A DNA stretch of 64,000 bases, from contig SHXO01000002.1 of assembly GCA_009693245.1 (NCBI GenBank), forward strand, positions 6,280-70,279. Reading direction: 5' to 3'. Shown here in pieces: positions 1 through 64,000 of this stretch (position 1 is the first letter of the stretch; every line of letters starts with the position of its first letter). The position numbers were made by a program, and so were the translations under genes. The notes beneath the pieces are model-generated. The model was not told the origin of the DNA. It was given only the letters and a program-made list of their open reading frames with translations, and did no database searches. The stretch is from Betaproteobacteria bacterium (lineage in GTDB: Bacteria > Pseudomonadota > Gammaproteobacteria > Burkholderiales > SHXO01).

Positions 1-332
1 TTCACGCGGCAATTTTCCAGCATAACGACGTTACCGGGTTGCACGCTTACGCCGTCGAGCCAATTTTGTTTGAGCGGAACATCGCGCTTGAGCAGTTCGC
101 TCAGGCGTTTGGCGATGGGCGCCAAAGAGTCCTTAGGATGCAACTCACCTTCAGTGGGGCGGCCCAGGTGCGAGGTCACCATCACCGCGGCGCCCGCCTT
201 CAACGCGTGCTCGATGCCAGGAACGGATGCGCGTATGCGGGTGTCGTCAGTAATGGCTCCGCTCTCGTCCTGGGGTACGTTGAGGTCAGCGCGTATGAGG
301 ACTCGCTTGTTGCGCAAGTCCAGATTGGTCAT
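1..332 (-). CDS. pgk: phosphoglycerate kinase, N-terminal part (gene continues beyond window start)
   Basis: Absent from the ORF track because it is edge-truncated. Reverse translation from ATG (332-330) gives [62 protein letters not shown]..., the conserved Pgk N-terminus. It lies next to gap. Confidence 0.9.
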
Positions 333-473
333 TTTTATAATTGGCATGGTCCGTTGCCGGTGGTCGATTCCATCATCCCCACCCTTGTGGCTCCGGCTTT
401 ACCTAAAGGTAAGCCTTCACCGCAACAAGCCGCTTCGCGGCGTGTTGTCCCGTGGGAAGAAGGGCTTTTACTT

Positions 474-508
474 CCCTCGCCCTCCGGGAGTGGGATCGAG
501 GGTGAGGG
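474..508. repeat. REP-like imperfect palindrome in the gap-pgk spacer
   Basis: ccctcgccctc-N13-gagggtgaggg, with arms complementary allowing one G:T pair. Similar ccctctccc...ggggagggg-type hairpins recur near 13715-13740, 50457-50480 and 50896-50920. Confidence 0.6.
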
Positions 509-522
509 AGAAAGCGTATCCA

Positions 523-1536
523 TTATTTCGCGTTCATCAGTGCGACCGTGGTATCCAGCATTCGGTTGCTGAAGCCCCATTCGTTGTCATACCAGCTGCT
601 TACTTTTACTAGGGTTCCATCGGACACCTTGGTCAGCGTGGCGTCGAAGATGGATGAGGCAGGATTGTGATTGAAATCCACCGACACCAGCGGCTCCACG
701 TTGTAGAGAAGAATGCCCTTCAATTCGCCATCCGCCGCTTGCTTGATGGCCGCGTTTACTTCATCCACTGTCGTGGCCCGTTTGGCGACGAAGGTCAAGT
801 CCACGAGGGACACATTGATGGTGGGCACGCGCACGGCAAAGCCATCTAGCTTGCCGTTGAGTTCGGGCAGCACCAAGCCCACGGCGGCAGCGGCGCCGGT
901 CTTGGTGGGAATCATGGATTGCGTGGCGGAGCGGGCGCGGCGCAGATCCTCGTGATAGACGTCCGTCAGCACCTGGTCGTTTGTGTAGGCGTGAATGGTG
1001 GTCATGAGGCCGCTCACGACGCCGATGCCCTCATGCAGGGCCTTGACCATGGGCGCCAAGCAATTCGTGGTGCACGAGGCGTTGGAGATCACGGTGTGAG
1101 CCGCCTTCAGCGTCTTGTGATTCACCCCATAGACCACGGTGGCATCCACGTCCTTACCGCCCGGCGCGGAAATGATGACTTTCTTGGCCCCCGCGGTGAG
1201 ATGGGCGCCAGCCTTCTCCTTCGTGGTGAAAAGCCCCGTGCACTCCAGCACCACATCGACCTTCAAATCCTTCCAGGGAAGTTCGGCCGGGTTACGCTTC
1301 GCGCTGACCTTGATCTTGTCGCCATTGACGACCAGATGGTCGCCCTCCACCGCGACGGTACCGGGGAATGGCCCGTGAGCGGTGTCGTAACGGGTGAGGT
1401 GGGCATTGGTTTCGGGGCTGCCAAGATCGTTGATAGCAACGATCTGGATGTCGTGCTTCTTGCCGCCCTCGTAATGGGCGCGAAGAATGTTGCGCCCGAT
1501 GCGGCCATAGCCGTTGATGGCAACGCGGATAGTCAT
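523..1536 (-). CDS. gap: glyceraldehyde-3-phosphate dehydrogenase (type I)
   Basis: 337-aa ORF reading [16 protein letters not shown]...[12 protein letters not shown]...[11 protein letters not shown]. This shows the classic NAD-binding and catalytic Cys motifs. Confidence 0.97.
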
Positions 1537-1608
1537 CGGTGAGAGCTCCTATATAGGGGTCGAGAAAAGAAGGATTCTAGCCTTCGGCGGAACCTCCCGT
1601 GAGACCGG

Positions 1609-1665
1609 TCAATCGACCGTGAGCGATTTCGCAACATTGAGGGGCTTGTGGCTACGGCCGCTTCG
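1609..1665 (-). pseudogene. relic duplicate of the glmS 3' terminus (about 17 codons plus TGA)
   Basis: tcaatcgaccgtgagcgatttcgcaacattgaggggcttgtgg matches the true glmS end (1722-1762, tcactcgaccgtgactgatttcgcaagattgcggggcttgtcc) at about 36 of 41 nt. It translates to ...HKPLNVAKSLTVD*, compared with glmS ...[13 protein letters not shown]. Confidence 0.6.
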
Positions 1666-1721
1666 CTTAACTTGTCCCTGGGGCCAAGTTAGCCTTCGCC
1701 GAAAGCCTCGCGCGAAATCAT

Positions 1722-3548
1722 TCACTCGACCGTGACTGATTTCGCAAGATTGCGGGGCTTGTCCACATCGGTTCCGCGTGCGACAGCGGCGTTGTAAGCC
1801 AGCAGTTGAACGGGAATGGAGTGGACGACGGGGGAGAGCACTCCCGCGTGGCGCGGCGTGCGGATAACGTGTACGCCTTCGCTCTCGGTGAAATGACTGT
1901 CCAGATCGGCGAAGACGAAGAGTTCACCACCGCGCGCACTCACCTCTTGCATGTTGGACTTGACCTTTTCCAGCAGCGTGTCGTTGGGCGCGATGACCAC
2001 CACTGGCATGTCGCTATCGACCAGCGCCAAGGGGCCGTGCTTGAGTTCGCCTGCGGGATAGGCCTCGGCGTGGATGTAGGAAATTTCCTTCAGCTTCAAG
2101 GCACCTTCCAGCGCGATGGGGTAGTGAATACCGCGGCCCAAGAAGAGCGCGTGGTGTTTGGTGGCGAAGCGCTCCGACCAGACGCGAATCTGGGCTTCGA
2201 GGTTGAGCGCGTGCTGCACGCTGCCGGGCAGGTGACGCATGGCGGTAAAGTGATTGGCCTCCTGCTCCATGCCAAGGCGCCCCTTGGCCTTGGCGATGGC
2301 GAGCGTCAAGGTGAAAAGCGCGGTGAGTTGCGTGGTGAAGGCCTTGGTGGAGGCAACGCCGATCTCGGCGCCCGCGCGTGTGAAAAACACGAATTTGGAA
2401 TTGCGCGGAATGGCGCTCTCACGCACGTTGCAGATGGAGAGCGTTTCCTCTTGTCCCAGTTCTACCGCCCGCTTCAGCGCTTCCATGGTGTCCAGGGTTT
2501 CGCCGGACTGGGAGATTGTGACGATCAATTGCTTGGGATTGGCCACCACGTCGCGGTAACGGTATTCGCTGGCGATCTCCACGTTGCAAGGGATCTTCGC
2601 TATGGATTCCATCCAGTAGCGCGCCACGCTGCCCGCGTAGTAGCTGGTGCCACAGGCAAGGATTTGCACGCCCTCGATCTCCTTGAACGACTTCTCCGCG
2701 CCGGTGCCGAAGAGCTGGGGGACGAAGCCTTCGGCGATGACTTGTTCCATGGTATCGAACAATGCCTTGGGTTGTTCGTGGATTTCCTTCTGCATGAAGT
2801 GCTTGTAGGGACCCAGTTCCAAGGATGCCAGCGAGACATCGGAAACATTGACCTTGCGCACGATGGGCTGGCCGCTCTTGTCGTAGATGCGCACGGACTC
2901 GCGGGTGATTTCCGCCACATCGCCTTCGTCCAGGTAGATCACCCGGCGCGTGGCGGAGAGCACCGCGGAGACGTCGGAGGCCACGAAATTCTCGCCGTCT
3001 CCCAAGCCGATCAATAGCGGGCAGCCCATGCGTGCGCAGATGAAACGGTTAGGCTCCTTGAGGCTGACCACGGCGATGGCGTAAGCGCCGACGAGCTCGC
3101 CCACCGCGATCTGCGTGGCGCGCAGCAGATCGTATTGCTGGACGAGGTAGTAGTGAATGAGGTGCGCGATGACTTCCGTGTCGGTCTGGGATTCGAATTG
3201 GTAACCCAGTTTTTTCAGCCGGTCGCGCTGTTGTTCGTGGTTCTCTATGATGCCGTTGTGCACCACGCTCACCAGTCCGCCCGAAATGTGCGGATGCGCA
3301 TTGGGTTCGGTGACGCCGCCGTGGGTGGCCCAGCGCGTGTGGCCGATTCCCATGAGCCCGTTGAGATTCTCGGCCTGCGCGGCGGCTTCCATTTCCGCGA
3401 CCCGGCCCACGCGGCGCACGCGCTTGATGACGCCGTTCAGCACCGCCACGCCGGAGGAGTCGTAACCCCGGTACTCCAAGCGCTTCAAGCCTTCGACAAG
3501 AATGGGTACGACGTTACGCTGGGCGATGGCGCCTACGATTCCGCACAT
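1722..3548 (-). CDS. glmS: glutamine--fructose-6-phosphate aminotransferase (isomerising)
   Basis: 608-aa ORF. It begins MCGIVGAI (N-terminal nucleophile Cys), carries SIS domains and ends [13 protein letters not shown]. Confidence 0.98.
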
Positions 3549-3581
3549 GGTTTGGTCACTTTAGTAAGGATTGATCAAGAA

Positions 3582-4973
3582 CTACCCGGCTTTATTCTTC
3601 ACCGGGCGCTTCCATCCGGCGATGGCGGTCTGCTTGGCGCGGGAGATGGTGAGTTCGCCAGGCGGGGCATCCTTGGTCAGCGTGGTGCCCGCGCCCAAGG
3701 TTGCTCCCTTGCCCACCCTAACGGGGGCGACGAGCTGGGTGTCCGAACCGATAAATGCGTCGTCTTCGATCACCGTTCGGTGTTTGTTGGCGCCATCGTA
3801 ATTGCAGGTGATGGTGCCGGCACCCACGTTGACGTTGCGCCCGACGGTGGCGTCTCCCAGGTAGGTCAGATGATTGACCTTGGAACCTTCTCCGAGATCG
3901 ACCTTTTTCATTTCCACGAAATTCCCCACGTGGGCATGGGCGGCGAGAGTGGTTTCGGGGCGGATTCGGGCGAAGGGGCCGATGCGGCACTCGGGCCCCA
4001 CTTTGGCGCCATCGATGACGGACATGGGCGCGATGACGGTGCCGGCGCCAATCTCGGCGTCCTTGATGTAGCAATTGGCACCCACCACCACCCCTTCCGC
4101 CAGATGCACCTTGCCTTGGAACACGCAGTTCACGTCGATCTCCACGTCCTGGCCGCAGTGCAGGTCGCCGCGGATGTCGATGCGGGCGGGGTCTCGCAAG
4201 GTCACCCCAACCGCCATCAAGCGCAATGCGTATTCGTGCTGGTAACGGCGCTCGAGCTCCGCCAACTGTGCGCGGCTATTCACCCCAAGCACTTCCCAGA
4301 GGTTGGCAGCGTTCACGGACGCTACGTTCATGCCCTGGGCGATGGCCCGAGGCACGATATCGGTCAAGTAGTACTCGCCCTGGGCGTTGTGGTTCTTGAG
4401 TGACATTAACCAACCCGCCAAGGCCTTCGTGGGGGCGGCCACGATGCCGGTGTTGATTTCGCGCACTGCCTTTTCCTCGGCGGTGGCGTCTTTTTCTTCG
4501 GCGATGCGCAGGAATTTCCCGCTCTTGTCGCGAATGATGCGCCCGTAGCCGGCCGGGTCCGCCAGCTCCGCGGTCAGCACGACCAAGGTTTGCGCGCTGG
4601 CGCACACGGCGGCCAGCGTTTGCGCCCGAATCAATGGGACATCGCCATAGAGCACCAGGGTGCGCCCGCTGAGGGGTATGAGCGGCATGGCTTGCGCCAC
4701 GGCGTGACCGGTCCCCCGTTGGGGCTCTTGCTTGACGAAACGCACGCCGGGTTGCGCAAAGGCATTGGGTACTTGTTCGCCGCCATGGCCGTACACCACG
4801 ACGATATGCGCCGGATTCAAGGTTTTGGCGGCATCGATCACATGCCCCAGCAGGGGCTTATGGGCCAGCCGGTGCAAAACCTTGGGCAGGTTGGAGTACA
4901 TTCGCGTACCCTTTCCAGCGGCGAGGATGACGACGCTTAGGTCAGAGGTGCTGGAATCCGTCATGTTCATCAA
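3582..4973 (-). CDS. glmU: bifunctional UDP-N-acetylglucosamine diphosphorylase / glucosamine-1-phosphate N-acetyltransferase
   Basis: 463-aa ORF with LAAGKGTRM, a left-handed beta-helix hexapeptide region and a NYDGANKH motif. It lies directly upstream of glmS. The exact start among MMNM is uncertain. Confidence 0.97.
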
Positions 4974-5171
4974 GCGGGCTTGGGGAATGCTGCTGTAATT
5001 ACGTGGCGAGTTTTAGTGTGGCGGGGCCCATAATATGCCACCGGATTATCCCATAGCACCTTGCGCGCAAAATCACAGCGCAGGAGCTATGCCAGGCTTT
5101 GGCAGGGTGAGGCCTGGGCTTAAGCGGGATGGATGGGCGGACGTTAATGGAAGACTTGTGTCTGAAAAGGA

Positions 5172-5666
5172 ATGCTCATGGGATGGTGGCGGACAGGATT
5201 AGTCGGAGTGTTCATGGCGGGCTTACTCAGCGCGAGCCCGGCTCAGGCCCAACTCACGGAAGCCCGCGTCGAGCAGTTTCTGGTGCAACTGGAACTGGCG
5301 GCCGAGCGGCGAGATATTGCTCACATCATTGACTCGCTCGCCGACGACGTGGTCATCGTGTTTCGCATGGCCGCCCTGGGCGGCATGCCCGACATGACCT
5401 TGGACAAGGTTCAGTACCGCGATTTCTTGGTGGGCGCTTTTGCCACCATCGAAGCCCATGGTTCGCGGCGTTACGGAACCAAGATCACCGTCTCGCCGGA
5501 TGGGATGTACGCTGAAGTGTTCGCCAATGTGGAAGAGACGACCACCATGAAAGGGAGGACCTCCGTTCACACCTCGCAGCAGACGGTGCTGGTCGCGCTG
5601 GCGAACAACAAACTTCAAGTGAAGCGCGTTTTCGCCGAGGTGATGCCGGGGGGCAGCGATACCTAG
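5172..5666 (+). CDS. secreted hypothetical protein, NTF2/SnoaL-like (DUF4440-like)
   Basis: 164-aa ORF with a signal peptide (...LLSASPAQA). The pattern resembles NTF2-fold proteins. It is divergent from glmU and convergent with the mauG-like gene. Confidence 0.55.
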   Translation: MLMGWWRTGLVGVFMAGLLSASPAQAQLTEARVEQFLVQLELAAERRDIAHIIDSLADDVVIVFRMAALGGMPDMTLDKVQYRDFLVGAFATIEAHGSRRYGTKITVSPDGMYAEVFANVEETTTMKGRTSVHTSQQTVLVALANNKLQVKRVFAEVMPGGSDT

Positions 5667-6787
5667 CGCGATATGTGATCGGTGCCGAAACCTTCGCGGG
5701 CGGCACGAATTAGCTCGCCGATGTTGCCAGCGCTTAAGGCGCGAAGAAAAGTAGCCAGCGCGCGTTTCTCTCCTGGGCTCAAGCCGAGGGGCTTGATGAG
5801 CTGGTCCACATCCTTGCCCTGGCCGCCTCGGTCATAGAAAGCGATCACCTCTTCCAGAGTGCTCATGGACCCGTCGTGCATGTAAGGGGCGGTCAAGGAG
5901 ACGTTACGCAAGCTGGGTGTGCGAAAGGCCTTGCGGTCCTTGTCTTCGCCCGTGACTTCCCAGCGCCCTAGATCCAAAGCGGGCGGATCGATGGCCCCCT
6001 CCAGATCTTGCCGCGCGACGAGTACCTCTACTCCGGGCGCCAGTTCGACTTTCAGTTTTTCCGGCGGCGCGGCTGCTCCAGCACCCGTACGGTGGAACCG
6101 GTGATCGGTAAACAATGCCCCATCTCGGCCAGCGCTGTGACACTGTGCGCAACCGGCTTTCCCCTGAAATAGCTCGAAGCCCTTTTGTTCTTCCACTGAA
6201 AGAGCGTCCGCCTCACCGCCAAGGTACCAGCGATCGAAGCGCGAGCCTCCGGCGACCACGGTGCGCTGGTACGCCGCCAGGGCGGCGGCTACGCTAGCCT
6301 CGCCGATGCCCTGCGCAGGGAAGGCCTGTGCAAAAGCATGCTCGTAACCAGGCAAGGCGCGGATGCGCTCCACCACCTCGGATTTGGACGCGTTGTTCAT
6401 CTCGTCCTTGGATAGCAGCGGTGCCCATACTTGCGATTCCAGCGAGGCTTCGCGCCCGTCGTGGAAAAAGCTCCGCTGGTACGCCACGTTGAGCGACGTG
6501 GGCGCATTACGCCGCAGGCTCTTGCCGAACATCCCCACGGAGGTGGCGACCTCGTTGGAGGTAAACCCCTGTTCGGGCACGTGGCACATGGCGCAGGACA
6601 TGGTTTGATTGGGCGACAAACGCCGGTCGAAGAACAAGCGGCGCCCGATCTGCGCCTGCACGGCATCGGGAGGTTCCATGGGCGGCAATCCCAACGAGGA
6701 CGGTGGCGCGGCGTGTGCCGCGAGTACACCTAGCGCGACCAGACTAATTCGCGCGCTGTTCTTCCAGAAGGAGGGATTGAATGTCAT
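5663..6787 (-). CDS. di-haem cytochrome c peroxidase family protein (MauG-like)
   Basis: 374-aa ORF with a signal peptide and two CxxCH motifs (CAMCH, CAQCH). It is the last gene of the mtoX-SCO1-mauG arrangement. Confidence 0.85.
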   Translation of the reverse strand: MTFNPSFWKNSARISLVALGVLAAHAAPPSSLGLPPMEPPDAVQAQIGRRLFFDRRLSPNQTMSCAMCHVPEQGFTSNEVATSVGMFGKSLRRNAPTSLNVAYQRSFFHDGREASLESQVWAPLLSKDEMNNASKSEVVERIRALPGYEHAFAQAFPAQGIGEASVAAALAAYQRTVVAGGSRFDRWYLGGEADALSVEEQKGFELFQGKAGCAQCHSAGRDGALFTDHRFHRTGAGAAAPPEKLKVELAPGVEVLVARQDLEGAIDPPALDLGRWEVTGEDKDRKAFRTPSLRNVSLTAPYMHDGSMSTLEEVIAFYDRGGQGKDVDQLIKPLGLSPGEKRALATFLRALSAGNIGELIRAAREGFGTDHISR

Positions 6788-7421
6788 TCACGACCACCTG
6801 CGGCAAGAGGTAGGAGGTGGTGTAAATCTCCCGTACCCAGCCCGTGGCATCGATGAGAAAGACCTTGAGTACGTGGCTAAAGGAGCGCGAGGCCACTCCA
6901 GTTTTGGGATCCACGCGGATACGCACGTCCTGGCCTAGCCCCTTCAACAACGGGGCCAACTCGCGGTAGGAAGGCGTGGTGAGGAAGTACCACGGCAACC
7001 CGCTCTTGCGGCTCAACTGGCTCTCGCCGTAGTCCGCCATGACTTCTGGCGTATCCACGAGGGGATCGAAACTCAGGCTGATGAGTTGTACCCGGCGCTG
7101 CGCCGGCGCATCCGCCTGTAACGTGGCTTGGATTTGATCCATCACATCGTAGGCAAGCGGACAACCTTCGGGATCCATGCAGGTGGTGAACATGAAAGAC
7201 AGCAACGTAACCTTGCCTTGCGTAAAACGCGACAAGGCCACCGCTTGGGCGTTGGTGTCCAACACCGTTCCTTGGGGCACGCGTTGAATTTTTTCCAGCC
7301 GGTAGGTGCCCGCGGCGGGCGGCACGAATTCCAACCTTGCACCGCGCTCGGCTTCGTGAGCTGAAGCGGTGGCGGCGGCCATCGCGAGGAGGGCCGCCGC
7401 CAAGCGGTACGGCAAGGGCAT
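6744..7421 (-). CDS. SCO1/SenC family copper chaperone (thioredoxin-like)
   Basis: 225-aa ORF with a signal peptide and the motif region FMFTTCMDPEGCP. Its ATG overlaps the mtoX stop (TAATG). Confidence 0.85.
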   Translation of the reverse strand: MPLPYRLAAALLAMAAATASAHEAERGARLEFVPPAAGTYRLEKIQRVPQGTVLDTNAQAVALSRFTQGKVTLLSFMFTTCMDPEGCPLAYDVMDQIQATLQADAPAQRRVQLISLSFDPLVDTPEVMADYGESQLSRKSGLPWYFLTTPSYRELAPLLKGLGQDVRIRVDPKTGVASRSFSHVLKVFLIDATGWVREIYTTSYLLPQVVVNDIQSLLLEEQRAN

Positions 7422-8749
7422 TATTGCTTTGCCGCCAGGGTATCCGTCGTGGGAGCGTAAGCGGACTTTAATTCCGCGGTGCCAAACTTCATGTGATGAG
7501 CACGGCCCAGGCGCAACTTATTAAAGTCCACCTCGAAAGCCTGGGTCAGTTCATGGCCATCCCAATTAAAGGCGCGCAGCACTTGCTCGTTCATGTCACC
7601 GCCCTTATCCCAATTGGCCAGCAAGGATGAGGTGATGTACACGCGCTTGCCATCCCAGCTTTGGGAGACCATGTTGACCTGCTTACCCGTCTGCTTGGCG
7701 TAGGTCTGCTTCGGCGCTTCCGGGTCTGTGAGGTCAAAGTAACGCGTCATCCCATCCATGAAGGTGTTCACCCAGAGTCCCTTGGCGTCGGCACTAATAC
7801 TGATGTCCACGGGCAATGGAATCTTGGAGGGGTCGCCGATGGTGGCCACTTCCTTGGCTTCCCACTCGCCTCCCGCATCTTGCTTGATGAGCCAGATCTT
7901 GGAAGTGAGAGCCGTGGCCACCACGGCCCAGTTATCTTCGCGCTTGAGCGACCAACGTACTTCCAAGGGGCTGCCCGGAACGGAGAAAATCTTCTTGGGC
8001 TCCATCGCTTTCAAGTCCCACATCACCATGGTGCCGCCAAAACGCTTCATAGCCTCGGCGTCTTGGATCAACTTGCCGATGGGCATCATGTAATTGTTCC
8101 AGCCCGTGAAGCTGGAAGTCAGCAGCGCGTTGCGCGAGGGATTGATACCGATGTCGTAACCGTAGCCGTCACCGCCATCGCTGGTGGGCATGGGATAAGT
8201 CTGGATGAGATCGCCGCTGTTGTTGAACAGCAGCATCCCCGTTACCCCGCCATGGTCCTTGGTGTTGGCAAGCATCTGCACCAGCATGCGCCCAGGCAGG
8301 GCGTAGAAGGTATGCGGGCCCACCAAACCTGTCTGCTTGGGCAGATCGGAAATGGTTTTCACCAAGCGCGGCATCGCGGGTTCCGTGCCGACGTCGAAAA
8401 TGTAGATCCGGCTATCGTCCAGGCCGCCCGCCCACAGATAGCGCCGGTCATCGGTGAAGCCCATGTGGTGAGCTTCGCCACGCCGCTTCACCGAGAAGGA
8501 ATGAATCACCTTGCCGTAGCGAGGCGATTCGGGATTGACATCGATGGTCACCAGCTTGTCCGATCCATCGCCTAGGCCTTCCACGCCCAGGGTCCATACG
8601 TAGACGTAATCTTCCTGCCCCTTGATGAGGTTGCTCATGTAGGGCGAATTGCAGGTTTCGTCGGCGGCCGCTGGAACGCCAACGGCGGCCAGCGATAGCG
8701 CAAACGCAAGACTCCTAAATACATTTTTCATGTCTTTCCTCCTGTCCAT
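7421..8749 (-). CDS. mtoX: selenium-binding protein (SBP56) family, putative methanethiol oxidase
   Basis: 442-aa ORF with a signal peptide. SBP56-type sequence is present (DYVYVWTLGVEGLGDGSDKLVTIDVNPESPRYGKVIH...). SCO1/senC and a mauG-like gene follow it. Confidence 0.85.
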   Translation of the reverse strand: MDRRKDMKNVFRSLAFALSLAAVGVPAAADETCNSPYMSNLIKGQEDYVYVWTLGVEGLGDGSDKLVTIDVNPESPRYGKVIHSFSVKRRGEAHHMGFTDDRRYLWAGGLDDSRIYIFDVGTEPAMPRLVKTISDLPKQTGLVGPHTFYALPGRMLVQMLANTKDHGGVTGMLLFNNSGDLIQTYPMPTSDGGDGYGYDIGINPSRNALLTSSFTGWNNYMMPIGKLIQDAEAMKRFGGTMVMWDLKAMEPKKIFSVPGSPLEVRWSLKREDNWAVVATALTSKIWLIKQDAGGEWEAKEVATIGDPSKIPLPVDISISADAKGLWVNTFMDGMTRYFDLTDPEAPKQTYAKQTGKQVNMVSQSWDGKRVYITSSLLANWDKGGDMNEQVLRAFNWDGHELTQAFEVDFNKLRLGRAHHMKFGTAELKSAYAPTTDTLAAKQ

Positions 8750-8822
8750 GGGGTTGCGTCATGGCCACCAGAGCGGCGGCAGCGGCGAGGATAAGCGATA
8801 GAGCGTGGGGTTGCAAACGCAC

Positions 8823-9974
8823 TCACTTACGTTCCCGCCATCGCAGCGCGGCGGCTCCGCCGCCCGCGACTACTGCCGCCATGGCCCAGAGCATCGCGGC
8901 GGCCCCGAGCACGGAGCCGAAGGCGCCGAACATCAATGGCAGCACCACGTGGCTGCTGTTCATGATCGTCGTGCGTACCCCGAGCGCCTCCCCGACGCGT
9001 CCCTCCGGCGAGCGTGAATGCAGAAGCGACATCACATTGGGTTGCGCGGACCCCAGTCCGCAGCCCAGCAGGAAGGCCACCATCATGAGCGGTGCAAGCG
9101 ATGAGAAGAGCGGGAACAAAGCGAAGCCCAGGCTAGTGTTGAACAAGGTGTACGTGAGCACCTGCCACTCGCTGAAGTGGCGAGACAGCCATGGCATGGC
9201 AAGGCGCACGCTGAAGGTCGCCGCCGAGAAGGCACCCAACACGAAGCCCACCTGAGAGGCCGATAATCCCACGTGAGTGCCATGTACCGGCACCACGAAA
9301 GTCATCAGATCCCATGACATGGAGATCAATCCCGTGGTGATGAGCACGCGCCGCAGCTCTGTATGTTTCAGCAACTCGAAGGGATGCATGGGCTCCGGCG
9401 CGCTGCCCCGGTGCTTGTGCTCGGGGAAAAGCCCGCGGTTTAGCCAGAGCAACCCCAACGCCAGCAGCACGACAACCACCAACACGGCGAAGGTGGCGCG
9501 GTGGCCGAAGCCGTCGATCAGCAAGCCGCTCACGACGGGTCCTGTAAAACCCGCGATGGAGGCGCCCATCGCCAACCAGGAAAACGCCGCCGCGCGGCGA
9601 TTCGGATCCGCGCGTTCACCGACGATTTGCTGGATGGCGAGCATCACCAAGGTGGCTCCGGTGCCGATCATGGCCGCCGCGACCAGCAGGGGCGCGACAT
9701 CGCTGGTCGCGTAGGGAAAGGCCGCAGGCAGCAACATGCCCCCCAGCATCAACAAAACTCCAACGAGCGTCGGCCGCCACGGCCCCACGACATCCAGCCA
9801 CCGCCCCGCGCGCACGGCGATCAACATCGGCACCAACGCAAACAACGCCATCACGACGCCAACAGTGAAGGTAGACGCCTTGTTCGCCAGCGCATAGAGG
9901 GAACCCGTCATGCGCGAGGCGACAAAAGCCATATGCGTGAGCACGGCAATCGCGATGATGCGGGCGAGTATCAT
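8823..9974 (-). CDS. MFS transporter
   Basis: 383-aa ORF that is highly hydrophobic, with about 12 predicted TM segments typical of the MFS fold. Confidence 0.85.
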   Translation of the reverse strand: MILARIIAIAVLTHMAFVASRMTGSLYALANKASTFTVGVVMALFALVPMLIAVRAGRWLDVVGPWRPTLVGVLLMLGGMLLPAAFPYATSDVAPLLVAAAMIGTGATLVMLAIQQIVGERADPNRRAAAFSWLAMGASIAGFTGPVVSGLLIDGFGHRATFAVLVVVVLLALGLLWLNRGLFPEHKHRGSAPEPMHPFELLKHTELRRVLITTGLISMSWDLMTFVVPVHGTHVGLSASQVGFVLGAFSAATFSVRLAMPWLSRHFSEWQVLTYTLFNTSLGFALFPLFSSLAPLMMVAFLLGCGLGSAQPNVMSLLHSRSPEGRVGEALGVRTTIMNSSHVVLPLMFGAFGSVLGAAAMLWAMAAVVAGGGAAALRWRERK

Positions 9975-10333
9975 GGAGAATTGCTTCCGACTGGGTGAGG
10001 GCGTTTCAGCCTAGAGGTTGCGAGCCGTTAGTCTGGCATGGAATCTACCGGCTTACGGCTAGCTCCTCTCAAACGTTCGCGTCGAGTAGCATTCATTTTG
10101 CGGGCGTTATGGTGTTGGCTTCGATAACCGCATCATGCTAGAAATAGCCGCCTGCATCTTCACTTTTCGCCACGCCTTGCGAAATAAATCCCCCGCACCG
10201 CCGAGGTTTTGCAAGAGCCTCTATCGTCATAATGTTTCCGTGCCTCAGACTCGAATCCGTCCGCCAACATCAATCCGCGCATGCGCCATTTCGCCAAGTA
10301 CACTCAAATTGACCCGCGGGACCGAGAAGTAGC

Positions 10334-12022
10334 GTGACACGCCGAGCGTTCTTGGAAGTGTTGGCCGTGGCAGGCATGGCGGGCCTAAGCGGCTTCGCGA
10401 GGGCGGAGTCGTTGTACGCTCGCCCGCGCTTCGGCAACGTCCACCTGTTGCACATCACGGATTGCCACGCTCAGCTCTTGCCTATCTATTATCGAGAGTC
10501 CAGCCTAAATATCGGGGTGGGCAATGCGAAGGGCAAGCCGCCGCATTTGGTGGGCGAGGCCTTCGCGCGACATTTCGGTTTGGCGAAAAATTCGCGCGAA
10601 CTACATGCCTTCACCCATTTGAATTTCACGGAGGCCGCGAATGTGTTCGGCAAGGTAGGCGGCTTCGCGCATCTTGCAACCTTGGTCAAGCAACTCAGAG
10701 CGGACCGGCCTAACGCATTGTTGTTAGATGGCGGGGATACGTGGCAGGGTTCCGCCACCGCCTTGTGGACTCAAGGCCAGGACATGGTGGATGCCTGCAA
10801 GCTTTTAGGCGTGGATGTGATGACTGGGCATTGGGAATTCACCTTGGGTGCCGCACGCGTGAACCACATCATCGAGCACGATTTCGCCGGGCACACCGAT
10901 TTTCTTGCGCAAAACGTGCACACGCGAGATTTCGCGGATCCCGTTTTTCCAAGCCATGCGGTAAAGGAGTTGAACGGCGTTCCCGTGGCCATCATCGGCC
11001 AAGCCTTTCCTCACACTGCCATCGCCAACCCCGCTCACCTGGTGCCAGATTGGTCCTTTGGGTTGCATGAGAACAAGTTGCAAGACTTGGTGGACAGTGT
11101 TCGCGGCCAAGGTGCGAGAGCGGTCGTGCTGCTATCTCACAACGGCATGGATGTGGATCTCAAGCTCGCGTCTCGTGTGAGCGGCATAGATGCGATTCTC
11201 GGCGGGCATACGCACGATGGTATTCCGAGCCCGGTGCTGGTGAAGAACCGTTCGGGGCAGACTCTGGTCACCAATGCCGGATCGAACGGAAAATTCCTCG
11301 GCGTACTGGACTTCGATGCGCGGCAAGGGCGAGTGAAGGATTTTCGCTATGCGCTTTTGCCGGTATACGCGAACCTCTTGCCAGCCGATCCGGCCATGCG
11401 TGATCTCATCGAGAAATCGCGCGCGCCCTTCCACGCCAAACTCACGCGCAAACTCGCGGTCACGGAAGGACTTCTATACCGCCGGGGAAATTTTGGCGGC
11501 ACCTTCGACCAACTTCTGCTCAACGCCCTGATGGAGGTCAAGGGCGCGCAAATCGCGCTATCGCCGGGATTTCGCTGGGGCACGAGCTTGCTGCCGGGTG
11601 ACGCGGTCACGGTGGAGGACGTGTTCAACCAGACCGCCATCACCTACCCCGCCACCACGCTCACGGACATGAAGGGCGGGCAAATCAAGGATATTCTGGA
11701 GGATGTCTGCGACAACCTGTTCAACCCCGATCCCTATTACCAGCAAGGCGGCGATATGGTTCGGGTGGGCGGGATGACTTACACATGCACTCCCAACGCC
11801 AAGATGGGTGCGCGTATCGGCGATATGCGTATAGGCGGCCGGCCCATCGAGGCGGACAGGGTCTATAAGGTGGCGGGCTGGGCCCCGGTGAGCGAAGGCG
11901 TCACTGGCGAGCCCATGTGGGATCTGCTACAAACCTATCTGCGCGCCCATCCCAATATCGAGCCTCTCACGCCTCAAGTGCCGAAGCTGGTGGGCGTCGA
12001 AGAAAATCCAGGAGCAGGGTAG
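10334..12022 (+). CDS. soxB: thiosulfohydrolase SoxB
   Basis: 562-aa ORF starting at GTG. It has a Tat-type leader (TRRAFLEVLAVAGMAG) and the SoxB-typical LLHITDCHAQLLPIYYRESSLNIGVG. It belongs to the 5'-nucleotidase/metallophosphatase family. Confidence 0.93.
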   Translation: MTRRAFLEVLAVAGMAGLSGFARAESLYARPRFGNVHLLHITDCHAQLLPIYYRESSLNIGVGNAKGKPPHLVGEAFARHFGLAKNSRELHAFTHLNFTEAANVFGKVGGFAHLATLVKQLRADRPNALLLDGGDTWQGSATALWTQGQDMVDACKLLGVDVMTGHWEFTLGAARVNHIIEHDFAGHTDFLAQNVHTRDFADPVFPSHAVKELNGVPVAIIGQAFPHTAIANPAHLVPDWSFGLHENKLQDLVDSVRGQGARAVVLLSHNGMDVDLKLASRVSGIDAILGGHTHDGIPSPVLVKNRSGQTLVTNAGSNGKFLGVLDFDARQGRVKDFRYALLPVYANLLPADPAMRDLIEKSRAPFHAKLTRKLAVTEGLLYRRGNFGGTFDQLLLNALMEVKGAQIALSPGFRWGTSLLPGDAVTVEDVFNQTAITYPATTLTDMKGGQIKDILEDVCDNLFNPDPYYQQGGDMVRVGGMTYTCTPNAKMGARIGDMRIGGRPIEADRVYKVAGWAPVSEGVTGEPMWDLLQTYLRAHPNIEPLTPQVPKLVGVEENPGAG

Positions 12023-12089
12023 GTGGACTGTCACCGTTTGACTGGCTCGTGCGTTTTGGAGGCGTTAAGAACTCATAAAGGAGACCCCG

Positions 12090-12383
12090 ATGAAAGCCCT
12101 ATTCACAGCAGGCGTTCTAGCGCTCGCCAGCGCAAGCGCTCACGCGGCGGACGCAAATCACGCCAGTTATCTTGCCTCCACCTGTGCCAGCTGCCATGGC
12201 ACGGACGGCAAGTCCACCGGATCGGTGGCGAGCCTGGCGGGCCAGCCGGCGGCTGACTTACTCACCAAGTTGGCCGAATTCAAGGACGGTACGCGCCCGG
12301 CGACCATCATGCACCAGATCGCCAAGGGCTACACCGGCGAGCAACTCAAACTCATCGCCGAGTTTTTCTCGGCGCAGAAATAA
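12090..12383 (+). CDS. mono-haem c-type cytochrome, likely the cytochrome subunit of flavocytochrome c sulfide dehydrogenase
   Basis: 97-aa ORF with a signal peptide, a single CASCH motif and the RBS aaaggag. It lies immediately upstream of the flavoprotein gene. Confidence 0.8.
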   Translation: MKALFTAGVLALASASAHAADANHASYLASTCASCHGTDGKSTGSVASLAGQPAADLLTKLAEFKDGTRPATIMHQIAKGYTGEQLKLIAEFFSAQK

Positions 12384-12393
12384 GGAGGCGGTC

Positions 12394-13668
12394 ATGACGG
12401 ATAGACGCGATTTCATCAAGTCGGCCGCCGCGGTGGCGGGGACCGCCATCACAGGTTTCCCGGCCATCGTGCATGGGATGGGGCAAAAGAACGTGGTCGT
12501 GATCGGCGGCGGTTACGGCGGTGCGACCGCTGCCCGCTACGTCATGCGCTGGGGCGGGCCGAAGTTTCGGGTGACGCTGATCGAGCGCAATACGCAGTTC
12601 ATCTCCTGCCCGCTTTCCAATCTGGTGCTGGGCGGCAGCAAGACGCTCGCGGACATCACGCGCTCCTACGATGGTTTGCGCAAGGAGCTCATCATGACTG
12701 TGCAAGACGAGGCCGCGGCCATCGACCCGGCCGCCCATTTGGTGAAGCTCAAGAGCGGGCGCAATATCGACTACGAACGCCTGATTGTCTCCCCTGGGGT
12801 GGATTTTCTCTGGGACCAGGTGGGCGGAATGAGTAGCCCCGAGGCGCAAGCCAAGATCCTGCACGCCTGGAAGGCGGGCCCTCAGACCGTGGCGCTACGC
12901 AAACAATTGGAGGCCATGGACGACGGCGGCGTATTTGGCATTTCCATTCCGCTGGCGCCCTATCGTTGCCCGCCCGGGCCCTACGAGCGGGCGTGCCAAG
13001 TCGCGCATTACTTCAAGCAATACAAGCCGAAATCCAAGGTGCTGGTGCTGGACGCCAATGACAAAATTGTTTCCAAGCCGGCCCTGTTCGAGAAGGCTTT
13101 CAAGGAGCGTTACGCGAACATCATCGAATACCGGCCCAATAGCAAGCTCGTGGAAATGGATATCGCTACCAACACCGCGAAATTCGAGTTCGACGATGTG
13201 AAGGCGGACGTGTGGAACGTGATCCCGCCCCAGCGCGCCGCGGACATAGCCAAGCAGGCGGGGTTAATCACGGCCAACAATAAATGGTGCGAAGTGAACT
13301 GGCTGTCCATGGTCTCCAAGGCGGATCCGGACATCCATGTCTTGGGCGATGCAACGCTCTCCGGGCCCATGATGCCCAAGTCCGGGCACATGGCGAACCA
13401 GCATGGCAAGCTGGCCGCCGCCGCCATCGTGAACCTCATGAACGGCAAGGAGCCCAATCCCGAACCCGTGGTGATGAACACTTGCTACAGCTTCTTGGAC
13501 GACAAGAGCGTGATCCACGTAGCCTCGGTGCACCAGTACAACAAGGAAAAGAAAGTAGTGGAGCCGGTGCAAGGAGCGGGCGGCGTTTCCAAGGAAGCTT
13601 CCGAGCTGGAAGGCGAGTATGCGTTCTCCTGGGCGAAGAATATTTGGGCGGATATGCTTGGGGGGTGA
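12394..13668 (+). CDS. fccB: flavocytochrome c sulfide dehydrogenase flavoprotein subunit (FccB/SoxF-like)
   Basis: I start this at the ATG after the RBS aaggagg, which is in frame with track ORF 12172-13668. It has a Tat leader (MTDRRDFIKSAAAVAG) and the FAD fold VVVIGGGYGGATAARY. Length is 424 aa. Confidence 0.88.
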   Translation: MTDRRDFIKSAAAVAGTAITGFPAIVHGMGQKNVVVIGGGYGGATAARYVMRWGGPKFRVTLIERNTQFISCPLSNLVLGGSKTLADITRSYDGLRKELIMTVQDEAAAIDPAAHLVKLKSGRNIDYERLIVSPGVDFLWDQVGGMSSPEAQAKILHAWKAGPQTVALRKQLEAMDDGGVFGISIPLAPYRCPPGPYERACQVAHYFKQYKPKSKVLVLDANDKIVSKPALFEKAFKERYANIIEYRPNSKLVEMDIATNTAKFEFDDVKADVWNVIPPQRAADIAKQAGLITANNKWCEVNWLSMVSKADPDIHVLGDATLSGPMMPKSGHMANQHGKLAAAAIVNLMNGKEPNPEPVVMNTCYSFLDDKSVIHVASVHQYNKEKKVVEPVQGAGGVSKEASELEGEYAFSWAKNIWADMLGG

Positions 13669-13758
13669 GACGTGCAGGGTGCAGGGTGCAGGGTGAAGGG
13701 TGCCCCCACCCTATCCCTCTCCCGCGAGCAGGGGAGGGGACGATATTTCACGTCTCAC
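13665..13758. repeat. composite repeat: heptamer tandem array, REP-like hairpin and ctcacgc repeats, flanked by a 10-bp inverted repeat
   Basis: gtgagacgtg (13665-13674) pairs with cacgtctcac (13749-13758). There are 4.4 copies of gtgcagg at 13672-13702 and a ccctctccc...ggggagggg core at 13715-13740. ctcacgc(c/t)t repeats run to about 13790. It sits in the convergent fccB/dacB spacer. Confidence 0.7.
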
Positions 13759-13789
13759 GCTTAACATCTCACGCCTATCGCCTCACGCC

Positions 13790-15253
13790 TCACCGCCTAC
13801 AACACTTCTTCTTACCCGGCGTTGCATACGCCCATTCGATCACGGCGTCGTGAAAGCCTTGCGAGGCGCGCGCGCTTGCGCCGTTGACTAGGCACACCAC
13901 GACCACCATGCGGTCCTCCTCGTCTTGAACGAAACCCACGCTGGCGCGCACGCCCTCTAGGTATCCCGTCTTGATGTGCGCGCGGCCGGTGGTGGGGCTC
14001 TCCTTCAAGCGCTTGCGCATGGTGCCGTCGATGCCGCTCAGGGGAAGGGACGCGATGAATTCGGGCGCGAGCGGAGATATCGCCGCCCACAGCAGCAGCT
14101 TGCCAAGATGTTCCGGGCTGATCCGCTCCGCGCGTGAGAGGCCCGATCCGTTTTCCACCACCAACTCCGGAAAATCGAAGCCCTCGCGATTAAGCCATTG
14201 CCTGAGCGCGTGGGCCGATTTCTCCGCGTTCAGGGGCGGCACGTTCTCGGCGAGACCTAGAGCGAGAAACAAGTGCCGGGCCATGACGTTATTGCTGAAT
14301 TTATTGATGTCGCGAATGAGTTCGGAAAGCGGTTCCGATCCATGGGTTGCAATCAATTGGGCATACATGGATCCGGTGCCATCGCTCGCTTGCCCTGAGA
14401 GAGTTCCCCCCAATTCGCGCCATAACTCGCGGAACACGGCCTCGATGTATCGCGGCGAGGACAGCGGGCTATAGTTCCGCGACGTTTCTCCGCAGGGGAT
14501 GGGAAAATCCCCCTTGAATAGCATTTGGCCGGAGCCCGCGTCGTGGACGGGGTCCTGCGGCCAATCGGCGCAGGCCATATCCACCGCGTGAAGTTGGTTG
14601 AGCAACGTGATCTGCGGCAGTGGCGGATGCATGAGTATTGCCACTTGGCCAGAATCCGCCTTCGGTATGAAATTGAGCCGAACGGCGTTGAAGTTCACCA
14701 GCAACGCATCGGGCAGCGCGTTGTAGGGACGCAGACTATCGCCATCGAAATCTCCGGGCGCGCCATTCACCGTTTCGAAAAAGGTGCGGTCCAGCACCAA
14801 CTCCCCGTGGATGTGCCGAACGCCCCGAGCGCGAACTTCGCGCAGCAAGGTCCAGAATTCCTCCAGGGTGAGCTTGGGATCCCCGGCCCCTTTAAATACG
14901 AGGTTTCCGTCCAGTACGCCGTCCTTGACGGGCCCGTCGGCGTACACCTCCGTGCGCCAGGAGTAAGCGGGGCCCAGGACATGCAAGCCCGCGAGGGTCG
15001 TGACGAGCTTCATGGTCGAGGCGGGATTCATCGGGCGCTGCGCGTTATGAGCTAACCGCGCGGGCTTGGTCCCTACCACGTGAACGTACAAGCCTAGGTC
15101 TTCCGCGCGCAAGCCATGCTCCTTCGCGGCGCGCGCCAAGGGCTCCGGAAGAGGGGCAGTGCGCGCCCCGCCCGCGCACAGGAAAAGTACCGCCAGCAGG
15201 AGTGCTTTTATAACTCCACGATGGTTCCGCGTTCGGGCACTTTGGTGCTCCAT
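13790..15253 (-). CDS. dacB: D-alanyl-D-alanine carboxypeptidase/endopeptidase (PBP4 family)
   Basis: Sequence is PBP4-like (PASTMKL SxxK motif, ...FSNNVMARH...). I place the start at MEHQ (15253), preceded by gaggag and followed by a signal peptide. The track ORF extends to 15355. Confidence 0.88.
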   Translation of the reverse strand: MEHQSARTRNHRGVIKALLLAVLFLCAGGARTAPLPEPLARAAKEHGLRAEDLGLYVHVVGTKPARLAHNAQRPMNPASTMKLVTTLAGLHVLGPAYSWRTEVYADGPVKDGVLDGNLVFKGAGDPKLTLEEFWTLLREVRARGVRHIHGELVLDRTFFETVNGAPGDFDGDSLRPYNALPDALLVNFNAVRLNFIPKADSGQVAILMHPPLPQITLLNQLHAVDMACADWPQDPVHDAGSGQMLFKGDFPIPCGETSRNYSPLSSPRYIEAVFRELWRELGGTLSGQASDGTGSMYAQLIATHGSEPLSELIRDINKFSNNVMARHLFLALGLAENVPPLNAEKSAHALRQWLNREGFDFPELVVENGSGLSRAERISPEHLGKLLLWAAISPLAPEFIASLPLSGIDGTMRKRLKESPTTGRAHIKTGYLEGVRASVGFVQDEEDRMVVVVCLVNGASARASQGFHDAVIEWAYATPGKKKCCRR

Positions 15254-16595
15254 CCCAACTCCTCTTGAATGACTTCGCTGAAAGCGATGGCCGCCGCGTA
15301 CTCGCCATGCACGATGTAGGTCTAGCGCGGCGGCGCGGGCATTTGCCGCATCCATTGCAGCAATCCTTCCTGGTCCGCGTGCGCGGACAAGCCGCCGATG
15401 GTATGAATGCTTGCGCGCACCGCAATCTCGTCGCCGAAGATGCGCACGCGGGACGCGCCATCCACCAAGCGCCGGCCAAGCGTACCTTGCGCTTGGAATC
15501 CCATGATGATTACACAGGACTCTTCCCGCGGAAGATTAGCCCGTAAATGAAACTTGATGCGCCCCGCATCGCACATGCCCGAGCCCGCGATGATGATGGC
15601 ACCTTGTTCGCGGCGGCTTAGCTCGCCGGATTCATCGGCGCTTTCGACGAAACGGATATTGAGATCGTGCTCTTGTTCGATTCCCGCTTCGAACATGGGC
15701 GCCACGTCCGGGTCGAGCACCTTCCAATGTTTTAGAGTGGCCGTGGTGGCCTTGGTGGCGAGTGGCGAATCCACGAATACATCCATGGCGGGTAAGCGGC
15801 CCTCCCGGTGCAAGCGGATGAGCAGATACAAAAGCTCTTGCGTTCGGCCCACCGCGAAGGCCGGAATGACGATATTGCCGCGTTTGAGCGCGAGGGTACG
15901 CGTGATGATGTCCACGAACTCATCGAGCGTCGCGGCCAGCTTGCGGTGCTGGCGGTTGCCGTAGGTGGATTCCATCACCAAAACGTCCGCTTGCGCCAGG
16001 GCTGCCGGGTCGCGCACCAGTGGCCGCCCGCGATTACCGATGTCTCCCGAGAATACTAGACGCCGCGTGACGCCATCTTCCGTGATGGCCAATTCGATGA
16101 ACGCCGCGCCCAGAATGTGGCCCGCCTCCCGGAAACAAGCGCGCACGCTAGGGCACGGAGAAAACTCTTCGTCATGGGAATGGGCCCGCAGTTGCGCCAA
16201 GGTTCGCAGTGCTTGAGTGGCCGTGTAGAGCGGCTCTCCCTGTTTAGCGCCGTGGCGCTGCTCCTTGCGCCGTTGCGCTTCGTACTCCTGAATGTGGGCC
16301 GCGTCGAGCAGCATGGGTTCGAGCAGGGCGCAGGTGGCGGCGGTCGCGTGGATGAGCCCTTGGAATCCCATCGCAATCAAACGAGGCAGCAGCCCGGAGT
16401 GGTCGATGTGGGCGTGTGTGAGCAAGACAAAATCGAGGCCGTGTATCCAGGGGCCCAATGCAACGCGGTTTTTCTCCGAAGCATCGCGCCCCCCTGAAAA
16501 AGCCCGCAATCCACCAGAAAGCGCGCGTCATTGCTCTCTAACAGAAAACAAGAACCGGTGACCTCTCGTGCCGCGCCGAGGAATTGGAGATTCAT
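15208..16595 (-). pseudogene. MBL-fold beta-CASP ribonuclease (RNA-metabolising metallo-beta-lactamase), disrupted by one frameshift and one in-frame TAG
   Basis: [36 protein letters not shown] (from ATG 16595) jumps frame at the G6 tract 16489-16494 into [14 protein letters not shown]...[11 protein letters not shown]... TAG at 15322-15324 is then followed in frame by TYIVHGEYAAAIAFSEVIQEELGWSTKVPERGTIVEL*, with TAA at 15208-15210. Confidence 0.8.
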
Positions 16596-16804
16596 GGGGG
16601 AGTTATCTATTCGTGGACATTCTACGCATTGGCAGCGTACCACCACGAGCGCTAGCACTTAATCGCGGCGAACACGGTTACATTTCAGGTTCAGGGATTT
16701 CGTCCGATGACATTGGCAGGGGACGCGAATTTTCGCGGTGTTGCGATATCAAGAACGCAAAGGCGGCCAGCCCATGCCGCGATTAATTACGGTGGAGGAA
16801 GGGT

Positions 16805-17425
16805 ATGGAATTTATCGATCGAATCGAACAACAACTCTCGGCTACCAAGCTGCCCTTGGTGGCGATCACCTTCGCGGCGGTGCCATGTCCCGACACTCCA
16901 GTCATTCTCACCTTGCACTGGCACGGTTTCATAAGCGATAAAATCGCCGACGTGGAAGGTGCCAACCCCGTGCGATTCACCTCGGTTCCAAGCTCAGCGC
17001 TGCAATTGAACGAACATTGGGACGATGTGGAAGATCTCGACCGCGCCACCTTGGACGCGGCCTGGGCCTTCGGCGCCTGGGATGTCGCCCGCGCCGAGCG
17101 GCCATCGTGCATGCGGCCAGGTGCGCAATCCCGGGAGGCGGTGGAGTGCCTGCAAGCCTTTGGCGGATTTCCCTTCGGAGCCCATGGCGACCAAGTGGTG
17201 GTTGCAGACGCGCCCGACGCGGATGAACTCATCAGCGTGGCAGCCAAGCGCGGTTACCTCATGTGGATGTTCCGGCCCGTGCATGGCGGCATTTGGAAGG
17301 ACGTCGCGGAGGATGCCACCCTCAAACCCGATGGCAAGCGCGAACCGCCTTGCCACTTGGAGCCCGTCCCTCCTGTTGGTAGGGGCATGCGCAAGACCGT
17401 CTATCGTTTGGGCGCCCCGCTCTAA
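16805..17425 (+). CDS. hypothetical protein
   Basis: 206-aa ORF with the RBS ggaggaagggt and coding-like GC3 bias. I recognise no family. Confidence 0.5.
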   Translation: MEFIDRIEQQLSATKLPLVAITFAAVPCPDTPVILTLHWHGFISDKIADVEGANPVRFTSVPSSALQLNEHWDDVEDLDRATLDAAWAFGAWDVARAERPSCMRPGAQSREAVECLQAFGGFPFGAHGDQVVVADAPDADELISVAAKRGYLMWMFRPVHGGIWKDVAEDATLKPDGKREPPCHLEPVPPVGRGMRKTVYRLGAPL

Positions 17426-17543
17426 CCTCACGGCCGAAGCCATAGCCGCCCGCGGGCGGTAGAAGTACCCCAGCTCGTTCTAACTGGCACTCCATCCCGG
17501 AATGCCCATAACTTCTTGTCCTATCCGGAATGCCCAGTTACTA

Positions 17544-17570
17544 TTAGCACTCAGTAGTAAGGAGTGCTAG
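17544..17570 (+). promoter_or_regulatory. CIRCE operator (HrcA binding site) upstream of groES
   Basis: TTAGCACTC-agtagtaag-GAGTGCTAG, compared with the consensus TTAGCACTC-N9-GAGTGCTAA. It lies 84 nt upstream of the groES ATG. Confidence 0.85.
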
Positions 17571-17653
17571 CAGGGTGCCAGGAAGCCTGTGCCGGCCTTC
17601 CATCCAACCGAAGTAGTTCATACATTCAATCAGTTAGAGAAAAGGAGAATTCC

Positions 17654-17944
17654 ATGAAGATCCGGCCATTGCATGACCGAGTCGTCGTGAAGCGTCTGGA
17701 AGAGGAGCGCAAGACCGCCTCTGGTATCGTCATCCCGGATACGGCGGCGGAAAAACCCGATTCAGGCGAGATCATGGCTGTGGGCTCGGGCAAGATCGGC
17801 GACGACGGCAAAGTGCGTCCGCTGGATGTGAAGAAGGGCGACAAAGTCCTGTTCGGCAAGTATTCCGGCCAGACCGTCAAGGTCGACGGCGTGGAGTACC
17901 TGGTGATGCGCGAAGAAGATCTGATGGGCGTGATCGAGGGCTAA
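17654..17944 (+). CDS. groES: co-chaperonin GroES
   Basis: [35 protein letters not shown]..., 96 aa. This is the internal ATG of track ORF 17564-17944, preceded by aaggag. Confidence 0.98.
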
Positions 17945-17976
17945 CGCGCCTCTCCCCCTACTACCCACCAATTTAG

Positions 17977-19641
<1,665 letters not shown>

Positions 19642-19677
19642 TTGGGTCCAACCCTCCAGCAGTAAACGCAGTACAAG

Positions 19678-19710
19678 AGAGCCCCGCCCAGTGCTGGGCT
19701 CTTTCTTTTT
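19678..19710 (+). terminator. rho-independent terminator after groEL
   Basis: The stem agagccc/gggctct (19678-19702) is followed by ttcttttt. Confidence 0.75.
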
Positions 19711-19841
19711 ACCCCTCATGCTATTGCCATGCTTGGGGACCGGCATTTTTAGTAATATGTTGCGCTTCCCTGTAGCCAGGGCCCATTCGCTGGCGGGCGG
19801 CACGGGGGCACAATCCATAAAACCGATTCGGGGAGAGCACT

Positions 19842-21506
19842 ATGGCTGTAGCGTCCGCCGCTGTACAGGGTGAAGTCCGGCCCATGACCGCCGACGAGAA
19901 GAGAGTTATTTTCGCCTCGTCCCTGGGTACCGTATTCGAGTGGTACGACTTTTATCTGTTCGGCGTCATGGCGGCCATCATCGCCAAGAACTTCTTCTCC
20001 GCGCTGGACGATTCCACCCGGGTCATCTTCACTCTGCTGGCCTTCGCCGCGGGTTTCGCGGTGCGCCCCTTTGGCGCCATCGTGTTCGGGCGCCTGGGAG
20101 ACCTCGTAGGCCGAAAGTACACCTTCTTGATCACCATCATGATCATGGGTACATCGACCTTCATCGTTGGCCTGCTGCCTAACTATGCTTCCATCGGGCT
20201 TGCGGCGCCCGTCATCCTCATCGCTCTTCGCCTGCTGCAAGGCTTGGCCCTGGGCGGCGAATACGGCGGCGCGGCCACTTACGTCGCCGAACACGCGCCC
20301 CATGGCAAGCGCGGTGCCTACACCGCTTGGATTCAAACCACCGCTACTGTCGGGTTGATGCTGGCACTTTTGGTCATCTTGGGAACCCGTACTGCCATGG
20401 GAGAAGAGGCCTTCACGGCTTGGGGCTGGCGCATTCCCTATCTGCTTTCCGTCATCCTGCTGGGCATTTCCGTGTGGATTCGTTTGCAGTTGAACGAGTC
20501 TCCCGCCTTCCAGAAAATGAAGAACGAAGGCAAGGGCTCGAAGGCGCCTCTAACGGAATCCTTCGGGCAATGGGCGAATTTGAAGATCGTGATTCTCGCC
20601 CTCGTCGGTTTGACAGCGGGGCAAGCGGTGGTCTGGTACACGGGCCAGTTCTACGCGCTGTTCTTCCTGGAGAAGATGGCCAAGGTGGACGGCCCCACGG
20701 CGAACATCCTCATCGCCGCGAGCCTGGTCATCGGCACGCCATTCTTTCTGCTGTTTGGCTCGCTCTCGGACAAGATCGGCCGCAAACCCATCATCATGGC
20801 GGGATGCTTGATCGCGGCTCTGACCTACTTTCCGCTCTTCAAAGCCCTCACGCACTACGCGAATCCGGACTTGGCCTCGGCACAGGCCAAGAGCCCCATC
20901 ATGGTCAACGCCGACCCATCGCAATGCTCCTTCCAGTTCAATCCAACGGGAACGGCGAAGTTCACCTCCAGTTGCGACGTAGCCAAGGCCTACCTCGCGC
21001 AAAACGGCTTGGATTATCACAACACGAAAGTCGAGCCAGGTACCACGGCGTCGGTGAAGATCGGCGAGAAAGTCATCGCCGCCTACGACGGCAAGGCGCC
21101 TAACGCCAAGGAAGAGGGCGCCCGCTTCAAGAAGGAAATGGACACGGCGGTGAAAGAGGCCGGCTACCCCGCGAAGGCCGACCCCGAGAAGATGAATAAG
21201 CCGATGCTGATCTTGCTTCTCACCATCATGGTGATCTACGTCACCATGGTCTACGGCCCCATCGCCGCCATGCTGGTGGAGATGTTCCCCACCCGTATCC
21301 GTTACACCTCCATGTCGTTGCCCTATCACATCGGTAACGGCTGGTTCGGCGGCTTCCTCCCCGCCACCGCCTTCGCCATCGTGGCCGCCAACGGGGACAT
21401 CTACTCCGGACTGTGGTACCCCATAGTGATCGCCGCCGGCACATTCGTCATCGGCATGCTCTTCGTGAAGGAGACCAAGGACGTCGATATCTACAAGCAC
21501 GACTAG
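19842..21506 (+). CDS. MFS transporter, metabolite:H+ symporter (MHS) type with a long central soluble loop
   Basis: 554-aa ORF with the MHS-typical FEWYDFYLFG and GRLGDLVGRK motifs. The start may instead be the ATG at 19884 (MTADEKRV). Confidence 0.85.
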   Translation: MAVASAAVQGEVRPMTADEKRVIFASSLGTVFEWYDFYLFGVMAAIIAKNFFSALDDSTRVIFTLLAFAAGFAVRPFGAIVFGRLGDLVGRKYTFLITIMIMGTSTFIVGLLPNYASIGLAAPVILIALRLLQGLALGGEYGGAATYVAEHAPHGKRGAYTAWIQTTATVGLMLALLVILGTRTAMGEEAFTAWGWRIPYLLSVILLGISVWIRLQLNESPAFQKMKNEGKGSKAPLTESFGQWANLKIVILALVGLTAGQAVVWYTGQFYALFFLEKMAKVDGPTANILIAASLVIGTPFFLLFGSLSDKIGRKPIIMAGCLIAALTYFPLFKALTHYANPDLASAQAKSPIMVNADPSQCSFQFNPTGTAKFTSSCDVAKAYLAQNGLDYHNTKVEPGTTASVKIGEKVIAAYDGKAPNAKEEGARFKKEMDTAVKEAGYPAKADPEKMNKPMLILLLTIMVIYVTMVYGPIAAMLVEMFPTRIRYTSMSLPYHIGNGWFGGFLPATAFAIVAANGDIYSGLWYPIVIAAGTFVIGMLFVKETKDVDIYKHD

Positions 21507-21519
21507 ATAATCGGCCACC

Positions 21520-21556
21520 GGAGGGCCCCACCCGGCCCTCCAAACGCTTTTGTTTT
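21520..21556 (+). terminator. rho-independent terminator after the MFS gene
   Basis: The stem ggagggcc/ggccctcc (21520-21541) is followed by aaacgcttttgtttt. Confidence 0.7.
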
Positions 21557-21613
21557 AGCACCCGCGCGGCTAGAATGCGCGCCTTTCGCCAGAGGGTCTT
21601 TAGCGGGCGAAAC

Positions 21614-21811
21614 GGCCAAGTAGCCCAGTTGGATGAGGCCGGACAAGCAAAAAGCCCTGCGGCTTGTTGCTTGCCTGCCGAATCCGAGCGCCATGCAGGG
21701 CGCGAGGCGGAAGAGCAGAGGACTGATAACTTGGCCGTGCATTTGGGCCAAGTTACGTCGTAGACTCACATTTCGCGAAACGCAATGTGATGTCGAAGAC
21801 AAAATCCTTGT
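21614..21811 (+). other. collinear fragments of the tRNA-Phe 5' part interleaved with hairpin inserts (tRNA-Phe pseudogene or att scar)
   Basis: 21614-21632 matches tRNA nt 1-19 (18 of 19). 21712-21726 matches nt 21-35 exactly. 21801-21811 matches nt 35-45 exactly. The inserts carry perfect hairpins, for example taacttggcc-N9-ggccaagtta at 21727-21755. No T-arm or 3' acceptor is present. Confidence 0.6.
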
Positions 21812-21833
21812 ACCTTGCTTTCGCAGCACCCGT

Positions 21834-21909
<76 letters not shown>

Positions 21910-22003
21910 TTAGCTCTAGCTTTTGGTAGAAGTATTCACTAACTCGCTTCTACAAAAAAACCGCACTCTTCTACAAAACGAAGAGCGATGGGCTCGGCGG
22001 CGC

Positions 22004-22627
22004 TCAACGAAGCGGCTTGACCTTGTCGCCCTTTCGGTTTCGCGTGTATTGCTACGTCATCTCTTGGTGCTTGTGTCCGAGCAGCTTCTGCGCGCGCGAG
22101 GTCTTCCATATCGGTTGCTGACTTCGCGCGAATATCCCTGAATTGGAACGAGACGCCAGCGGCCGCGCGAGCTTTGTCGAAGCGAGAGCGCAGCGCGAAG
22201 TAACTCAAGCGTTGGCCGTTCTGATTTTGTATCGTAGAAAGGCCCGTAGATTTTCGCGGCTTGTTCAACATGCGGTCAATCAAGCTAGAAAGTTAGCCGG
22301 TGACTTCGATGCGCAACTTCTTGCCGTTTTTTTTCTGCGTGATCCAGAGCACACCGTCATGCACGTCGGCGCGTTGCAGTTTGAGCACGTCAGCGGGCCG
22401 CTGTCCGGTGAGATAGGCGAGGCCCATCGCGTTTTGCACGTGAAGTGCGCTTTCTCGTAAACCGCGAGGAACTCTGCGTCTTCAATGTAGCGATCCCGGC
22501 CCGGCTCGCGGTTTCCCTTCGCGCCCGCGCACGGGTTCGGCGCATCGGTGTAGCCCCACTCCCTCGCGCAGTTGAATACGTGGCTCAGTAGCGCCTTTTC
22601 GCGGTTCGCGCGGGCCTTGGCTTTCAC
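22004..22627 (-). pseudogene. tyrosine recombinase / phage-type integrase, heavily decayed
   Basis: Fragments lie in three frames: KAKARANREKALLSHVFNCAREWGYTDAPNPC...; LHVQNAMGLAYLTGQRPADVLKLQRADVHDGVLWITQKKNGKKLRIEVTG*LSSLIDRML...FQFRDIRAKSATD; and AQKLLGHKHQEMT*QYTRNRKGDKVKPLR*. There is a TAA at 22293-22295, a TAG at 22052-22054 and at least two frameshifts. Possible further N-terminal debris reaches about 22830. Confidence 0.8.
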
Positions 22628-22865
22628 TGAAGGCTACGCACTGGTTTCCAGTTCTCGGGAATTCGAACGTGCATTGCAACGCTCTCTTGTCCGCCATGCG
22701 ACACGAGGCGCCCTGCTGCGACGGTTGACCGAAGCGGGTCTGTGGGCGGGATGACAACGGGTACGTTTGTCGTTGCGCTCCACCAGTTCGAAACCATCCG
22801 CGCCAAACCGCTCCGGGAGCGCCAAGGGTCATAATGATGTTCCGAGATCACTCAGGTAAGAACCC

Positions 22866-23942
22866 ATGACCCAACCCTTCCGAGTACTGCACATTGCTCC
22901 CGCCAAGTCGGAGGCCTTTGATATCTCCTCCATCGAACAGCAAAGCCGTGCGATTTTGCATGCGGGTGGGACGGTGATTCGTTATACGGGCCAGAGCACC
23001 GACGAGTTGGTGGCGGCGCTTCGGGATGTGGACGTGGCCTTGCTCCAAGGCCATGGATTCGACCGGGCTGCGTTCAACGCCATGGGATTGCACGGCCGCT
23101 GCAAGGGACTGGTTTCCTTTGGCCATGGTTACGATCACTTGGATCTGGAGGCGGCGGCACAAAACGGTGTCGTGCTGGCCAATACCGCCTCGTTCGGCAC
23201 CGAGGAAGTGTCGAACCATACGATGATGCACTTCCTGGTGTGCGCGCGAAAATTCGTTCTGCACGACAAGCTGGTGCGAAGCGGGACTTGGACTCGCAAG
23301 AACTTGGGGACCATGGGCCATGTCGCGGGCGAGACCTTTGGCATCGTGGGCCTGGGCGATATCGGCCGCGCGGTGGCGCGCAAGGCCAAGGCTTTCGGCC
23401 TGCACGTGATTGCCTACGATCCCTACGTCGCGTCCTGGGATGCGCTGGAGAGTGGCGTTGAGATGGTGGGCACGCTCGAAGCATTGTGCCGGCGGTGCGA
23501 TTACCTAAGCGTGCACGTTTATCTCAACGCCGAGACCCGCTATCTGATAAGTAAGCCGCAGTTCGCCGTCATGAAGCCCACCGCCTACCTCATCAACTGC
23601 TCGCGCGGCGGCGTGGTCGATGAAGGCGCCCTCATCGAAGCGCTCAATGAAAAACGCGTCGCGGGCGCGGGGCTCGATGTGTTCGAGAAGGAGCCCGTGG
23701 ATCCCAACAATCCGCTGCTCAAAATGGACAACGTCTCGGTGACCAATCATTACGCGAGCTATTCGGAAGTGGCATGGGAACGGGCACAAACACAGTTGGG
23801 CGAGGAGGCAGTGAGAATCGCCACGGGCATGTGGCCCATGTCGCACATCAACCCCGGCGTGCGCCACGTGATCCCGCCACGCACGGCAGCCCGGTCTTGG
23901 GAGGTGCTGGCTCCCGAGTTATCGGCGCCACGCCATCGCTGA
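22866..23942 (+). CDS. D-isomer-specific 2-hydroxyacid dehydrogenase family protein (CtBP-like)
   Basis: 358-aa ORF with the NAD fold GIVGLGDIGRAVARKAKAFG and a ...NCSRGGVVDE... catalytic region. Confidence 0.85.
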   Translation: MTQPFRVLHIAPAKSEAFDISSIEQQSRAILHAGGTVIRYTGQSTDELVAALRDVDVALLQGHGFDRAAFNAMGLHGRCKGLVSFGHGYDHLDLEAAAQNGVVLANTASFGTEEVSNHTMMHFLVCARKFVLHDKLVRSGTWTRKNLGTMGHVAGETFGIVGLGDIGRAVARKAKAFGLHVIAYDPYVASWDALESGVEMVGTLEALCRRCDYLSVHVYLNAETRYLISKPQFAVMKPTAYLINCSRGGVVDEGALIEALNEKRVAGAGLDVFEKEPVDPNNPLLKMDNVSVTNHYASYSEVAWERAQTQLGEEAVRIATGMWPMSHINPGVRHVIPPRTAARSWEVLAPELSAPRHR

Positions 23943-24013
23943 ATCGCCAGGAGGGCTCCCGGTTGGGGGGAGATTTCTAAAGTAGCACCGCAATCTGCCG
24001 AACAAGCGGTGCC

Positions 24014-25618
24014 ATGTCACAAAATCCAGAGTCCCATCCGCCAATCGAGACCGAGGAGCCCCCGCGGGAGGGCGTCTCGGGAACCATGGAATTTCTCATT
24101 GGGAGAATGCGGCGCAATGGGGACTTCCCCGCGCTTTCGAGCACCATAAGCGCGGTGAGCAAGGCAGCAGCATCGGAAATGGAGGGCATCTCCGCGCTCG
24201 CTGGCAACATTCTCAAGGACTTTTCCTTCACGCAAAAGCTGCTGAAGCTGGTGAACACCGCTCACTTTGGCCGTTTCGGCGGCACGGTCAGCACGATCTC
24301 GCGGGCCATCATGGTGATGGGTTTCGACCAAATTCGTACCCTTGCGGTGACCTTGTTGCTATTCGAGCATTTGCAGAACAACGCGCAGGCGGACGACCTC
24401 AAGGATGAGGTGCTGTCGGCCTACTTCAGTGCGCTCATCGCTCGCGACTTGGTGTCGAAGGCTGGCGTGCGGAATTCGGAGGATGCTTTCATCTGCGCCA
24501 TGTTTAGCCGGCTAGGTAAGCTTCTGGTGACTTTCTATCTGTACGACGAGCGCCTCGCGATCGAGCGTGCGATAAGCGCTGGCGCCAGCGAAGAGTCCGC
24601 ATCCATCCAGGTTCTGGGAATTTCCTATAGCGAGGCCGGAATGGGGGTGGCGAGCTCCTGGGGCTTTCCGGATAAGCTGGTTGCCTCCATGCGGCCTTTG
24701 CCGGAAAGCGAGATTCGCAAGCCTGCCGGGGATACGTCGCGTCTGTGCGTGCTATCGGAGTTGTCCTCCAGCCTAACGCAGCTCATCCGCGATGTGCCTC
24801 TCAGCAAACGCCAAGAAAGCGTCAAGGCCATGGTGGCGCGGTTCGGAAAAGGCTTGGGTATCACTGAGCAACACCTGGACGGCGCGGTGCTCAATACGGT
24901 GAACGAGATCGCCCGCGACGCCGGGATACTGAATTTTCGCACGGACAAAAGCGCTCTCTTCGATAAAGCCCGTAAATGGTCAGTGAAAGCCAAGACAAAA
25001 TCCGGCAACGATAGCGAGGCCGGTCTGCCAATGGAGGCCGTGCTCCTGGACGGCTCCAAGACGACCAGCGCGCCCGCCGCCGGGGCGGCTTCGGGCGCGG
25101 CCAGGCAAGCCATATTGAGCGCGGGATTCCAAGACATCAGCAACGCTTTGGTAGGTGATTTCAACCTCAACGATGTCTTGCGCATCATTCTCGAAACCAT
25201 GTACCGCGGTCTCGGATTCACGCGCACCATCCTTTGTGCCCTGGATCCGAAGAGCGATTCCCTCAAGGCTCGTTTCGGTTTCGGGCAAGACGTGGATCAA
25301 ATCATTCGTGCAGGCTTTTCCATTTCTCTCTCGCCCGCGCGCGATGTGTTCCACGCCGCCATCAGCAAAGGCGCGGACATCTACATCGATGATGTGCAAA
25401 GCGAACGCATACGAGATCACATTCCTGGGTGGTACCAGCAACTCATTCCCGCCAAATCCTTTGCGCTATTTCCCGTGATGATCGCCAAGAAGCCCGTGGG
25501 GTTGTTCTACGGGGATGCGAACACCGCGAAATCCCTGCGCCTGGAGGCCGGCGACATGGCGCAACTCAAGACGCTACGCAACCAGGCGGTACTCGCGATC
25601 AAATCTCAGAGCGCGTAA
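24014..25618 (+). CDS. HDOD domain protein with a C-terminal GAF-like domain (signalling protein)
   Basis: 534-aa ORF. The N-terminal half is HDOD-like (FPALSSTISAVSKAA...LLKLVNTAHFGRFGG...ISRAIMVMGF). The C-terminal roughly 160 aa has a GAF-like pattern. Confidence 0.7.
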   Translation: MSQNPESHPPIETEEPPREGVSGTMEFLIGRMRRNGDFPALSSTISAVSKAAASEMEGISALAGNILKDFSFTQKLLKLVNTAHFGRFGGTVSTISRAIMVMGFDQIRTLAVTLLLFEHLQNNAQADDLKDEVLSAYFSALIARDLVSKAGVRNSEDAFICAMFSRLGKLLVTFYLYDERLAIERAISAGASEESASIQVLGISYSEAGMGVASSWGFPDKLVASMRPLPESEIRKPAGDTSRLCVLSELSSSLTQLIRDVPLSKRQESVKAMVARFGKGLGITEQHLDGAVLNTVNEIARDAGILNFRTDKSALFDKARKWSVKAKTKSGNDSEAGLPMEAVLLDGSKTTSAPAAGAASGAARQAILSAGFQDISNALVGDFNLNDVLRIILETMYRGLGFTRTILCALDPKSDSLKARFGFGQDVDQIIRAGFSISLSPARDVFHAAISKGADIYIDDVQSERIRDHIPGWYQQLIPAKSFALFPVMIAKKPVGLFYGDANTAKSLRLEAGDMAQLKTLRNQAVLAIKSQSA

Positions 25619-25622
25619 CGCG

Positions 25623-28200
25623 TTACGTGAGCCTCTCGGCGGCAGCCGGAGGGATCTCTCGCCCGCCTTGCGTGCGCCGCTGGCGGCAGGGCACGACGAA
25701 AGTAAACACCGAGCCTCCCGCTGGATTGTGAGAGGCGTTAATGTAGCCTTCGTGCTGGCGCAAGATCTCGCTGCATGCCGCCAGATTGAGCCCTGCTCCG
25801 CCCACCCCATGGGCGTCATTCCCAACCGGGTGTTCGAAGACCCGCTCCAGCTCACCCCCTGGAATACTCGTACCCTCGTCGGTGACACTCACTTCGGCGG
25901 CTTCCAAGATTCCCATGTACTGCGCCCCATGTCCTTCGGGTAGCCAGGACTGCGCGACACGCACCGCAATACGCTTGCCCGCCGGGGTGAATTCGTGCGC
26001 ATTGGACAGGAGGATCCGCATCACTTGCCGGATGCGCTCCGGATCGCACCAGGCATATACCGGGAAGCTGGAGCATTCCAAGACGATATTGACTCCGCGC
26101 CGCACCGCCACCGCGCTTAGTTCGTCCGCCGCCGCGCGTACGATGGCATTCATCTCGTGAATGCCGAAAGCGCTAACCCCCGCGCTTAGCTTGGAGATGC
26201 CGAGCAGCTCGCCCAGCGAAGACAGCAAGCGCTGCCCAACCTCATCGATCTTGCTGGCGAGAAACTCGGAATTGGGTTGAGCTCCAACGGCTACCCGCGG
26301 GACATGAACGGTATGGGGATTGGCTTCCAACTCGCGCACGCGTGACTGAAGTTGCTTGACCTCAACCTCGGCGGCGGCGATATCCGTGGCGTCTCGTATC
26401 ACGCAAAGAAACATCCGCTCTTCGCCGAACATCGTCTCGCTCACGGCGGTCTCCATGGGGAATTCCTGGCCGCCGGCACGAAGACCGGCTAATATGGGCA
26501 GCGGAACAGACGTGTCTTGCAAGCCGCGCTCCCATAGGCCGCGATTCTTCTCCGGCATCAACGCGCGGAGATTCTGGCCCGGCAACTCTGATTGCTCGAA
26601 TCCAAACATGCGGCAGGCGGCGGCATTGGAGGATTGAATAACGCCCTGTTGGTTGGCGATGACCACGCGCGCGCTCAGGGAATCGAACAGGACTTCAAGC
26701 CTCTCTTCGATCTCCTTGCCCGCGGCCTCCGCATGTTCGGCTCGCTTCAGCGCTTCCTGCAACGCTTGCGCGGATTCCTTCGCCTGCGAAATATCTTGCA
26801 CTACCCCAATGAAACGCGACAGCCGGTCTTGTTCTCGAATGGGCACCATCTTGATGCGAACCCATTTGACCCAGTCGTCGTCCTTGTGAATACGGTGTTC
26901 GCTTTCAAATTCCGTCCCGCGAATGAGCGCGGTCTGAAAAGCCTGCGCCACGGCTTGCCGGTCGTCGGGATGAATGCGCCTCGACCAACCCCAGTCTTGC
27001 GCTTGGTCCTGGGTTAACTCAACCAACGCTTCGCAGCGCTTGTTAAGGCGCACGGTTTTACTGTCGGAGGAGATCTCCACGATGGCTACCGGGGCATGGT
27101 CATGGACGATCTTCAACTCATCGGTTCTAACCCCAAGCTGCTGCTCCAGGTCTTGGGCGGATTCCTTCAAACGCCGGTTCGTCCTCGACAAGCGCAGCAT
27201 GAGGACGAAAGGGGAAAAACTCGCCACGAGAGCGCTAACGCCCAATACATTGGCCCAGATCCATGCTGTGGTATCCCGGCTCAGGCGCGCGCTCAGCTCC
27301 CAAGTGCGCCCAAACACTTGAAGACTCACCGATGCGTGGGCGAAATTGTCCGGCTTCACTCCGGTGGAGGGCGGGTAACTTGCAAGTGGCAACGACCCGC
27401 GTTGGCCTTCACCCGCATCTCGTATTTCGATCTGCTGGCGCGTGGTTTCGGGGTTCTCGGTGGCGCGCAAGAAATCCGTGGCGGAGAACGCACTGAAGAC
27501 CCAGCCCCGTACCATCCCCAAGGGCCGCCACACGCTGGGTCCGATATCCGATTCCCAATAGACGGGGAAGTACAGCATCGCCACGGGGTTCGAGTCTTTC
27601 TCCCGAGCGAGGGTAATCGGCGCGGAGAGTACCGCAGCATTTGCCTCGCCTGCCCGCGCCATGGCGGCTTGAAGGGTTGGTTCCGTCCACATATCGAAGC
27701 CCGCCATGCGGGCATTGGCGCCTTCCCCCGGTTCCAACAGGAGTAGCGGCGCGTAGACCTCGCGCTTGCCCGAGGGATAGATGTTGAAGTCCCGCAGCTT
27801 TTGCTCGCGCATGCGGTTGGTGAGTTCATCTTTTTGCCTGCGCGAAATGACCTCCGCGAAACCCAGGGTCCCAGGCCCGTGCGAGGGAAGATCCAGCCGG
27901 GACGCATACTTTCTCCAGCGCTCCCGCCTCACGTTGGCGTCACCTTCGAACAATGCGCTGGCACCCGCCAGAACCTGCTCGTGGGAGCGCATGCGCTCCC
28001 ACGAGCTTGAGCCGCATCTCATTTACGTAGCTCTGGGCGCGCACCTGGTCTGCATTCCTAGCGTGATGCAGGGCGCCCCACCACACGCCAGCCGTGATCG
28101 ATAGCGATGCAAGCAACACACTCCATGCCACGCGGTGGCGGCGTAGACTCGATGTCATGCTGGCACCTGGCCGCGCACTTACCTCCATTCGTTCGTTCAT
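25623..28200 (-). pseudogene. CHASE-TM-PAS-PAS-histidine kinase-like sensor, split by a +1 frameshift near the N-terminus
   Basis: ORF 27940-28200 encodes the N-terminal TM helix and the start of CHASE (...WSVLLASLSITAGVWWGAL...QSYVNEMRLKLV). ORF 25623-28022 continues as ERMRSHEQVLAGASALFEG..., followed by PAS domains and HATPase_c (LLSNAHEFTP, GGAGLNL). The frames differ by one extra G in the GGG at 27998-28000. Confidence 0.8.
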
Positions 28201-28348
28201 GTTTTCGCTCTAACTCGCCGAGAAGAACTTCCCACGTCTATTACGGCGGCATCCGGCGGTTCCGAAGCCCCGCAACGGATCGTCCGGGGAGGATTTTTGT
28301 TAATCCGTATCCAAAAGCAGACGGATGGATGCCCGCGCCGGAACGGCG

Positions 28349-30175
<1,827 letters not shown>

Positions 30176-30305
30176 GGAGCGGCATTATCGGGCAACACCT
30201 TGCGTGTTCGGTCGTCTGCGCCGGTGTGAGAGGTGCACCCGCCAGGCGCCCCGTGCCCTATAATTCAAAGACTTGAGAATTTCCGCTGAACACCTCACCC
30301 AAACC

Positions 30306-31565
30306 GTGGCCCAATCCCAGCAGCTATTCGCCCTTGGCGTGAATCATAAGACCGCTCCCCTGGACGTACGGGAGCGCATCGCCTTTTCGGCCGAGACGCT
30401 GCCCGTGGCGCTGAGAAACTTCGCCGATACCGAGGGGATAGGTGAAGCCGCTATCGTCTCCACCTGCAACCGGACGGAGGTGTATTGCAACGGAGGCGAC
30501 GCCGAGAAAGCCGTGCGCTGGCTCGCCGGTTATCGCCAATTGAAGCCGCAACAAGTCGAACCTTTCGTCTATCTGCTGCCGCAAGAAGGTGCCGTCAACC
30601 ACGCCATCCGGGTCGCGAGTGGGTTGGATTCCATGGTTCTCGGCGAACCGCAAATCCTGGGGCAGATGAAGCAGGCGGTGCGCTCCGCGGAGAAAGCCGG
30701 CACGCTGGGGTCGGTGCTGCACAAATTCTTTCAGCTCACATTCTCCATCGCCAAGGACGTGCGTAGCCAAACCGATATCGGCGCCAACTCGGTGTCCATG
30801 GCGGCGGCCTCGGTGAAACTGGCGGAACGCATCTACCCGGCCATCGGCGAGCAGCGCATCTTGTTCATCGGTGCCGGGGAAATGATCGAGCTGTGCGCCA
30901 CCCATTTCGCCGCTCAGCACCCACGTGGCACCACCTTCGCAAACCGCACCTTGGAGCACGCCCAGGAACTCGCGAAACGCTTCGAGGGCAGCGCGCGGGC
31001 ATTGAGCGATCTTCCGAGCTATATCGCCGCCCACGACATCATCGTCACCTCCACCGCAAGCCCTCTGCCCATTATCGGTAAGGGGTTGGTGGAGCGCGCC
31101 CTGAAGGCACGGCGCCACCGGCCGGTGTTGATGATCGATCTCGCCGTGCCGCGCGACGTGGAAGCCGAAGTGGGCACATTGGATGACGTGTTTCTCTATA
31201 CCGTGGACGATTTGGGCAAGGTGGTCGAACAAGGGTTCGAGTCGCGCAAGGCGGCGGTATCCAAAGCCGAGACCATCATATCCGCGGGCGTGGTGGATTT
31301 CATGCAATGGCTGGAAAGCCGCAAGAGCGTGCCTGCTATTCGCGCGTTGCGCGACCAAGCCGAGCGTGCGCGCCGCAATGAGTTGTCGCGCGCCATCAAA
31401 CGCCTGTTACGCGGCGATGCACCCGAGGAGGTGCTCGAGGCGCTTAGCCGTTCCCTAACGAACAAATTGATTCACCCGCCCACCGCCGCGCTGCACCGGA
31501 CTCCCGGCCAAGACGAGCAACGCGCCCTCGTCGAGCGCATTTACCAACTGAACCGCGGCGAATGA
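30306..31565 (+). CDS. hemA: glutamyl-tRNA reductase
   Basis: The sequence reads ...[21 protein letters not shown]...STCNRTEVY... The track ORF starts at TTG 30273, but a TATAAT box at 30259-30264 makes GTG 30306 (or a leaderless TTG) more plausible. The start is uncertain. Confidence 0.93.
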
Positions 31566-32650
31566 AACCCACCATAGCCTCCAAGCTCGCCCAACTCTCG
31601 GCGCGCTTGGAGGAGTTGAATGGCCTGTTGAGTGCCGAAGGCATCACGGCCGACATGGATAATTACAAGAGGCTCACCAAGGAGCACGCCGAAGTGGCGC
31701 CCCTGGTGGAGTTGTATCGCACCTACCAGCACACCTTGAAGAACATCGAGTCCGCCGAGCTGATGCTTTCGGATCCGGAAATGAAGGAACTGGCGCAGGA
31801 AGAAATCCTGTCCAACCGCGCGCGGGTCAACCAGTTGGAAGATGAGTTGCAGCAAAGATTGCTCCCCAAGGATGCGAACGACGAGCGCAACATCTATCTC
31901 GAAATTCGCGCCGGTACTGGAGGAGACGAATCCGCGCTCTTCGCGGGCGATTTGTTTCGCATGTATACGAGATTCGCGGAGCGCAGGCGCTGGAGCGTGG
32001 AGGTCGTGTCGCAGAGCCTCGGCGACGTGGGCGGTTTCAAGGAAATCATCGTTAGCATTGCCGGCCAAGGCGTCTACTCGCGCCTCAAGTTCGAGTCCGG
32101 CGGTCACCGCGTGCAGCGCGTCCCGGCAACCGAGGCCCAAGGCCGCATCCACACCAGCGCCTGTACCGTGGCCATCATGGCGGAGGTGGATGAAATCAGC
32201 GACGTCACCATCAATCCGGCGGATTTGCGTATCGATACTTTCCGCGCTTCGGGCGCTGGCGGCCAGCACGTGAACAAGACCGAATCGGCCATCCGGCTCA
32301 CTCACCTGCCCACGGGCATCGTGGTGGAATGCCAGGACGACCGCTCGCAGCACAAGAACAAGGAGCGCGCGATGTCGCTACTCGCCGCGCGCATCAAGGA
32401 CAAGCAGGTACGCGAGCAGCAGGCCAAGGAAGCGGCCACGCGCAAATCCCTAGTGGGCAGCGGTGAGCGCTCCGACCGCATTCGCACCTATAACTTTCCG
32501 CAGGGGCGCGTGACGGACCACCGCATCAACCTCACGCTGTACAAAATCGACGCCATCATGGATGGTGACCTCGGCGAGATCTTGGACGCCCTGTCGGCCG
32601 AACACCAGACCGAGCAGCTCGCCGCCATGGCCGAAGAACAGGCGGCTTAG
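31562..32650 (+). CDS. prfA: peptide chain release factor 1
   Basis: 362-aa ORF with the PAT tripeptide region and the GGQ motif ([14 protein letters not shown]). Its ATGA overlaps the hemA stop. Confidence 0.98.
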
Positions 32651-32655
32651 GACCT

Positions 32656-33522
32656 CTGAGCCCTCCTGCCTCCCTCGCCGCCCTGCTCACTAGAGATGCC
32701 TCACGCATCGCGCAGGCTCTAGGCCTTGCCCCGGAGGACGCGGCGAACGAAGCGCAAATCCTGCTGGCCAGCGCCGCGAGAAAATCTCGCGCATGGGTCA
32801 TGGCGCACGGACAGGATGCTCCAAGTGTCTTGGGCTCAACCCCCTACGAGCAATGGATCGCCAGGCGCGTTGGAGGGGAGCCCATCGCCTACATCCTTGG
32901 CCGCCGTGAGTTTTACGGCCTCGAATTGGAAGTCGGCGAACATGTTCTCATTCCCAGGCCCGAGACCGAGCTCCTGGTTGATCTAGCCCTTGACCATCTG
33001 CGCGAAGCCCGGCCATGCAAGGTGCTCGACCTTGGCACCGGTAGCGGCTGCATCGCGATCGCCATCGCCGCCCATGCGCCGCATTGCCATGTGCTGGGCA
33101 CTGATTCATCGTTGGAGGCCTTGAGCACCGCCGCGCGAAATATTCAGCGGCATGGCCTGGAGAACGTGGACTTGCTGCATAGCGATTGGTACGTAGCGCT
33201 AGGCGCGATGCGCTTCGGCGTCATCGTCTCCAATCCGCCCTATATCGCGGCCGCTGACGCGCATCTCACCCAGGGCGATTTGCGTTTCGAACCGCAGGGG
33301 GCGCTAACCCCGGGCACTAAGGGCCTCGAAGCGATCGAGCGCATCGTCACCGGCGCACAGGGTTTTCTGAGAGAAGACGGCAGGCTCATGATCGAGCACG
33401 GTCATGACCAAGCTCAGGCGGTGCGTGAGATCCTTGAGCGGAACGGTTTTCAGGGCGTAACGGCCGCACGTGACCTTGCCGGAATCGCACGGATAGCCAT
33501 GGGGCGCATGCGTCCCGATTGA
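32656..33522 (+). CDS. prmC: release-factor glutamine N5-methyltransferase PrmC (HemK)
   Basis: The catalytic part from ATG 32800 (GEPIAYILGRREFYG, LDLGTGSGCIA, NPPY) is certain. The HemK N-terminal domain is encoded in frame upstream (open from 32569), but no ATG, GTG or TTG is available there. I tentatively use CTG 32656. Confidence 0.8.
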   Translation: MSPPASLAALLTRDASRIAQALGLAPEDAANEAQILLASAARKSRAWVMAHGQDAPSVLGSTPYEQWIARRVGGEPIAYILGRREFYGLELEVGEHVLIPRPETELLVDLALDHLREARPCKVLDLGTGSGCIAIAIAAHAPHCHVLGTDSSLEALSTAARNIQRHGLENVDLLHSDWYVALGAMRFGVIVSNPPYIAAADAHLTQGDLRFEPQGALTPGTKGLEAIERIVTGAQGFLREDGRLMIEHGHDQAQAVREILERNGFQGVTAARDLAGIARIAMGRMRPD

Positions 33523-33616
33523 CAGATGCCCGGCCAGTCCTTAAGGTAGCCCCCATCGCGCCGATTTGTCCGTGATTGCGGGCGCGTAATAAGTGCGGCT
33601 AAAACTCGGGAGCACC

Positions 33617-33661
33617 AAGCCCGATTGCCTATTACCGGTAGCTTCGGGCTTTTTTGTTGTT
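33617..33661 (+). terminator. rho-independent terminator after prmC
   Basis: The stem aagcccga/tcgggctt (33617-33651) is followed by ttttgttgtt. It overlaps the TTG start of the track ORF, which supports ATG 33675 as the metH start. Confidence 0.7.
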
Positions 33662-33674
33662 GGATAGATTCGAG

Positions 33675-36600
33675 ATGAACAAAACCACACAGCGCCTCCA
33701 CGATCTCCTGGGGGAACGCATCCTTCTGCTGGATGGTGCCATGGGCACCATGATCCAGGGCCACGGGCTGGACACGCATCACTACCATGGTGACCGCTTC
33801 CACGACCACCATTGCGACCAGAAGGGCAACAATGACTTGCTCACCCTGACCCAGCCAAAGGTCATCGCGAGCATTCACCAGGCCTACCTCGAAGCCGGCG
33901 CGGACATTCTGGAGACCAACACCTTCAACTCCTCCCGCATCTCCATGGCGGACTACTACATGGAGGATCACATCCTTGAACTCAACCGCGAGGGAGCCCG
34001 GCTGGCGCGCCAGCTCGCGGACGAATATTCCAAGAGCACGCCCCATAAGCCACGCTTCGTGGCGGGCGTACTGGGGCCCACGAACCGCACCGCCTCCCTC
34101 TCGCCCGATGTGAACGACCCTGGCGCCCGGAACGTGAGTTTCGACGAACTGGTGGCCGCCTACGGCGAGGCGGTCGAAGGGTTGGTGCAAGGCGGCTCTG
34201 ACTTGATTCTCGTGGAAACCGTGTTCGACACCTTGAACTGCAAGGCCGCCTTGTTCGCCGCCAGCGAGCACTTCGAACGCCATGGCATGGTGCTGCCTTT
34301 GATTATCTCCGGCACCATTACCGATCTTTCCGGGCGTACTTTGTCCGGCCAGACGGTGGAGGCTTTCTGGAACTCCGTCTCGCACGCCAAGCCCTTCGCG
34401 ATCGGACTGAACTGTGCCCTGGGCGCCAAGGAATTGCGGCCCTACATCGCCGAGCTTGCGCGCTTGGCGGATACTTTTGTGTCCATCCATCCCAACGCTG
34501 GCCTGCCTAATGCGTTCGGCGAGTACGACGAAACGCCGGCCCAGATGTCCGCTCTTCTGGACGAATTCGCGCGCGAGGGATTCTTCAACATCGTGGGAGG
34601 CTGCTGCGGCACGCGCCCCGAGCACATTCGCGCCATTGGCGATGCGGTCAAGAGCAGTGCTCCGCGCGCAGTGCCGGCAATCGAGAAGAAACTCCGCTTG
34701 TCCGGACTCGAGCCCCTCAACATAGGCGACGACTCGCTGTTCGTGAACGTGGGCGAGCGTACCAATGTCACGGGCTCCAAGGCCTTCGCGCGGCTCATCC
34801 TGTCCTCCAACTACAAGGACGCGCTCACGGTCGCGCGCCAGCAGGTGGAAAACGGCGCGCAGATGATCGACGTGAACATGGACGAGGGCATGCTCGACTC
34901 CAAGGCGGCCATGGTCACCTTCTTGAACCTCATCGCCTCGGAACCGGATATCTCCCGCGTGCCGCTGATGATCGATTCCAGCAAATGGGACGTGATCGAA
35001 GCGGGCTTGAAGTGCGTGCAAGGCAAGGCGGTGGTCAACTCCATCAGCATGAAGGAAGGCGAAGCGGAGTTCCTGCGCCAAGCCAAATTGGTGCGCCGTT
35101 ACGGCGCCGCGGCCATCGTCATGGCCTTCGACGAGCAAGGCCAGGCCGATACTCTGCAAAGGCGCAAGGACATCTGCGCCCGCGCCTACGATCTGCTCGT
35201 GAACCGGGTGGGATTCCCGCCCGAGGACATCATCTTCGATCCCAACATTTTCGCCGTGGCCACCGGCATCGAAGACCATAACAACTACGGCGTGGATTTC
35301 ATCGATGCCACGCGCCATATTCGAGCGCACTTGCCCTACGCGAAAGTGAGTGGCGGCGTATCCAACGTGTCCTTCTCCTTCCGCGGCAACGAGCCCGTGC
35401 GCGAGGCCATCCACACCGCTTTTCTTTACCACGCCATCCAGGCCGGCATGACCATGGGCATCGTCAACGCCGGGCAGATTGGCGTGTACGCGGAAATTAC
35501 CAAGGACTTGCTGGAGCGCGTTGAAGACGTGCTGCTCAACCGGCGGCCCGACTCCACCGAGCGCCTAGTGGCGTTCGCGGAATCCTTCAAGGGCCAGGGC
35601 AAGTCCGTGACGGAAGACTTGGCTTGGCGCAATGCCCCGGTCAACGAGCGCTTGGCTCACGCGCTGGTGAAAGGCATAGACACGTATGTCGTCGAAGATA
35701 CGGAAGAGGCGCGGCTCCAATTCGCGCGGCCCATCCAAGTCATCGAAGGCCCGCTGATGGACGGGATGAACGTGGTGGGCGATCTCTTCGGTGCCGGCAA
35801 GATGTTTCTGCCCCAGGTGGTCAAGTCCGCGCGCGTGATGAAGCAGGCGGTGGCTCATCTCGTGCCCTATATCGAGGCGGAAAAGCAAGCGAGCGGCGAC
35901 AAAACCAGCAAGGGCAAGATCGTGCTCGCCACGGTGAAGGGCGACGTCCACGATATCGGCAAGAACATCGTTGGCGTCGTTCTTCAATGCAACAACTTCG
36001 ACGTGGTGAACCTGGGCGTCATGGTTCCCGCGCAGAAAATTCTCGACACAGCCATCGCCGAAAAAGCCGACATCATCGGCCTCTCGGGCCTGATCACGCC
36101 ATCGCTCGAAGAGATGTCCCACGTTGCCAAGGAAATGCAGCGCCAAGGTTTCACCATTCCTCTGTTGATCGGCGGCGCGACCACCTCGCGCGTGCACACG
36201 GCCGTGAAGATCGAACCCGGCTACCACGGCCCCACTGTTTGGGTGCCCGATGCTTCGCGCAGCGTGGGCGTTTGCACGAGCTTGATCAGCGGCGAACTTC
36301 GCGGGGATTACGTCACGAAGGTAAAGGCGGAATCCCATCGCGTTCGCGAGCAACACAAGGGCAAGAAAGGCCAAGGGCCGTACTACACCATCGCGCAAGC
36401 CCGCGAGCATGGTGTGAAAACCGACTGGTCCGCGTATTCCCCGCCCGTACCCAAGCGGCTAGGCCTCATGCAATTCAACGATTACTCTTTGCAAGAGATC
36501 AGCGAGGTCATCGACTGGACACCGTTCTTCCAAACCTGGGAGCTGGCGGGCCGATATCCCAAAATCCTGCAAGACGAAGTCGTGGGTGAAACCGCCCGCA

Positions 36601-37385
36601 ACCTTTTCGCCGATGCGCAAGCCATGTTGAGGCGCATCATCGAGGAAAAGTGGTTGAGCGCCCATGGGGTCATCGGTTTGTTTCCGGCCAATCGCGTCGA
36701 TGGGACGGATGATATCGAGGTCTATGCGGACGACGTTCGTTCGCATGTCATCTCCCGCTTCCACTTCCTGCGCCAGCAGATGCAAAAGCCCGTGGACCGC
36801 GCCAATCTGTCTCTGGCGGATTACATCGCGCCGAAGTCGTTGGGAAAGAAAGACTACATCGGCGCCTTCGCCGTCACCAGCGGCACCGGCATCGACACTC
36901 GCGTGGCGGCCTATGAAGCCAAGCACGACGACTACAACTCCATCCTGCTCAAAGCCTTGGCGGACCGCCTCGCGGAAGCCTTCGCCGAGCTCATGCACCG
37001 CCGCGTGCGCCGCGAATTCTGGGGCTACGCCACGGATGAAGAAATTTCAGTGGAATATCTGATCGCCGAAAAATACCGAGGCATCCGTCCCGCGCCCGGC
37101 TACCCCGCTTGTCCCGATCATACCGAGAAGGGCGCGTTGTTTTCACTGCTTGAGGCCGAAGCCCGCGCGAAGATGAAACTGACCGAAAGCTACGCGATGC
37201 TCCCCGCCGCCGCGGTCAGCGGCTTCTACTTCTCTCATCCAGAGGCTCACTACTTCGCCGTCGGCCGCATCGATCAAGACCAAGTGAAGGAATACGCCCA
37301 GCGCAAGGGAAAACCCTTGGAGGAGGCGGAGCGCTGGCTGGCGCCGAATCTCAACTACGAGAGAACGCAGAAGGTGGCGGTGTAA
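33675..37385 (+). CDS. metH: cobalamin-dependent methionine synthase
   Basis: [28 protein letters not shown]... It has the Hcy-binding, pterin-binding, B12-binding (GDVHDIGKN) and AdoMet-activation domains. Length is about 1236 aa. Confidence 0.98.
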
Positions 37386-37496
37386 GAGGCGCTGTGATTT
37401 CGTGCATTGGCGGCTTGCAGATGCGCAGTGACCATCGCAGCTTCGGCAACATCGGGGCGGGCAGTAGGCATGCGGCGACATGACCCCTGCGCCAAA

Positions 37497-37655
37497 CTAT
37501 GCCGGTTTCGGCTTCCTTGCTTTGAGCGGAAGGGCTTCCCGCTCCGTCGGCAGAGCATTGAATTCGGGGTCTTTGTGGATCAACAAGGCGCCCTGCTCCT
37601 GGGCGCAAGCGGCAATCCAGGCATCCGCGAGCGACAAGGAATACTCTGCCTTCAT
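37497..37655 (-). pseudogene. vapC: PIN-domain toxin VapC, C-terminal 52-codon remnant
   Basis: MKAEYSLSLADAWIAACAQEQGALLIHKDPEFNALP... matches only the last third of PIN toxins. Its ATG overlaps the vapB stop (ATGA). The N-terminal catalytic acidic residues are absent. Confidence 0.6.
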
Positions 37656-37876
37656 TCGCGCGCCAGTTCGTCGCGGCGCGCGGCGAGCAGCCGTTTCGTG
37701 GCGCCGCCTTTGCCTTGCCCGCGAAATGCCTCCACCGGATTGGCGCGCACCGGCACCACGCGGATCGTGCCATTTTCCAGTATCCACTCCAGGCGGTCTG
37801 CCGGGCTTAAACGAAATTGGCGGCGGATAGCCGCCGGAATGACGGTCTGCCCGCGATCAGTAATGGTGCTTCTCAT
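37652..37876 (-). CDS. vapB: AbrB/MazE/SpoVT-family antitoxin (VapB-like)
   Basis: 74-aa ORF reading MRSTITDRGQTVIPAAIRRQFRLSPADRLEW, a typical swapped-hairpin antitoxin N-terminus. Confidence 0.8.
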   Translation of the reverse strand: MRSTITDRGQTVIPAAIRRQFRLSPADRLEWILENGTIRVVPVRANPVEAFRGQGKGGATKRLLAARRDELARE

Positions 37877-38041
37877 GACGCCTCCAGGATGAATTACAAA
37901 TCAATCTAAAGTGTAATTCAGCTCCTGCGTGTTCGCAATACGAATCGATTCCGGGAAGAGAGCGTTATCGGCTCGGGCGCGGTGTTGAGGCGCTGCCGGT
38001 TGCGATCCTGAACAAGATTTCGCAGGATTAATTGCGTACCG

Positions 38042-39592
38042 GTGCAAACCCATGACACAACGTCACCACGGCTTCCCACAGGAGTCCATGGGACCAGTCC
38101 AACTCGGCAAAGTGATACCATCGGCGCTAACTTTGAACTTGCCGGTATTGCATTGACGATCCATGGAATCCTTCTTTACTGTTACCTATTGCTGTGTTCG
38201 GTTGGTGCGCTGACCCCGGCCTGGGCGGACGCACCCAGCCGCATTCATCACTACCGCCTTGAAGCCGATGAAGGATTGACTACCCTGAAGGCACGGGCAT
38301 GTTTTAACGGAGCGCCGCCACTATACTTGGTAGCGGAATCCCTGGATGCCTCCACCGCGCTTAAGGAGGCGCGCATCGAGGGCAGTCGCCGTGACCTTGA
38401 ACCCAACGGCACGGAACTCAAGCTGAAGGGCGCGGCACGCGATACCTGTGTTCTGTATACGGTGGACATTTCTCCCTCCGCGGCACGCCATGAACGCGGT
38501 GGTAACTTGAGCGGCTGGGCGGGCGACGATCTGGTGGTGGACGTCGGCCGTTGGTTTTGGCGCCCGCAGACGCTCGCGGCGGATGAGGATATCCGGCTGG
38601 AGTTCGTGCTGCCCGAAGGAGTGGCTATATCCGCGCCGTGGAAGCGCGATGAAGGCAGGGGAGGCGCGAACTTTCGTGCCGGGCATACTCCCGCGGATTG
38701 GCCTGCGGTGGTGGCTTTTGGCCGGTTCAAGGAAAACGTCATCGCCGTTCCAGGTGCGACATTGCGGGTCGCGGTGCTGGGCGTGACACCGAAGATCGAT
38801 GCTGCCCAGATCGCCGAATGGGTGCGCAACGCCGCGCTCGGCGTCACCACGGTCCACGGCAAGTTTCCGGTGCCTGAAGCGCGCGTGTTGGTGGTCCCCA
38901 ACGCCCAAGGCAATGAACCGGTGCCCTGGGCCTTTGTGCAGCGAGGCGGCGGCCCGTCCGCGCAATTTCTCATCAACCACCGCTTGCCGGCCGAGGCCTT
39001 CGTATCCGATTGGACCTTGTTCCACGAGCTGGCCCATCTGCTCTTGCCTTACATCGGTTCACAGGATGCCTGGTTGTCGGAGGGAGTGGCCAGTTATTAT
39101 CAAAATTTGTTGCGCGCGCGCCGCGGAGTCATCACGCCGCTGGATGCCTGGCAACGCTTGCACGCGGGATTCGAGCGCGGGCGCAAGAGCCAGATCGGCG
39201 TGACGCTGGCCGATGCCACGGAGCGCATGTATCTCAACGCCGGCTTCATGCGCGTGTATTGGCAAGGCGCGGCCATCGCGCTGCTGGCCGATTACAGGCT
39301 GCGCGTGCAAGGCCACCACTCCCTCGACAGCGCGCTGGGGGGGCTGGCTCGGTGCTGCTTGCCTTCGGATAAAACCTGGAGCGGGCGCGAGGTGTTGGAA
39401 CGACTGGATGCCATCACCAGCACTTCAGTTTTTACCGAACTGTATGACCGCTATATTCGCTCGGAAGCGTTTCCGGATTTGAGCGAGGTCTACCAGGGAT
39501 TGGGATTGCAGGTACAGGATAAGGAATTGCGGTTCACGGAGGGTTCACCGCACACCGCGTTGCGCGATTCGATGATGAGCATCCATGATTGA
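38042..39592 (+). CDS. secreted zinc metallopeptidase-like protein (HExxH, gluzincin/M61-like)
   Basis: 516-aa ORF with the motif TLFHELAHLLLPYIGSQDAWLSEGVASYY. A signal-like segment LLYCYLLLCSVGALTPAWA is present, so the true start may be TTG 38153. Confidence 0.6.
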   Translation: MQTHDTTSPRLPTGVHGTSPTRQSDTIGANFELAGIALTIHGILLYCYLLLCSVGALTPAWADAPSRIHHYRLEADEGLTTLKARACFNGAPPLYLVAESLDASTALKEARIEGSRRDLEPNGTELKLKGAARDTCVLYTVDISPSAARHERGGNLSGWAGDDLVVDVGRWFWRPQTLAADEDIRLEFVLPEGVAISAPWKRDEGRGGANFRAGHTPADWPAVVAFGRFKENVIAVPGATLRVAVLGVTPKIDAAQIAEWVRNAALGVTTVHGKFPVPEARVLVVPNAQGNEPVPWAFVQRGGGPSAQFLINHRLPAEAFVSDWTLFHELAHLLLPYIGSQDAWLSEGVASYYQNLLRARRGVITPLDAWQRLHAGFERGRKSQIGVTLADATERMYLNAGFMRVYWQGAAIALLADYRLRVQGHHSLDSALGGLARCCLPSDKTWSGREVLERLDAITSTSVFTELYDRYIRSEAFPDLSEVYQGLGLQVQDKELRFTEGSPHTALRDSMMSIHD

Positions 39593-40049
39593 AGCTCTGG
39601 TGGCCTATCTGCACTACACCTCGGTCATCGTCATGGGAGCCGCGCTGTTCACGGAGTACTCGCGCTGCCACGAGGATATGCAACCGCCTGATATCCGCGT
39701 TCTGGCAAGGGTTGACGTGGTGTACTTCATCGCCGCCATCGCCGTGTCGGCTACCGGCCTCGCACGCGTGTTTCTGCTGGGGAAAGGTGTTGCGTACTAC
39801 TTCCACAATCCGGTTCTCTATATCAAGCTCGCACTGTTCCTGGCGGTGGGCCTGCTGTCGATTCCGCCCACCTTGCAGTTCATCCGGTGGAACCGGGCCT
39901 TGAAGAGCGGGCAAGGGCGCATTCTCAACGGCGACCAGATCAGCGCCACGCGCCATTACTTGATCGCCGAACTCATCGTTTTTCTTTTCATTCCGCTCGC
40001 GGCAGTGATGATGGCGCGAGGCTTCGGCATTCAGGCTACGCCACCATGA
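39585..40049 (+). CDS. DUF2214-like integral membrane protein
   Basis: 154-aa ORF with 4 predicted TM helices. Its start overlaps the upstream stop by 8 nt (atgattga). Confidence 0.6.
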   Translation: MIEALVAYLHYTSVIVMGAALFTEYSRCHEDMQPPDIRVLARVDVVYFIAAIAVSATGLARVFLLGKGVAYYFHNPVLYIKLALFLAVGLLSIPPTLQFIRWNRALKSGQGRILNGDQISATRHYLIAELIVFLFIPLAAVMMARGFGIQATPP

Positions 40050-41458
40050 ACCCCATGTGTTTCTTACCGGCCTCTGATCTTGCCTCGATGATTCGCCGCA
40101 AGGAGGTCTCTTGCGAGGAGGTAATGCGGACTCATCTTGAACACATTGACCGCATTAACCCGGTGGTAAACGCCATCGTGACCCTGGTGCCAGATCAAGC
40201 GATGCAAGGGGCGCGAGAGGCCGACCGCCAAATCGCTCGCGGTGATGCTCTGGGTCCGTTGCATGGGTTGCCGGTGGCCCACAAGGACTTGATGGTCACG
40301 AAAGGCATTCGCACCACCTTCGGCTCGCCCATCTTCAAGGACTTCGTGCCCGAAGAGGATGGACTTATCGTGGAGCGATTGCGCGCGGCGGGGGCTATCA
40401 CCCTGGGCAAGACCAACACGCCGGAATTTGGCGCAGGCTCTCAGACATTCAACGCCGTGTTCGGGGCCACGAAGAATCCCTACGATCTTACCAAGACATG
40501 CGGCGGCAGCAGCGGCGGTGCGGCCGTGGCGCTCGCCTGTGGCATGGTGCCCATCGCGGACGGGAGCGATCTGGGAGGGTCTCTGCGTAACCCCGCGAGC
40601 TTCTGCAATATCGCGGGGTTTCGCCCTTCGCCAGGGAGGGTGCCCAATTGGCCCGTGCTCAACGCCTACTACCCCCTCTCCGTGGTGGGGCCCATGGCAC
40701 GCACGGTTCAAGATCTGACCCTCATGTTGAGCGCCATCGCCGGGCCGGATGCACGGGCGCCACTCTCCATCGCGCAGCCCGCTTCGGTCTTTGCGCAATC
40801 GCTGGGGCGAGATATCAAGGGGGTCAAGATTGCGTGGGGTTCGAATCTCGGTGGCTTCGAGGTAGACAGGCGCGTGAGCGCGGTGCTCGATAGTCACCGC
40901 CACGTGCTGGAGGATCTCGGTTGCATCGTGGAAAAGGCCCATCCGGATTTTCGGGATGCGGATGAAATTTTTCAGGTGCTGCGTGCCTATGCCTTCGAAA
41001 CCAACTTTGGCGAGTTACTGCCTTCCCACCGCCACCAGATGAAGGAGACCGTCGTCTGGAACATCGAGGCCGGACGCAAGCTCACCGGCGCGCAAGTGGG
41101 CCGCGCCGAGGCCAAGCGCACGGCGCTCTACCACCGGGTGCGAACGTTTATGGAACAATACGAGTACCTGGTGCTGCCAGTGGTGCAGGTTCCGCCCTTC
41201 GATATCGCCCAGGAGTACGTCACGCGGATCAACGGGCATAAGATGCAAACCTACATCGATTGGATGCGCTCCTGCTACTACATCACCGTGACGGGCTGCC
41301 CGGCCATCTCGGTGCCGTGCGGATTCACCGAGGAAGGCCTTCCCGTGGGGTTGCAGATCGTGGGAAGGCACCAACAGGATTTCGCCGTATTGCAATTGGC
41401 CTATGCATTCCAGGAACAAGTGCCATACTGGAAGCGCAGGCCCGCGATGTTCAACTGA
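40046..41458 (+). CDS. amidase (amidase-signature family)
   Basis: The start is the internal ATG that overlaps the upstream stop (ATGA). The AS signature GGSSGGAAVALACG and the motif KDLMVTKGIRTTFGS are present. Length is 470 aa. Confidence 0.9.
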   Translation: MNPMCFLPASDLASMIRRKEVSCEEVMRTHLEHIDRINPVVNAIVTLVPDQAMQGAREADRQIARGDALGPLHGLPVAHKDLMVTKGIRTTFGSPIFKDFVPEEDGLIVERLRAAGAITLGKTNTPEFGAGSQTFNAVFGATKNPYDLTKTCGGSSGGAAVALACGMVPIADGSDLGGSLRNPASFCNIAGFRPSPGRVPNWPVLNAYYPLSVVGPMARTVQDLTLMLSAIAGPDARAPLSIAQPASVFAQSLGRDIKGVKIAWGSNLGGFEVDRRVSAVLDSHRHVLEDLGCIVEKAHPDFRDADEIFQVLRAYAFETNFGELLPSHRHQMKETVVWNIEAGRKLTGAQVGRAEAKRTALYHRVRTFMEQYEYLVLPVVQVPPFDIAQEYVTRINGHKMQTYIDWMRSCYYITVTGCPAISVPCGFTEEGLPVGLQIVGRHQQDFAVLQLAYAFQEQVPYWKRRPAMFN

Positions 41459-41477
41459 CTCTCTCGAACCATAAAAC

Positions 41478-42308
41478 ATGAATGCTTCTACCTTCGCACG
41501 ACTTGTCTGTGCATTTTTTCTCTCGGCAACTACCTTCCTAGTCATGGCGCAAACGGACGCCCCAGCCGCCGAAGCGCAGGCCAAGCGCCCGCCCCGCCCT
41601 GGCCGCGTCTACATCAAGGACGTGGAGGGCATCTGGATGGCCCAGCAGTACATGAATGCGCTCAAAGCCACACGCTCACCGCGAGCGGCGGCACGCAAGT
41701 CCCAGCCCATCGTCATCCAACTCAAGAAAGAGAACTGGATCTACCCCATCTTGACCACGAATTTTCGCTCGGCGGTGTTGCAATTCATGATCGAAATCGA
41801 GCCGGATAAAAAGCCGCAATCCTGGCGCTTCGTCACCGCCAAGACCGAAGGCATCGTCAGTTCGAGCGACGTGATCTACAGCTACTTCACGGGCAAGCGC
41901 GGCATGACCGGTGCCTTTGAAACCTTGTCCCTGAAGGAACCGCACTTCGCCCAGCGCAAGAGCACTCTCTTCGCGCGGCTGGCCGAACCTCTGGAGGTCT
42001 TCGTCAATAAGAATACCGTGGCCGGCAAATACGAGGACGAGGACGGCAAACCCTACGAATTTAGCGGCGAGGGAGATGCCATGTTTCCTGATCGCAAATT
42101 CGCCTATGAAGTGCTGTTGGATACGGCGCAAGCAAGCTGTGACGTGCTAACGAGCCACCACGAGAAGGAGCCCGAAGGCAAGGAGCGCATCGGCTTTGCC
42201 GCCAAGGGCGATAAGCTTCTCTTGTACAAGACGCAATCCCTGTCCAAGGGTACGTGGCGTTGCGAAGCCAAACCCTTCGCCACGTTAACCCGCGGCGAAC
42301 AAGCTTAA
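41478..42308 (+). CDS. secreted hypothetical protein
   Basis: 276-aa ORF with a signal peptide (...FLVMAQTDAPA). I recognise no family. It lies 19 nt after the amidase. Confidence 0.55.
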   Translation: MNASTFARLVCAFFLSATTFLVMAQTDAPAAEAQAKRPPRPGRVYIKDVEGIWMAQQYMNALKATRSPRAAARKSQPIVIQLKKENWIYPILTTNFRSAVLQFMIEIEPDKKPQSWRFVTAKTEGIVSSSDVIYSYFTGKRGMTGAFETLSLKEPHFAQRKSTLFARLAEPLEVFVNKNTVAGKYEDEDGKPYEFSGEGDAMFPDRKFAYEVLLDTAQASCDVLTSHHEKEPEGKERIGFAAKGDKLLLYKTQSLSKGTWRCEAKPFATLTRGEQA

Positions 42309-42319
42309 GGAGAAAAGCC

Positions 42320-42775
42320 ATGTTGAATTACATTAAGACCGTATTACTAGGTGCCGCCGTCGCATTCGCCACACAAGCCCTCGCGGGTAACTGCGAAGAC
42401 ATCAACGCCCACGAAGCGCAGAAAGCCGAAGATGCCCGCTACGCCGCGCAAATGAATGACGACTTCGCCGCGATGGATAAGCTCTTCGCCGATGATTTGG
42501 TTTACACGCACTCCAGCTCCGTGGTCGATAACAAGAAGACCTATATCGAATCCATGACCTCGGGCACGGTGAAGTACAAGGTGATGCGCCGCTCGGATGT
42601 GACAGTGCGCACCTTCGGATGCATCGCCATCCTTACCGGCCTGGGGAATTTCGACGTGAGAGTGAAAGGGCAGGATCTTTCCGTGGAGTTGCGCTTCTCG
42701 AGCACATGGATCAAGCGCAATGGCGCGCCGCAATTCGTTTCCTGGCAGGCCACCCGCACGCCTGCTAAGCAGTAG
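42320..42775 (+). CDS. secreted NTF2-like protein (DUF4440/SnoaL-like)
   Basis: MLNYIKTVLLGAAVAFATQALA is a signal peptide. The DDFAAMDKLFADDLVYTHSSS pattern is typical of DUF4440. This is the internal ATG of track ORF 42254-42775, with the RBS aaggag. Confidence 0.65.
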   Translation: MLNYIKTVLLGAAVAFATQALAGNCEDINAHEAQKAEDARYAAQMNDDFAAMDKLFADDLVYTHSSSVVDNKKTYIESMTSGTVKYKVMRRSDVTVRTFGCIAILTGLGNFDVRVKGQDLSVELRFSSTWIKRNGAPQFVSWQATRTPAKQ

Positions 42776-42825
42776 CCGCCGGTTTTCCCTGAACCGCGAT
42801 TCCATCTTGAGCCCGTTGAGGCGCC

Positions 42826-44268
42826 ATGTCCGAAGCCAAAGAGCGACAGCCCCAGGAGGGCGTGCAGCAGGCGTTGCAACAAATCGTTGCCCTGCTGGAC
42901 AAGCAAAAGCTGGTCGAAAGCCTCGTGCACAAGCAGGAGATGCCGCGCCACGACCTAGTGGAATCCCTGGTCCACAAGCAACACCTCGCTGAACTTCAGA
43001 AGAAGCTCGACACCCTTCACGCCGCCGATATCGCCCACATCCTGGAGGCCTTGCCCCTGGATGAGCGGCTCTATGTTTGGGATCTGGTCAAGGCGGAGCG
43101 CGAGGGCGATATTTTGCTCGAGGTCTCCGAGCCTGTCCGCGAGACGCTCATCGCCTCCATGGAGCCGCAAGAGTTGTTGGCGGCGGCGGAATCCCTCGAT
43201 ACCGATGAACTGGCCGACCTCGCGCCCGACTTGCCGCAAGACGTCATGCAGGACGTCTTCAAGTCCCTTTCGCTCGAGGAGCGCGAGCAGTTGCGCGCCG
43301 CCATGTCCTACGAGGAAGACACGGTGGGGGCATTGATGGATTTCGATCTCGTCACCATACGCGAAGACATCACGCTCGAAACCGTGCTGCGTTACCTGCG
43401 CCGGCTGGACGAGTTGCCTGACCACACCGACCAATTGTTCGTTGTGGACCGCCGCGGGCGCCTGAAGGGGGCTTTGCCCATCAAGCGATTGCTGGTGCAA
43501 GACCTCGACAAGACCGTGGCGGAAGTGATGCACACCGGCATGTTGATGCTGCGCGCGCGCGACCGCGCCGAAGAGGCCGCCCAGGCCTTCGAACGCTACG
43601 ACTTGGTGACCGCGCCCGTCATCGACGAGCGCGCCAACCTGGTGGGCCGCGTGAGCGTGGACGCGGTGCTCGACTACGTGCGCGAAGCGGCCGAGAACGA
43701 ACGTCTCAATCTGGGCGGCTTGCGCGAAGAGGAGGATATCTTCGCCTCGGTGTGGGATGCCGCCAAGAACCGTTGGGCTTGGCTGGCCGTGAATCTGGTC
43801 ACGGCCTTGGTGGCCTCGCGCGTCATCAGCGTGTTCGAGGGCAGCATCGAAAAACTAGTGGCGCTGGCCGCCCTCATGCCCATCGTGGCGGGCATCGGCG
43901 GGAACTCCGGTAACCAGACCATCACCATGCTGGTGCGCGCCATAGCGCTCGGGCAGGTGAGCCGCATGAACGCGAAGCGCTTGCTGGCGAAAGAACTGCT
44001 GATCAGCTCGCTCAATGGCTTGGTTTGGGGCGGCATCATGGGTTTGATCGCCGTGGCGCTCTATGGTAGCTGGCTGCTGGGCTTGGTGATGGCCATGGCC
44101 ATGACATTGAATCTCGCCGTGGCGGCGGTCTTCGGTTTGGGAATTCCGTTGGTCCTGGACCGCTTCGGCCGCGATCCGGCAGTGGGCTCCAGCGTCATGA
44201 TCACGGCTATCACCGACAGCGGCGGGTTCTTTATTTTTCTCGGGCTGGCCACGCTGTTCTTGCTTTGA
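42826..44268 (+). CDS. mgtE: magnesium transporter MgtE
   Basis: 480-aa ORF with an MgtE N-domain, tandem CBS domains and a C-terminal TM domain carrying PIVAGIGGNSGNQ. Confidence 0.95.
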   Translation: MSEAKERQPQEGVQQALQQIVALLDKQKLVESLVHKQEMPRHDLVESLVHKQHLAELQKKLDTLHAADIAHILEALPLDERLYVWDLVKAEREGDILLEVSEPVRETLIASMEPQELLAAAESLDTDELADLAPDLPQDVMQDVFKSLSLEEREQLRAAMSYEEDTVGALMDFDLVTIREDITLETVLRYLRRLDELPDHTDQLFVVDRRGRLKGALPIKRLLVQDLDKTVAEVMHTGMLMLRARDRAEEAAQAFERYDLVTAPVIDERANLVGRVSVDAVLDYVREAAENERLNLGGLREEEDIFASVWDAAKNRWAWLAVNLVTALVASRVISVFEGSIEKLVALAALMPIVAGIGGNSGNQTITMLVRAIALGQVSRMNAKRLLAKELLISSLNGLVWGGIMGLIAVALYGSWLLGLVMAMAMTLNLAVAAVFGLGIPLVLDRFGRDPAVGSSVMITAITDSGGFFIFLGLATLFLL

Positions 44269-44403
44269 GAAGGGCGGCCATCACGAATGTCTCACGCTTC
44301 ATCACGCATTGTTCAATTTCGCGTTGGCTTCCGAACCGCGGCGGCTTAGCTAGCTCAAAGCCGCATCCGCGCCATCCCGGATTACCGTATAACGAGGCTA
44401 CGC

Positions 44404-45366
44404 ATGCTAAAGGATATTACCGTGCTGGTCAAACACTCAAACGATATCGTTCCCTCGGAAATTACGCCCAAGGCGCTCTATGAAGGAAGGCGCCAGTTCA
44501 TGCTCAAGAGCGGAGCCGCGCTCGTGGGTGCCTGGGGTTTAGCGGCTGCGCGCAACGATGCCTTCGCCGGCGTGAAACTGGCTGGCGTGAAGAAGAGCCA
44601 GTACACGGTGGCGGAAGCGCAGACTCCGCTAAAGGATGTCACCACCTATAACAACTTCTACGAATTCGGCACGGACAAGTCAGACCCCGCCGCCAATGCG
44701 CACACGTTGAATCCACGGCCGTGGACAGTATCCGTGGAAGGCGAAGTGAAGAAGGCGAAAACCTTCGGCATCGAGGAGTTGCTCAAGCTCGCACCTTTGG
44801 AAGAACGTGTCTACCGCCTGCGCTGCGTGGAGGGATGGTCCATGGTCATTCCCTGGGTAGGGTATTCGCTGGCGGAACTCATCAAGCAAGTGGAACCCAC
44901 TGGGAACGCCAAGTACGTGGAATTCGTTTCGCTCGCCGATCCCGCGCAGATGCCCGGGGTGAAGGACTCGGTCCTGAATTGGCCTTACACGGAGGGCTTG
45001 CGCATGGACGAGGCAGTGAACCCGCTCACGCTCTTGTGCATGGGACTCTACGGCGAAGCGCTGCCTAACCAGAACGGCGCGCCGGTGCGCGTGGTCATCC
45101 CATGGAAGTACGGTTTCAAAAGCGGAAAATCCATTGTGAAGATTCGCTTCGTGGAGAAGCAACCCACCACGGCCTGGATGGCCGCCATTCCCAGCGAGTA
45201 CGGCTTCTACTCCAACGTCAATCCGCAAGTGGATCATCCGCGCTGGAGCCAGGCGAAGGAACGGCGCATCGGCGAATTCGGCAAACGTCCCACGCTCATG
45301 TTCAACGGCTACGCCGACCAAGTGGGCAAGCTCTACGCCGGCATGGATCTCAAGAAATTTTTCTAG
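44404..45366 (+). CDS. msrP: protein-methionine-sulfoxide reductase catalytic subunit MsrP (YedY)
   Basis: 320-aa ORF with a Tat leader ([13 protein letters not shown]) and [11 protein letters not shown]...[14 protein letters not shown], the molybdopterin oxidoreductase fold. Confidence 0.93.
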
Positions 45367-45382
45367 GGCAATGCCAATGGAG

Positions 45383-45477
45383 TCCGTTCGCCCTGAGCTT
45401 GTCGAAGGGCGCTCTGCGCAACTCGCTGAAGTTAGAGGGTCCTCCGCTCATGCTTCGACAAGCTCAGCACGAACGGA
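45383..45477. repeat. inverted-repeat (REP/MITE-like) element in the msrP-msrQ spacer
   Basis: Arm tccgttcgccctgagcttgtcgaag (45383-45407) pairs with cttcgacaagctcagcacgaacgga (45453-45477). About 23 of 25 positions are complementary. Confidence 0.7.
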
Positions 45478-45501
45478 GGACTTAGTCAGGCTATTCCTAA
45501 C

Positions 45502-46149
45502 GTGAAGGCGCTGGCGCATATCAGCGCGGAAGACCTTCGCGCGATCAAGGCAGCCGTGTTTTTAGCCGCCCTGGTGCCTCTCGCGCGGCTGGCGTGGCTG
45601 GCGTGGCACGGCGGCTTGGGCGCCAATCCCATCGAGTACATCACTCGTTCGACAGGGTGGTGGACTCTGTCGTTCTTGCTCATCACCTTGAGCGTGACAC
45701 CCTTGCGGCGCTGGACAGGTTGGAACTGGCTCATCAAGTTGCGCCGTACGCTGGGGCTCCATGCTTTCTTTTATGGGCTGCTGCACTTCACCACCTATGT
45801 CTGGCTGGACCAATTATTTAGCTGGATGGATATCGCCAAGGACGTGGTGAAGCGCCCCTTCATCACGGTTGGATTCTCGGCCTTCGTCCTACTGATTCCG
45901 CTGGCTATCACCTCGACCAACGCCATGGTTCGCCGCTTGGGCTGGCGGCGCTGGCAGATGTTGCACCGGCTGGTCTATGTCATCGCCACTCTAGGCGCGG
46001 TCCATTTCTGGTGGCTGGTGAAGAAGGATATTCGCGAGCCATTGGTGTTTGCCGCGATCCTTGCTAGCCTTCTCCTTGCGCGCGCTTGGTTCGCGATGCG
46101 CAAGTCCGTTTCCGCTCCCGTGAAAACCTCTCGTTCGCAGGCGGCTTAA
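45502..46149 (+). CDS. msrQ: protein-methionine-sulfoxide reductase haem-binding subunit MsrQ (YedZ)
   Basis: 215-aa membrane protein of the ferric-reductase-like TM family, with conserved His residues. It is adjacent to msrP. Confidence 0.9.
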   Translation: MKALAHISAEDLRAIKAAVFLAALVPLARLAWLAWHGGLGANPIEYITRSTGWWTLSFLLITLSVTPLRRWTGWNWLIKLRRTLGLHAFFYGLLHFTTYVWLDQLFSWMDIAKDVVKRPFITVGFSAFVLLIPLAITSTNAMVRRLGWRRWQMLHRLVYVIATLGAVHFWWLVKKDIREPLVFAAILASLLLARAWFAMRKSVSAPVKTSRSQAA

Positions 46150-47285
46150 TGCAAATCGGCATTCCCAAGGAAACCAAGGACCAGGAGTTTCGCGTTGGAA
46201 TGATCCCCGCCGGGGTGGACGCGCTGGTGAAGGGCGGCCATGTCGTCCTCGTGCAATCTCGCGCGGGGGAACGGACGGGCTTCTCCGACGCGGATTATGA
46301 AGTCTCGGGCGCGCGCATCGTGACCTCCGCCCAGGAGATTTTCGCCAGCGATCTCGTGGTGAAGGTCAAGGAACTCCAGCCTCCCGAGTACCCTTTGTTG
46401 AGGCGCGGCCAGATCGTGTTTGCCTACCAGCAACTGGCACCCGACCCCAAGCTGCTGGACTGCGTGTTGCAAGCTGGAATATCGGCCATAGGCTATGAAA
46501 CCGTCGCGGACGAACGCGGCAATCTTCCTCTGTTGGCGCCCATGTCGCGCATCGCGGGGCGCATGTCGGTGCAAATCGGCGCATGGGCTTTGCAGATGAA
46601 CAATGGCGGAAGCGGCGTGTTGCTTCCCGGCGTGCCCGGCGTGCCACCCGCCAAGGTCGTGGTCATCGGCGCGGGTGCCGCCGGGAGCAATGCCGTACAA
46701 GTGGCCGCGGGCTTGGGCGCGGACGTGACGGTGTTCGATGTCAGCATCGACCGCTTGGCGCACATCGACGCGCTCTACCGCGGCGCTGTCAAGACCTGCT
46801 ACTCGATTCCACTACCGCTGGCGGAAGCCGTCGCGGATGCCGATCTCGTCATCGGCGCGCTACTGGTTCCGGGCAAGCTTGCACCCAAGGTCATCACGCG
46901 CGCCACGGTCGCCCGCATGCGCAAGGGGTCCGTCATCGTGGACATCGCCATCGACCAGGGCGGCATTTCAGAAACCTCTCGCATGACCTATCACTCCGCT
47001 CCTCTGTACGTGGAGGAGGGCGTGGTGCACTACTGCGTCCCCAACATTCCCGCCGCCTGCGGGCGTACGGCCACTCTCGCGCTAACGCAAGCGACGCTAC
47101 CCTATGCGCTGCGGCTCGCCAACCAGGGACTCATGGCCATGAAGGGCGATTTCGGTTTCGCCGCCGGGCTGCAAACGCACGACGGCCATGTCACTCACAA
47201 GGGTTTGGCGCAGGACACGCAGCGCCCACACCGGCCGTTCTCAGGCCTTGGCGCGGGTAGCGCAAAAGATTCCCAGAAGAATTAG
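46149..47285 (+). CDS. ald: alanine dehydrogenase
   Basis: MQIGIPKETKDQEFRVGMIP... with the NAD fold VVVIGAGAAGSNA. Its ATG overlaps the msrQ stop (TAATG). Length is 378 aa. Confidence 0.93.
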   Translation: MQIGIPKETKDQEFRVGMIPAGVDALVKGGHVVLVQSRAGERTGFSDADYEVSGARIVTSAQEIFASDLVVKVKELQPPEYPLLRRGQIVFAYQQLAPDPKLLDCVLQAGISAIGYETVADERGNLPLLAPMSRIAGRMSVQIGAWALQMNNGGSGVLLPGVPGVPPAKVVVIGAGAAGSNAVQVAAGLGADVTVFDVSIDRLAHIDALYRGAVKTCYSIPLPLAEAVADADLVIGALLVPGKLAPKVITRATVARMRKGSVIVDIAIDQGGISETSRMTYHSAPLYVEEGVVHYCVPNIPAACGRTATLALTQATLPYALRLANQGLMAMKGDFGFAAGLQTHDGHVTHKGLAQDTQRPHRPFSGLGAGSAKDSQKN

Positions 47286-48128
47286 CGCGAAGGCCGCGCC
47301 TTGAATCCAGTCCACGGATTCGCCGAAAAGAAAAAAAGCCAGCAAGGCCGAACCCACCGGTTCTCCCAGGATGGAGAGCGCCACAAAGGTCGCGGAAACT
47401 TGGCGCACCGACCAGTTGAGCAGCGTGTGCCCGAGCAACTGCGGGCCCAAGGCTAGACCCAATATGCATAGATAGGCTGCCGGCGTGAAACCGGCCACGC
47501 CCGTGCCGCTCACCAGCGCGGCCGCGAAGAGCATGATGGCCGCCGCGCCGTAGGCGAGCCAGATGTAGGCCAGCAGGGAAAGGCGTGTACGTAAAGATCT
47601 GCCGATGATGAGATAGGCACTGGCGCACAGAGCGCCGGTCAAGGCGAGCGTATTTCCCAGCATCGGGTTGGCGGCGCGTTGCGAGGAGGCTTCCGGGCCG
47701 GCCAGGAACATGGTCACGGTGCCAAGCGTTGCGAGGCCGATGCCCAGCACCACCAGCAAGGCGAGCCGCTCCCGAAGAAAAAGCACCGATGCCAGCCCCA
47801 CCCACAGCGGATTGGTGGTGACGAGTGCCGTGCTGCTCGCCACGGAAGTGTGTTCCAGGGATGTGATCCACGAGCCGAAATGCACCGCGAGAAAGGCGCC
47901 CGAAAGGAGCGAGAGACCGGCGTCTCTTGCGCTCAGCGAGCGAAGTTCCGCACCGGCGTGGTGCCATGCGATGGGAGTCAATATCAACGAGGCCACGCCG
48001 AGGCGCCAAGCGGCGATGGCCATGGATGTGGCGCCCTCTGCCTGGGCTATGCGGATGAGAATGGCGGCGGTGGATACGACGAGAACTCCGGTGGCGAGTC
48101 CGCCATACGCCATGGCGCGATTATTCAT
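47241..48128 (-). CDS. EamA/DMT-family transporter
   Basis: I place the start at MNNRAMAYGG (48128). There are about 10 TM helices in two EamA-like halves. The longer track ORF would overlap the upstream gene. Confidence 0.85.
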   Translation of the reverse strand: MNNRAMAYGGLATGVLVVSTAAILIRIAQAEGATSMAIAAWRLGVASLILTPIAWHHAGAELRSLSARDAGLSLLSGAFLAVHFGSWITSLEHTSVASSTALVTTNPLWVGLASVLFLRERLALLVVLGIGLATLGTVTMFLAGPEASSQRAANPMLGNTLALTGALCASAYLIIGRSLRTRLSLLAYIWLAYGAAAIMLFAAALVSGTGVAGFTPAAYLCILGLALGPQLLGHTLLNWSVRQVSATFVALSILGEPVGSALLAFFLFGESVDWIQGAAFALILLGIFCATRAKA

Positions 48129-48168
48129 GCCCTCGTTCAAATCAGCGCGCCCACGCGCCCACTGGTGT

Positions 48169-48627
48169 CTAGTGCAGCTGCCCTGGCGGTACTGGCGCCA
48201 TGGGGAGCGCCATGACATCGATCCCTTCTTCTTTAAGTTCCTTCGCTTGTTCGACAGTAGCTTGGCCGCGAATAGCGCGTTCGGGAGCTTCACGGTAGTG
48301 AATGCGGCGCGCCTCATCGGGAAACTTCTTGCCCACGTCCTCGGTGTTCTTGAGCATGTAATCTAGCACCTTGGCGCGCAGTTCGCGAAGTGCTTCTTCG
48401 GGGAAGCGCGCGAGATTACGGGGACCATCGTTCTCCCGCTTCTCGCCGCTCTGGCTGGAACTGCAACGGCCGATGTTGGGCGCCGAGGGCTGCTTGACGA
48501 CTCCGTTGGAACCGCACACGGGACAGCTCACGGACAGAGCTTGCGCCTGCTCGTCGAATACTTCCGGCGAGGCAAACCACCCCTCGAAGGAATGGCTGTT
48601 GGTGCAGGCTAAGTTATATACGACCAT
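48169..48627 (-). CDS. DUF1178 family zinc-ribbon protein
   Basis: MVVYNLACTNSHSFEGWFASPEVFDEQAQALSVSCPVCGS... is the typical DUF1178 N-terminus. Length is 152 aa. Confidence 0.75.
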   Translation of the reverse strand: MVVYNLACTNSHSFEGWFASPEVFDEQAQALSVSCPVCGSNGVVKQPSAPNIGRCSSSQSGEKRENDGPRNLARFPEEALRELRAKVLDYMLKNTEDVGKKFPDEARRIHYREAPERAIRGQATVEQAKELKEEGIDVMALPMAPVPPGQLH

Positions 48628-48720
48628 GGGACGATCTCTTATTCTCGTTAATCTCGTATCACTCTACTGTTGGCAACCTTGGAGAAGAATTTGATCCGCC
48701 AAAGCTCCGTCCAGGGGATT

Positions 48721-48780
48721 AACAAGGGGCCACCCCTTGTTCCTTCCTGGGGGATAAACAAGGGGAGCTCTCCCCTTGTT
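48721..48780. repeat. two tandem near-identical perfect hairpins
   Basis: aacaagggg-cca-ccccttgtt (48721-48741) and aacaagggga-gctc-tccccttgtt (48757-48780). Each is preceded by gggat(t/a)a. Confidence 0.7.
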
Positions 48781-49182
48781 CGTAGCATGAATTTTGTCCG
48801 GCACAACAGTCACCCTTTTTGGTTTCAGCTGCGCCCGCTTAAGACTCACTCCGCCGGGGATTGTGCCCCAGCTCACAGAGGCGCGCAAACGCTTCCGTAA
48901 AGGTTGAGCAATCCGTGGTCCAAATGACCAACAGAAATGCTGCCGGCCCCATGTGGCATGCCGCTGGGAACGTAAGGCCTTGATTGGTCCGAACAAGTGC
49001 CTCTGGACTTGCACGCCCGGGGGCGCCATGCCCGGGCTTGCGCATCCTCTAGATTGCCGAGATTTCGGTTCCGGCGTAGATATTTCTCTTAATTTAAGGC
49101 GGCGCTAACGAGGGGAATTATTTGGTATCTCGTCACAGGCGAACGACAACAACATTCCACGATATTGAAGGGGGCTAGGATC

Positions 49183-49650
49183 ATGAGGAGGGTATTGGTA
49201 GCGGTGGATGGTTCCAAGAGTTCGGACCGCGCGGTGGAGGAAGCGGTCAAGACGGTCAAGCACGGGACCAATGCCTAAGTGCATCTGGTCAATGTACAAC
49301 CCAGGGTCTTGAGCGACGATGCGCTAATCGGTTTACGAAAGGAAGACATCGAGCGCTATTACTACGAGCAAAGCTCCAAGGCGCTGTCCTGGGCGGAAAA
49401 AATACTGCGCGAGAACAGCGTGCCGTTCACTTCTCACCGCATCGTGGGCCCGGCCGCGCAGAGCATCGTCGCGCAAGCGCGCGACCTTCAATGCGACGCC
49501 ATCGTGATGGGTACGCGAGGGCTAAGCCGCATCAACGGATTGAGCTTAGGCTCGGTGTCCATGAAGGTATTGCACTTATCCGACCGTCCGGTGACGCTCG
49601 TACGGGGCGACCCTCCCGTGGAATTCAGCGGACGTTTGAGCGCGAGTTAG
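49183..49650 (+). pseudogene. universal stress protein (UspA family) with an in-frame TAA at codon 32
   Basis: ATG 49183 (RBS agga) gives MRRVLVAVDGSKSSDRAVEEAVKTVKHGTNA-TAA(49276-49278)-VHLVNVQPRV...AIVMGTRGLSRINGLSLGSVSMKVLHLSDRPVTLVR. The track lists only the 3' part, from GTG 49279. Confidence 0.8.
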
Positions 49651-50857
49651 GGTCGGCTGACAACCCTAGAGCTCCAGAATCCAACGCGTGACAGCGCCGG
49701 TTTCCTCCTTGCTCAGACTCGCCTTGACGTGGCCCTCTTCGGCTTTGGACAAGGTAATGATGCGATAGCGCTCGCGGTGCGGCTTGACCCCCAGGTCAAG
49801 GGCACCGCGAGGTGCGCTACGGGCGCCGCCACTATGTTATTGATCGATGGTGGGGAAAGATCGATTGCGCGCGCAAGATCATGGATTTCGAGAATCAAGT
49901 TAAGGTGAAGATGGATTTTGGGAATGTGTGGCCATCATACTGAGTTGCTAACCCATAAGGATTGAGGCGACGCGAAGCGTCGTTTCAATCCGCAGTTCAA
50001 GAAGCCCCGGGGGCGGACGGCGGTGTGTATTTGGGCGCGAGCCCGCCGAGCTGCTCGGCGCCGGATGAAGGAAGGAAAAGCAAACCAGCGGTTTGCGGAA
50101 GAGTGTGGTTCTTGGGTTTGGTTTGTGATTTGGTTTGGGTGTGGCTTTGGATGTTGACGTGCCCTCCCCTTCTGAACCGCCGAGTAACGCAGGAGCGAAG
50201 GGGGATGTCGCCGAGGACTGTTCGACGGCCGCGCGCTTTTTGCGCGGACTAGTTCCGCAGGCGCCCATCGCTTCGAGTAACGCAGGGTACCCTGCAAGGG
50301 GCGGGGCAGTAGGGGCGGCCTTTTTTCGCTTACCTTTTTTGGCCGCGCAAAAAAGGTGAGTAGCTGCCGGGCTACCCCCGGCGACTTTTCTATCCTGGTA
50401 GATTAACTAATCAGACGCACAGTCCGAGACTAATCAATACGGCGCCCCCATCCCAACCTTCCCCCGCAAGCAGGGGAAGGAGCAAACAAGCGGTCATCGG
50501 CATTGGCAGCGAATGGTCACGCAGAGCTTGATCAGGCGAAAGTTACTCCAAGGCGCGGCGGAAAATCAGCGCGCAGCCATGCCGTCTTTCTAGTGCTCGC
50601 ACAGCCCTCGCGCAAGAACATGCGACAAGGAAGAACAAGGGAGCGTGTATACATATCCGGCACTTTGACGGTAAGAATGCTGCCCGTTTATGCAGCGAAG
50701 GCACGACAGATTCTCGCCCCGCGCGATTAGCGCTTATGCTTTAGCGGCTTCAAGAACCCCCAGCGATGGTCACGCGATTCTCATTGCCGCGCCGGAAGCC
50801 TGGATGCTTTCCCGGGGCCCTGGAAGAGACTCCACGGCGCGCGCGTCGCGAATTGCG

Positions 50858-50957
50858 GCCATGAACCTGTAGTGGCGTCTTTTCCCTCATCCCCATCCCT
50901 TCTCCCACGGGGAAAAGGGAGCGTCGTGCTCTCCGCCCGAGCGGAGAGGTTCATGGC
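50858..50957. repeat. MITE-like 100-bp element bounded by an 11-bp inverted repeat
   Basis: gccatgaacct (50858-50868) pairs with aggttcatggc (50947-50957). These enclose a REP-like core and a perfect hairpin ctctccgc-ccga-gcggagag (50929-50948). Confidence 0.5.
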
Positions 50958-51219
50958 TAGGTGCGCGCACCACTTGCGAGTCGCATGCCTGGCTGCGAGA
51001 CGTCCAAACCTATCCTTCGCAGGGTCAACCGCCAAAGCCCCGCAAGCGAGTGATCGCCATGGGAGATAGGCGCGGCTGCTCTTCATAGTGCAATGAGCCA
51101 CCGCCTGCCGCACGTGAGCCAAAACCATGGATAATTGCCGGAGTTACAGGGGCCGTAAAAAGAGTGAGGGGGCAGCAGGTGGCAGGCAAGGATTTATCGG
51201 CGGGGGAGCGGGTCGTCCA

Positions 51220-51981
51220 ATGGCCGTAGTCGCAGTGTTCAACCAAAAGGGCGGCGTTGGAAAGACCACGACCACGCTGAATATCGCGGCCTGCTTGGCG
51301 GCCGAGCATCGCGCGCCCTTGCTGCTGGATACGGACCCGCAGGCGCACCTCACCTTGGCCTTCGGAATACGCAATGTGCCGGGGGATAAGAGTCTTTACA
51401 GTTTCTTCCAGAACGGGAAGTCCCTTGAATCCCTGATCATGCGGCAACCCTCGGAGATCAGGCTCATTCCCTCCTCGCCCGAGTTGTCCAAGATCTATGC
51501 CTTGTTTGGCAATGATCCTTCCATAGCCAGGCGGCTCAAGGAAGGGATGGACAAAATGCCGGCGCAAGCGCGCTCGACGGCCCTGATCGATTGCTGCCCC
51601 ATGCTCGGGGTGCTGACCTTGAATTCGCTGCTTGCCGCCGACCGCGTGCTCATGCCAGTGTCGGCGGACTACCTATCGCTGGAAAGTATTCACAAGCTCA
51701 AGCTCGCCTTGGATGTGCTGGAGACCAGCTTGGGCCGAAAATTCCTGCGCCGCGTGGTGGTGACCAGTTTCGATGGGCGGCGTAAGCTCTCGCACGAGAT
51801 TCTGCGCAGGCTCAACGAAGCCTTCGGCGAGCAGGTATGCCGGAGCGTGATCAAGGAAAATGTTCATCTTGCGGAGAGCCCCATGCACGGCAAGGATGTA
51901 CTGGCCTTCGCGCCGTGGAGCCAAGGCGCGGCGGATTACCGCGCGGTGACCGAGGAACTGGAGCAGTGCAACTTCTTATGA
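51220..51981 (+). CDS. ParA/MinD-family P-loop ATPase (orphan)
   Basis: MAVVAVFNQKGGVGKTTTTLNIAA carries the deviant Walker A with the signature Lys. Length is 253 aa. No parB or parS is recognisable nearby. Confidence 0.88.
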   Translation: MAVVAVFNQKGGVGKTTTTLNIAACLAAEHRAPLLLDTDPQAHLTLAFGIRNVPGDKSLYSFFQNGKSLESLIMRQPSEIRLIPSSPELSKIYALFGNDPSIARRLKEGMDKMPAQARSTALIDCCPMLGVLTLNSLLAADRVLMPVSADYLSLESIHKLKLALDVLETSLGRKFLRRVVVTSFDGRRKLSHEILRRLNEAFGEQVCRSVIKENVHLAESPMHGKDVLAFAPWSQGAADYRAVTEELEQCNFL

Positions 51982-51991
51982 GAGGCTAGTT

Positions 51992-52462
51992 ATGATGACA
52001 GGGGTACGTACTATTGTGCTGGTGGTGGCTGCCTTGGTGGCCGCCGTGATGGTAGCGCCTAGTGCCCGCGCCAATTTGGGCGGCGACGAGGCCGAGAGCA
52101 CCGACGTGAATTTCCAGTCTGGGAAGGAAGCGATTCAAAAGCAAGACTGGAAGAAAGCCGTGGCGTTCCTGGAGAAGGCGGTGGCCGCCGACCCGAACAA
52201 CGCCGATGCCAGAAATTTTCTGGGCTATTCGTTCCGCAAGCTCGGGGACTTGAACATGGCCTTCCAGCACTACCAGGAAGCCCTGAGGTTGAACCCCAAG
52301 CATAAACCCGCGCACGAGTACATCGGCGAGGCCTATCTGATGGCTGGGAAACTCAAGGAAGCGGAGCAACATCTGGCTGAGCTGAACCGCTTGTGCTCGC
52401 CCATTCCATGCGAGGAGCAAAAGATGCTGAAGCTCGCCATCGAGGACCACAAGAAGAAGTAA
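51992..52462 (+). CDS. secreted tetratricopeptide-repeat (TPR) protein
   Basis: 156-aa ORF with a signal peptide (...VMVAPSARA) and TPR-like repeats (AVAADPNNADARNFLGYSFRKLGDLNMAFQHYQEALRLNP). It lies 10 nt after the parA-like gene. Confidence 0.7.
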   Translation: MMTGVRTIVLVVAALVAAVMVAPSARANLGGDEAESTDVNFQSGKEAIQKQDWKKAVAFLEKAVAADPNNADARNFLGYSFRKLGDLNMAFQHYQEALRLNPKHKPAHEYIGEAYLMAGKLKEAEQHLAELNRLCSPIPCEEQKMLKLAIEDHKKK

Positions 52463-53098
52463 TTGAGCTACCGGGCTGTATTGTGGGATTTCGGTGGCGT
52501 CATCACCACCAGTCCCTTCGAGGCGTTTTCCCGCTTCGAGCGTGAAAGAAATCTACCCGAGGGTTTACTACGACGGATCAATTCCACCAATCCCGGTGAC
52601 AATGCCTGGGCGCGCTTCGAACGCGGCGAATTGAGCCATGCGCAATTCGACGACGCCTTCGGCGAGGAAGCATTGGCCTTGGGTTATCGCGTGCGCGGGG
52701 CGCAAGTCGCGCAGTTACTCCACGGCGAGATCCGCCCGCAAATGGTGGAAGCGCTCAAGCACCTGCGGGGGCGCTTTCGCACCGCTTGTGTCACCAACAA
52801 TTTCAGCGCCAATATGCCTGTAAGAGAGGAGCGGGCGCGCGAAATCGAACGGGTCATGGGCCTCTTCGATCTGGTCATCGAATCGAGCAAGGTGGGCGTG
52901 CGAAAACCCGAGCTTCGTTTCTATGAACTGGCCATCGCGGCCGTGGATGTACCGGCGCGGGGGATCGTCTATCTAGACGACTTGGGGATTAATCTGAAAC
53001 CGGCGCGGGCCTTGGGCATGACCACCATCAAGGTCACCGATCCCGATAGCGCTCTCGCTGAGTTGGAAACCGTGCTGGGAATCGGTCTTACGAAGTAG
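52463..53098 (+). CDS. HAD-superfamily hydrolase (epoxide hydrolase N-terminal-domain-like phosphatase)
   Basis: It starts at TTG directly after the TPR stop. HAD motif I is WDFGGVIT and the later motif is YLDDLGINL. Length is 211 aa. Confidence 0.8.
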   Translation: MSYRAVLWDFGGVITTSPFEAFSRFERERNLPEGLLRRINSTNPGDNAWARFERGELSHAQFDDAFGEEALALGYRVRGAQVAQLLHGEIRPQMVEALKHLRGRFRTACVTNNFSANMPVREERAREIERVMGLFDLVIESSKVGVRKPELRFYELAIAAVDVPARGIVYLDDLGINLKPARALGMTTIKVTDPDSALAELETVLGIGLTK

Positions 53099-53855
53099 TT
53101 TGGCGCGGCTTGCGCGGTGCCTTGGCGAATAACCGGTCGTAGAGAGCTCCGGGCAAGGCTCTCAGCAACACGCTCACGGCAGCCATCTGCCACGGAACCA
53201 CCGCGAGACGCGCATCGCGATCGATACACCGTGCCATGTGCCGCGCGGTTTCCGCGGGCTCCAGCAAGAACGGCATGGGATAAGGATTACGCTTGGTCAT
53301 GGGAGTATCGATGTACCCAGGACACAAGGTGATGACTTTAACGCCCGTGCTTCGCAGCTCGGCGCGCAAGCTCTCCAAATAGGTAATGGCGGCCGCCTTG
53401 GACGCACTATACGCACTCGATCCGGGTAGGCCGCGAAACCCCGCCACGCTGGCAATGCCAACGAGCTTGCCCGCTTTCGCTTGCGGCATGGCGGGCAAGA
53501 ACGCTTGGAAGGTGTTCACCATGCCCAGCATGTTCGTATCGAACACTTCGCGAAACACCCGCGCATCCTCGCTGTGTTCGGTGGCGGTACCCGTACTCAC
53601 GCCAGCGTTGGCGATAACGATATCCGCCACGCCGTGGCGTGCGAGGAACGCCTCTCCAGCCGCTTGCACCGCCGAGAAATCACGCACGTCGCACGGATAG
53701 ACGGAGCAAGGAACGCCCAGGGATTGGGCCAAGGCGTTGAGCGCGGGTTCGCGGCGGCCATGCAATCCCAATTCGCAACTAGGGTAATGGCGCGCGTAGT
53801 AACGCGCGAAGGCCTCGCCAATGCCGCTTGAAGCGCCGGTGATGAAGACCTTCAC
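53088..53855 (-). CDS. SDR-family oxidoreductase
   Basis: 255-aa ORF with ITGASSGIGEAFA, NAG and YSASKAA motifs. Confidence 0.9.
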   Translation of the reverse strand: MKVFITGASSGIGEAFARYYARHYPSCELGLHGRREPALNALAQSLGVPCSVYPCDVRDFSAVQAAGEAFLARHGVADIVIANAGVSTGTATEHSEDARVFREVFDTNMLGMVNTFQAFLPAMPQAKAGKLVGIASVAGFRGLPGSSAYSASKAAAITYLESLRAELRSTGVKVITLCPGYIDTPMTKRNPYPMPFLLEPAETARHMARCIDRDARLAVVPWQMAAVSVLLRALPGALYDRLFAKAPRKPRQTTS

Positions 53856-54505
53856 GAAGACTCGGCGGCACGCTCCCGGCGGCGCCGGTCAACGAGTGTG
53901 TCCACGAGCGCGATGGTTTCCTTCGGGCCGCCGGCAAGCGATGGGGAGGTGAGGAAGCGGCCGTCCACGATCAAGGTTGGCACGCCTTGCAAGCGGTAGC
54001 GTTGTGTCACGCTTCGGAGGAGTTCCAGCGCCATGGCGATTTCTTTCGAATCCCAGGTTCCGCGGACCAAGTTTCGGTCCAAGTCCTTCGATTGCGCCCA
54101 CTGCGCGAAAGTACCGGCATCGCCAAGATCGGTGTTGTCGAAGTGATACGCATCGAATACGTCTTGGTGCAACCGTGCATGGGCACCCAATTTGAGTAGC
54201 ACCAGATAGACTTTCGTGAGCGGAATCCAGCGCGTGTTGCGAAGCGCGGGGGTGCGGACCAACAGCACGTCGGCGGCGCGCTGCTGCTCCCATTCGCGCA
54301 GATAGGGTTCGAAGGCGTAACACGCTCCGCAGCCGTAGTAGAAAAACTCCCGCACTTCGATGCGCTGGGGATCATCCACCGGTTGCGGTGGAATGGGGAA
54401 GAATTTCGGGCGCTCGTCCGCTGCTTCATCCGCCGCGCGCGCACCCAAGGCGAAGCCGAGCCCGGCCAAACCAAATCCCAGTATCTGGCGGCGGGCTGGA
54501 TTCAC
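53852..54505 (-). CDS. DsbA-family thiol:disulfide oxidoreductase paralogue (CGAC active site, twin-arginine-like leader)
   Basis: 217-aa ORF with leader MNPARRQILGFGLAGLGFALGARA, active site FFYYGCGACYAFEP and the motif VPTLIVDG. Its stop overlaps the SDR start (ATGA). Confidence 0.8.
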   Translation of the reverse strand: MNPARRQILGFGLAGLGFALGARAADEAADERPKFFPIPPQPVDDPQRIEVREFFYYGCGACYAFEPYLREWEQQRAADVLLVRTPALRNTRWIPLTKVYLVLLKLGAHARLHQDVFDAYHFDNTDLGDAGTFAQWAQSKDLDRNLVRGTWDSKEIAMALELLRSVTQRYRLQGVPTLIVDGRFLTSPSLAGGPKETIALVDTLVDRRRRERAAESS

Positions 54506-54540
54506 TGGCGGGCTTTATTCAGTAAACTTCGGCGGCAGAT

Positions 54541-55290
54541 CTATGCGCCAGGCTTGGACGCGGGCTTAGAGGTCTTGGCCACGGGTTTAGGCTTCGATGC
54601 AACTTCGGGTTTCGCTGGAGCTTGGGAGGTCTTGGTCCGCTCCTTGGCGATCAGGGCATCCACGATTTGAAAGAAGCGCTGCAAGCTGGGCTGGTTGTTC
54701 GGCCCAACAGCCATGGAGGGACCGGTCACGTACTTGCCCTGGATGGCCATCGCCGGCGTGAACATCACGCCATAGGTGCGCGCCATTTTCTTCGAGCGCT
54801 CCACTTTGGCATCCATGCCGAAAGAGTTGAAGGTCTGGGTAAATTTCTCGGCATCCACGCCTTGAGTGGCGACCCACTTCGTGATTTTTTCCGCGTCCCC
54901 CAGATCCTTGCCTTCACCGTGAATGGCATGGAAGACCTTGGAGTGCAGCTTCTCCGACAGTCCCATGGCTTCCAGGGTGTAGAAAAGACGGGCCAGTGGT
55001 GCCCAGCTATCGCGAAATATCAGCGGTACAGCTCTAAAAGTTACATCCTGCTGGCTCTGCAACCAACCGCGTAGCGGGCTCTCGAACTCGGCGCAATGGG
55101 GGCAGGCATAGGAAAAGAACTCGATGACTTCAACGCCCTTGCCCTGCGCGGGTTGCTCGGGGCTGATGAGCTTGTACTCCTTATCGGCTACAGGAGTCTG
55201 CGCGAATGCAGGCGGTGCAATGGCACAAAAAACTAGCAAGGCGAATGTTCGGTGAAGATGGCGCAACGCTCGGTTCATCGTACTCTCCAT
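54541..55290 (-). CDS. dsbA: thiol:disulfide interchange protein DsbA with a Lys/Pro/Ala-rich C-terminal tail
   Basis: 249-aa ORF with a signal peptide, active site FFSYACPHCAEFE and the motif TPAMAIQGKY. It also carries about 35 extra C-terminal residues (...SQAPAKPEVASKPKPVAKTSKPASKPGA). Confidence 0.9.
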   Translation of the reverse strand: MESTMNRALRHLHRTFALLVFCAIAPPAFAQTPVADKEYKLISPEQPAQGKGVEVIEFFSYACPHCAEFESPLRGWLQSQQDVTFRAVPLIFRDSWAPLARLFYTLEAMGLSEKLHSKVFHAIHGEGKDLGDAEKITKWVATQGVDAEKFTQTFNSFGMDAKVERSKKMARTYGVMFTPAMAIQGKYVTGPSMAVGPNNQPSLQRFFQIVDALIAKERTKTSQAPAKPEVASKPKPVAKTSKPASKPGA

Positions 55291-55303
55291 GGTTTGATCG
55301 AAT

Positions 55304-55897
55304 TTACTCTCTCGAGCGAATCATATTGGCTTGAATTTCCATTTCCTTGAGGGCGGCTTGCGCTACCTGCGCTTGTTCCGCGCTCTCGTAAGGCCCCAAC
55401 CGCACCCGGTGCCAAGTCTTATTGTCTGGCAGCTGGGAGGTTTTGATTTGCGCTTCCATTCCCGCTAATGCAAGGCGTGCTTTTAGGTTGTCCGCATCGG
55501 CTGAATTTTGGAATGCGCCAGCCTGCAAGAAAATACGCTCCTTGGCCGCGGCATCCTCTACGGGCTTGGCCGGCATGGGGTCTTGCTTGCCAGGCAGAAT
55601 TTCATAGAAATCGAACTTTGGTTTGGGTGTGGAATCCGTGCCGGCGGCCCCGCCTGAAGCGTTCGCGTTACCGGTTGCGCGAGCACCCTTGGGCGCCTCC
55701 ATGGGCTGGAGTTCCCTATGCGAAGCCGGAAGTTCCTTGAAGGGCGGCGCCGAACGATTGATGTAGAGCGCGAATCCGAAGGCTAGTCCCAATCCGAGGG
55801 CGAAACCAATGATGAGGCCAACGGAAAACGGATGCATCAGGCGCGCGCTTTTCCCACCGCCTGCTCCGGCCCCGCCTTTTTTGTAGTCCATGCTCAT
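55304..55897 (-). CDS. SPOR domain-containing protein (FtsN/DedD-like)
   Basis: 197-aa ORF with an N-terminal TM helix, a low-complexity linker and a C-terminal SPOR pattern (FLQAGAFQNSADADNLKARLAL...WHRVRLGPY). The argS-SPOR-dsbA order is conserved. Confidence 0.8.
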   Translation of the reverse strand: MSMDYKKGGAGAGGGKSARLMHPFSVGLIIGFALGLGLAFGFALYINRSAPPFKELPASHRELQPMEAPKGARATGNANASGGAAGTDSTPKPKFDFYEILPGKQDPMPAKPVEDAAAKERIFLQAGAFQNSADADNLKARLALAGMEAQIKTSQLPDNKTWHRVRLGPYESAEQAQVAQAALKEMEIQANMIRSRE

Positions 55898-55950
55898 AGG
55901 TGGAAGTTTACTGTGTGCGCGGGATGCCAGTGTAAACCGCGCGTAATGCG

Positions 55951-57714
55951 CTACATGCGCTCGGGCGCGGACACACCAAGCAACCGGAGACCGTTACGCA
56001 ATACCTGTCGCACGGCGGCGACCAGCGCGAGGCGCGCGAGCTTAACCGCTTCGTCCTCCACCAGGAAACGCGCCGAGTTGTAATAGCTATGAAACACACC
56101 AGCGAGATCCTTCAAGTAGAAGGCCATCGCATGGGGCGCTAAGTCCCGCGCGGCTTCTTCCAAGATATCGGAATAATCCATCATTGCGCGTATCAATCCG
56201 AACTCTTGCTCGGAATCCAAGGAACCGAGGCCGGCGCCCGGCAAGGCAGCGGGGTCGCCGCCCCACTCTTCCAACACCCGGCAAATACGGGCGTGTGCGT
56301 ACTGGATGTAATACACAGGATTATCGTTGCTCCGGGATTTCGCCAGATCCAGATCGAAGTCCAAATGCTGGTCGCTCTTGCGCGCGAGATAAAAGTAACG
56401 CGTGGCATCCAATCCTGCTTCTTCGTAGAGTTCCTCCAAGGTCACGTAGTTGCCGCTGCGCTTGCCCATGCGCACGGGCTCGCCGCCCCGGAAGAGCGCC
56501 ACCAACTGGATGAGCGGAACACTTAGCTTATCCGGCTCGTGGCCGAAGGCACTCAAGGCCGCCTTCACCCGCACAATATAGCCGTGATGATCCGCGCCCC
56601 ACACGTCGATGACGCGCTCGAACCCGCGTTCCAATTTCTCGTGATGGTAGGCGATGTCGGAGGCGAAATAGGTATAGAGCCCGTTCTCGCGTTGCACTAC
56701 GCGGTCTTTGTCGTCGCCAAACGCGGTGGAGCGAAACCAGGTGGCGCCATCCTTCTCGTACAAATGTCCTCTTTCACGCAACTTGTCCAAGGCGCGTGCG
56801 ACCTTGCCATCGTCGTAAAGGGATTGCTCGGAGTACCAGCGGTCGAACTGCACGCGGAAGCGGGACAAGACGCCGCGAATCTCCGCGATCTGCCGGTCGA
56901 GCGTGTGGCGCATCACCCGCTTGAAATCCTCGCCCAAGAGCGTCTTGGCATTGGCGATCAATTGGTCGAGGCGCGCTTCGCCCACCGCCTCTTGTTCCTT
57001 GTCCGAAGCGTTGGGGTTGGCCTCGGGCAGGGCTGCCATGACCTGAGCAGCGGCCCGCACGAACTTCTCGCCATGAAGATCCGCGAGTTCGCGCGCCCGC
57101 AGAGCCACGTAATCTCCTTGGTAGGCGTTGGGCGGAAATGGCACGCTCACTCCGCGCTGCCCGAGATAGCGTAGCCACACCGAGAGGACCAGCACATCCA
57201 CTTGCCGGCCGGCGTCATTGATGTAGTACTCGCGCTGCACGTCATAGCCCGCGGCTTGCAGCATGCTGGCAAGGCTATCGCCGTAGGCCGCGCCGCGCCC
57301 GTGCCCAACGTGCAACGGCCCCGTGGGATTGGCGGATACAAATTCCACTTGCACCTTCCTGCCTCCGCCTACATCGATACGGCCGTAGTCATCTCCCTGC
57401 GCAAGCACATGCCCAACCACCGAGCGCTTGGCCCCGGCCTTCAAGAACAAATTGATGAATCCGTCTCCAGCCACCTCCGCGCGTTCCAGCAACTCTGAGG
57501 CAGGCAACGCGCCGGCGATCGCGCCTGCAAGCTCGCGCGGATTGCGCTTCGCCGTCTTGGCCATTTGCATGGCGATGGAACAGGAGAAGTCGCCGTGCCC
57601 GGCCTGCTTGGTCCGTCCCAAGGTCACGGGAGGATGAGCCGGATTACCGAGTGCTTGCGCGACAGCCGCGACGATGAGCGAAACCAACTCGCTCTTGATG
57701 TCAGCGTGAATCAT
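55951..57714 (-). CDS. argS: arginine--tRNA ligase
   Basis: 587-aa ORF with SANPTGPLHVGHGR (HIGH) and the C-terminal anticodon-binding domain. Confidence 0.98.
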   Translation of the reverse strand: MIHADIKSELVSLIVAAVAQALGNPAHPPVTLGRTKQAGHGDFSCSIAMQMAKTAKRNPRELAGAIAGALPASELLERAEVAGDGFINLFLKAGAKRSVVGHVLAQGDDYGRIDVGGGRKVQVEFVSANPTGPLHVGHGRGAAYGDSLASMLQAAGYDVQREYYINDAGRQVDVLVLSVWLRYLGQRGVSVPFPPNAYQGDYVALRARELADLHGEKFVRAAAQVMAALPEANPNASDKEQEAVGEARLDQLIANAKTLLGEDFKRVMRHTLDRQIAEIRGVLSRFRVQFDRWYSEQSLYDDGKVARALDKLRERGHLYEKDGATWFRSTAFGDDKDRVVQRENGLYTYFASDIAYHHEKLERGFERVIDVWGADHHGYIVRVKAALSAFGHEPDKLSVPLIQLVALFRGGEPVRMGKRSGNYVTLEELYEEAGLDATRYFYLARKSDQHLDFDLDLAKSRSNDNPVYYIQYAHARICRVLEEWGGDPAALPGAGLGSLDSEQEFGLIRAMMDYSDILEEAARDLAPHAMAFYLKDLAGVFHSYYNSARFLVEDEAVKLARLALVAAVRQVLRNGLRLLGVSAPERM

Positions 57715-57769
57715 GGAAATTCAAAGGGCAGGACTGGAAGGCAACGCGGGCGCGCATTATAAGCCGCCA

Positions 57770-59947
57770 TCAAACACTTCTCGGATCCACATCGAGATGC
57801 CAGCGCACTTGGTTGCCGCCATGTTCCGCCAGCCAGGGGCGCCACTTGCCCAGCAAGGTTTGCAAGGCCGCTCGCGATGCCGACTGCACGAGAAGCTGGC
57901 CGCGCTCCTTCCCGGCAATGCGCGCCATGGGCGCGGGCACCGGGTCGAATACTTCCACCTCCGGTGCTTGCTCCTTGCAATTGCTCGCCGCCAAGGCAAG
58001 GAAGGAGTCGACCGCTGGCCGCTCGGCGGCTTCCGCGCGCAGTAATGCTTGATAACTATAGGGAGGAAATTGCGTGGCTCTTCTATCTTCCAGCAGCGCG
58101 TTGGCGAAACCCTCGTAATCTTGCCGCTCGGCGGCGGCGTAGATGGGATGATGCGGAAAATCCGTCTGTATCATGACCTCGCCGGGAATGCTCGCGCGCC
58201 CCGCCCTTCCCGACACCTGGATGAGCAGGGCAAACAGGCGCTCGGCCGCGCGAAAATCCGTGCTGAAGAGTGCCGCGTCGGGATTCACGATACCCACCAA
58301 GGTCAGATTCGGAAAGTCATGGCCTTTCGCGAGCATCTGAGTACCCACCAGAATATCCACTTGTTGCGCGTGCACCAGATCGCGCAAAGTGGCGAAGGCG
58401 TGCTTGCGCTGGGTGGTGTCCCGGTCCACGCGCGCGATACGCGCCGAGGGAAATACGCGGGCCAATTCCAGTTCGAGGCGCTGGGTACCATGCCCGCGCG
58501 GCCGTAAGTCTTGATTGCCACAACCTTCGCACGCGTGCGGCACGCGCTCCTGGTGGCCGCAATAGTGGCAGCGCAGTTGCGTGGTCTTGGAGTGGAACAC
58601 CAAGCGCGCGGAACAACGAATGCACTGCGCCATCCACCCGCAGGCATAGCACAGCAGAGCGGGCGAGTAACCGCGCCGGTTGATGAAAATGAGGCTTTGT
58701 TCTTGGTTCGCGAGCCGTTGGGATAGAGCCCGGAGTAAAGGCTCGCTCAAACCTTCTTTCAGTTGCAGTTGCCGGGTATCCACGCACTTGACCTTGGGCG
58801 GCTGCGCCGCCGCGCGAAAGGGTAGCCGCAAGAGCTCGTGGCGCCCGGCTTGCGCGCGGGCGTAGGACTCCAGAGACGGCGTAGCCGAGGCCAGCAGCAC
58901 CGGCACATTGCGGCGCCGCGCGCGTACGAGAGACAAGTCGCGCGCGTGATAGCGCAACCCCTCCTCCTGCTTGAAGGATTCGTCGTGCTCTTCATCCACG
59001 ATGATGAGCTCCAGATTGGGGAGCGCGGAGAACACGGCCAGCCGCGTGCCCAACACGATGCGAGCCTCTCCGCTGTACGCCAAGCGCCAGCGGGCAAGCC
59101 GTTCCGTGTCGGATAGATCGCTGTGCAGGCTCGCGATGCGCACTCGGGGGAAACGCTCCCGCACGCGCGCATCGAGCTGCGGGGTGAGGTTGATCTCGGG
59201 CACGAGCATCAGCGCTTGCCCGCCCCGGCGCACGACGTCCGCGATGAGCTGCAAATAGACTTCGGTCTTGCCGCTACCGGTAATGCCCAGCAGCAAGAAA
59301 CTCGCGAAGCTCCCGAACTTGCCGCGCACCGCCGCCACCGCCGCTGCTTGGTCCTGCGTCAAGGAATGGCCCCCGGAGGTTTGAATATCCTGCTCGGGTG
59401 CCGGCACCGGCGGCCCGAATTCGATCCATCCGCGTTCCTCCAAGGGCTTGAGCCACGCACGCGCCGCGGGGAGCGCCGCCCGCACCTTGCTTTCGAGCAC
59501 GGACGCACGCTCGCCAATGAATTCCAGCAAGGTTCGTTGTTGTTTATGACGCGCGGGAATACGCAATAGCGCTTCGCGTCCCGCCTGCGTTGTCATCACC
59601 GTGCGATCTACAGGGTCCGGCGCGCTGCGTGCGTTACGCAGTTTTGGAGGCAGTGCCAGCATGACGATCTGCCCCAAGGGATAGTGGTAATAGCCCGCGC
59701 AGAAGCGGCACAGTTCCAGCACGTCCGGCGGCAATACCGGCTCTTCGTGCAGCACCGCTTCCACGTGCTTGAGGCGGTTCGCTTCGATAACGGTTTCACC
59801 ACCCACTTCGACCACCACCCCCGTACGCCGGCCCGGGCCGAAGGGAACGATCACTCGCTGGCCAACGCTGGCCTGTTGAGAATCTTGCAGGCGGTAGTCG
59901 AATAAGCGGTCTAGGGGAACATCCAGGGCGACTCGAACCAACGGCAC
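57770..59947 (-). CDS. priA: primosomal replication protein N' (PriA helicase)
   Basis: 725-aa ORF with GITGSGKTEVY, DEEHD and the Cys-rich Zn cluster CIRCSARLVFH...CHYCG...CEGCG. Confidence 0.97.
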   Translation of the reverse strand: MPLVRVALDVPLDRLFDYRLQDSQQASVGQRVIVPFGPGRRTGVVVEVGGETVIEANRLKHVEAVLHEEPVLPPDVLELCRFCAGYYHYPLGQIVMLALPPKLRNARSAPDPVDRTVMTTQAGREALLRIPARHKQQRTLLEFIGERASVLESKVRAALPAARAWLKPLEERGWIEFGPPVPAPEQDIQTSGGHSLTQDQAAAVAAVRGKFGSFASFLLLGITGSGKTEVYLQLIADVVRRGGQALMLVPEINLTPQLDARVRERFPRVRIASLHSDLSDTERLARWRLAYSGEARIVLGTRLAVFSALPNLELIIVDEEHDESFKQEEGLRYHARDLSLVRARRRNVPVLLASATPSLESYARAQAGRHELLRLPFRAAAQPPKVKCVDTRQLQLKEGLSEPLLRALSQRLANQEQSLIFINRRGYSPALLCYACGWMAQCIRCSARLVFHSKTTQLRCHYCGHQERVPHACEGCGNQDLRPRGHGTQRLELELARVFPSARIARVDRDTTQRKHAFATLRDLVHAQQVDILVGTQMLAKGHDFPNLTLVGIVNPDAALFSTDFRAAERLFALLIQVSGRAGRASIPGEVMIQTDFPHHPIYAAAERQDYEGFANALLEDRRATQFPPYSYQALLRAEAAERPAVDSFLALAASNCKEQAPEVEVFDPVPAPMARIAGKERGQLLVQSASRAALQTLLGKWRPWLAEHGGNQVRWHLDVDPRSV

Positions 59948-60449
59948 GGCTCAGCAAGATATTGAAATGGAGTAGCAAGATTAGCAGGGAAGGCGCCCAC
60001 GACACTTACCGCCTCTGGGATACCGGCACATTTTTCGACTACCCGGGCAAACTCGAAAGACAATCTTTCGGCACCCCTGCTCGCACTTTGCTATTTCTGG
60101 CGCCCGGCCATCTGCGCGACTTGCAGGGATTCTCACGGCGGCTTCTGAGCGAGTGGTTTGCATTATTGCCCGATGGGGCGGTGCTAGCCGCCCACAACCA
60201 CCACGAGGCCGGCGGTGGCGTTTTCGACGAACTCCTGCGGCTCGCGTGGAGGAAGTGCCGCGCAACGCGCAGTTGATAGTCATCGGTCGCGCCCATGTTC
60301 CGCAGGAGTTGCTGCGCGCGTTCTCGGCCGGTCACCGCGGCCGAATCGGTTGGGAGGCCCTTCGACTGACCGCGCCCACCGCAGCGGCAGCAGGAACCGG
60401 GCAGCTATTCCGAATCAATCAAGAAGTGGCCAGCCAGAATTCAACCATG

Positions 60450-61265
60450 CTACTTCTTCTTCAGCCGGATCTGCATCATGGCATCGGGATCGCTCACGCT
60501 GCTAAATGACCCATCGTCGTTGGCCGCGAGCGCGAGATCTTCGCCGTCGAAGGTGACTTTGACGCCCTGCGCGTGCTGCTTGTAGGTGCAAGGCCCCGTC
60601 ATCGGACCGAAAGAAATGTAGCACTTGCTGGCTGGCTGAAATTACAGTTTGACCGTCCCGTAGGCATTCTCCCAGTTTCCTTGCAGCTTCACCGCCGGGG
60701 GTTTTTCTGACGGGGCGTTTGAGGCGGACACGGATTTGTCTTTTTTCCTCGCCGGTTGTGCTGCACCGAGCAACGCGTTGCATTCGATCCATCCAATGGT
60801 GGTGGCGCTTGGCGTCTTCACTTGGCGCCAATTGCCATTGACCTTCACAACATTGCCGCTTTCCTTGAAGTTGCCATCCACCCAGCTCACGGGCTCGCCA
60901 ATCTTGATGGGCGCATTAGGCGTGCCGGCCTTTTGCACTAAACGCAACTTCTGAGTGTTCACCGGAACCTGTTTTCCGCTAGGTATCAACAGAAGGACAT
61001 AGCCGGGCGCATCCGGTTCAGCGATGACTTCCGCCAGCGTCGGTCCCATTCCAGTGGTCAATTCAACGAGGTCACCCACGCTCGCGCGGTTGGTTTGCGA
61101 TGCTGCCCAGGGTGAGATTGCGCAGAATGCTAACGCTACCGCCACGCGTACGGCTCTATTTTTCCGTGCTTGCTTCTCCCGCACAAGATTGGCGGCGCTT
61201 GGATGCGCCAAAAGGGATTGCTCGCACTCGCGAGCGCGGCTAACGAAAGCGGCACTAATGCGCAT
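60450..61265 (-). pseudogene. secreted hypothetical protein interrupted by an in-frame TAA
   Basis: The 207-codon ORF (signal-like VAVALAFCAISPWAA) ends ...NAYGTVKL-TAA(60642-60644). The same frame continues for 63 codons with coding-like composition: FQPASKCYISFGPMTGPCTYKQHAQGVKVTFDGEDLALAANDDGSFSSVSDPDAMMQIRLKKK*, with TAG at 60450-60452. The start is uncertain. Confidence 0.55.
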
Positions 61266-61426
61266 CGCTATCGGTTATCACTTTATCGCTGTCCCATCGA
61301 AGGGTCAATCCAATCCCTGGCTAGCGATAAGCCGCGCTCAACTCGTGCACGGGATTCCTGGCACCAGCCTATCTGCCAGGTTCAGGTCACTAACTTTCTT
61401 AAGAGCCGCATCGGTCACCCTGTTGT

Positions 61427-63103
61427 TCAGGCCGAAAATTCCCGCAACACTTGACCCGCCTTGGGCGCATCTCTGAGGATGCCATTCGCACCGGCAACGC
61501 GCCGGCCGTTGACCCACACTCCATGCACACCCGTCGCCGGTGTGGTCAATCGCGATCCGCCCGCCGGTAGATCGAACACGCGGCTGGAAGGCCCGCGCCC
61601 TATGGTCTTCGGATCGAACAACAGCAAGTCGGCGGGTTTTCCGATCGCGATGCTTCCGCGATCCTTCATGCCGAATAACGCGGCCGGTTCGGAAGTAAGT
61701 TTGCGCACCGTCTGTTCCAGCGGCATGAGCTTCTTCTCGCGCACCCAGTACCCCAGAACATGCAAGCCGAAACCGGCATCACACAAAAAGGTGAGGTGCG
61801 CGCCGGCGTCCGAGAGCGAGACGATGGCATTTTCGTCGCGCATCATCCTCCCCACCGCATCCTCGTCGGAATTGAGCAGCGTGGCGGTAAACAAGGTGTC
61901 GAGGTTTTATTCCATCGCCAAGTCGAGCATGACATCCACCGGATGCCCGCCCGCCTCTCGCGCGAGCGCGGCAATCGACTTGCCCTCATAGGCCGCATGT
62001 TTCGCATCGGCGACCTGGGCGACATGGGCTTTTTCCCATTCGCCGGTGAACATCCGCCGGCTGCGTTCTTCGAGTTCCTTCTTCAGCATGCCGCGCCAGG
62101 CGCGATCGGCGAGCGTGCTGCGAAAGGACTTCTCATCCATGGCCATTAGCGGCTGCCACACGCGCAAACCCTCGAACACGTAAGGTTCGTGCATGGTGAA
62201 CTCGAAATTCAGCGGGCAGGGAGACACCGCCCCATGCATCCTGTTGCCTCGCTTGCGAGCCGCCCGGATATTGCCGAGGTCTTCGAACGTGGCTTCCGGG
62301 GCGAGATTGGAATGCAGGAGCGCGGCAACCAGGTAGGGCCGGTTGGAGGCGGCGCATAAATTCTCGATCCAGGGCATCGGAGTATCCGCCGCCTTAGTCA
62401 TCATCAGCAAGCCCTTGCCGGCATCGCGCAAAGCCGCGGACAGGGTAGTCATTTCATGATCATCGGCCAAGCGCGAGGGCATTGGAATGCCGGCCTCGCC
62501 GTTATGCTGGCCAGAACGGGTGGTGGCGAAACCCACCGCGCCCGCCTCCATCGCCCCGGCTACGATTTTGCGCATGATTTTGACTTCATCGGCCGTGGCG
62601 GTGCGCTTCGGCGCATCCTCGCCCAGCACGAAGGTGCGCACGCTGGAATGACCAACAAAACACGCCACGTTCGGGCCGACGCCTTTTTTCTCCAGCATGT
62701 CCAGATACTGCGGATAGGACTCGAAGCCCCAGTCGATGCCAGCGCGCAGGGCATTGAGCGACATACCCTCGACGTGCGTCAGATTGCGCATGGTCAGATC
62801 GCGATCCGCCGGCCGGCACGGAGCGATGGTGAAGCCGCAATTGCCCATGACGATGGTCGTCACGCCCAGCGCGGGTGAAGGATTGGCAAGCGGGTCCCAG
62901 GTAATCTGCGCGTCGTAGTGCGTATGGGTATCGATGATGCCAGGCATCAGCGCCAGGCCACCGGCTTCCACAGACTGCACCGCGGCGCCTTCGACCCTGC
63001 CAATTGCGCAGATGTTTCCATCCTTGACCGCCACGCTGGCCTGTGCCGGCGCAGCACCTGAACCATCGTAAAGCGTGGCGTTGCGAATAATCAAATCATG
63101 CAT
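61427..63103 (-). pseudogene. N-acyl-D-amino-acid deacylase (D-aminoacylase) family amidohydrolase, interrupted by an in-frame TAA
   Basis: MHDLIIRNATLYDGSG...PGIIDTHTHYD... runs up to ...DVMLDLAME-TAA(61907-61909)-NLDTLFTATLLNSDEDAV...SDAGAHLTFLCDAGF...DLLLFDP... The two track ORFs (61907-63214 and 61427-61894) share one frame and together make one family-typical protein. Confidence 0.85.
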
Positions 63104-63210
63104 TTTGTTGGCCTTTGCTTTCGATTCAATGTGCGTTTTAAAATTATTCTCTGTCCATTGGAAAACACAAGCGAGCTCGCCACTCATCCCGCGCATGGCG
63201 CGGGAAGCGC

Positions 63211-64000
63211 TCACCGCATCAGCAACTCCCGGTATCCCCCCGCCGCCACGTCATCGCACCACTTGCGGTAGTCCGGTGCGCTGCCGCTGTAGCGGACGAT
63301 GCGGCGCACTTGCTTGCCCTCCACGTTCTGGTTGATACCGGTCATCCAGGAGTCCACTTCATTTGCGAGCAGTCCCTGCGCTTTCTGGTGGACGAAGCTT
63401 GTCCATTGCGCCACGGCTTGCGGCCGGGCATCCACTTGCGTCAGACCATGCTCGTGCAGGTAGCCGATCAGGTTGGTCACCCAACCGGCGTTGTATTCGA
63501 TACTGCGGGGGATGTTGCCTAGCGCGGTGTGCGGCCCCATCACCATGAACAGGTTGGGAAAGTCCTCCACCATCACGCCGACGAAGGTTGACGGCCCGTC
63601 CTTCCACTTGTCTTTCAGCCGCCGCCCGCCGGTGCCTCGGATGTCGATGCGATCGAAGCTGCCGGTGATCGCATCGAATCCCGTGGCATGGATGATCATG
63701 TCGAATTCGAAGTGCGCATCGCTCGTCTTGATGCCCATCGCGGTCACGCACTCGATTGGCGTTTTTAGGATGCTCACTAGCTGAACGTTAGGCTGATTGT
63801 AGACTTCGTAGTAGTGCGTTTCCTGCGGCACTCTGCGTGTGCCGAACCCGTGGTCAGCCGGGATCAGCATTTCGGCGATTTTCGGATCCTTCACCCGCTG
63901 GCGGATTTTCTTCGCGACGAAATCGGAGATTAATTTGTTGGCCGCCAGGTCGGTGAGGATGTCGCGGAAATTCCCCAGCCAGATGCCAAAGCCGGGCGAG
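63211..64000 (-). CDS. Baeyer-Villiger / flavin-containing monooxygenase, C-terminal part (gene continues beyond window end)
   Basis: The frame stays open past track ORF 63211-63894 up to the window edge: ...PGFGIWLGNFRDILTDLAANKLISDFVAKKIRQRVKDPKIAEMLIPADHGFGTRRVPQETHYYEVYNQPNV...HATGFDA. These are BVMO-typical motifs. Confidence 0.88.
   Translation of the reverse strand, partial: SPGFGIWLGNFRDILTDLAANKLISDFVAKKIRQRVKDPKIAEMLIPADHGFGTRRVPQETHYYEVYNQPNVQLVSILKTPIECVTAMGIKTSDAHFEFDMIIHATGFDAITGSFDRIDIRGTGGRRLKDKWKDGPSTFVGVMVEDFPNLFMVMGPHTALGNIPRSIEYNAGWVTNLIGYLHEHGLTQVDARPQAVAQWTSFVHQKAQGLLANEVDSWMTGINQNVEGKQVRRIVRYSGSAPDYRKWCDDVAAGGYRELLMR

Follow-up and report, generated by a model that had tools for sequence, protein, structure and literature searches.

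Does an SBP56-family gene of an uncultured betaproteobacterium, deposited as a 'selenium-binding protein' only, encode a methanethiol oxidase (MtoX), and how do the two genes behind it relate to that activity? The gene is found in a 64-kb stretch of a metagenome-assembled genome (the whole stretch is here called the window), and the initial annotation read it, together with a SCO1/SenC and a di-haem MauG-like gene, as a complete methanethiol oxidase cluster flanked by genes for a secreted NTF2-like protein and an MFS transporter. It named two checks, the phylogenetic position of the SBP56 protein and the presence of the proposed copper ligands. In this study I follow up this reading by means of profile scores, phylogeny, residue conservation and comparison with related loci.

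Results

mtoX, the SCO-family gene and the MauG-like gene are three co-directional open reading frames on the minus strand (Table 1), all of them where the initial annotation had placed them, although the strand had gone unmentioned. Overlapping stop and start codons had been claimed for the cluster, which is correct for the mtoX/SCO junction, where both share one nucleotide at 7421 (TAATG), but not for the SCO/mauG junction, where the coding regions overlap by 44 nt (6744-6787) instead. Similarly, the span given as 5663-8749 describes the mechanical open reading frames, but its 5' end, an in-frame ATG at 8749, lies upstream of a better mtoX start. ATG 8731 is the likelier start, as the sequence AGGAGG (8743-8738) is located 6 nt 5' of it, and as it yields 436 amino acids, the length of a database protein (P0001) that is 100% identical to this translation. 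The scan of 4900-10400 for promoters and terminators gave no site resembling the sigma-70 consensus promoter and no terminator in the MFS-mtoX spacer, and the MFS gene is possibly co-transcribed with mtoX.

Table 1. Features of the mtoX locus, in window positions
Feature	Coordinates	Strand	Remarks
mtoX	7421..8731	-	436 aa, SBP56 family; Pfam SBP56 E=7e-45
SCO1/SenC-family gene	6744..7421	-	225 aa, signal peptide; Pfam SCO1-SenC E=6e-13
MauG-like di-haem gene	5663..6787	-	374 aa, signal peptide; Pfam CCP_MauG E=8e-52
Spacer, MFS stop to mtoX start	8732..8822	-	91 nt, holds the mtoX ribosome-binding site
MFS transporter gene	8823..9974	-	383 aa; Pfam MFS_1 E=4e-44; upstream of mtoX
NTF2-like gene	5172..5666	+	small secreted protein; convergent with mauG
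soxB (thiosulfohydrolase)	10334..12022	+	NCBIfam TIGR04486 822 bits, cut-off 550
FccB/SoxF-like flavoprotein gene (flavocytochrome c sulfide dehydrogenase)	12172..13668	+	Pfam FCSD_central E=2e-42, FCSD-flav_bind E=6e-23

The SBP56 protein scores 734.1 bits against the NCBIfam equivalog 'methanethiol oxidase' (NF052453, cut-off 650), comparable to the positive controls from Ruegeria pomeroyi (759 bits) and Hyphomicrobium sp. VS (713 bits), whereas SBP56 proteins other than MtoX, used as negative controls, reach 126-159 bits. Its identity is 58% with R. pomeroyi SPOA0269, an MtoX proven genetically, and 63.7% with the enzyme purified from Hyphomicrobium sp. VS, the sequence of the latter being machine-read from the supplement of the paper, with a few reading errors in it. 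In a neighbour-joining tree (100 bootstraps), these two validated enzymes and the window protein belong to an 18-member clade with 100% bootstrap support, which excludes five other SBP56 proteins and is set off by a long branch from other members of the family (about 29% identity). Matches on plasmids are bimodal, with either 55-58% or less than 30% identity.

The copper ligands proposed for the Hyphomicrobium enzyme, His89/90/140/412 (PMC5739008), all have counterparts in the window protein (H88/H89/H140/H412), so that both checks came out in favour of the earlier reading. D193 and E257 are equivalent to D189 and E252 of the human protein, which are needed for activity (PMC10362175), and Cys27 is the counterpart of RpMTO Cys28, which the R. 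pomeroyi enzyme requires for its activity (PMC10936201). Trp211 (TGWNNY) and Trp374 (LANWD) are both present. Across 81 loci (80 genome loci and R. pomeroyi), the four histidines, D193, E257, C27 and W374 do not vary, and none of them shows an inferred change in a tree of 120 loci. Residues 1-23 form a predicted signal peptide, MKNVFRSLAFALSLAAVGVPAAA, and cleavage at this site, judged from sequence and homology, would expose the N-terminus DETCNSPYM, which matches the sequenced N-terminus of the Hyphomicrobium enzyme, DETXNSPFTTALITG, and contains the motif T-C-x-S-P-Y-M around the Cys28 counterpart. Profile score, tree placement and conserved residues all support the MtoX assignment, i.e. 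orthology with validated methanethiol oxidases, and the product is predicted to be a periplasmic, copper-dependent enzyme.

The second gene product matches Pfam SCO1-SenC (PF02630) with 49.3 bits (gathering score 22.8) over 126 of 134 profile positions, in agreement with its initial assignment; no NCBIfam model matched. The canonical copper-binding motif of SCO proteins is CxxxC plus a distal histidine. This CxxxC was not found in the window protein, which has in its place C81-MDPEG-C87 (C-x5-C, followed by P) plus H183. The altered spacing is kept in all 78 mtoX-linked homologues, the histidine in 76 of them, and a SCO homologue follows mtoX in 78 of the 81 loci. As two cysteines and one histidine are retained at a changed spacing, the protein represents a variant subfamily of SCO1/SenC, and it is presumed to be the copper chaperone for MtoX.

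The third gene was rightly described as di-haem and MauG-like, given its CCP_MauG match (Table 1) and its two CxxCH motifs, CAMCH at residue 65 and CAQCH at 213 (His69 and His217). Tyr318 occupies the axial-ligand position of the six-coordinate haem, where it aligns to Met258 of the Nitrosomonas europaea cytochrome c peroxidase (CCP) and, through an ungapped stretch of 41 residues, with Tyr294 of MauG; alignments to 1IQC and 3HQ7 likewise show a tyrosine replacing the peroxidase methionine. In each of the 30 mtoX-linked homologues that have an aligned residue here it is a tyrosine, the significance of which as an axial ligand in di-haem enzymes has been described (PMC6405878). The His-Met ligation of the high-potential haem of cytochrome c peroxidases was considered as well, and is not what the window protein has. 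The closest solved relative is BthA (6E1C), which forms bis-Fe(IV) (PMC6405878). The best-scoring NCBIfam model is MbnH (TIGR04039), with 224.8 bits, which is below its cut-off of 362.85. Judged by its score of 216 bits against TTQ_mauG (TIGR03791, cut-off 444), and by His109 at the position of the inter-haem tryptophan (MauG Trp93), the protein is MauG-like and not a MauG orthologue. The inter-haem position varies among the mtoX-linked homologues (H 22, R 7, W 2, L 1).

The presence of mauG is tightly coupled to one residue of MtoX. Of the 74 clusters with mauG among 120 scorable related loci, 73 have Trp211; of the 46 with SCO but without mauG, 38 have lost it and 8 keep it. Position 211 changed once on mauG-containing branches against 15 times on mauG-lacking branches, which makes it the top outlier among 401 aligned sites (p=1.8e-6) at an overall rate ratio between both branch classes of 0.94. 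The losses of Trp211 and mauG amount to approximately 7 events, mostly in two clades, and the covariation therefore rests on few independent events.

In the 80 related genome loci, mtoX never has the MFS, NTF2-like or soxB gene beside it, and the NTF2-like and MFS genes are outside the conserved mtoX unit. Both flanks are nevertheless what the initial annotation took them for; the MFS gene has the orientation of mtoX and ends 91 nt before it. The NTF2-like gene, the stop codon of which overlaps that of mauG by 4 nt, gave no Pfam or NCBIfam match for its product, but the AlphaFold2 model (mean pLDDT 85.3, pTM 0.74) matches NTF2-like/SnoaL folds in Foldseek with probability 1.0 and TM 0.6-0.84 (top matches 3B8L, 3EF8, 3D9R, 3F7S, 2R4I and 1QMA), so the designation as an NTF2-like protein with a signal peptide holds. 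Only 16 homologues were found; in relatives the gene is divergent from glmU and followed by soxB or tusA-dsrE, with no mtoX. At the other side, soxB is divergent from the MFS-mtoX unit and counts as sulfur-oxidation context only. In the adjacent FccB/SoxF-like open reading frame Pyr_redox_2 begins at residue 107, and translation probably starts downstream of 12172. The 64-kb window showed no genes for methanethiol production, DMS oxidation or formaldehyde oxidation, and no regulator.

Comparison with known systems

The order mtoX-SCO-mauG is identical in Hyphomicrobium and R. pomeroyi, as had been claimed. Hyphomicrobium sp. VS (KY242492; Eyice et al. 2018, PMC5739008) is an alphaproteobacterial methylotroph whose enzyme was purified and characterised for copper content, EPR/EXAFS spectra and Km, whereas the host of the window is known here from its genes alone. 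The two MtoX proteins (435 and 436 aa in Hyphomicrobium and the window, respectively) have DETCNSP, the four copper histidines, Trp211 and Trp374 in common, while the flanks differ, with MFS, soxB, fccB-like and NTF2-like genes in the window. In R. pomeroyi DSS-3 (SPOA0269-0271; mtoX, SCO and cytochrome c peroxidase), identities are 58% for MtoX, 39% for SCO and 47% for the MauG-like protein, and the SCO C-x5-C and the MauG-type tyrosine are shared. However, its IclR regulator upstream and glutathione-dependent formaldehyde dehydrogenase downstream are both absent from the window, and MtoX positions 143 and 413 are Phe and Ile, instead of Tyr and His in the window. The most similar cluster compared is that of the Betaproteobacteria bin Ga0077526, a different species-level genome without MFS, NTF2-like or soxB genes within 6 kb. 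Its MtoX is 77-78% identical and forms one small subclade with the window protein (91% bootstrap), and SCO and MauG genes are directly downstream. As this 78%-identical betaproteobacterial cluster already appears in Table S7 of the 2018 paper in which MtoX was defined (PMC5739008), the window cluster is of an ordinary, previously described type, here in an uncultured betaproteobacterium.

The SELENBP1-type proteins (human SELENBP1, Sulfolobus tokodaii 2ECE and the cluster-1 Rhodobacteraceae MTOs) belong to the same seven-bladed propeller family and share with MtoX the HH motif, the first HxxH histidine, the Asp, the Glu and the C-terminal His; human SELENBP1 likewise is a copper-dependent methanethiol oxidase (PMC10362175). 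They are 26-29% identical to the window protein, without signal peptide in the sequences compared, reach 126-159 bits with the MtoX model, and differ from the window protein at the second HxxH histidine (Tyr143 in the window protein), the neighbouring cysteine (Ala144) and human His329 (Asp326). In the literature covered here, linked SCO and mauG genes are reported for the MtoX clade only (PMC5739008).

The MauG-like protein shares two c-type haems and an axial tyrosine with the His-Tyr di-haem enzymes known to oxidise tryptophans in proteins, i.e. MauG/preMADH, MbnH/MbnP (where MbnH forms a kynurenine at the copper site of its partner MbnP) and BthA. A protein tryptophan is the likely target of the window enzyme too; its substrate is presumed to be the SBP56 propeller rather than methylamine dehydrogenase or MbnP.

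Discussion

These observations are very probably explained by an orthologous mtoX-SCO-mauG operon, in which MtoX cleaves methanethiol, SCO delivers copper and the MauG-like enzyme modifies Trp211. MtoX would be exported via its Sec-type signal peptide, be cleaved to the N-terminus DETCNSP, and use O2 and histidine-ligated copper, with D193 and E257 nearby and Cys27, to split the C-S bond of methanethiol in the periplasm, yielding formaldehyde and reduced sulfur (H2S with H2O2, or sulfane sulfur). Which sulfur product forms is disputed: sulfide, formaldehyde and H2O2 were given in 2018 (PMC5739008), whereas sulfane sulfur and no H2O2 are reported in 2024 work on recombinant R. pomeroyi MtoX (PMC10936201). 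The translationally coupled SCO-family protein, with its C-x5-C and histidine, most likely supplies the copper, and the MauG-like enzyme, with a His-Tyr ligated haem of the type able to form bis-Fe(IV), most likely modifies MtoX oxidatively after translation, centred on Trp211. The adjoining soxB and fccB/soxF-like products could oxidise the released sulfur further; as a matter of context only, the latter is a plausible sink for MtoX-derived sulfide.

Alternatively, the di-haem protein may be a plain periplasmic cytochrome c peroxidase that clears H2O2 from MtoX and has no role in maturation. Its superfamily is CCP_MauG, its N-terminal domain is matched by many bacterial peroxidases of solved structure (E about 1e-40), and its score is under the MauG equivalog cut-off; moreover, H2O2 release by MtoX has been reported (PMC5739008), and BthA with a mutated Tyr ligand still reduces H2O2 (PMC6405878). 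However, I consider this unlikely, as Tyr318 consistently sits where true peroxidases have their Met ligand, and as simple removal of H2O2 gives no reason to expect the coupling of mauG to Trp211.

Somewhat less probable still is that the true substrate is another small thiol or sulfide species, and that the cluster serves lithotrophic sulfur oxidation with soxB and fccB. Both genes directly adjoin the cluster, and human SELENBP1 acts on several alkanethiols (PMC10362175), but this neighbourhood is unique to this lineage, with soxB nearby in none of the 80 related loci, and the orthologue has a Km for methanethiol of 0.2-0.3 uM (PMC5739008); a wider thiol specificity would in any case extend the main explanation rather than contradict it. 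That the SBP56 protein binds selenium or another metal, or acts in thiol stress, with no dedicated methanethiol catabolism, is suggested by its GenBank name, by the selenium binding from which the family name comes, and by a window lacking genes of a methanethiol-producing pathway. This I regard as highly improbable, for no selenium was found in the Hyphomicrobium enzyme (PMC5739008), selenium is dispensable for human SELENBP1 activity (PMC10362175), methanethiol degradation was lost in an R. pomeroyi mtoX knockout (PMC10936201), and the window protein falls in the MtoX clade, not in the SELENBP1-like clade.

Within the preferred reading of a methanethiol oxidase operon, the Trp211-mauG pattern is a more interesting by-product than the cluster itself. 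W211 and W374 of the Hyphomicrobium enzyme had been proposed on structural grounds for a MauG-dependent cofactor (Eyice et al., PMC5739008), and Trp211 is presumed to be the residue modified in the window protein. As recombinant R. pomeroyi MtoX made in E. coli is reported to be active, seemingly without SCO or MauG as far as the accessible text goes (PMC10936201), such a modification may be non-essential. The covariation across the aligned loci suggests that Trp211 is what MauG targets, and also that a MauG-independent MtoX subtype exists.

Results

The open reading frames at 5663-8749, which the initial annotation had described as an mtoX-SCO1/senC-mauG-like cluster, have the coordinates and gene content claimed, and all three match their Pfam families. 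They are co-directional on the minus strand, which the annotation did not give. The described overlap of stop and start codons applies to the mtoX/SCO junction, where the two codons of a TAATG have one base in common, but not to SCO and mauG, whose reading frames overlap by 44 nt instead. The second in-frame ATG of mtoX, at 8731, has an AGGAGG upstream with a 6-nt spacer, and this start is supported by a 436-aa database protein from a 'Betaproteobacteria bacterium' MAG that is 100% identical to the mtoX product and has exactly the length expected from ATG 8731. A promoter and terminator consensus scan around the cluster found none and was uninformative.

Features of the window discussed in the text
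Feature	Position	Strand	Remarks
glmU	3582-4973		one end of variable gene set
NTF2-like protein	5172-5666		
Di-haem CCP_MauG protein	5663..6787	minus	374 aa; Pfam E=8e-52
SCO1/SenC-family protein	6744..7421	minus	225 aa; Pfam E=6e-13
SBP56-family protein (mtoX)	7421..8749	minus	442 aa; Pfam E=7e-45
MFS gene	8823-9974	same as mtoX	5' of mtoX, 91-nt gap
soxB	10334-12022		adjoins cluster
FccB/SoxF-like sulfide dehydrogenase flavoprotein	12172-13668		after soxB
dacB	13790-15355		other end of variable gene set
Metallo-beta-lactamase/beta-CASP nuclease	15322-16509	minus	395 aa
tRNA-Phe	21834-21909		
ORF-poor stretch	48600-51000		about 2.4 kb
Possible universal-stress-protein-like ORF	49279-49650		judged from translation alone

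On the NCBIfam equivalog model for methanethiol oxidase (NF052453, cut-off 650) the window MtoX scores 734 bits, with 759 for the genetically validated R. pomeroyi MtoX and 713 for the purified enzyme of Hyphomicrobium sp. VS, the sequence of which was machine-read with a few errors from the 2018 supplement; two SBP56 proteins other than MtoX score 159 and 126 bits. A neighbour-joining tree with 100 bootstraps places the window protein inside the MtoX clade together with both validated enzymes (100% support; 63.7% identity to the Hyphomicrobium and 58.2% to the R. pomeroyi enzyme), and a long branch separates it from other SBP56 proteins, to which it is about 29% identical. A tblastn search of plasmids was likewise bimodal, with MtoX-type genes, including R. 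pomeroyi mtoX, at 55-58% identity and all other SBP56 genes below 30%. The sequence search for a solved structure of MtoX or human SELENBP1 matched only S. tokodaii 2ECE (E=1e-20).

The residues to which function has been ascribed are largely retained. The Hyphomicrobium enzyme has the sequenced mature N-terminus DETXNSPFTTALITG, proposed copper ligands His89, His90, His140 and His412, and W211 and W374 as proposed precursors of a TTQ-like cofactor (PMC5739008). The N-terminal cleavage region of the window MtoX reads ...PAAA/DETCNSPYMSNLIKG, and H88, H89, H140, H412, W211 and W374 are all present in it, so that the four proposed copper histidines, the conservation of which the initial annotation had left to be checked, are kept. 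Human SELENBP1 needs H73, H74, H137, H140, D189 and E252 for activity (PMC10362175), and these align to H88, H89, H140, Y143, D193 and E257 of the window protein; the human sequence used agrees with the table of PMC10362175 at 14 positions. Tyr143 for His140, Ala144 for Cys141 and Asp326 for His329 are clade-wide differences and not defects of the window protein. Cys28 of the R. pomeroyi enzyme, which is required for activity and carries a Cys-S-S-CH3 adduct (PMC10936201), has its counterpart in Cys27. Model score, clade placement, residues and gene content together bear out the MtoX interpretation. The deposited GenBank name of the protein is only 'selenium-binding protein', which is out of date; renaming it methanethiol oxidase is warranted.

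Both accessory proteins depart from the textbook members of their families. The SCO protein carries a signal peptide, two Cys and one conserved His, with a C-x5-C spacing instead of the canonical CxxxC; the variant motif C-x5-C-P (consensus C-x-D-x-x-G-C-P-L; residues 81-87, His 183) occurs in 78/78 mtoX-linked SCO homologues. Two CxxCH motifs are found in the di-haem protein. It reaches the curated cut-off of neither the MauG nor the MbnH family, and its closest solved structure is BthA (6E1C), a MauG-like enzyme with a stable bis-Fe(IV) state. Tyr318 of the di-haem protein aligns to haem ligand Met258 of the N. europaea peroxidase and, via an ungapped stretch, to Tyr294 of MauG; all 30 mtoX-linked homologues that have a residue in this column share the Tyr. 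From this axial-ligand alignment and the relatedness to BthA, the protein is predicted to be a protein-oxidising enzyme of the His-Tyr type, as opposed to a His-Met peroxidase. The inter-haem Trp of MauG and bacterial peroxidases is replaced by His109 (His 22, Arg 7, Trp 2 and Leu 1 among mtoX-linked homologues), which recalls BthA, where this position is Ser. The protein is correctly described as 'MauG-like'.

A genome scan found at least 600 stretches, of which at least 568 encode a relative, and close relatives are present in more than 560 species-representative genomes. Among the best 80 of these loci plus R. pomeroyi, a SCO homologue follows mtoX in 78/81, and about 32 of the 81 have mauG. 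In this set position 211 is Trp in 31/32 clusters that contain mauG, and in only 4/40 that keep SCO and lack mauG. A further 80 loci, drawn from metagenomes and ranked on R. pomeroyi, contributed few informative cases: nearly all have W211, and in many of them neither SCO nor mauG is nearby. Those without either gene nearby were left unscored and not counted as mauG-lacking. Scoring only loci with a judgeable state gave 120 loci in total: where mauG is present, position 211 is Trp in 73 and another residue in 1, and of the 46 where mauG is absent and SCO kept, 8 have Trp and 38 have another residue (Y, R, K, S, I, A, H, F or N). No conserved gene takes the place of mauG 3' of SCO in the mauG-lacking loci, the neighbours of which vary (glmU, unrelated genes).

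On a tree of the 120 loci about seven losses of mauG are inferred, and because these are few and clustered, a per-site test was run on the tree. Over 401 columns, mauG-lacking branches do not differ from mauG-containing ones in overall substitution rate per unit of branch length (ratio 0.94). Position 211 changes 15 times on mauG-lacking branches and once on mauG-containing ones, which makes it the strongest outlier of all (binomial p=1.8e-6, or about 7e-4 with correction for the 401 sites); it is followed by His160 (15 vs 3) and Asp105 (11 vs 1). The copper histidines, Cys27, Asp193, Glu257 and Trp374 show zero changes. Selection acts on Trp211 only in the presence of mauG. Residues 105, 160 and 211 are spaced 55 and 51 residues apart, approximately one propeller blade, and each lies 17-20 residues past the ligand ring 88-89/140/193; this spacing and offset suggest, by topology, that D105, H160 and W211 form one site near the metal centre. 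A His/Met/Trp triad of H160, M216 and W211, like the copper site of MbnP, was considered as well, but M216 fails the relaxation test: it has 5 changes on mauG-containing vs 1 on mauG-lacking branches, a clade-level M-to-R replacement and not relaxed selection. Only W211, H160 and D105 are therefore kept as the candidate site.

The genes flanking the cluster are not conserved partners of mtoX: MFS, NTF2-like and soxB genes are near mtoX in 0/80 loci (the best 80 of at least 568), and are for this reason rejected as parts of the unit. The NTF2-like assignment itself is upheld by an AF2 model (pLDDT 85) with Foldseek matches to NTF2-like/SnoaL proteins (TM 0.66-0.84). This small secreted family is rare (16 homologues found), and in related loci (L087:6001-6504; L088:5083-5586) the gene lies, without mtoX, divergent from glmU-glmS and directly 5' of soxB, 68% identical to the window soxB, or of tusA-dsrE. 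From these neighbourhoods, the NTF2-like protein appears to belong with sulfur oxidation and not with mtoX. The soxXAYZ genes are not adjacent to the soxB/FccB-like pair, and the TTG start of the flavoprotein frame, at 12172, is probably some 100 codons too early. Some relatives (loci L005, L042, L057 and L059) have the order dacB-mtoX-SCO-glmU. In the window the same dacB-glmU interval has in addition mauG and the NTF2-like, MFS, soxB and fccB-like genes, and may thus be an island, flanked by two housekeeping genes, in which the content of sulfur genes varies.

The remaining genes of the window are housekeeping genes (glmS, groEL, recQ, hemA, prfA, metH, msrP, argS, priA), and Rfam and tRNA scans found only the tRNA-Phe. 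The beta-CASP nuclease has the type VII CRISPR Cas14 model as its best NCBIfam match, scoring 314 bits (cut-off 800), and is, this far under the threshold, probably an ordinary beta-CASP ribonuclease. The ORF-poor stretch has few convincing frames and a G+C of 53-57% vs about 60%; no Rfam family or tRNA was found in it.

Discussion

As an mtoX-SCO-mauG cluster the locus is ordinary and of the Trp211-bearing type. Its enzyme is expected, by orthology, to use O2 for the oxidation of methanethiol in the periplasm, with copper predicted to be delivered to MtoX by SCO and a Trp of MtoX predicted to be modified by the MauG-like enzyme. The locus is also a routine orthologue of a known cluster, because Table S7 of the 2018 paper (PMC5739008) already lists the betaproteobacterial bin Ga0077526 with the same three genes, and its MtoX is 77-78% identical to that of the window. 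Sulfide, formaldehyde and H2O2, the products named in the initial annotation, agree with the work on the native enzyme in 2018, in which formaldehyde, H2S and H2O2 were found (PMC5739008), but the 2024 work on the recombinant R. pomeroyi enzyme gives sulfane sulfur as the product and found no H2O2 (PMC10936201), and the annotation thus represents one of two published views. SoxB and the FccB/SoxF-like protein are a plausible route for the sulfur released.

The covariation of Trp211 and mauG is a modestly interesting and testable lead. I propose, at about an even chance of being right, that there are two subtypes of MtoX. In the MauG-dependent subtype, which would include the window enzyme, the MauG-like enzyme would oxidatively modify Trp211 at a site to which His160 and Asp105 would also belong, and the modification may yield either a protein-derived cofactor or another metal site. 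In the MauG-independent subtype, mauG would have been lost at least about seven times and position 211 would drift, with SCO and all copper histidines kept. The modification could be TTQ-like or of the kynurenine type, as in MbnH/MbnP; since MbnH, a MauG-like enzyme, makes kynurenine in the copper site of MbnP, TTQ need not be the sole outcome for MtoX. In the literature searched, only the 2018 paper (PMC5739008) was found to link mtoX, MauG and TTQ, and methanethiol oxidase is absent from a 2025 review of protein-derived cofactors.

The gene call itself adds one more uncultured betaproteobacterium, with soxB and fccB-like genes, to the many predicted consumers of methanethiol, a key intermediate in DMS/DMSP turnover. 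The comparative result is of more use: it makes Trp211 a specific, testable target for the long-proposed MauG-dependent cofactor of MtoX, and it indicates that a large sister lineage works, if it works at all, without that cofactor. If the proposal of two subtypes is true, comparative genomics would have located the residue targeted for an uncharacterised protein-derived cofactor in an enzyme of global importance to the sulfur cycle.

Follow-up and report, generated by a model that had tools for sequence, protein, structure and literature searches.

Recent inactivation of accessory genes in a Lake Baikal betaproteobacterium, with a possible G:C>T:A-rich mutation input

Interrupted genes in the window

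The window, by which we mean the whole 64-kb stretch of DNA analysed, is a contig of a metagenome-assembled genome (MAG), that is, a population consensus, of an uncultured sulfur-oxidising betaproteobacterium that is free-living and planktonic in the oxygenated depths of Lake Baikal (1250–1350 m). Its proteins are exact matches to the NCBI MAG proteins MSQ58151–58190, encoded on a 72,276-nt contig, and a Logan contig from run SRR8561391, a Lake Baikal sample from 1350 m (PMC7678222), is 99.96% identical to it. Logan assemblies of this run and of SRR8561390 (the 1250 m sample), made with an assembler different from the contig's, served as independent data; according to the Lake Baikal papers, Illumina reads were ~150 nt long and the group's later samples were assembled with IDBA-UD. 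The features discussed below are as follows.

15208..16595, minus strand: beta-CASP/metallo-beta-lactamase RNase pseudogene with two lesions; its three-frame translation is one protein across them
15322..15324, minus strand: in-frame TAG in place of a Glu codon of the beta-CASP gene
16489..16494, minus strand: G6 run (C6 on the plus strand) where the beta-CASP frame shifts by −1
21834..21909, plus strand: tRNA-Phe (GAA anticodon; ARAGORN and Rfam), attachment site of an island with a dead integrase
21939..22860 (outer ends approximate), minus strand: remnant of a tyrosine recombinase (phage integrase), interrupted by two in-frame stops and two frame changes, its pieces lying in three frames
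25623..28200, minus strand: CHASE-PAS histidine kinase gene split by a +1 G
27998..28000, minus strand: GGG run with the extra G in the kinase gene
49183..49650, plus strand: universal stress protein gene (usp), with one in-frame TAA at 49276–49278 seen in translation
60450..61265, minus strand: secreted hypothetical gene with an in-frame TAA at 60642–60644 and several conserved residues also replaced
61427..63103, minus strand: N-acyl-D-amino-acid deacylase (amidohydrolase; D-aminoacylase) gene with an in-frame TAA at 61907–61909

The original prediction counted about seven interrupted genes among about 53 between positions 15208 and 63103. All the stops and frameshifts that it listed were found where it had placed them, with the reading frame beyond each continuing as the same protein, and six genes (beta-CASP RNase, integrase, CHASE kinase, usp, secreted hypothetical and D-aminoacylase) indeed have reading frames disrupted relative to intact full-length homologues. 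By our recount, however, the range holds ~42 genes, so that the proportion becomes ~6/42, and a vapC said to be reduced to 52 codons was not found within the window, whose sole PIN-like remnant ('MLLDANV*') is near 10,090, beyond the range considered originally.

The intact orthologue of the beta-CASP gene in L001 encodes 462 aa with Lactamase_B, Beta-Casp and RMMBL domains, and the codon alignment with it contains one 1-nt gap and one stop. The gap, the only indel of the gene alignment, falls in the G6 run, where the window is one base short (CAGGG-GGGCGC as against CAGGGAGGACGC in L001), while the TAG is aligned to GAG in L001 (PRETYVVHGE), which implies a G>T change on the coding strand at a site for which no residue had been named before. 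Compared with L001, the pseudogene has a dN/dS of 0.11. In the relatives L094 and L095 (~87% nucleotide identity) the gene is wholly missing, with ~150 nt at its place, whereas L001 and L002, which are more distant, retain it intact. This deletion in close relatives, which the original prediction did not mention, makes ordinary accessory-gene loss the main story.

Homologues of the integrase (311–327 aa, 70–77% identity) carry PF00589. The TAA (22293–22295) falls at a position that is Glu in 99 of 120 homologues; at the TAG (22052–22054) 112 have Glu and eight Gln, the latter including six of the seven nearest, so that the Glu assigned originally in the motif MT[E]QY agrees with most homologues but is ambiguous, and the alignment with the nearest sequences suggests that this codon may have been Gln, lost by a CAG>TAG transition. 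Relatives have different genes downstream of the same tRNA-Phe.

The kinase is represented by a 799-aa ORF with CHASE, PAS and HATPase_c domains (Pfam), and its N-terminal 67 codons, including the membrane anchor, lie in a different frame; in homologues the CHASE match begins at about residue 60–70. Removal of one G from the GGG run restores the reading frame, the edit GTGGGAGCGC -> GTGGAGCGC yielding ...RLKLVERMRSHEQ..., and the corrected N-terminus is 66% identical to homologue P0368, ungapped from residue 1 and across the frameshift junction. Logan contig L087 (SRR8561390, 1250 m) aligns over 25007–29291 with 0 gaps and hence carries the extra G.

The remaining three genes each contain a single in-frame TAA. 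Relatives of Usp (155 aa) have GTNAEVHLVNVQ at the stop site, with the codon GAA in L088–L090. In the secreted hypothetical gene the site is Glu in 94 of 100 homologues, and the TAA is present in Logan contigs L092 and L093, from two separate samples and libraries. Changes at conserved columns that are specific to the window include C147R, R166L and D202Y, with a Cys conserved in 98/98 homologues being lost and D202Y (60662) being polymorphic between assemblies. For D-aminoacylase, Glu occupies the position of the stop in all 120 homologues (558 aa), the two nearest relatives (L084 and L085) have the codon GAA, and the TAA recurs in Logan contig L086 (SRR8561391, 1350 m). In the window copy, five columns that are invariant elsewhere carry singleton changes, where homologues have 0.31 on average, making it the top outlier of 121 sequences.

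Glutamate codons and the mutation spectrum

The original prediction proposed that the residue lost was Glu, by GAA or GAG becoming TAA or TAG, and inferred a G:C>T:A signature. The first part stands for five of the six stops, the beta-CASP TAG among them, but less surely for the integrase stop that was possibly CAG>TAG; at three of the stops GAA or GAG could be read directly in relatives' DNA. The share of stops expected at Glu from codon usage in the window is 12–20%, and the probability of at least five Glu among six stops is 1e-4 to 2e-3 under four rate models. With G:C>T:A routes alone, Glu would make up ~53% of the nonsense target. As for the spectrum, G:C>T:A accounts for 10 of the 18 polarised changes in the broken genes, compared with a missense null of 16–21% from relatives. 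Between the contig and the Logan contigs there are 21 differences, and all 10 transversions among them are of C/A or G/T type (P < 1e-3 even if this class made up half of all transversions), and the three polarisable ones of the 21 are all G:C>T:A. Since the substitution error typical of Illumina four-colour sequencing likewise consists of A/C and G/T miscalls, some of these differences could be noise. The proposed signature is thus suggested by the stops and by the contig-versus-Logan differences; the missense changes alone lean towards it (5/13 are G:C>T:A) but do not depart significantly from the 16–21% null (P = 0.07–0.14), and the fixed differences from relatives are ordinary: G:C>T:A makes up 5–15% of these and the commonest transversion is G:C>C:G. 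Any bias must therefore be recent or limited to weakly selected sites, and all of these figures come from a small sample (six stops, 18 polarised changes and 21 polymorphisms in one 64-kb window). The signal of a MutT deficiency, a predominance of A:T>C:G, is absent: just one of the 18 polarised changes (F391V) belongs to that class.

The strongest alternative is that these are ordinary pseudogenes produced by no special mutational process, the run of Glu-to-stop changes being a small-sample accident made likelier because a single step leads to a stop more commonly from Glu than from any other residue. We regard this as unlikely, if clearly less so than the alternatives taken up below. Glu is indeed the top nonsense source under uniform rates, at 20%, a CAG>TAG transition may account for one of the six stops, the missense spectrum departs from its null by too little to be significant, and the G:C>T:A share is normal in long-term divergence; moreover, integrase and toxin-antitoxin remnants are routine debris. 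An accident of this kind is nevertheless hard to reconcile with the low probability of at least five Glu among six stops under all four rate models, with ten of ten transversion differences in a single class, and with the number of genes affected: as the original prediction held, the load is atypical for a free-living bacterium, ~5 broken non-mobile genes in ~40 being high, within one window (P = 0.001–0.05 for at least five of 40 if 2–5% pseudogenes is normal).

The lesions are real and recent

Three lesions, namely the TAA of the secreted hypothetical gene, that of D-aminoacylase and the +1 G of the kinase, recur in the Logan assemblies of SRR8561390 and SRR8561391, in line, as regards the stops, with the earlier view that substitutions to stop codons are not the usual indel-type assembly error; the usp and beta-CASP lesions fall outside the coverage of the second assembly. 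Sequencing, library or assembly artefacts, such as homopolymer miscounts or G>T errors due to DNA oxidation or dye cross-talk that became fixed in a low-coverage metagenome consensus, are accordingly a very improbable source. They do have some points in their favour: the sequence is an Illumina MAG without the status of GTDB species representative, both frameshifts (beta-CASP and kinase) lie within G runs, and G>T is the classic oxidation artefact, so that the lesions resemble oxidative library-preparation changes and Illumina G/T and A/C miscalls in base-change class and in technology. Such artefacts are of low frequency and random, whereas the lesions here recur with a different assembler, one of them in two separate libraries, and spare essential genes, with no in-frame stop in the housekeeping or essential genes of the window. 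Errors would strike all genes alike, and yet unusual residues at conserved columns number none in argS and two in priA while the broken genes carry additional damage at invariant residues. D202Y, for its part, segregates between assemblies as a haplotype variant.

We likewise think it very doubtful that the consensus is chimeric, with broken alleles of minority strains stitched in by the assembler and intact genes in most cells. The contig and the Logan sequences do differ at 0.03–0.6%, and the contig changes between two Logan haplotypes at 60662. However, in neither sample does any Logan contig overlapping a lesion lack it, and the TAA of the secreted hypothetical gene is common to both haplotypes; among 15 billion collected proteins, no match was found to hypothetical intact alleles of usp, secreted hypothetical, D-aminoacylase and beta-CASP.

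The least credible alternative is that the stops are tolerated through decoding of UAA and UAG as Glu, whether by an ochre or amber suppressor tRNA that inserts Glu or by another low-efficiency mechanism, so that GAR>TAR is nearly neutral, alone survives selection and accumulates at Glu codons: it would account for stops at Glu positions far above expectation, for Glu over Tyr, Ser, Gly and Cys when Glu is only ~53% of the G:C>T:A target, and for all stops being TAA or TAG and never TGA, but 27 of 44 intact genes of the window end in TAA or TAG (TGA 17, TAG 14, TAA 13), the beta-CASP and kinase genes are frameshifted as well, D-aminoacylase and the secreted hypothetical protein show relaxed constraint at invariant residues, essential genes lack in-frame stops, and the only tRNA in the 64-kb window is tRNA-Phe.

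The inactivating mutations are thus real rather than assembly errors, and gene decay has been caught in progress. Relaxed constraint is already visible in two of the broken genes, D-aminoacylase and the secreted hypothetical gene; the original prediction mentioned neither this nor the consensus nature of the sequence. The dN/dS of broken genes relative to their orthologues (0.06–0.11) equals that of intact pairs, and inactivation must consequently be recent.

Gene loss in progress and its possible mutational input

The explanation that we favour, and consider probable, is that the lesions are real, evolutionarily recent inactivations in dispensable genes of a natural Lake Baikal population, in which recent mutation has seemingly been G:C>T:A-rich. 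The genes for the nuclease, sensor kinase, stress protein, amidohydrolase, secreted protein and prophage integrase have lost the protection of selection and are on their way out; the window captures the point-mutation stage of gene loss, and close relatives have reached the deletion stage for one gene. Nearly all the stops were made by G to T in Glu codons, and variation within the population leans likewise, from which we infer that recent mutation in the lineage may be rich in G:C>T:A. This is the class produced by unrepaired 8-oxoguanine, and its source could be either an impaired MutM/MutY pathway (mutM and mutY both lie outside the window) or no more than exposure to oxidation. The kind of process is already known; the case is new.

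Among bacterial lineages whose G:C>T:A-rich spectrum stems from 8-oxoG, through MutM/MutY defects or oxidative stress, a close parallel is the within-host evolution of Bordetella hinzii, for which measurements on clonal isolates established both the mutM and mutY mutations and the higher rates of mutation (PMC8302680). Both cases concern a betaproteobacterium with many pseudogenes arising from stops and indels and with a G:C>T:A excess, though a possible one in ours, which is a 64-kb fragment from an environmental, free-living population whose fixed divergence lacks the G:C>T:A bias. Reductive evolution by pseudogenisation and later deletion in host-restricted bacteria, as in Rickettsia (PMC1779305) and Sodalis (PMC11137140), similarly involves point inactivation of dispensable genes followed by relaxed constraint, and deletion of the same gene in sister lineages. 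Unlike the bacteria described there, the Baikal organism lives freely in the plankton and has intact housekeeping genes and a low dN/dS, and its density of broken genes is known from one window. If the pattern extends genome-wide, it would show accessory genes being shed by a free-living chemolithotroph population of a deep lake while its mutation input is rich in G:C>T:A. The rate and intermediate steps of planktonic gene shedding, and whether oxygenated cold water or a repair defect shapes the natural mutation spectrum, could then be tested with public Baikal reads.

In the public annotation most traceable fragments are entered as separate intact proteins, which slightly inflates the number of genes and the metabolic inferences that this MAG yields. 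NCBI splits D-aminoacylase into two hypothetical proteins (MSQ58190 and MSQ58189), lists the usp pieces as MSQ58176 (31 aa) and MSQ58177 (123 aa), and annotates the CHASE kinase as the 799-aa ORF alone (MSQ58157).

Interrupted genes and the residues lost

The original prediction had placed stops and frameshifts in about 7 of about 53 genes, and the bases that it gave were present at every coordinate; we counted about 42 genes in the same range, six of them broken. The observation thus stood for the most part, the exceptions being a vapC gene that was not found and one of two integrase stops whose ancestral residue is ambiguous. For a beta-CASP RNase, the comparison was with an intact 462-aa orthologue in L001, an ENA contig from a relative:

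15208–16595, minus strand: beta-CASP RNase gene, aligned codon for codon with the L001 orthologue

The sole structural differences were one base missing from the G run at 16489–16494 and a TAG at 15322–15324, aligned to GAG in L001. In the CHASE-PAS kinase gene, the first 67 codons, membrane anchor included, sit in another frame, and removal of one G from GGG at 27998–28000 yields a protein that aligns with its homologue P0368 from residue 1, with 66% identity and no gap across the frameshift junction. The position of the usp TAA is Glu in four relatives and GAA in three contigs encoding one of them, that of the secreted hypothetical protein is Glu in 94 of 100 homologues, and that of the D-aminoacylase is Glu in all 120 homologues and GAA in the two nearest relatives. 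The integrase gene adjoining tRNA-Phe is in pieces in three frames with two stops. Loss of Glu, predicted for both, held for the first (Glu in 99/120 homologues) and was ambiguous for the second, where 112/120 homologues have Glu but six of the seven nearest have Gln.

NCBI lists the pieces of usp (MSQ58176/58177; 49183–49650) and of the D-aminoacylase (MSQ58189/58190; 61427–63214), as well as the truncated kinase (MSQ58157; 25623–28022), as ordinary proteins rather than pseudogenes.

A vapC reduced to 52 codons, predicted in the same range, was not found there by Pfam searches of 10 small ORFs, two PIN-motif scans or tblastn with PIN and Phd proteins of a relative, and the only PIN-like remnant lay beyond that range, at ~10.09 kb. 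The minus strand at ~9980–10330 has a vapBC-like toxin-antitoxin remnant, '...AVIEANTITPAK*MLLDANV*', directly upstream of an MFS transporter gene.

Source of the sequence and lesions in independent assemblies

Exact-sequence look-up in NCBI matched seven of ten window proteins (MSQ58151–58185, from a 72,276-nt contig of a betaproteobacterial MAG; locus tags EXR36_00590–00660 were added later), and positions 42007–44403 were 99.96% identical to a Logan contig from SRR8561391. This run and SRR8561390 are Lake Baikal winter metagenomes from 1350 m and 1250 m respectively (PRJNA521725; PMC7678222). A later Baikal paper describes the hypolimnion as permanently oxic and highly oligotrophic, and reports Illumina reads of ~150 nt, with IDBA-UD used for that paper's own samples (PMC9948471). 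Since its source is a metagenome assembly, the window represents a population consensus rather than an isolate genome. Its genes include those for a SoxB-like 5'-nucleotidase, flavocytochrome c sulfide dehydrogenase, GroESL, RecQ, HemA, PrfA, MetH, MgtE, ArgS and PriA, a content that fits a sulfur-oxidising betaproteobacterium. ArgS identity to the closest GTDB genome was only 80%, and a GTDB contig scan seeded with ArgS revealed no orthologue for any of usp, the hypothetical and the D-aminoacylase.

Logan contigs, in which the raw Baikal runs are reassembled with a different assembler, allowed the D-aminoacylase TAA, the extra kinase G and the hypothetical's TAA to be checked; usp and beta-CASP lay outside this check because the contigs there end at a repeat or derive from relatives. 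L086 (SRR8561391) differed from 61044–62035 by six mismatches that left the D-aminoacylase TAA unaffected. L087 (SRR8561390) matched 25007–29291 with five mismatches and no gaps, and therefore carries the extra G too. The hypothetical's TAA was spanned and carried by both L092 (SRR8561391) and L093 (SRR8561390), so that two samples, with separate libraries, both show this one stop. For the lesions checkable in second assemblies, an artefact is thus rejected. Moreover, none of the reconstructed intact usp, hypothetical, D-aminoacylase and beta-CASP proteins occurred in a collection of 15 billion proteins, gene calls on Logan assemblies among them.

A ~190-nt element at 48647–48839 resembles (~73% similarity) an insert that separates the beta-CASP gene from a 206-aa gene in L001 and L002 (contigs of relatives). 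Both the Logan contig L091 and one ENA Baikal contig terminate at this element, which suggests an intergenic repeat present in multiple copies. At 26653–26654, codon 457 of the 799-aa kinase ORF is AAC (Asn) in the contig and GCC (Ala) in the SRR8561390 Logan contig, a tandem double substitution.

Sequencing error versus recent decay

Errors are expected to be blind to gene importance, so clean argS and priA speak against them. In alignments with 49–80 relatives, residues unique to the window at conserved columns numbered none in ArgS and two in PriA, and on this ground an error-riddled contig was rejected. The D-aminoacylase, on the other hand, had five singleton changes at columns invariant in 120 homologues (mean per homologue 0.31, maximum 4), and the hypothetical protein has lost a universally conserved Cys as well as a conserved Arg and Asp, with two Logan haplotypes of this pseudogene differing by additional replacements at conserved sites. 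The D-aminoacylase stop has four window-specific changes no more than 25 nt away; a cluster of read-end errors was rejected as their source, the clustering not being significant (Poisson P ~0.07) and the same four changes being present in the Logan contig. The dN/dS of broken genes against their orthologues (0.06–0.11) equals that of intact pairs, and inactivation is therefore recent. The genes are genuinely broken in the population.

The broken genes belong to a dispensable class, and in close relatives deletion has already removed one of them: L094 and L095, relatives' contigs with ~87% nucleotide identity, have just ~150 nt at the beta-CASP site, the gene being intact in the more distant L001 and L002. 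Damage at invariant residues, low dN/dS and this deletion together indicate that gene loss is under way.

The tRNA-Phe gene at 21834–21909 is a hotspot of island insertion, with the dead integrase in the window, an hsdM methylase in L094 and an HTH gene in L095; scanning the window with Rfam and for repeats yielded nothing beyond this tRNA. The ~1.5 kb at 49650–51127 has no convincing ORF, Pfam match or Rfam match, and tblastn with the relatives' usp-flanking genes detected no remnants at 49.65–51.1 kb; it could be old decayed sequence.

Mutational signature

We compared the stops with a null for nonsense mutation built from window codon usage under four rate models, in which Glu accounts for 12–20% and G:C>T:A for 22–38% of single-base nonsense changes. 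Five of the six stops are at Glu (P for at least five of six, 1e-4 to 2e-3 for Glu and 0.003–0.03 for G:C>T:A). When stops were pooled with those missense changes at conserved D-aminoacylase and hypothetical-protein columns that could be polarised, G:C>T:A made up 10/18, against 16–21% in a missense null from singleton changes in the relatives' argS, priA and neighbouring genes. This excess was significant solely with the stops included (missense alone, 5/13; P = 0.07–0.14). Illumina substitution errors, too, are usually A/C and G/T miscalls. Between the contig and the Logan contigs, 21 sites differed in ~15 kb, 11 by transition and 10 by transversion; every transversion was of the C/A or G/T type, and the three that homologues could polarise were G:C>T:A, but part of this polymorphism signal could be noise given those miscalls. 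Among fixed differences from relatives, G:C>T:A amounted to 5–15% and the commonest transversion was G:C>C:G; any bias must therefore be of recent origin, or show itself only where selection is absent. The predicted G:C>T:A signature is partly supported, on a small sample; missense changes taken alone lean the same way without reaching significance, and the fixed differences show no such lean. A MutT-type pattern, part of the repair defect proposed with it, was not seen (1 of 18 changes).

The 44 intact window genes end in TGA (17), TAG (14) or TAA (13), and with all three stops in normal use, reassignment of the code is ruled out. A suppressor tRNA reading the stops as Glu would account for Glu being hit over other G:C>T:A targets, but the frameshifts, the relaxed constraint and this normal terminator usage all oppose it, and we consider it very improbable. 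We infer recent mutation rich in G:C>T:A, as 8-oxoguanine would produce. The closest parallel in the literature consulted is the within-patient evolution of Bordetella hinzii, reported to combine a G:C>T:A excess with mutM/mutY mutations and ~200 new pseudogenes (PMC8302680); the present case is a new instance of an already known process.

Other genes in the window

GroEL (17986–19641) is intact, but at positions where conservation is the rule it has Asp (GAC) and 'VARCAL' for 'VTRSAL'; the protein collection has no identical sequence, although neighbouring proteins occur there. In HemK/PrmC (32650–33522), the codons for the N-terminal domain precede the first ATG (32800) in the same frame, in a stretch where ATG, GTG and TTG are all absent; the gene has lost its start codon or else begins at a non-standard one, for instance CTG.

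Follow-up and report, generated by a model that had tools for sequence, protein, structure and literature searches.

A frameshift in a betaproteobacterial CHASE sensor gene lies within a perfect 30-nt palindrome that was probably made by hairpin-templated copying

The window, the whole stretch of DNA analyzed here, comprises 64 kb from a Betaproteobacteria bacterium MAG. The host is an uncultivated freshwater betaproteobacterium. The genes around the locus follow in the order hemA, recQ, a sensor gene, a gene for an HDOD-GAF protein and a gene for a 2-hydroxyacid dehydrogenase. The sensor gene (25623 to 28200, minus strand) is frameshifted, and its two minus-strand ORFs meet in different frames at a palindrome. 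The upstream fragment, an 86-aa ORF (27940 to 28200, minus strand), encodes a cytoplasmic tail and a first membrane helix (residues about 24 to 44, VAWSVLLASLSITAGVWWGAL, hydropathy 1.44). It ends in ...YVNEMRLKLVGAHALPRAGSGGCQRIVRR*, with 20 out-of-frame residues after the shift and then a stop; its start codon and the bases before it are conserved relative to orthologues. The downstream fragment, a 799-aa ORF (25623 to 28022, minus strand; NCBI MSQ58157.1), encodes a CHASE domain, a second membrane helix, two PAS domains and HATPase_c. The NCBI record treats this 799-aa protein as intact and names it a "PAS domain S-box protein" of a Betaproteobacteria bacterium MAG.

Removal of one base from the run at 27998 to 28000 yields a single continuous ORF of 858 aa, as expected from the sequence-only reading, which had placed the two frames one G apart within this GGG. 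In the restored protein we identified CHASE at residues 89 to 267 (E = 3e-37), two PAS regions and HATPase_c (E = 7e-17). The most hydrophobic segments are helix 1 and residues 314 to 338 (hydropathy 1.85), which flank CHASE; this pair of helices is found in the 858-aa reading and in neither of the two ORFs taken singly. Domains of the CHASE family are extracytoplasmic, held between two membrane helices, and need the preceding helix for export. Given that helix 1 is encoded within the 86-aa ORF, the break parts it from the sensor domain, and the earlier claim that the 799-aa product lacks its first transmembrane helix is correct. No HisKA match was found in the restored protein, even at E <= 1, and none is detectable in the orthologue group. 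The H-box-like segment of the window protein, FLASKIDEVGQRL, contains no His, the orthologues have KIDEV or KINEV, and in a manual alignment the position of the phospho-accepting His is Asp or Asn throughout the group.

There are no further stops or frameshifts in the 799-codon frame (the other two frames of this stretch contain 18 and 23 stops), and the +1 is the sole frameshifting indel in the 2.58-kb gene. In-frame ATGs occur at 28022 and at 27992, the palindrome center, and each is chosen by some gene caller. By eye, no obvious purine-rich ribosome-binding sequence occurs in the 20 nt upstream of either.

The palindrome itself (27977 to 28006, GCTCGTGGGAGCGCA|TGCGCTCCCACGAGC) was noticed from the letters alone and is indeed its own reverse complement, with no loop. 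Its arms are exactly 15 nt each, and the adjoining outer bases (t/t) are unpaired. Perfect zero-loop palindromes in the window number 58 at 10 nt, 21 at 12 nt, 7 at 14 nt, 1 at 16 nt and 1 at 30 nt. At the window's base composition only 1.1e-4 palindromes of 30 nt are expected per 64 kb, so the one observed is far beyond chance. An inverted-repeat scan of the whole window also identified 27977 to 28006 as the only 100%-complementary spacerless pair of such length, and neither arm has another copy in the window with up to 2 mismatches, so the window offers no ectopic donor. As single-stranded DNA the sequence is predicted to fold into a hairpin with a 13-bp stem (-18.1 kcal/mol, z = -7.0 versus shuffles). 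The stem is not followed by a T-run on either strand, and a transcription terminator was rejected on this ground. A mobile palindromic element or an insertion was excluded too: the coding sequence of the orthologues can be aligned with both arms base for base, with a net change of +1 nt.

To place the palindrome in a comparative context, we searched the restored N-terminal 494 aa against 5.8 billion protein clusters. Only four orthologue clusters were recovered. The first (P0001; Logan contig SRR8561390_245476) is a 789-aa protein that matches the aligned portion of the query at 100% identity and starts at the palindrome-center ATG. The others are an 851-aa protein at 73% identity from a Burkholderiales MAG, GCA_046160525.1 (P0002), an 864-aa protein at 68% identity from MAG GCA_031390025.1 and two Logan runs (P0003), and an N-terminal fragment at 62% identity from an ENA metagenome (P0004). 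Among the corresponding nucleotide sequences (L001 to L006), L002 has the order hemA, recQ, sensor, dehydrogenase, and L003 has the order sensor, HDOD, dehydrogenase; the gene order shared with the window supports orthology. All members of the orthologue group have the fused helix-CHASE architecture. Nucleotide identities give the tree ((window, L002), (L003, L006)), with 0.79 inside each pair and about 0.71 between pairs.

Searches for closer relatives returned only the L002 MAG again from GTDB representative genomes, and only distant HATPase matches from JGI metagenomes. Exact-protein look-ups of the window RecQ and the 799-aa ORF found no entry on record. Neither the pre-mutation allele nor any intermediate was found in a near-identical strain among the 5.8 billion protein clusters, the GTDB representatives and the JGI metagenomes, and for this reason the ancestral state rests on outgroups that are 21-29% divergent in DNA.

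At the palindrome site the orthologues have an uninterrupted frame (in the 851-aa protein, the 864-aa protein and the N-terminal fragment) and an imperfect palindrome. The window and L001 share the sequence AAG CTC GTG G GAG CGC ATG CGC TCC CAC GAG CAG in gene orientation. The corresponding sequence is AAG ATC GAG GAG CGC ATG CAC GCC CGC GAA CGG in L002, AAA ATC GAG GAG CGC TTG CGG TCC CAC GAG CAA in L003 (also in L004 and L005), and AAA ATC GAG GGG CGC ATG CGG TCT CTC GAG CAG in L006. Thus, all three outgroup lineages have AAR ATC GAG GRG CGC, in frame, encoding K-I-E-E/G-R. Relative to these the window lineage shows three changes, stated here for the gene strand: A>C (28005), A>T (28001) and an added G within 27998 to 28000. 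The protein effect is Ile-Glu to Leu-Val plus one added base. In gene orientation the tract changed from ATCGAG-G to CTCGTGGG, and on the plus strand at 28000 to 28006 from the inferred ancestral TCGATC to CACGAGC. Because the orthologues are in frame through the site, programmed ribosomal frameshifting or recoding was rejected; read by eye, CTC GTG G GAG did not resemble any +1 shift motif known to us.

The three changes are clustered in 6-8 nt, and all fall in the gene-5' arm of the palindrome (27992 to 28006, minus strand). Through each of them a mismatch or bulge is replaced by Watson-Crick pairing to the gene-3' arm (27977 to 27991, minus strand), which encodes (M)RSHEQ and keeps the ancestral sequence. 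The outer ten bases of the latter, TCCCACGAGC, are identical in L003, indicating that the gene-3' arm is the unchanged arm. We therefore refer to it as the donor, or template, arm and to the gene-5' arm as the recipient. The Arg codon that follows the central ATG has C as its third base in the window and in L002 but G in L003 and L006; on this tree, parsimony assigns C to the window's ancestor. The derived allele is CTCGTGGGAGCGC and the inferred ancestral allele ATCGAGGAGCGC. The inferred ancestral 29-mer, GATCGAGGAGCGCATGCGCTCCCACGAGC, has partly matching outer arms around a 16-nt core palindrome, GGAGCGCATGCGCTCC (27984 to 27999; right half 27992 to 27999), that was already perfect in that ancestor. 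One further 16-nt palindrome occurs elsewhere in the window, so an ancestral core of this size is unremarkable and roughly what chance would give.

These alignments modify the sequence-only reading in one respect. It had proposed an ancestor that differed by one G fewer (...KLVERM...), and that the extra base alone perfected the hairpin. The extra G is real and does match the other arm, but with K-I-E-E/G-R encoded by all outgroups, two substitutions must be counted in the event along with the inserted G, and A>C and A>T are also required for a perfect repeat. Three changes that all appear to be templated by the other arm are stronger evidence than a single G. The proposal that template switching at a quasi-palindrome made the change gains support, in that the outgroups are intact and every change matches the opposite arm. 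No intact orthologue was seen to carry the perfect palindrome in frame, the finding that would have counted against that proposal; the three lineages have only the imperfect palindrome.

We consider it likely that the three-change tract is a quasi-palindrome template-switch mutation that arose in the recent ancestry of this population, and that the sensor gene is in all probability a pseudogene of recent origin. Quasi-palindrome mutations, established in bacteria, use the nascent strand as template and leave the repeat perfect or more perfect (PMC7202029), and both the classic Ripley model and a four-point generalization have been described (PMC5453318). In proteobacteria, imperfect inverted repeats are reported to be preferentially corrected to perfect ones (PMC5941160). 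The locus has the features of such a mutation. The inferred ancestor contained an imperfect repeat, and quasi-palindromes occur in all three orthologue lineages. All of the changes (A>C, A>T and +G) are the complement of a single donor arm, 27977 to 27991. The repeat is now perfect, and the predicted stability of the hairpin rose from -8.8 kcal/mol in the ancestor to -18.1 kcal/mol in the derived allele; the same fold gives -5.5 to -6.2 kcal/mol in the three orthologues, values that are ordinary versus shuffles.

The models rewrite the arm that is synthesized second, so the strand being made would be the plus strand of the window, copied left to right. In this scenario a polymerase moving along the locus would complete the 16-nt core palindrome. 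After 27977 to 27999 had been copied, base pairing would be possible between the nascent 3' end, TGCGCTCC, and GGAGCGCA in the strand just made, so that a fold-back would be nucleated at the core. The polymerase would then fold back or switch strand, and the already-made arm at 27977 to 27983 would template about 6-7 nt, with GCTCGTG copied as CACGAGC. Finally, the terminal bases would re-anneal to the proper template, having converted the quasi-palindrome to a 30-nt perfect palindrome. Both flanks are collinear with the orthologues, which argues for an event that switched and returned and against a fold-back chimera. A fold-back chimera of library or assembly origin was rejected on the same grounds, as the palindrome ends at 15 nt per arm and the flank is not inverted. 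GC skew is flat across the window and gives no leading- or lagging-strand assignment. Quasi-palindrome events are suppressed by 3' exonucleases, and loss of ExoI (xonA/sbcB), ExoVII or MutS/MutL would be expected to make them more frequent. We infer that all three changes arose in one event, that its origin was replicative, and that function was lost; with outgroups this divergent, the three could also have built up one by one along a long branch.

To gauge how readily such a product could form otherwise, we enumerated every placement of two substitutions and one 1-nt insertion in the inferred 29-nt ancestor. Only 3.6e-5 of these paths lead to any perfect 30-nt palindrome, and 9e-6 lead to the observed one. 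Six palindromic products are possible, of which the observed product is the only one with all changes in a single arm. In the gene as a whole, about 11% of outgroup-invariant columns (three outgroups agreeing, gap columns included) differ in the window. From this figure and the single frameshifting indel, rough arithmetic places the untemplated origin of the three specific changes well below 1e-5.

The same templated mechanism could have acted in two or three rounds, each repairing one mismatch or bulge, in place of a single event. The window branch is long (79% nucleotide identity to the nearest relative), which allows time for several events, and the reported preferential correction of proteobacterial inverted repeats toward perfection would favor such a course (PMC5941160). 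The +1 alone breaks the gene, which makes it recent, and this argument leaves the timing of the two substitutions unaffected. Against repeated rounds, however, the three changes share one donor arm and lie within 6-8 nt of one arm, although either arm could serve as donor and 4 of the 6 possible palindromic products are changed in both. We regard stepwise correction as unlikely, and a single template switch remains our preferred account of the tract.

The second question raised by the locus is what the frameshift did to the gene. Judging from the predicted topology, inactivation would follow from the uncoupling of helix 1 from CHASE and everything downstream of it. We assigned changes by parsimony with L003 as the outgroup and counted 88 nonsynonymous and 98 synonymous changes on the window branch versus 116 and 105 on the branch of the intact L002 gene (Fisher p = 0.32). 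Relaxed selection was thus not detected on the window branch in this comparison. The lack of relaxed constraint and of any further stop suggests that the break occurred late on the branch. These data could also be read to mean that the gene is alive, used either as a truncated sensor that starts at ATG 28022 or 27992 or as a sensor split into two polypeptides. The 799-codon frame is intact, its ratio of nonsynonymous to synonymous changes does not exceed that of the intact sister branch, and gene callers use both of the in-frame ATGs. However, a very young pseudogene would likewise show an intact frame and a normal ratio. Moreover, neither ATG is preceded by an evident ribosome-binding sequence, the periplasmic CHASE domain of roughly 250 aa would have no N-terminal export signal once helix 1 is lost, and the fused architecture is kept in all orthologues. 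Continued use of the downstream product is thus less likely than a young break, and we consider a living gene quite improbable.

Another consideration is whether the allele exists in cells at all. It could be an artifact of template switching during amplification, of fold-back during end repair, or of assembler error. The palindrome length, 30, equals k - 1 for an assembler with a k = 31 graph, which we take the Logan assembler to be. De Bruijn assemblers create no k-mers absent from the reads. The Logan contig SRR8561390_245476 (L001) can be aligned with the window over 4285 nt without gaps and with 5 substitutions, and it has the identical palindrome and frameshift. The extra G, for which confirmation had been proposed, is therefore present in a second assembly, possibly built from the same reads. 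SRR8561390 is a winter metagenome from Lake Baikal at 1250 m (PMC7678222). The window MAG and the SRR8561390 assembly may share reads and thus may not be independent, and derivation of both from the same Lake Baikal reads would leave room for an artifact. Library preparation makes false multi-base variants at palindromic sequences (PMC6941819, PMC10908179). However, the published artifacts are found in soft-clipped reads or close to the ends of reads (PMC6941819) and are described as low-allele-frequency calls (PMC10908179), so a consensus should not show them. Here two assemblies with 5 differences elsewhere both have the allele as their consensus, and the derived arm is joined to true flanks on both sides, which would need both a switch and a return. 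An origin outside the cell is therefore very unlikely in our view.

Two further possibilities are that the new 30-bp palindrome is itself functional, as a site for a dimeric regulator or in recQ-proximal transcription, or that the site is a recurrent one-way contingency switch. We consider both highly doubtful. If the site were a hotspot switch, the 16-nt core would lead to recurrent, high-frequency knock-out of the sensor and a standing on/off polymorphism of a signaling pathway. Finally, ordinary untemplated mutations, with the palindrome formed by chance or selected as a hairpin or dimer-binding site, are extremely improbable: single-site lineage differences are not rare (the 11% of columns noted above), but the probability is 3.6e-5 even given these types of change and far less unconditionally, and selection for a hairpin is implausible at the price of frameshifting a conserved 858-aa sensor, with no T-run or other terminator feature beside the stem.

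Hairpin-templated copying at a quasi-palindrome thus accounts fully for two substitutions and a frameshift, making this an unusually clean natural case. It is an instance of a known mutation mechanism and not a new element or mechanism, and it opens no long-standing question. To our knowledge, bacterial evidence for hairpin-templated mutation comes mostly from laboratory reporters. In alignments such clusters resemble several independent mutations, which inflates substitution counts. The case also accounts for a broken gene that a public MAG leaves unflagged, in that the 799-aa "intact" protein is in all likelihood the larger remnant of a disrupted CHASE sensor gene.

The closest parallels are the Ripley 1982 model, the hotspot in Escherichia coli thyA, and the lacZ QP5/QP6 systems of the Lovett laboratory, in all of which, as here, an imperfect repeat becomes perfect. 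In the laboratory quasi-palindrome systems substitutions and a frameshift also occur together, in a short tract, and the altered arm becomes complementary to the unchanged arm. The arms there are likewise short and adjacent (15 nt in the window) (PMC7202029; PMC5453318). The Lovett systems detect mutations selected in reporters, whereas the allele reported here is natural, comes from an uncultivated bacterium and was deduced from orthologues. In addition, the frame is restored in the laboratory reporters and was destroyed here. The logic of inference is the same as in comparative surveys of template switching (the four-point model of Loytynoja and Goldman 2017; yeast, PMC8604942; RNA hairpins, PMC8794818). 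In those surveys and here, clustered differences from outgroups are the reverse-complement copy of neighboring sequence, and a new perfect hairpin results. The surveys concern eukaryotes or RNA genes, whereas this case involves a frameshift in a bacterial protein-coding gene. With regard to the gene itself, the restored protein resembles CHASE transmembrane sensors (Pfam PF03924) in its succession of helix 1, CHASE, helix 2 and a cytoplasmic PAS-PAS-HATPase region. Unlike those sensors, the window copy has a frameshift separating helix 1 from CHASE, and the orthologue group has no detectable HisKA.

The frameshifted CHASE-PAS-PAS-HATPase sensor gene is represented in the public record by MSQ58157.1, which corresponds to the 799-aa remnant (25623-28022, minus strand) and is annotated there as if complete, under the name 'PAS domain S-box protein'. 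The protein collection has no entry for the 86-aa ORF upstream. Because that ORF is missing there and the remnant is annotated as intact, the frameshift goes unflagged.

Few differences separate this gene from its counterpart on the Lake Baikal contig L001, which carries the same frameshift allele. At 26653-26654, two adjacent substitutions turn an Asn codon (AAC) into an Ala codon (GCC); no other amino-acid difference separates the window from this contig. Of the remaining three SNPs, one is synonymous within the sensor gene and two fall in the neighboring HDOD-GAF gene. The change at 26653-26654 is a dinucleotide change between otherwise near-identical sequences. Relative to all three orthologue lineages, the window has a 12-nt in-frame insertion at 28176-28187 (minus strand), which makes the sensor's cytoplasmic N-terminal tail four residues longer, in a variable region where the alignment is uncertain.

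One of these lineages, L006 (ENA ERZ27315235 k141_2837971), departs from the others at its contig end. The segment at about 1337-1421 matches the reverse complement of nt 931-1013 of the gene in L003, another of the lineages, and is joined after nt 942. As a result P0004, the protein predicted from this contig, ends at 332 aa, short of membrane helix 2. Either the DNA is locally inverted here or the contig end is an assembly chimera; the N-terminal region of L006, used for comparison at the palindrome site, is unaffected in both cases.

Adjoining the sensor gene, in convergent orientation, is a gene for a 534-aa HDOD plus GAF protein (24014-25618, plus strand). The counterpart HDOD protein in L003 has only 348 aa, and the third lineage, L002, has no HDOD protein at the corresponding position. 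Elsewhere, an inverted-repeat scan of the whole window identified its longest inverted repeat at 45383-45477, with 25-nt arms that are 92% complementary and 45 nt apart.

Manual alignment to the H-box consensus placed the expected histidine-kinase H-box at residues 587-599 of the 799-aa ORF (26226-26264, minus strand), where the segment FLASKIDEVGQRL contains no histidine. By the same alignment, the orthologues have KIDEV or KINEV at this position, and no Pfam match to the HisKA domain was found in the sensor, even at E <= 1. Judging from these sequence features, the whole orthologue group may differ from canonical autophosphorylating kinases.
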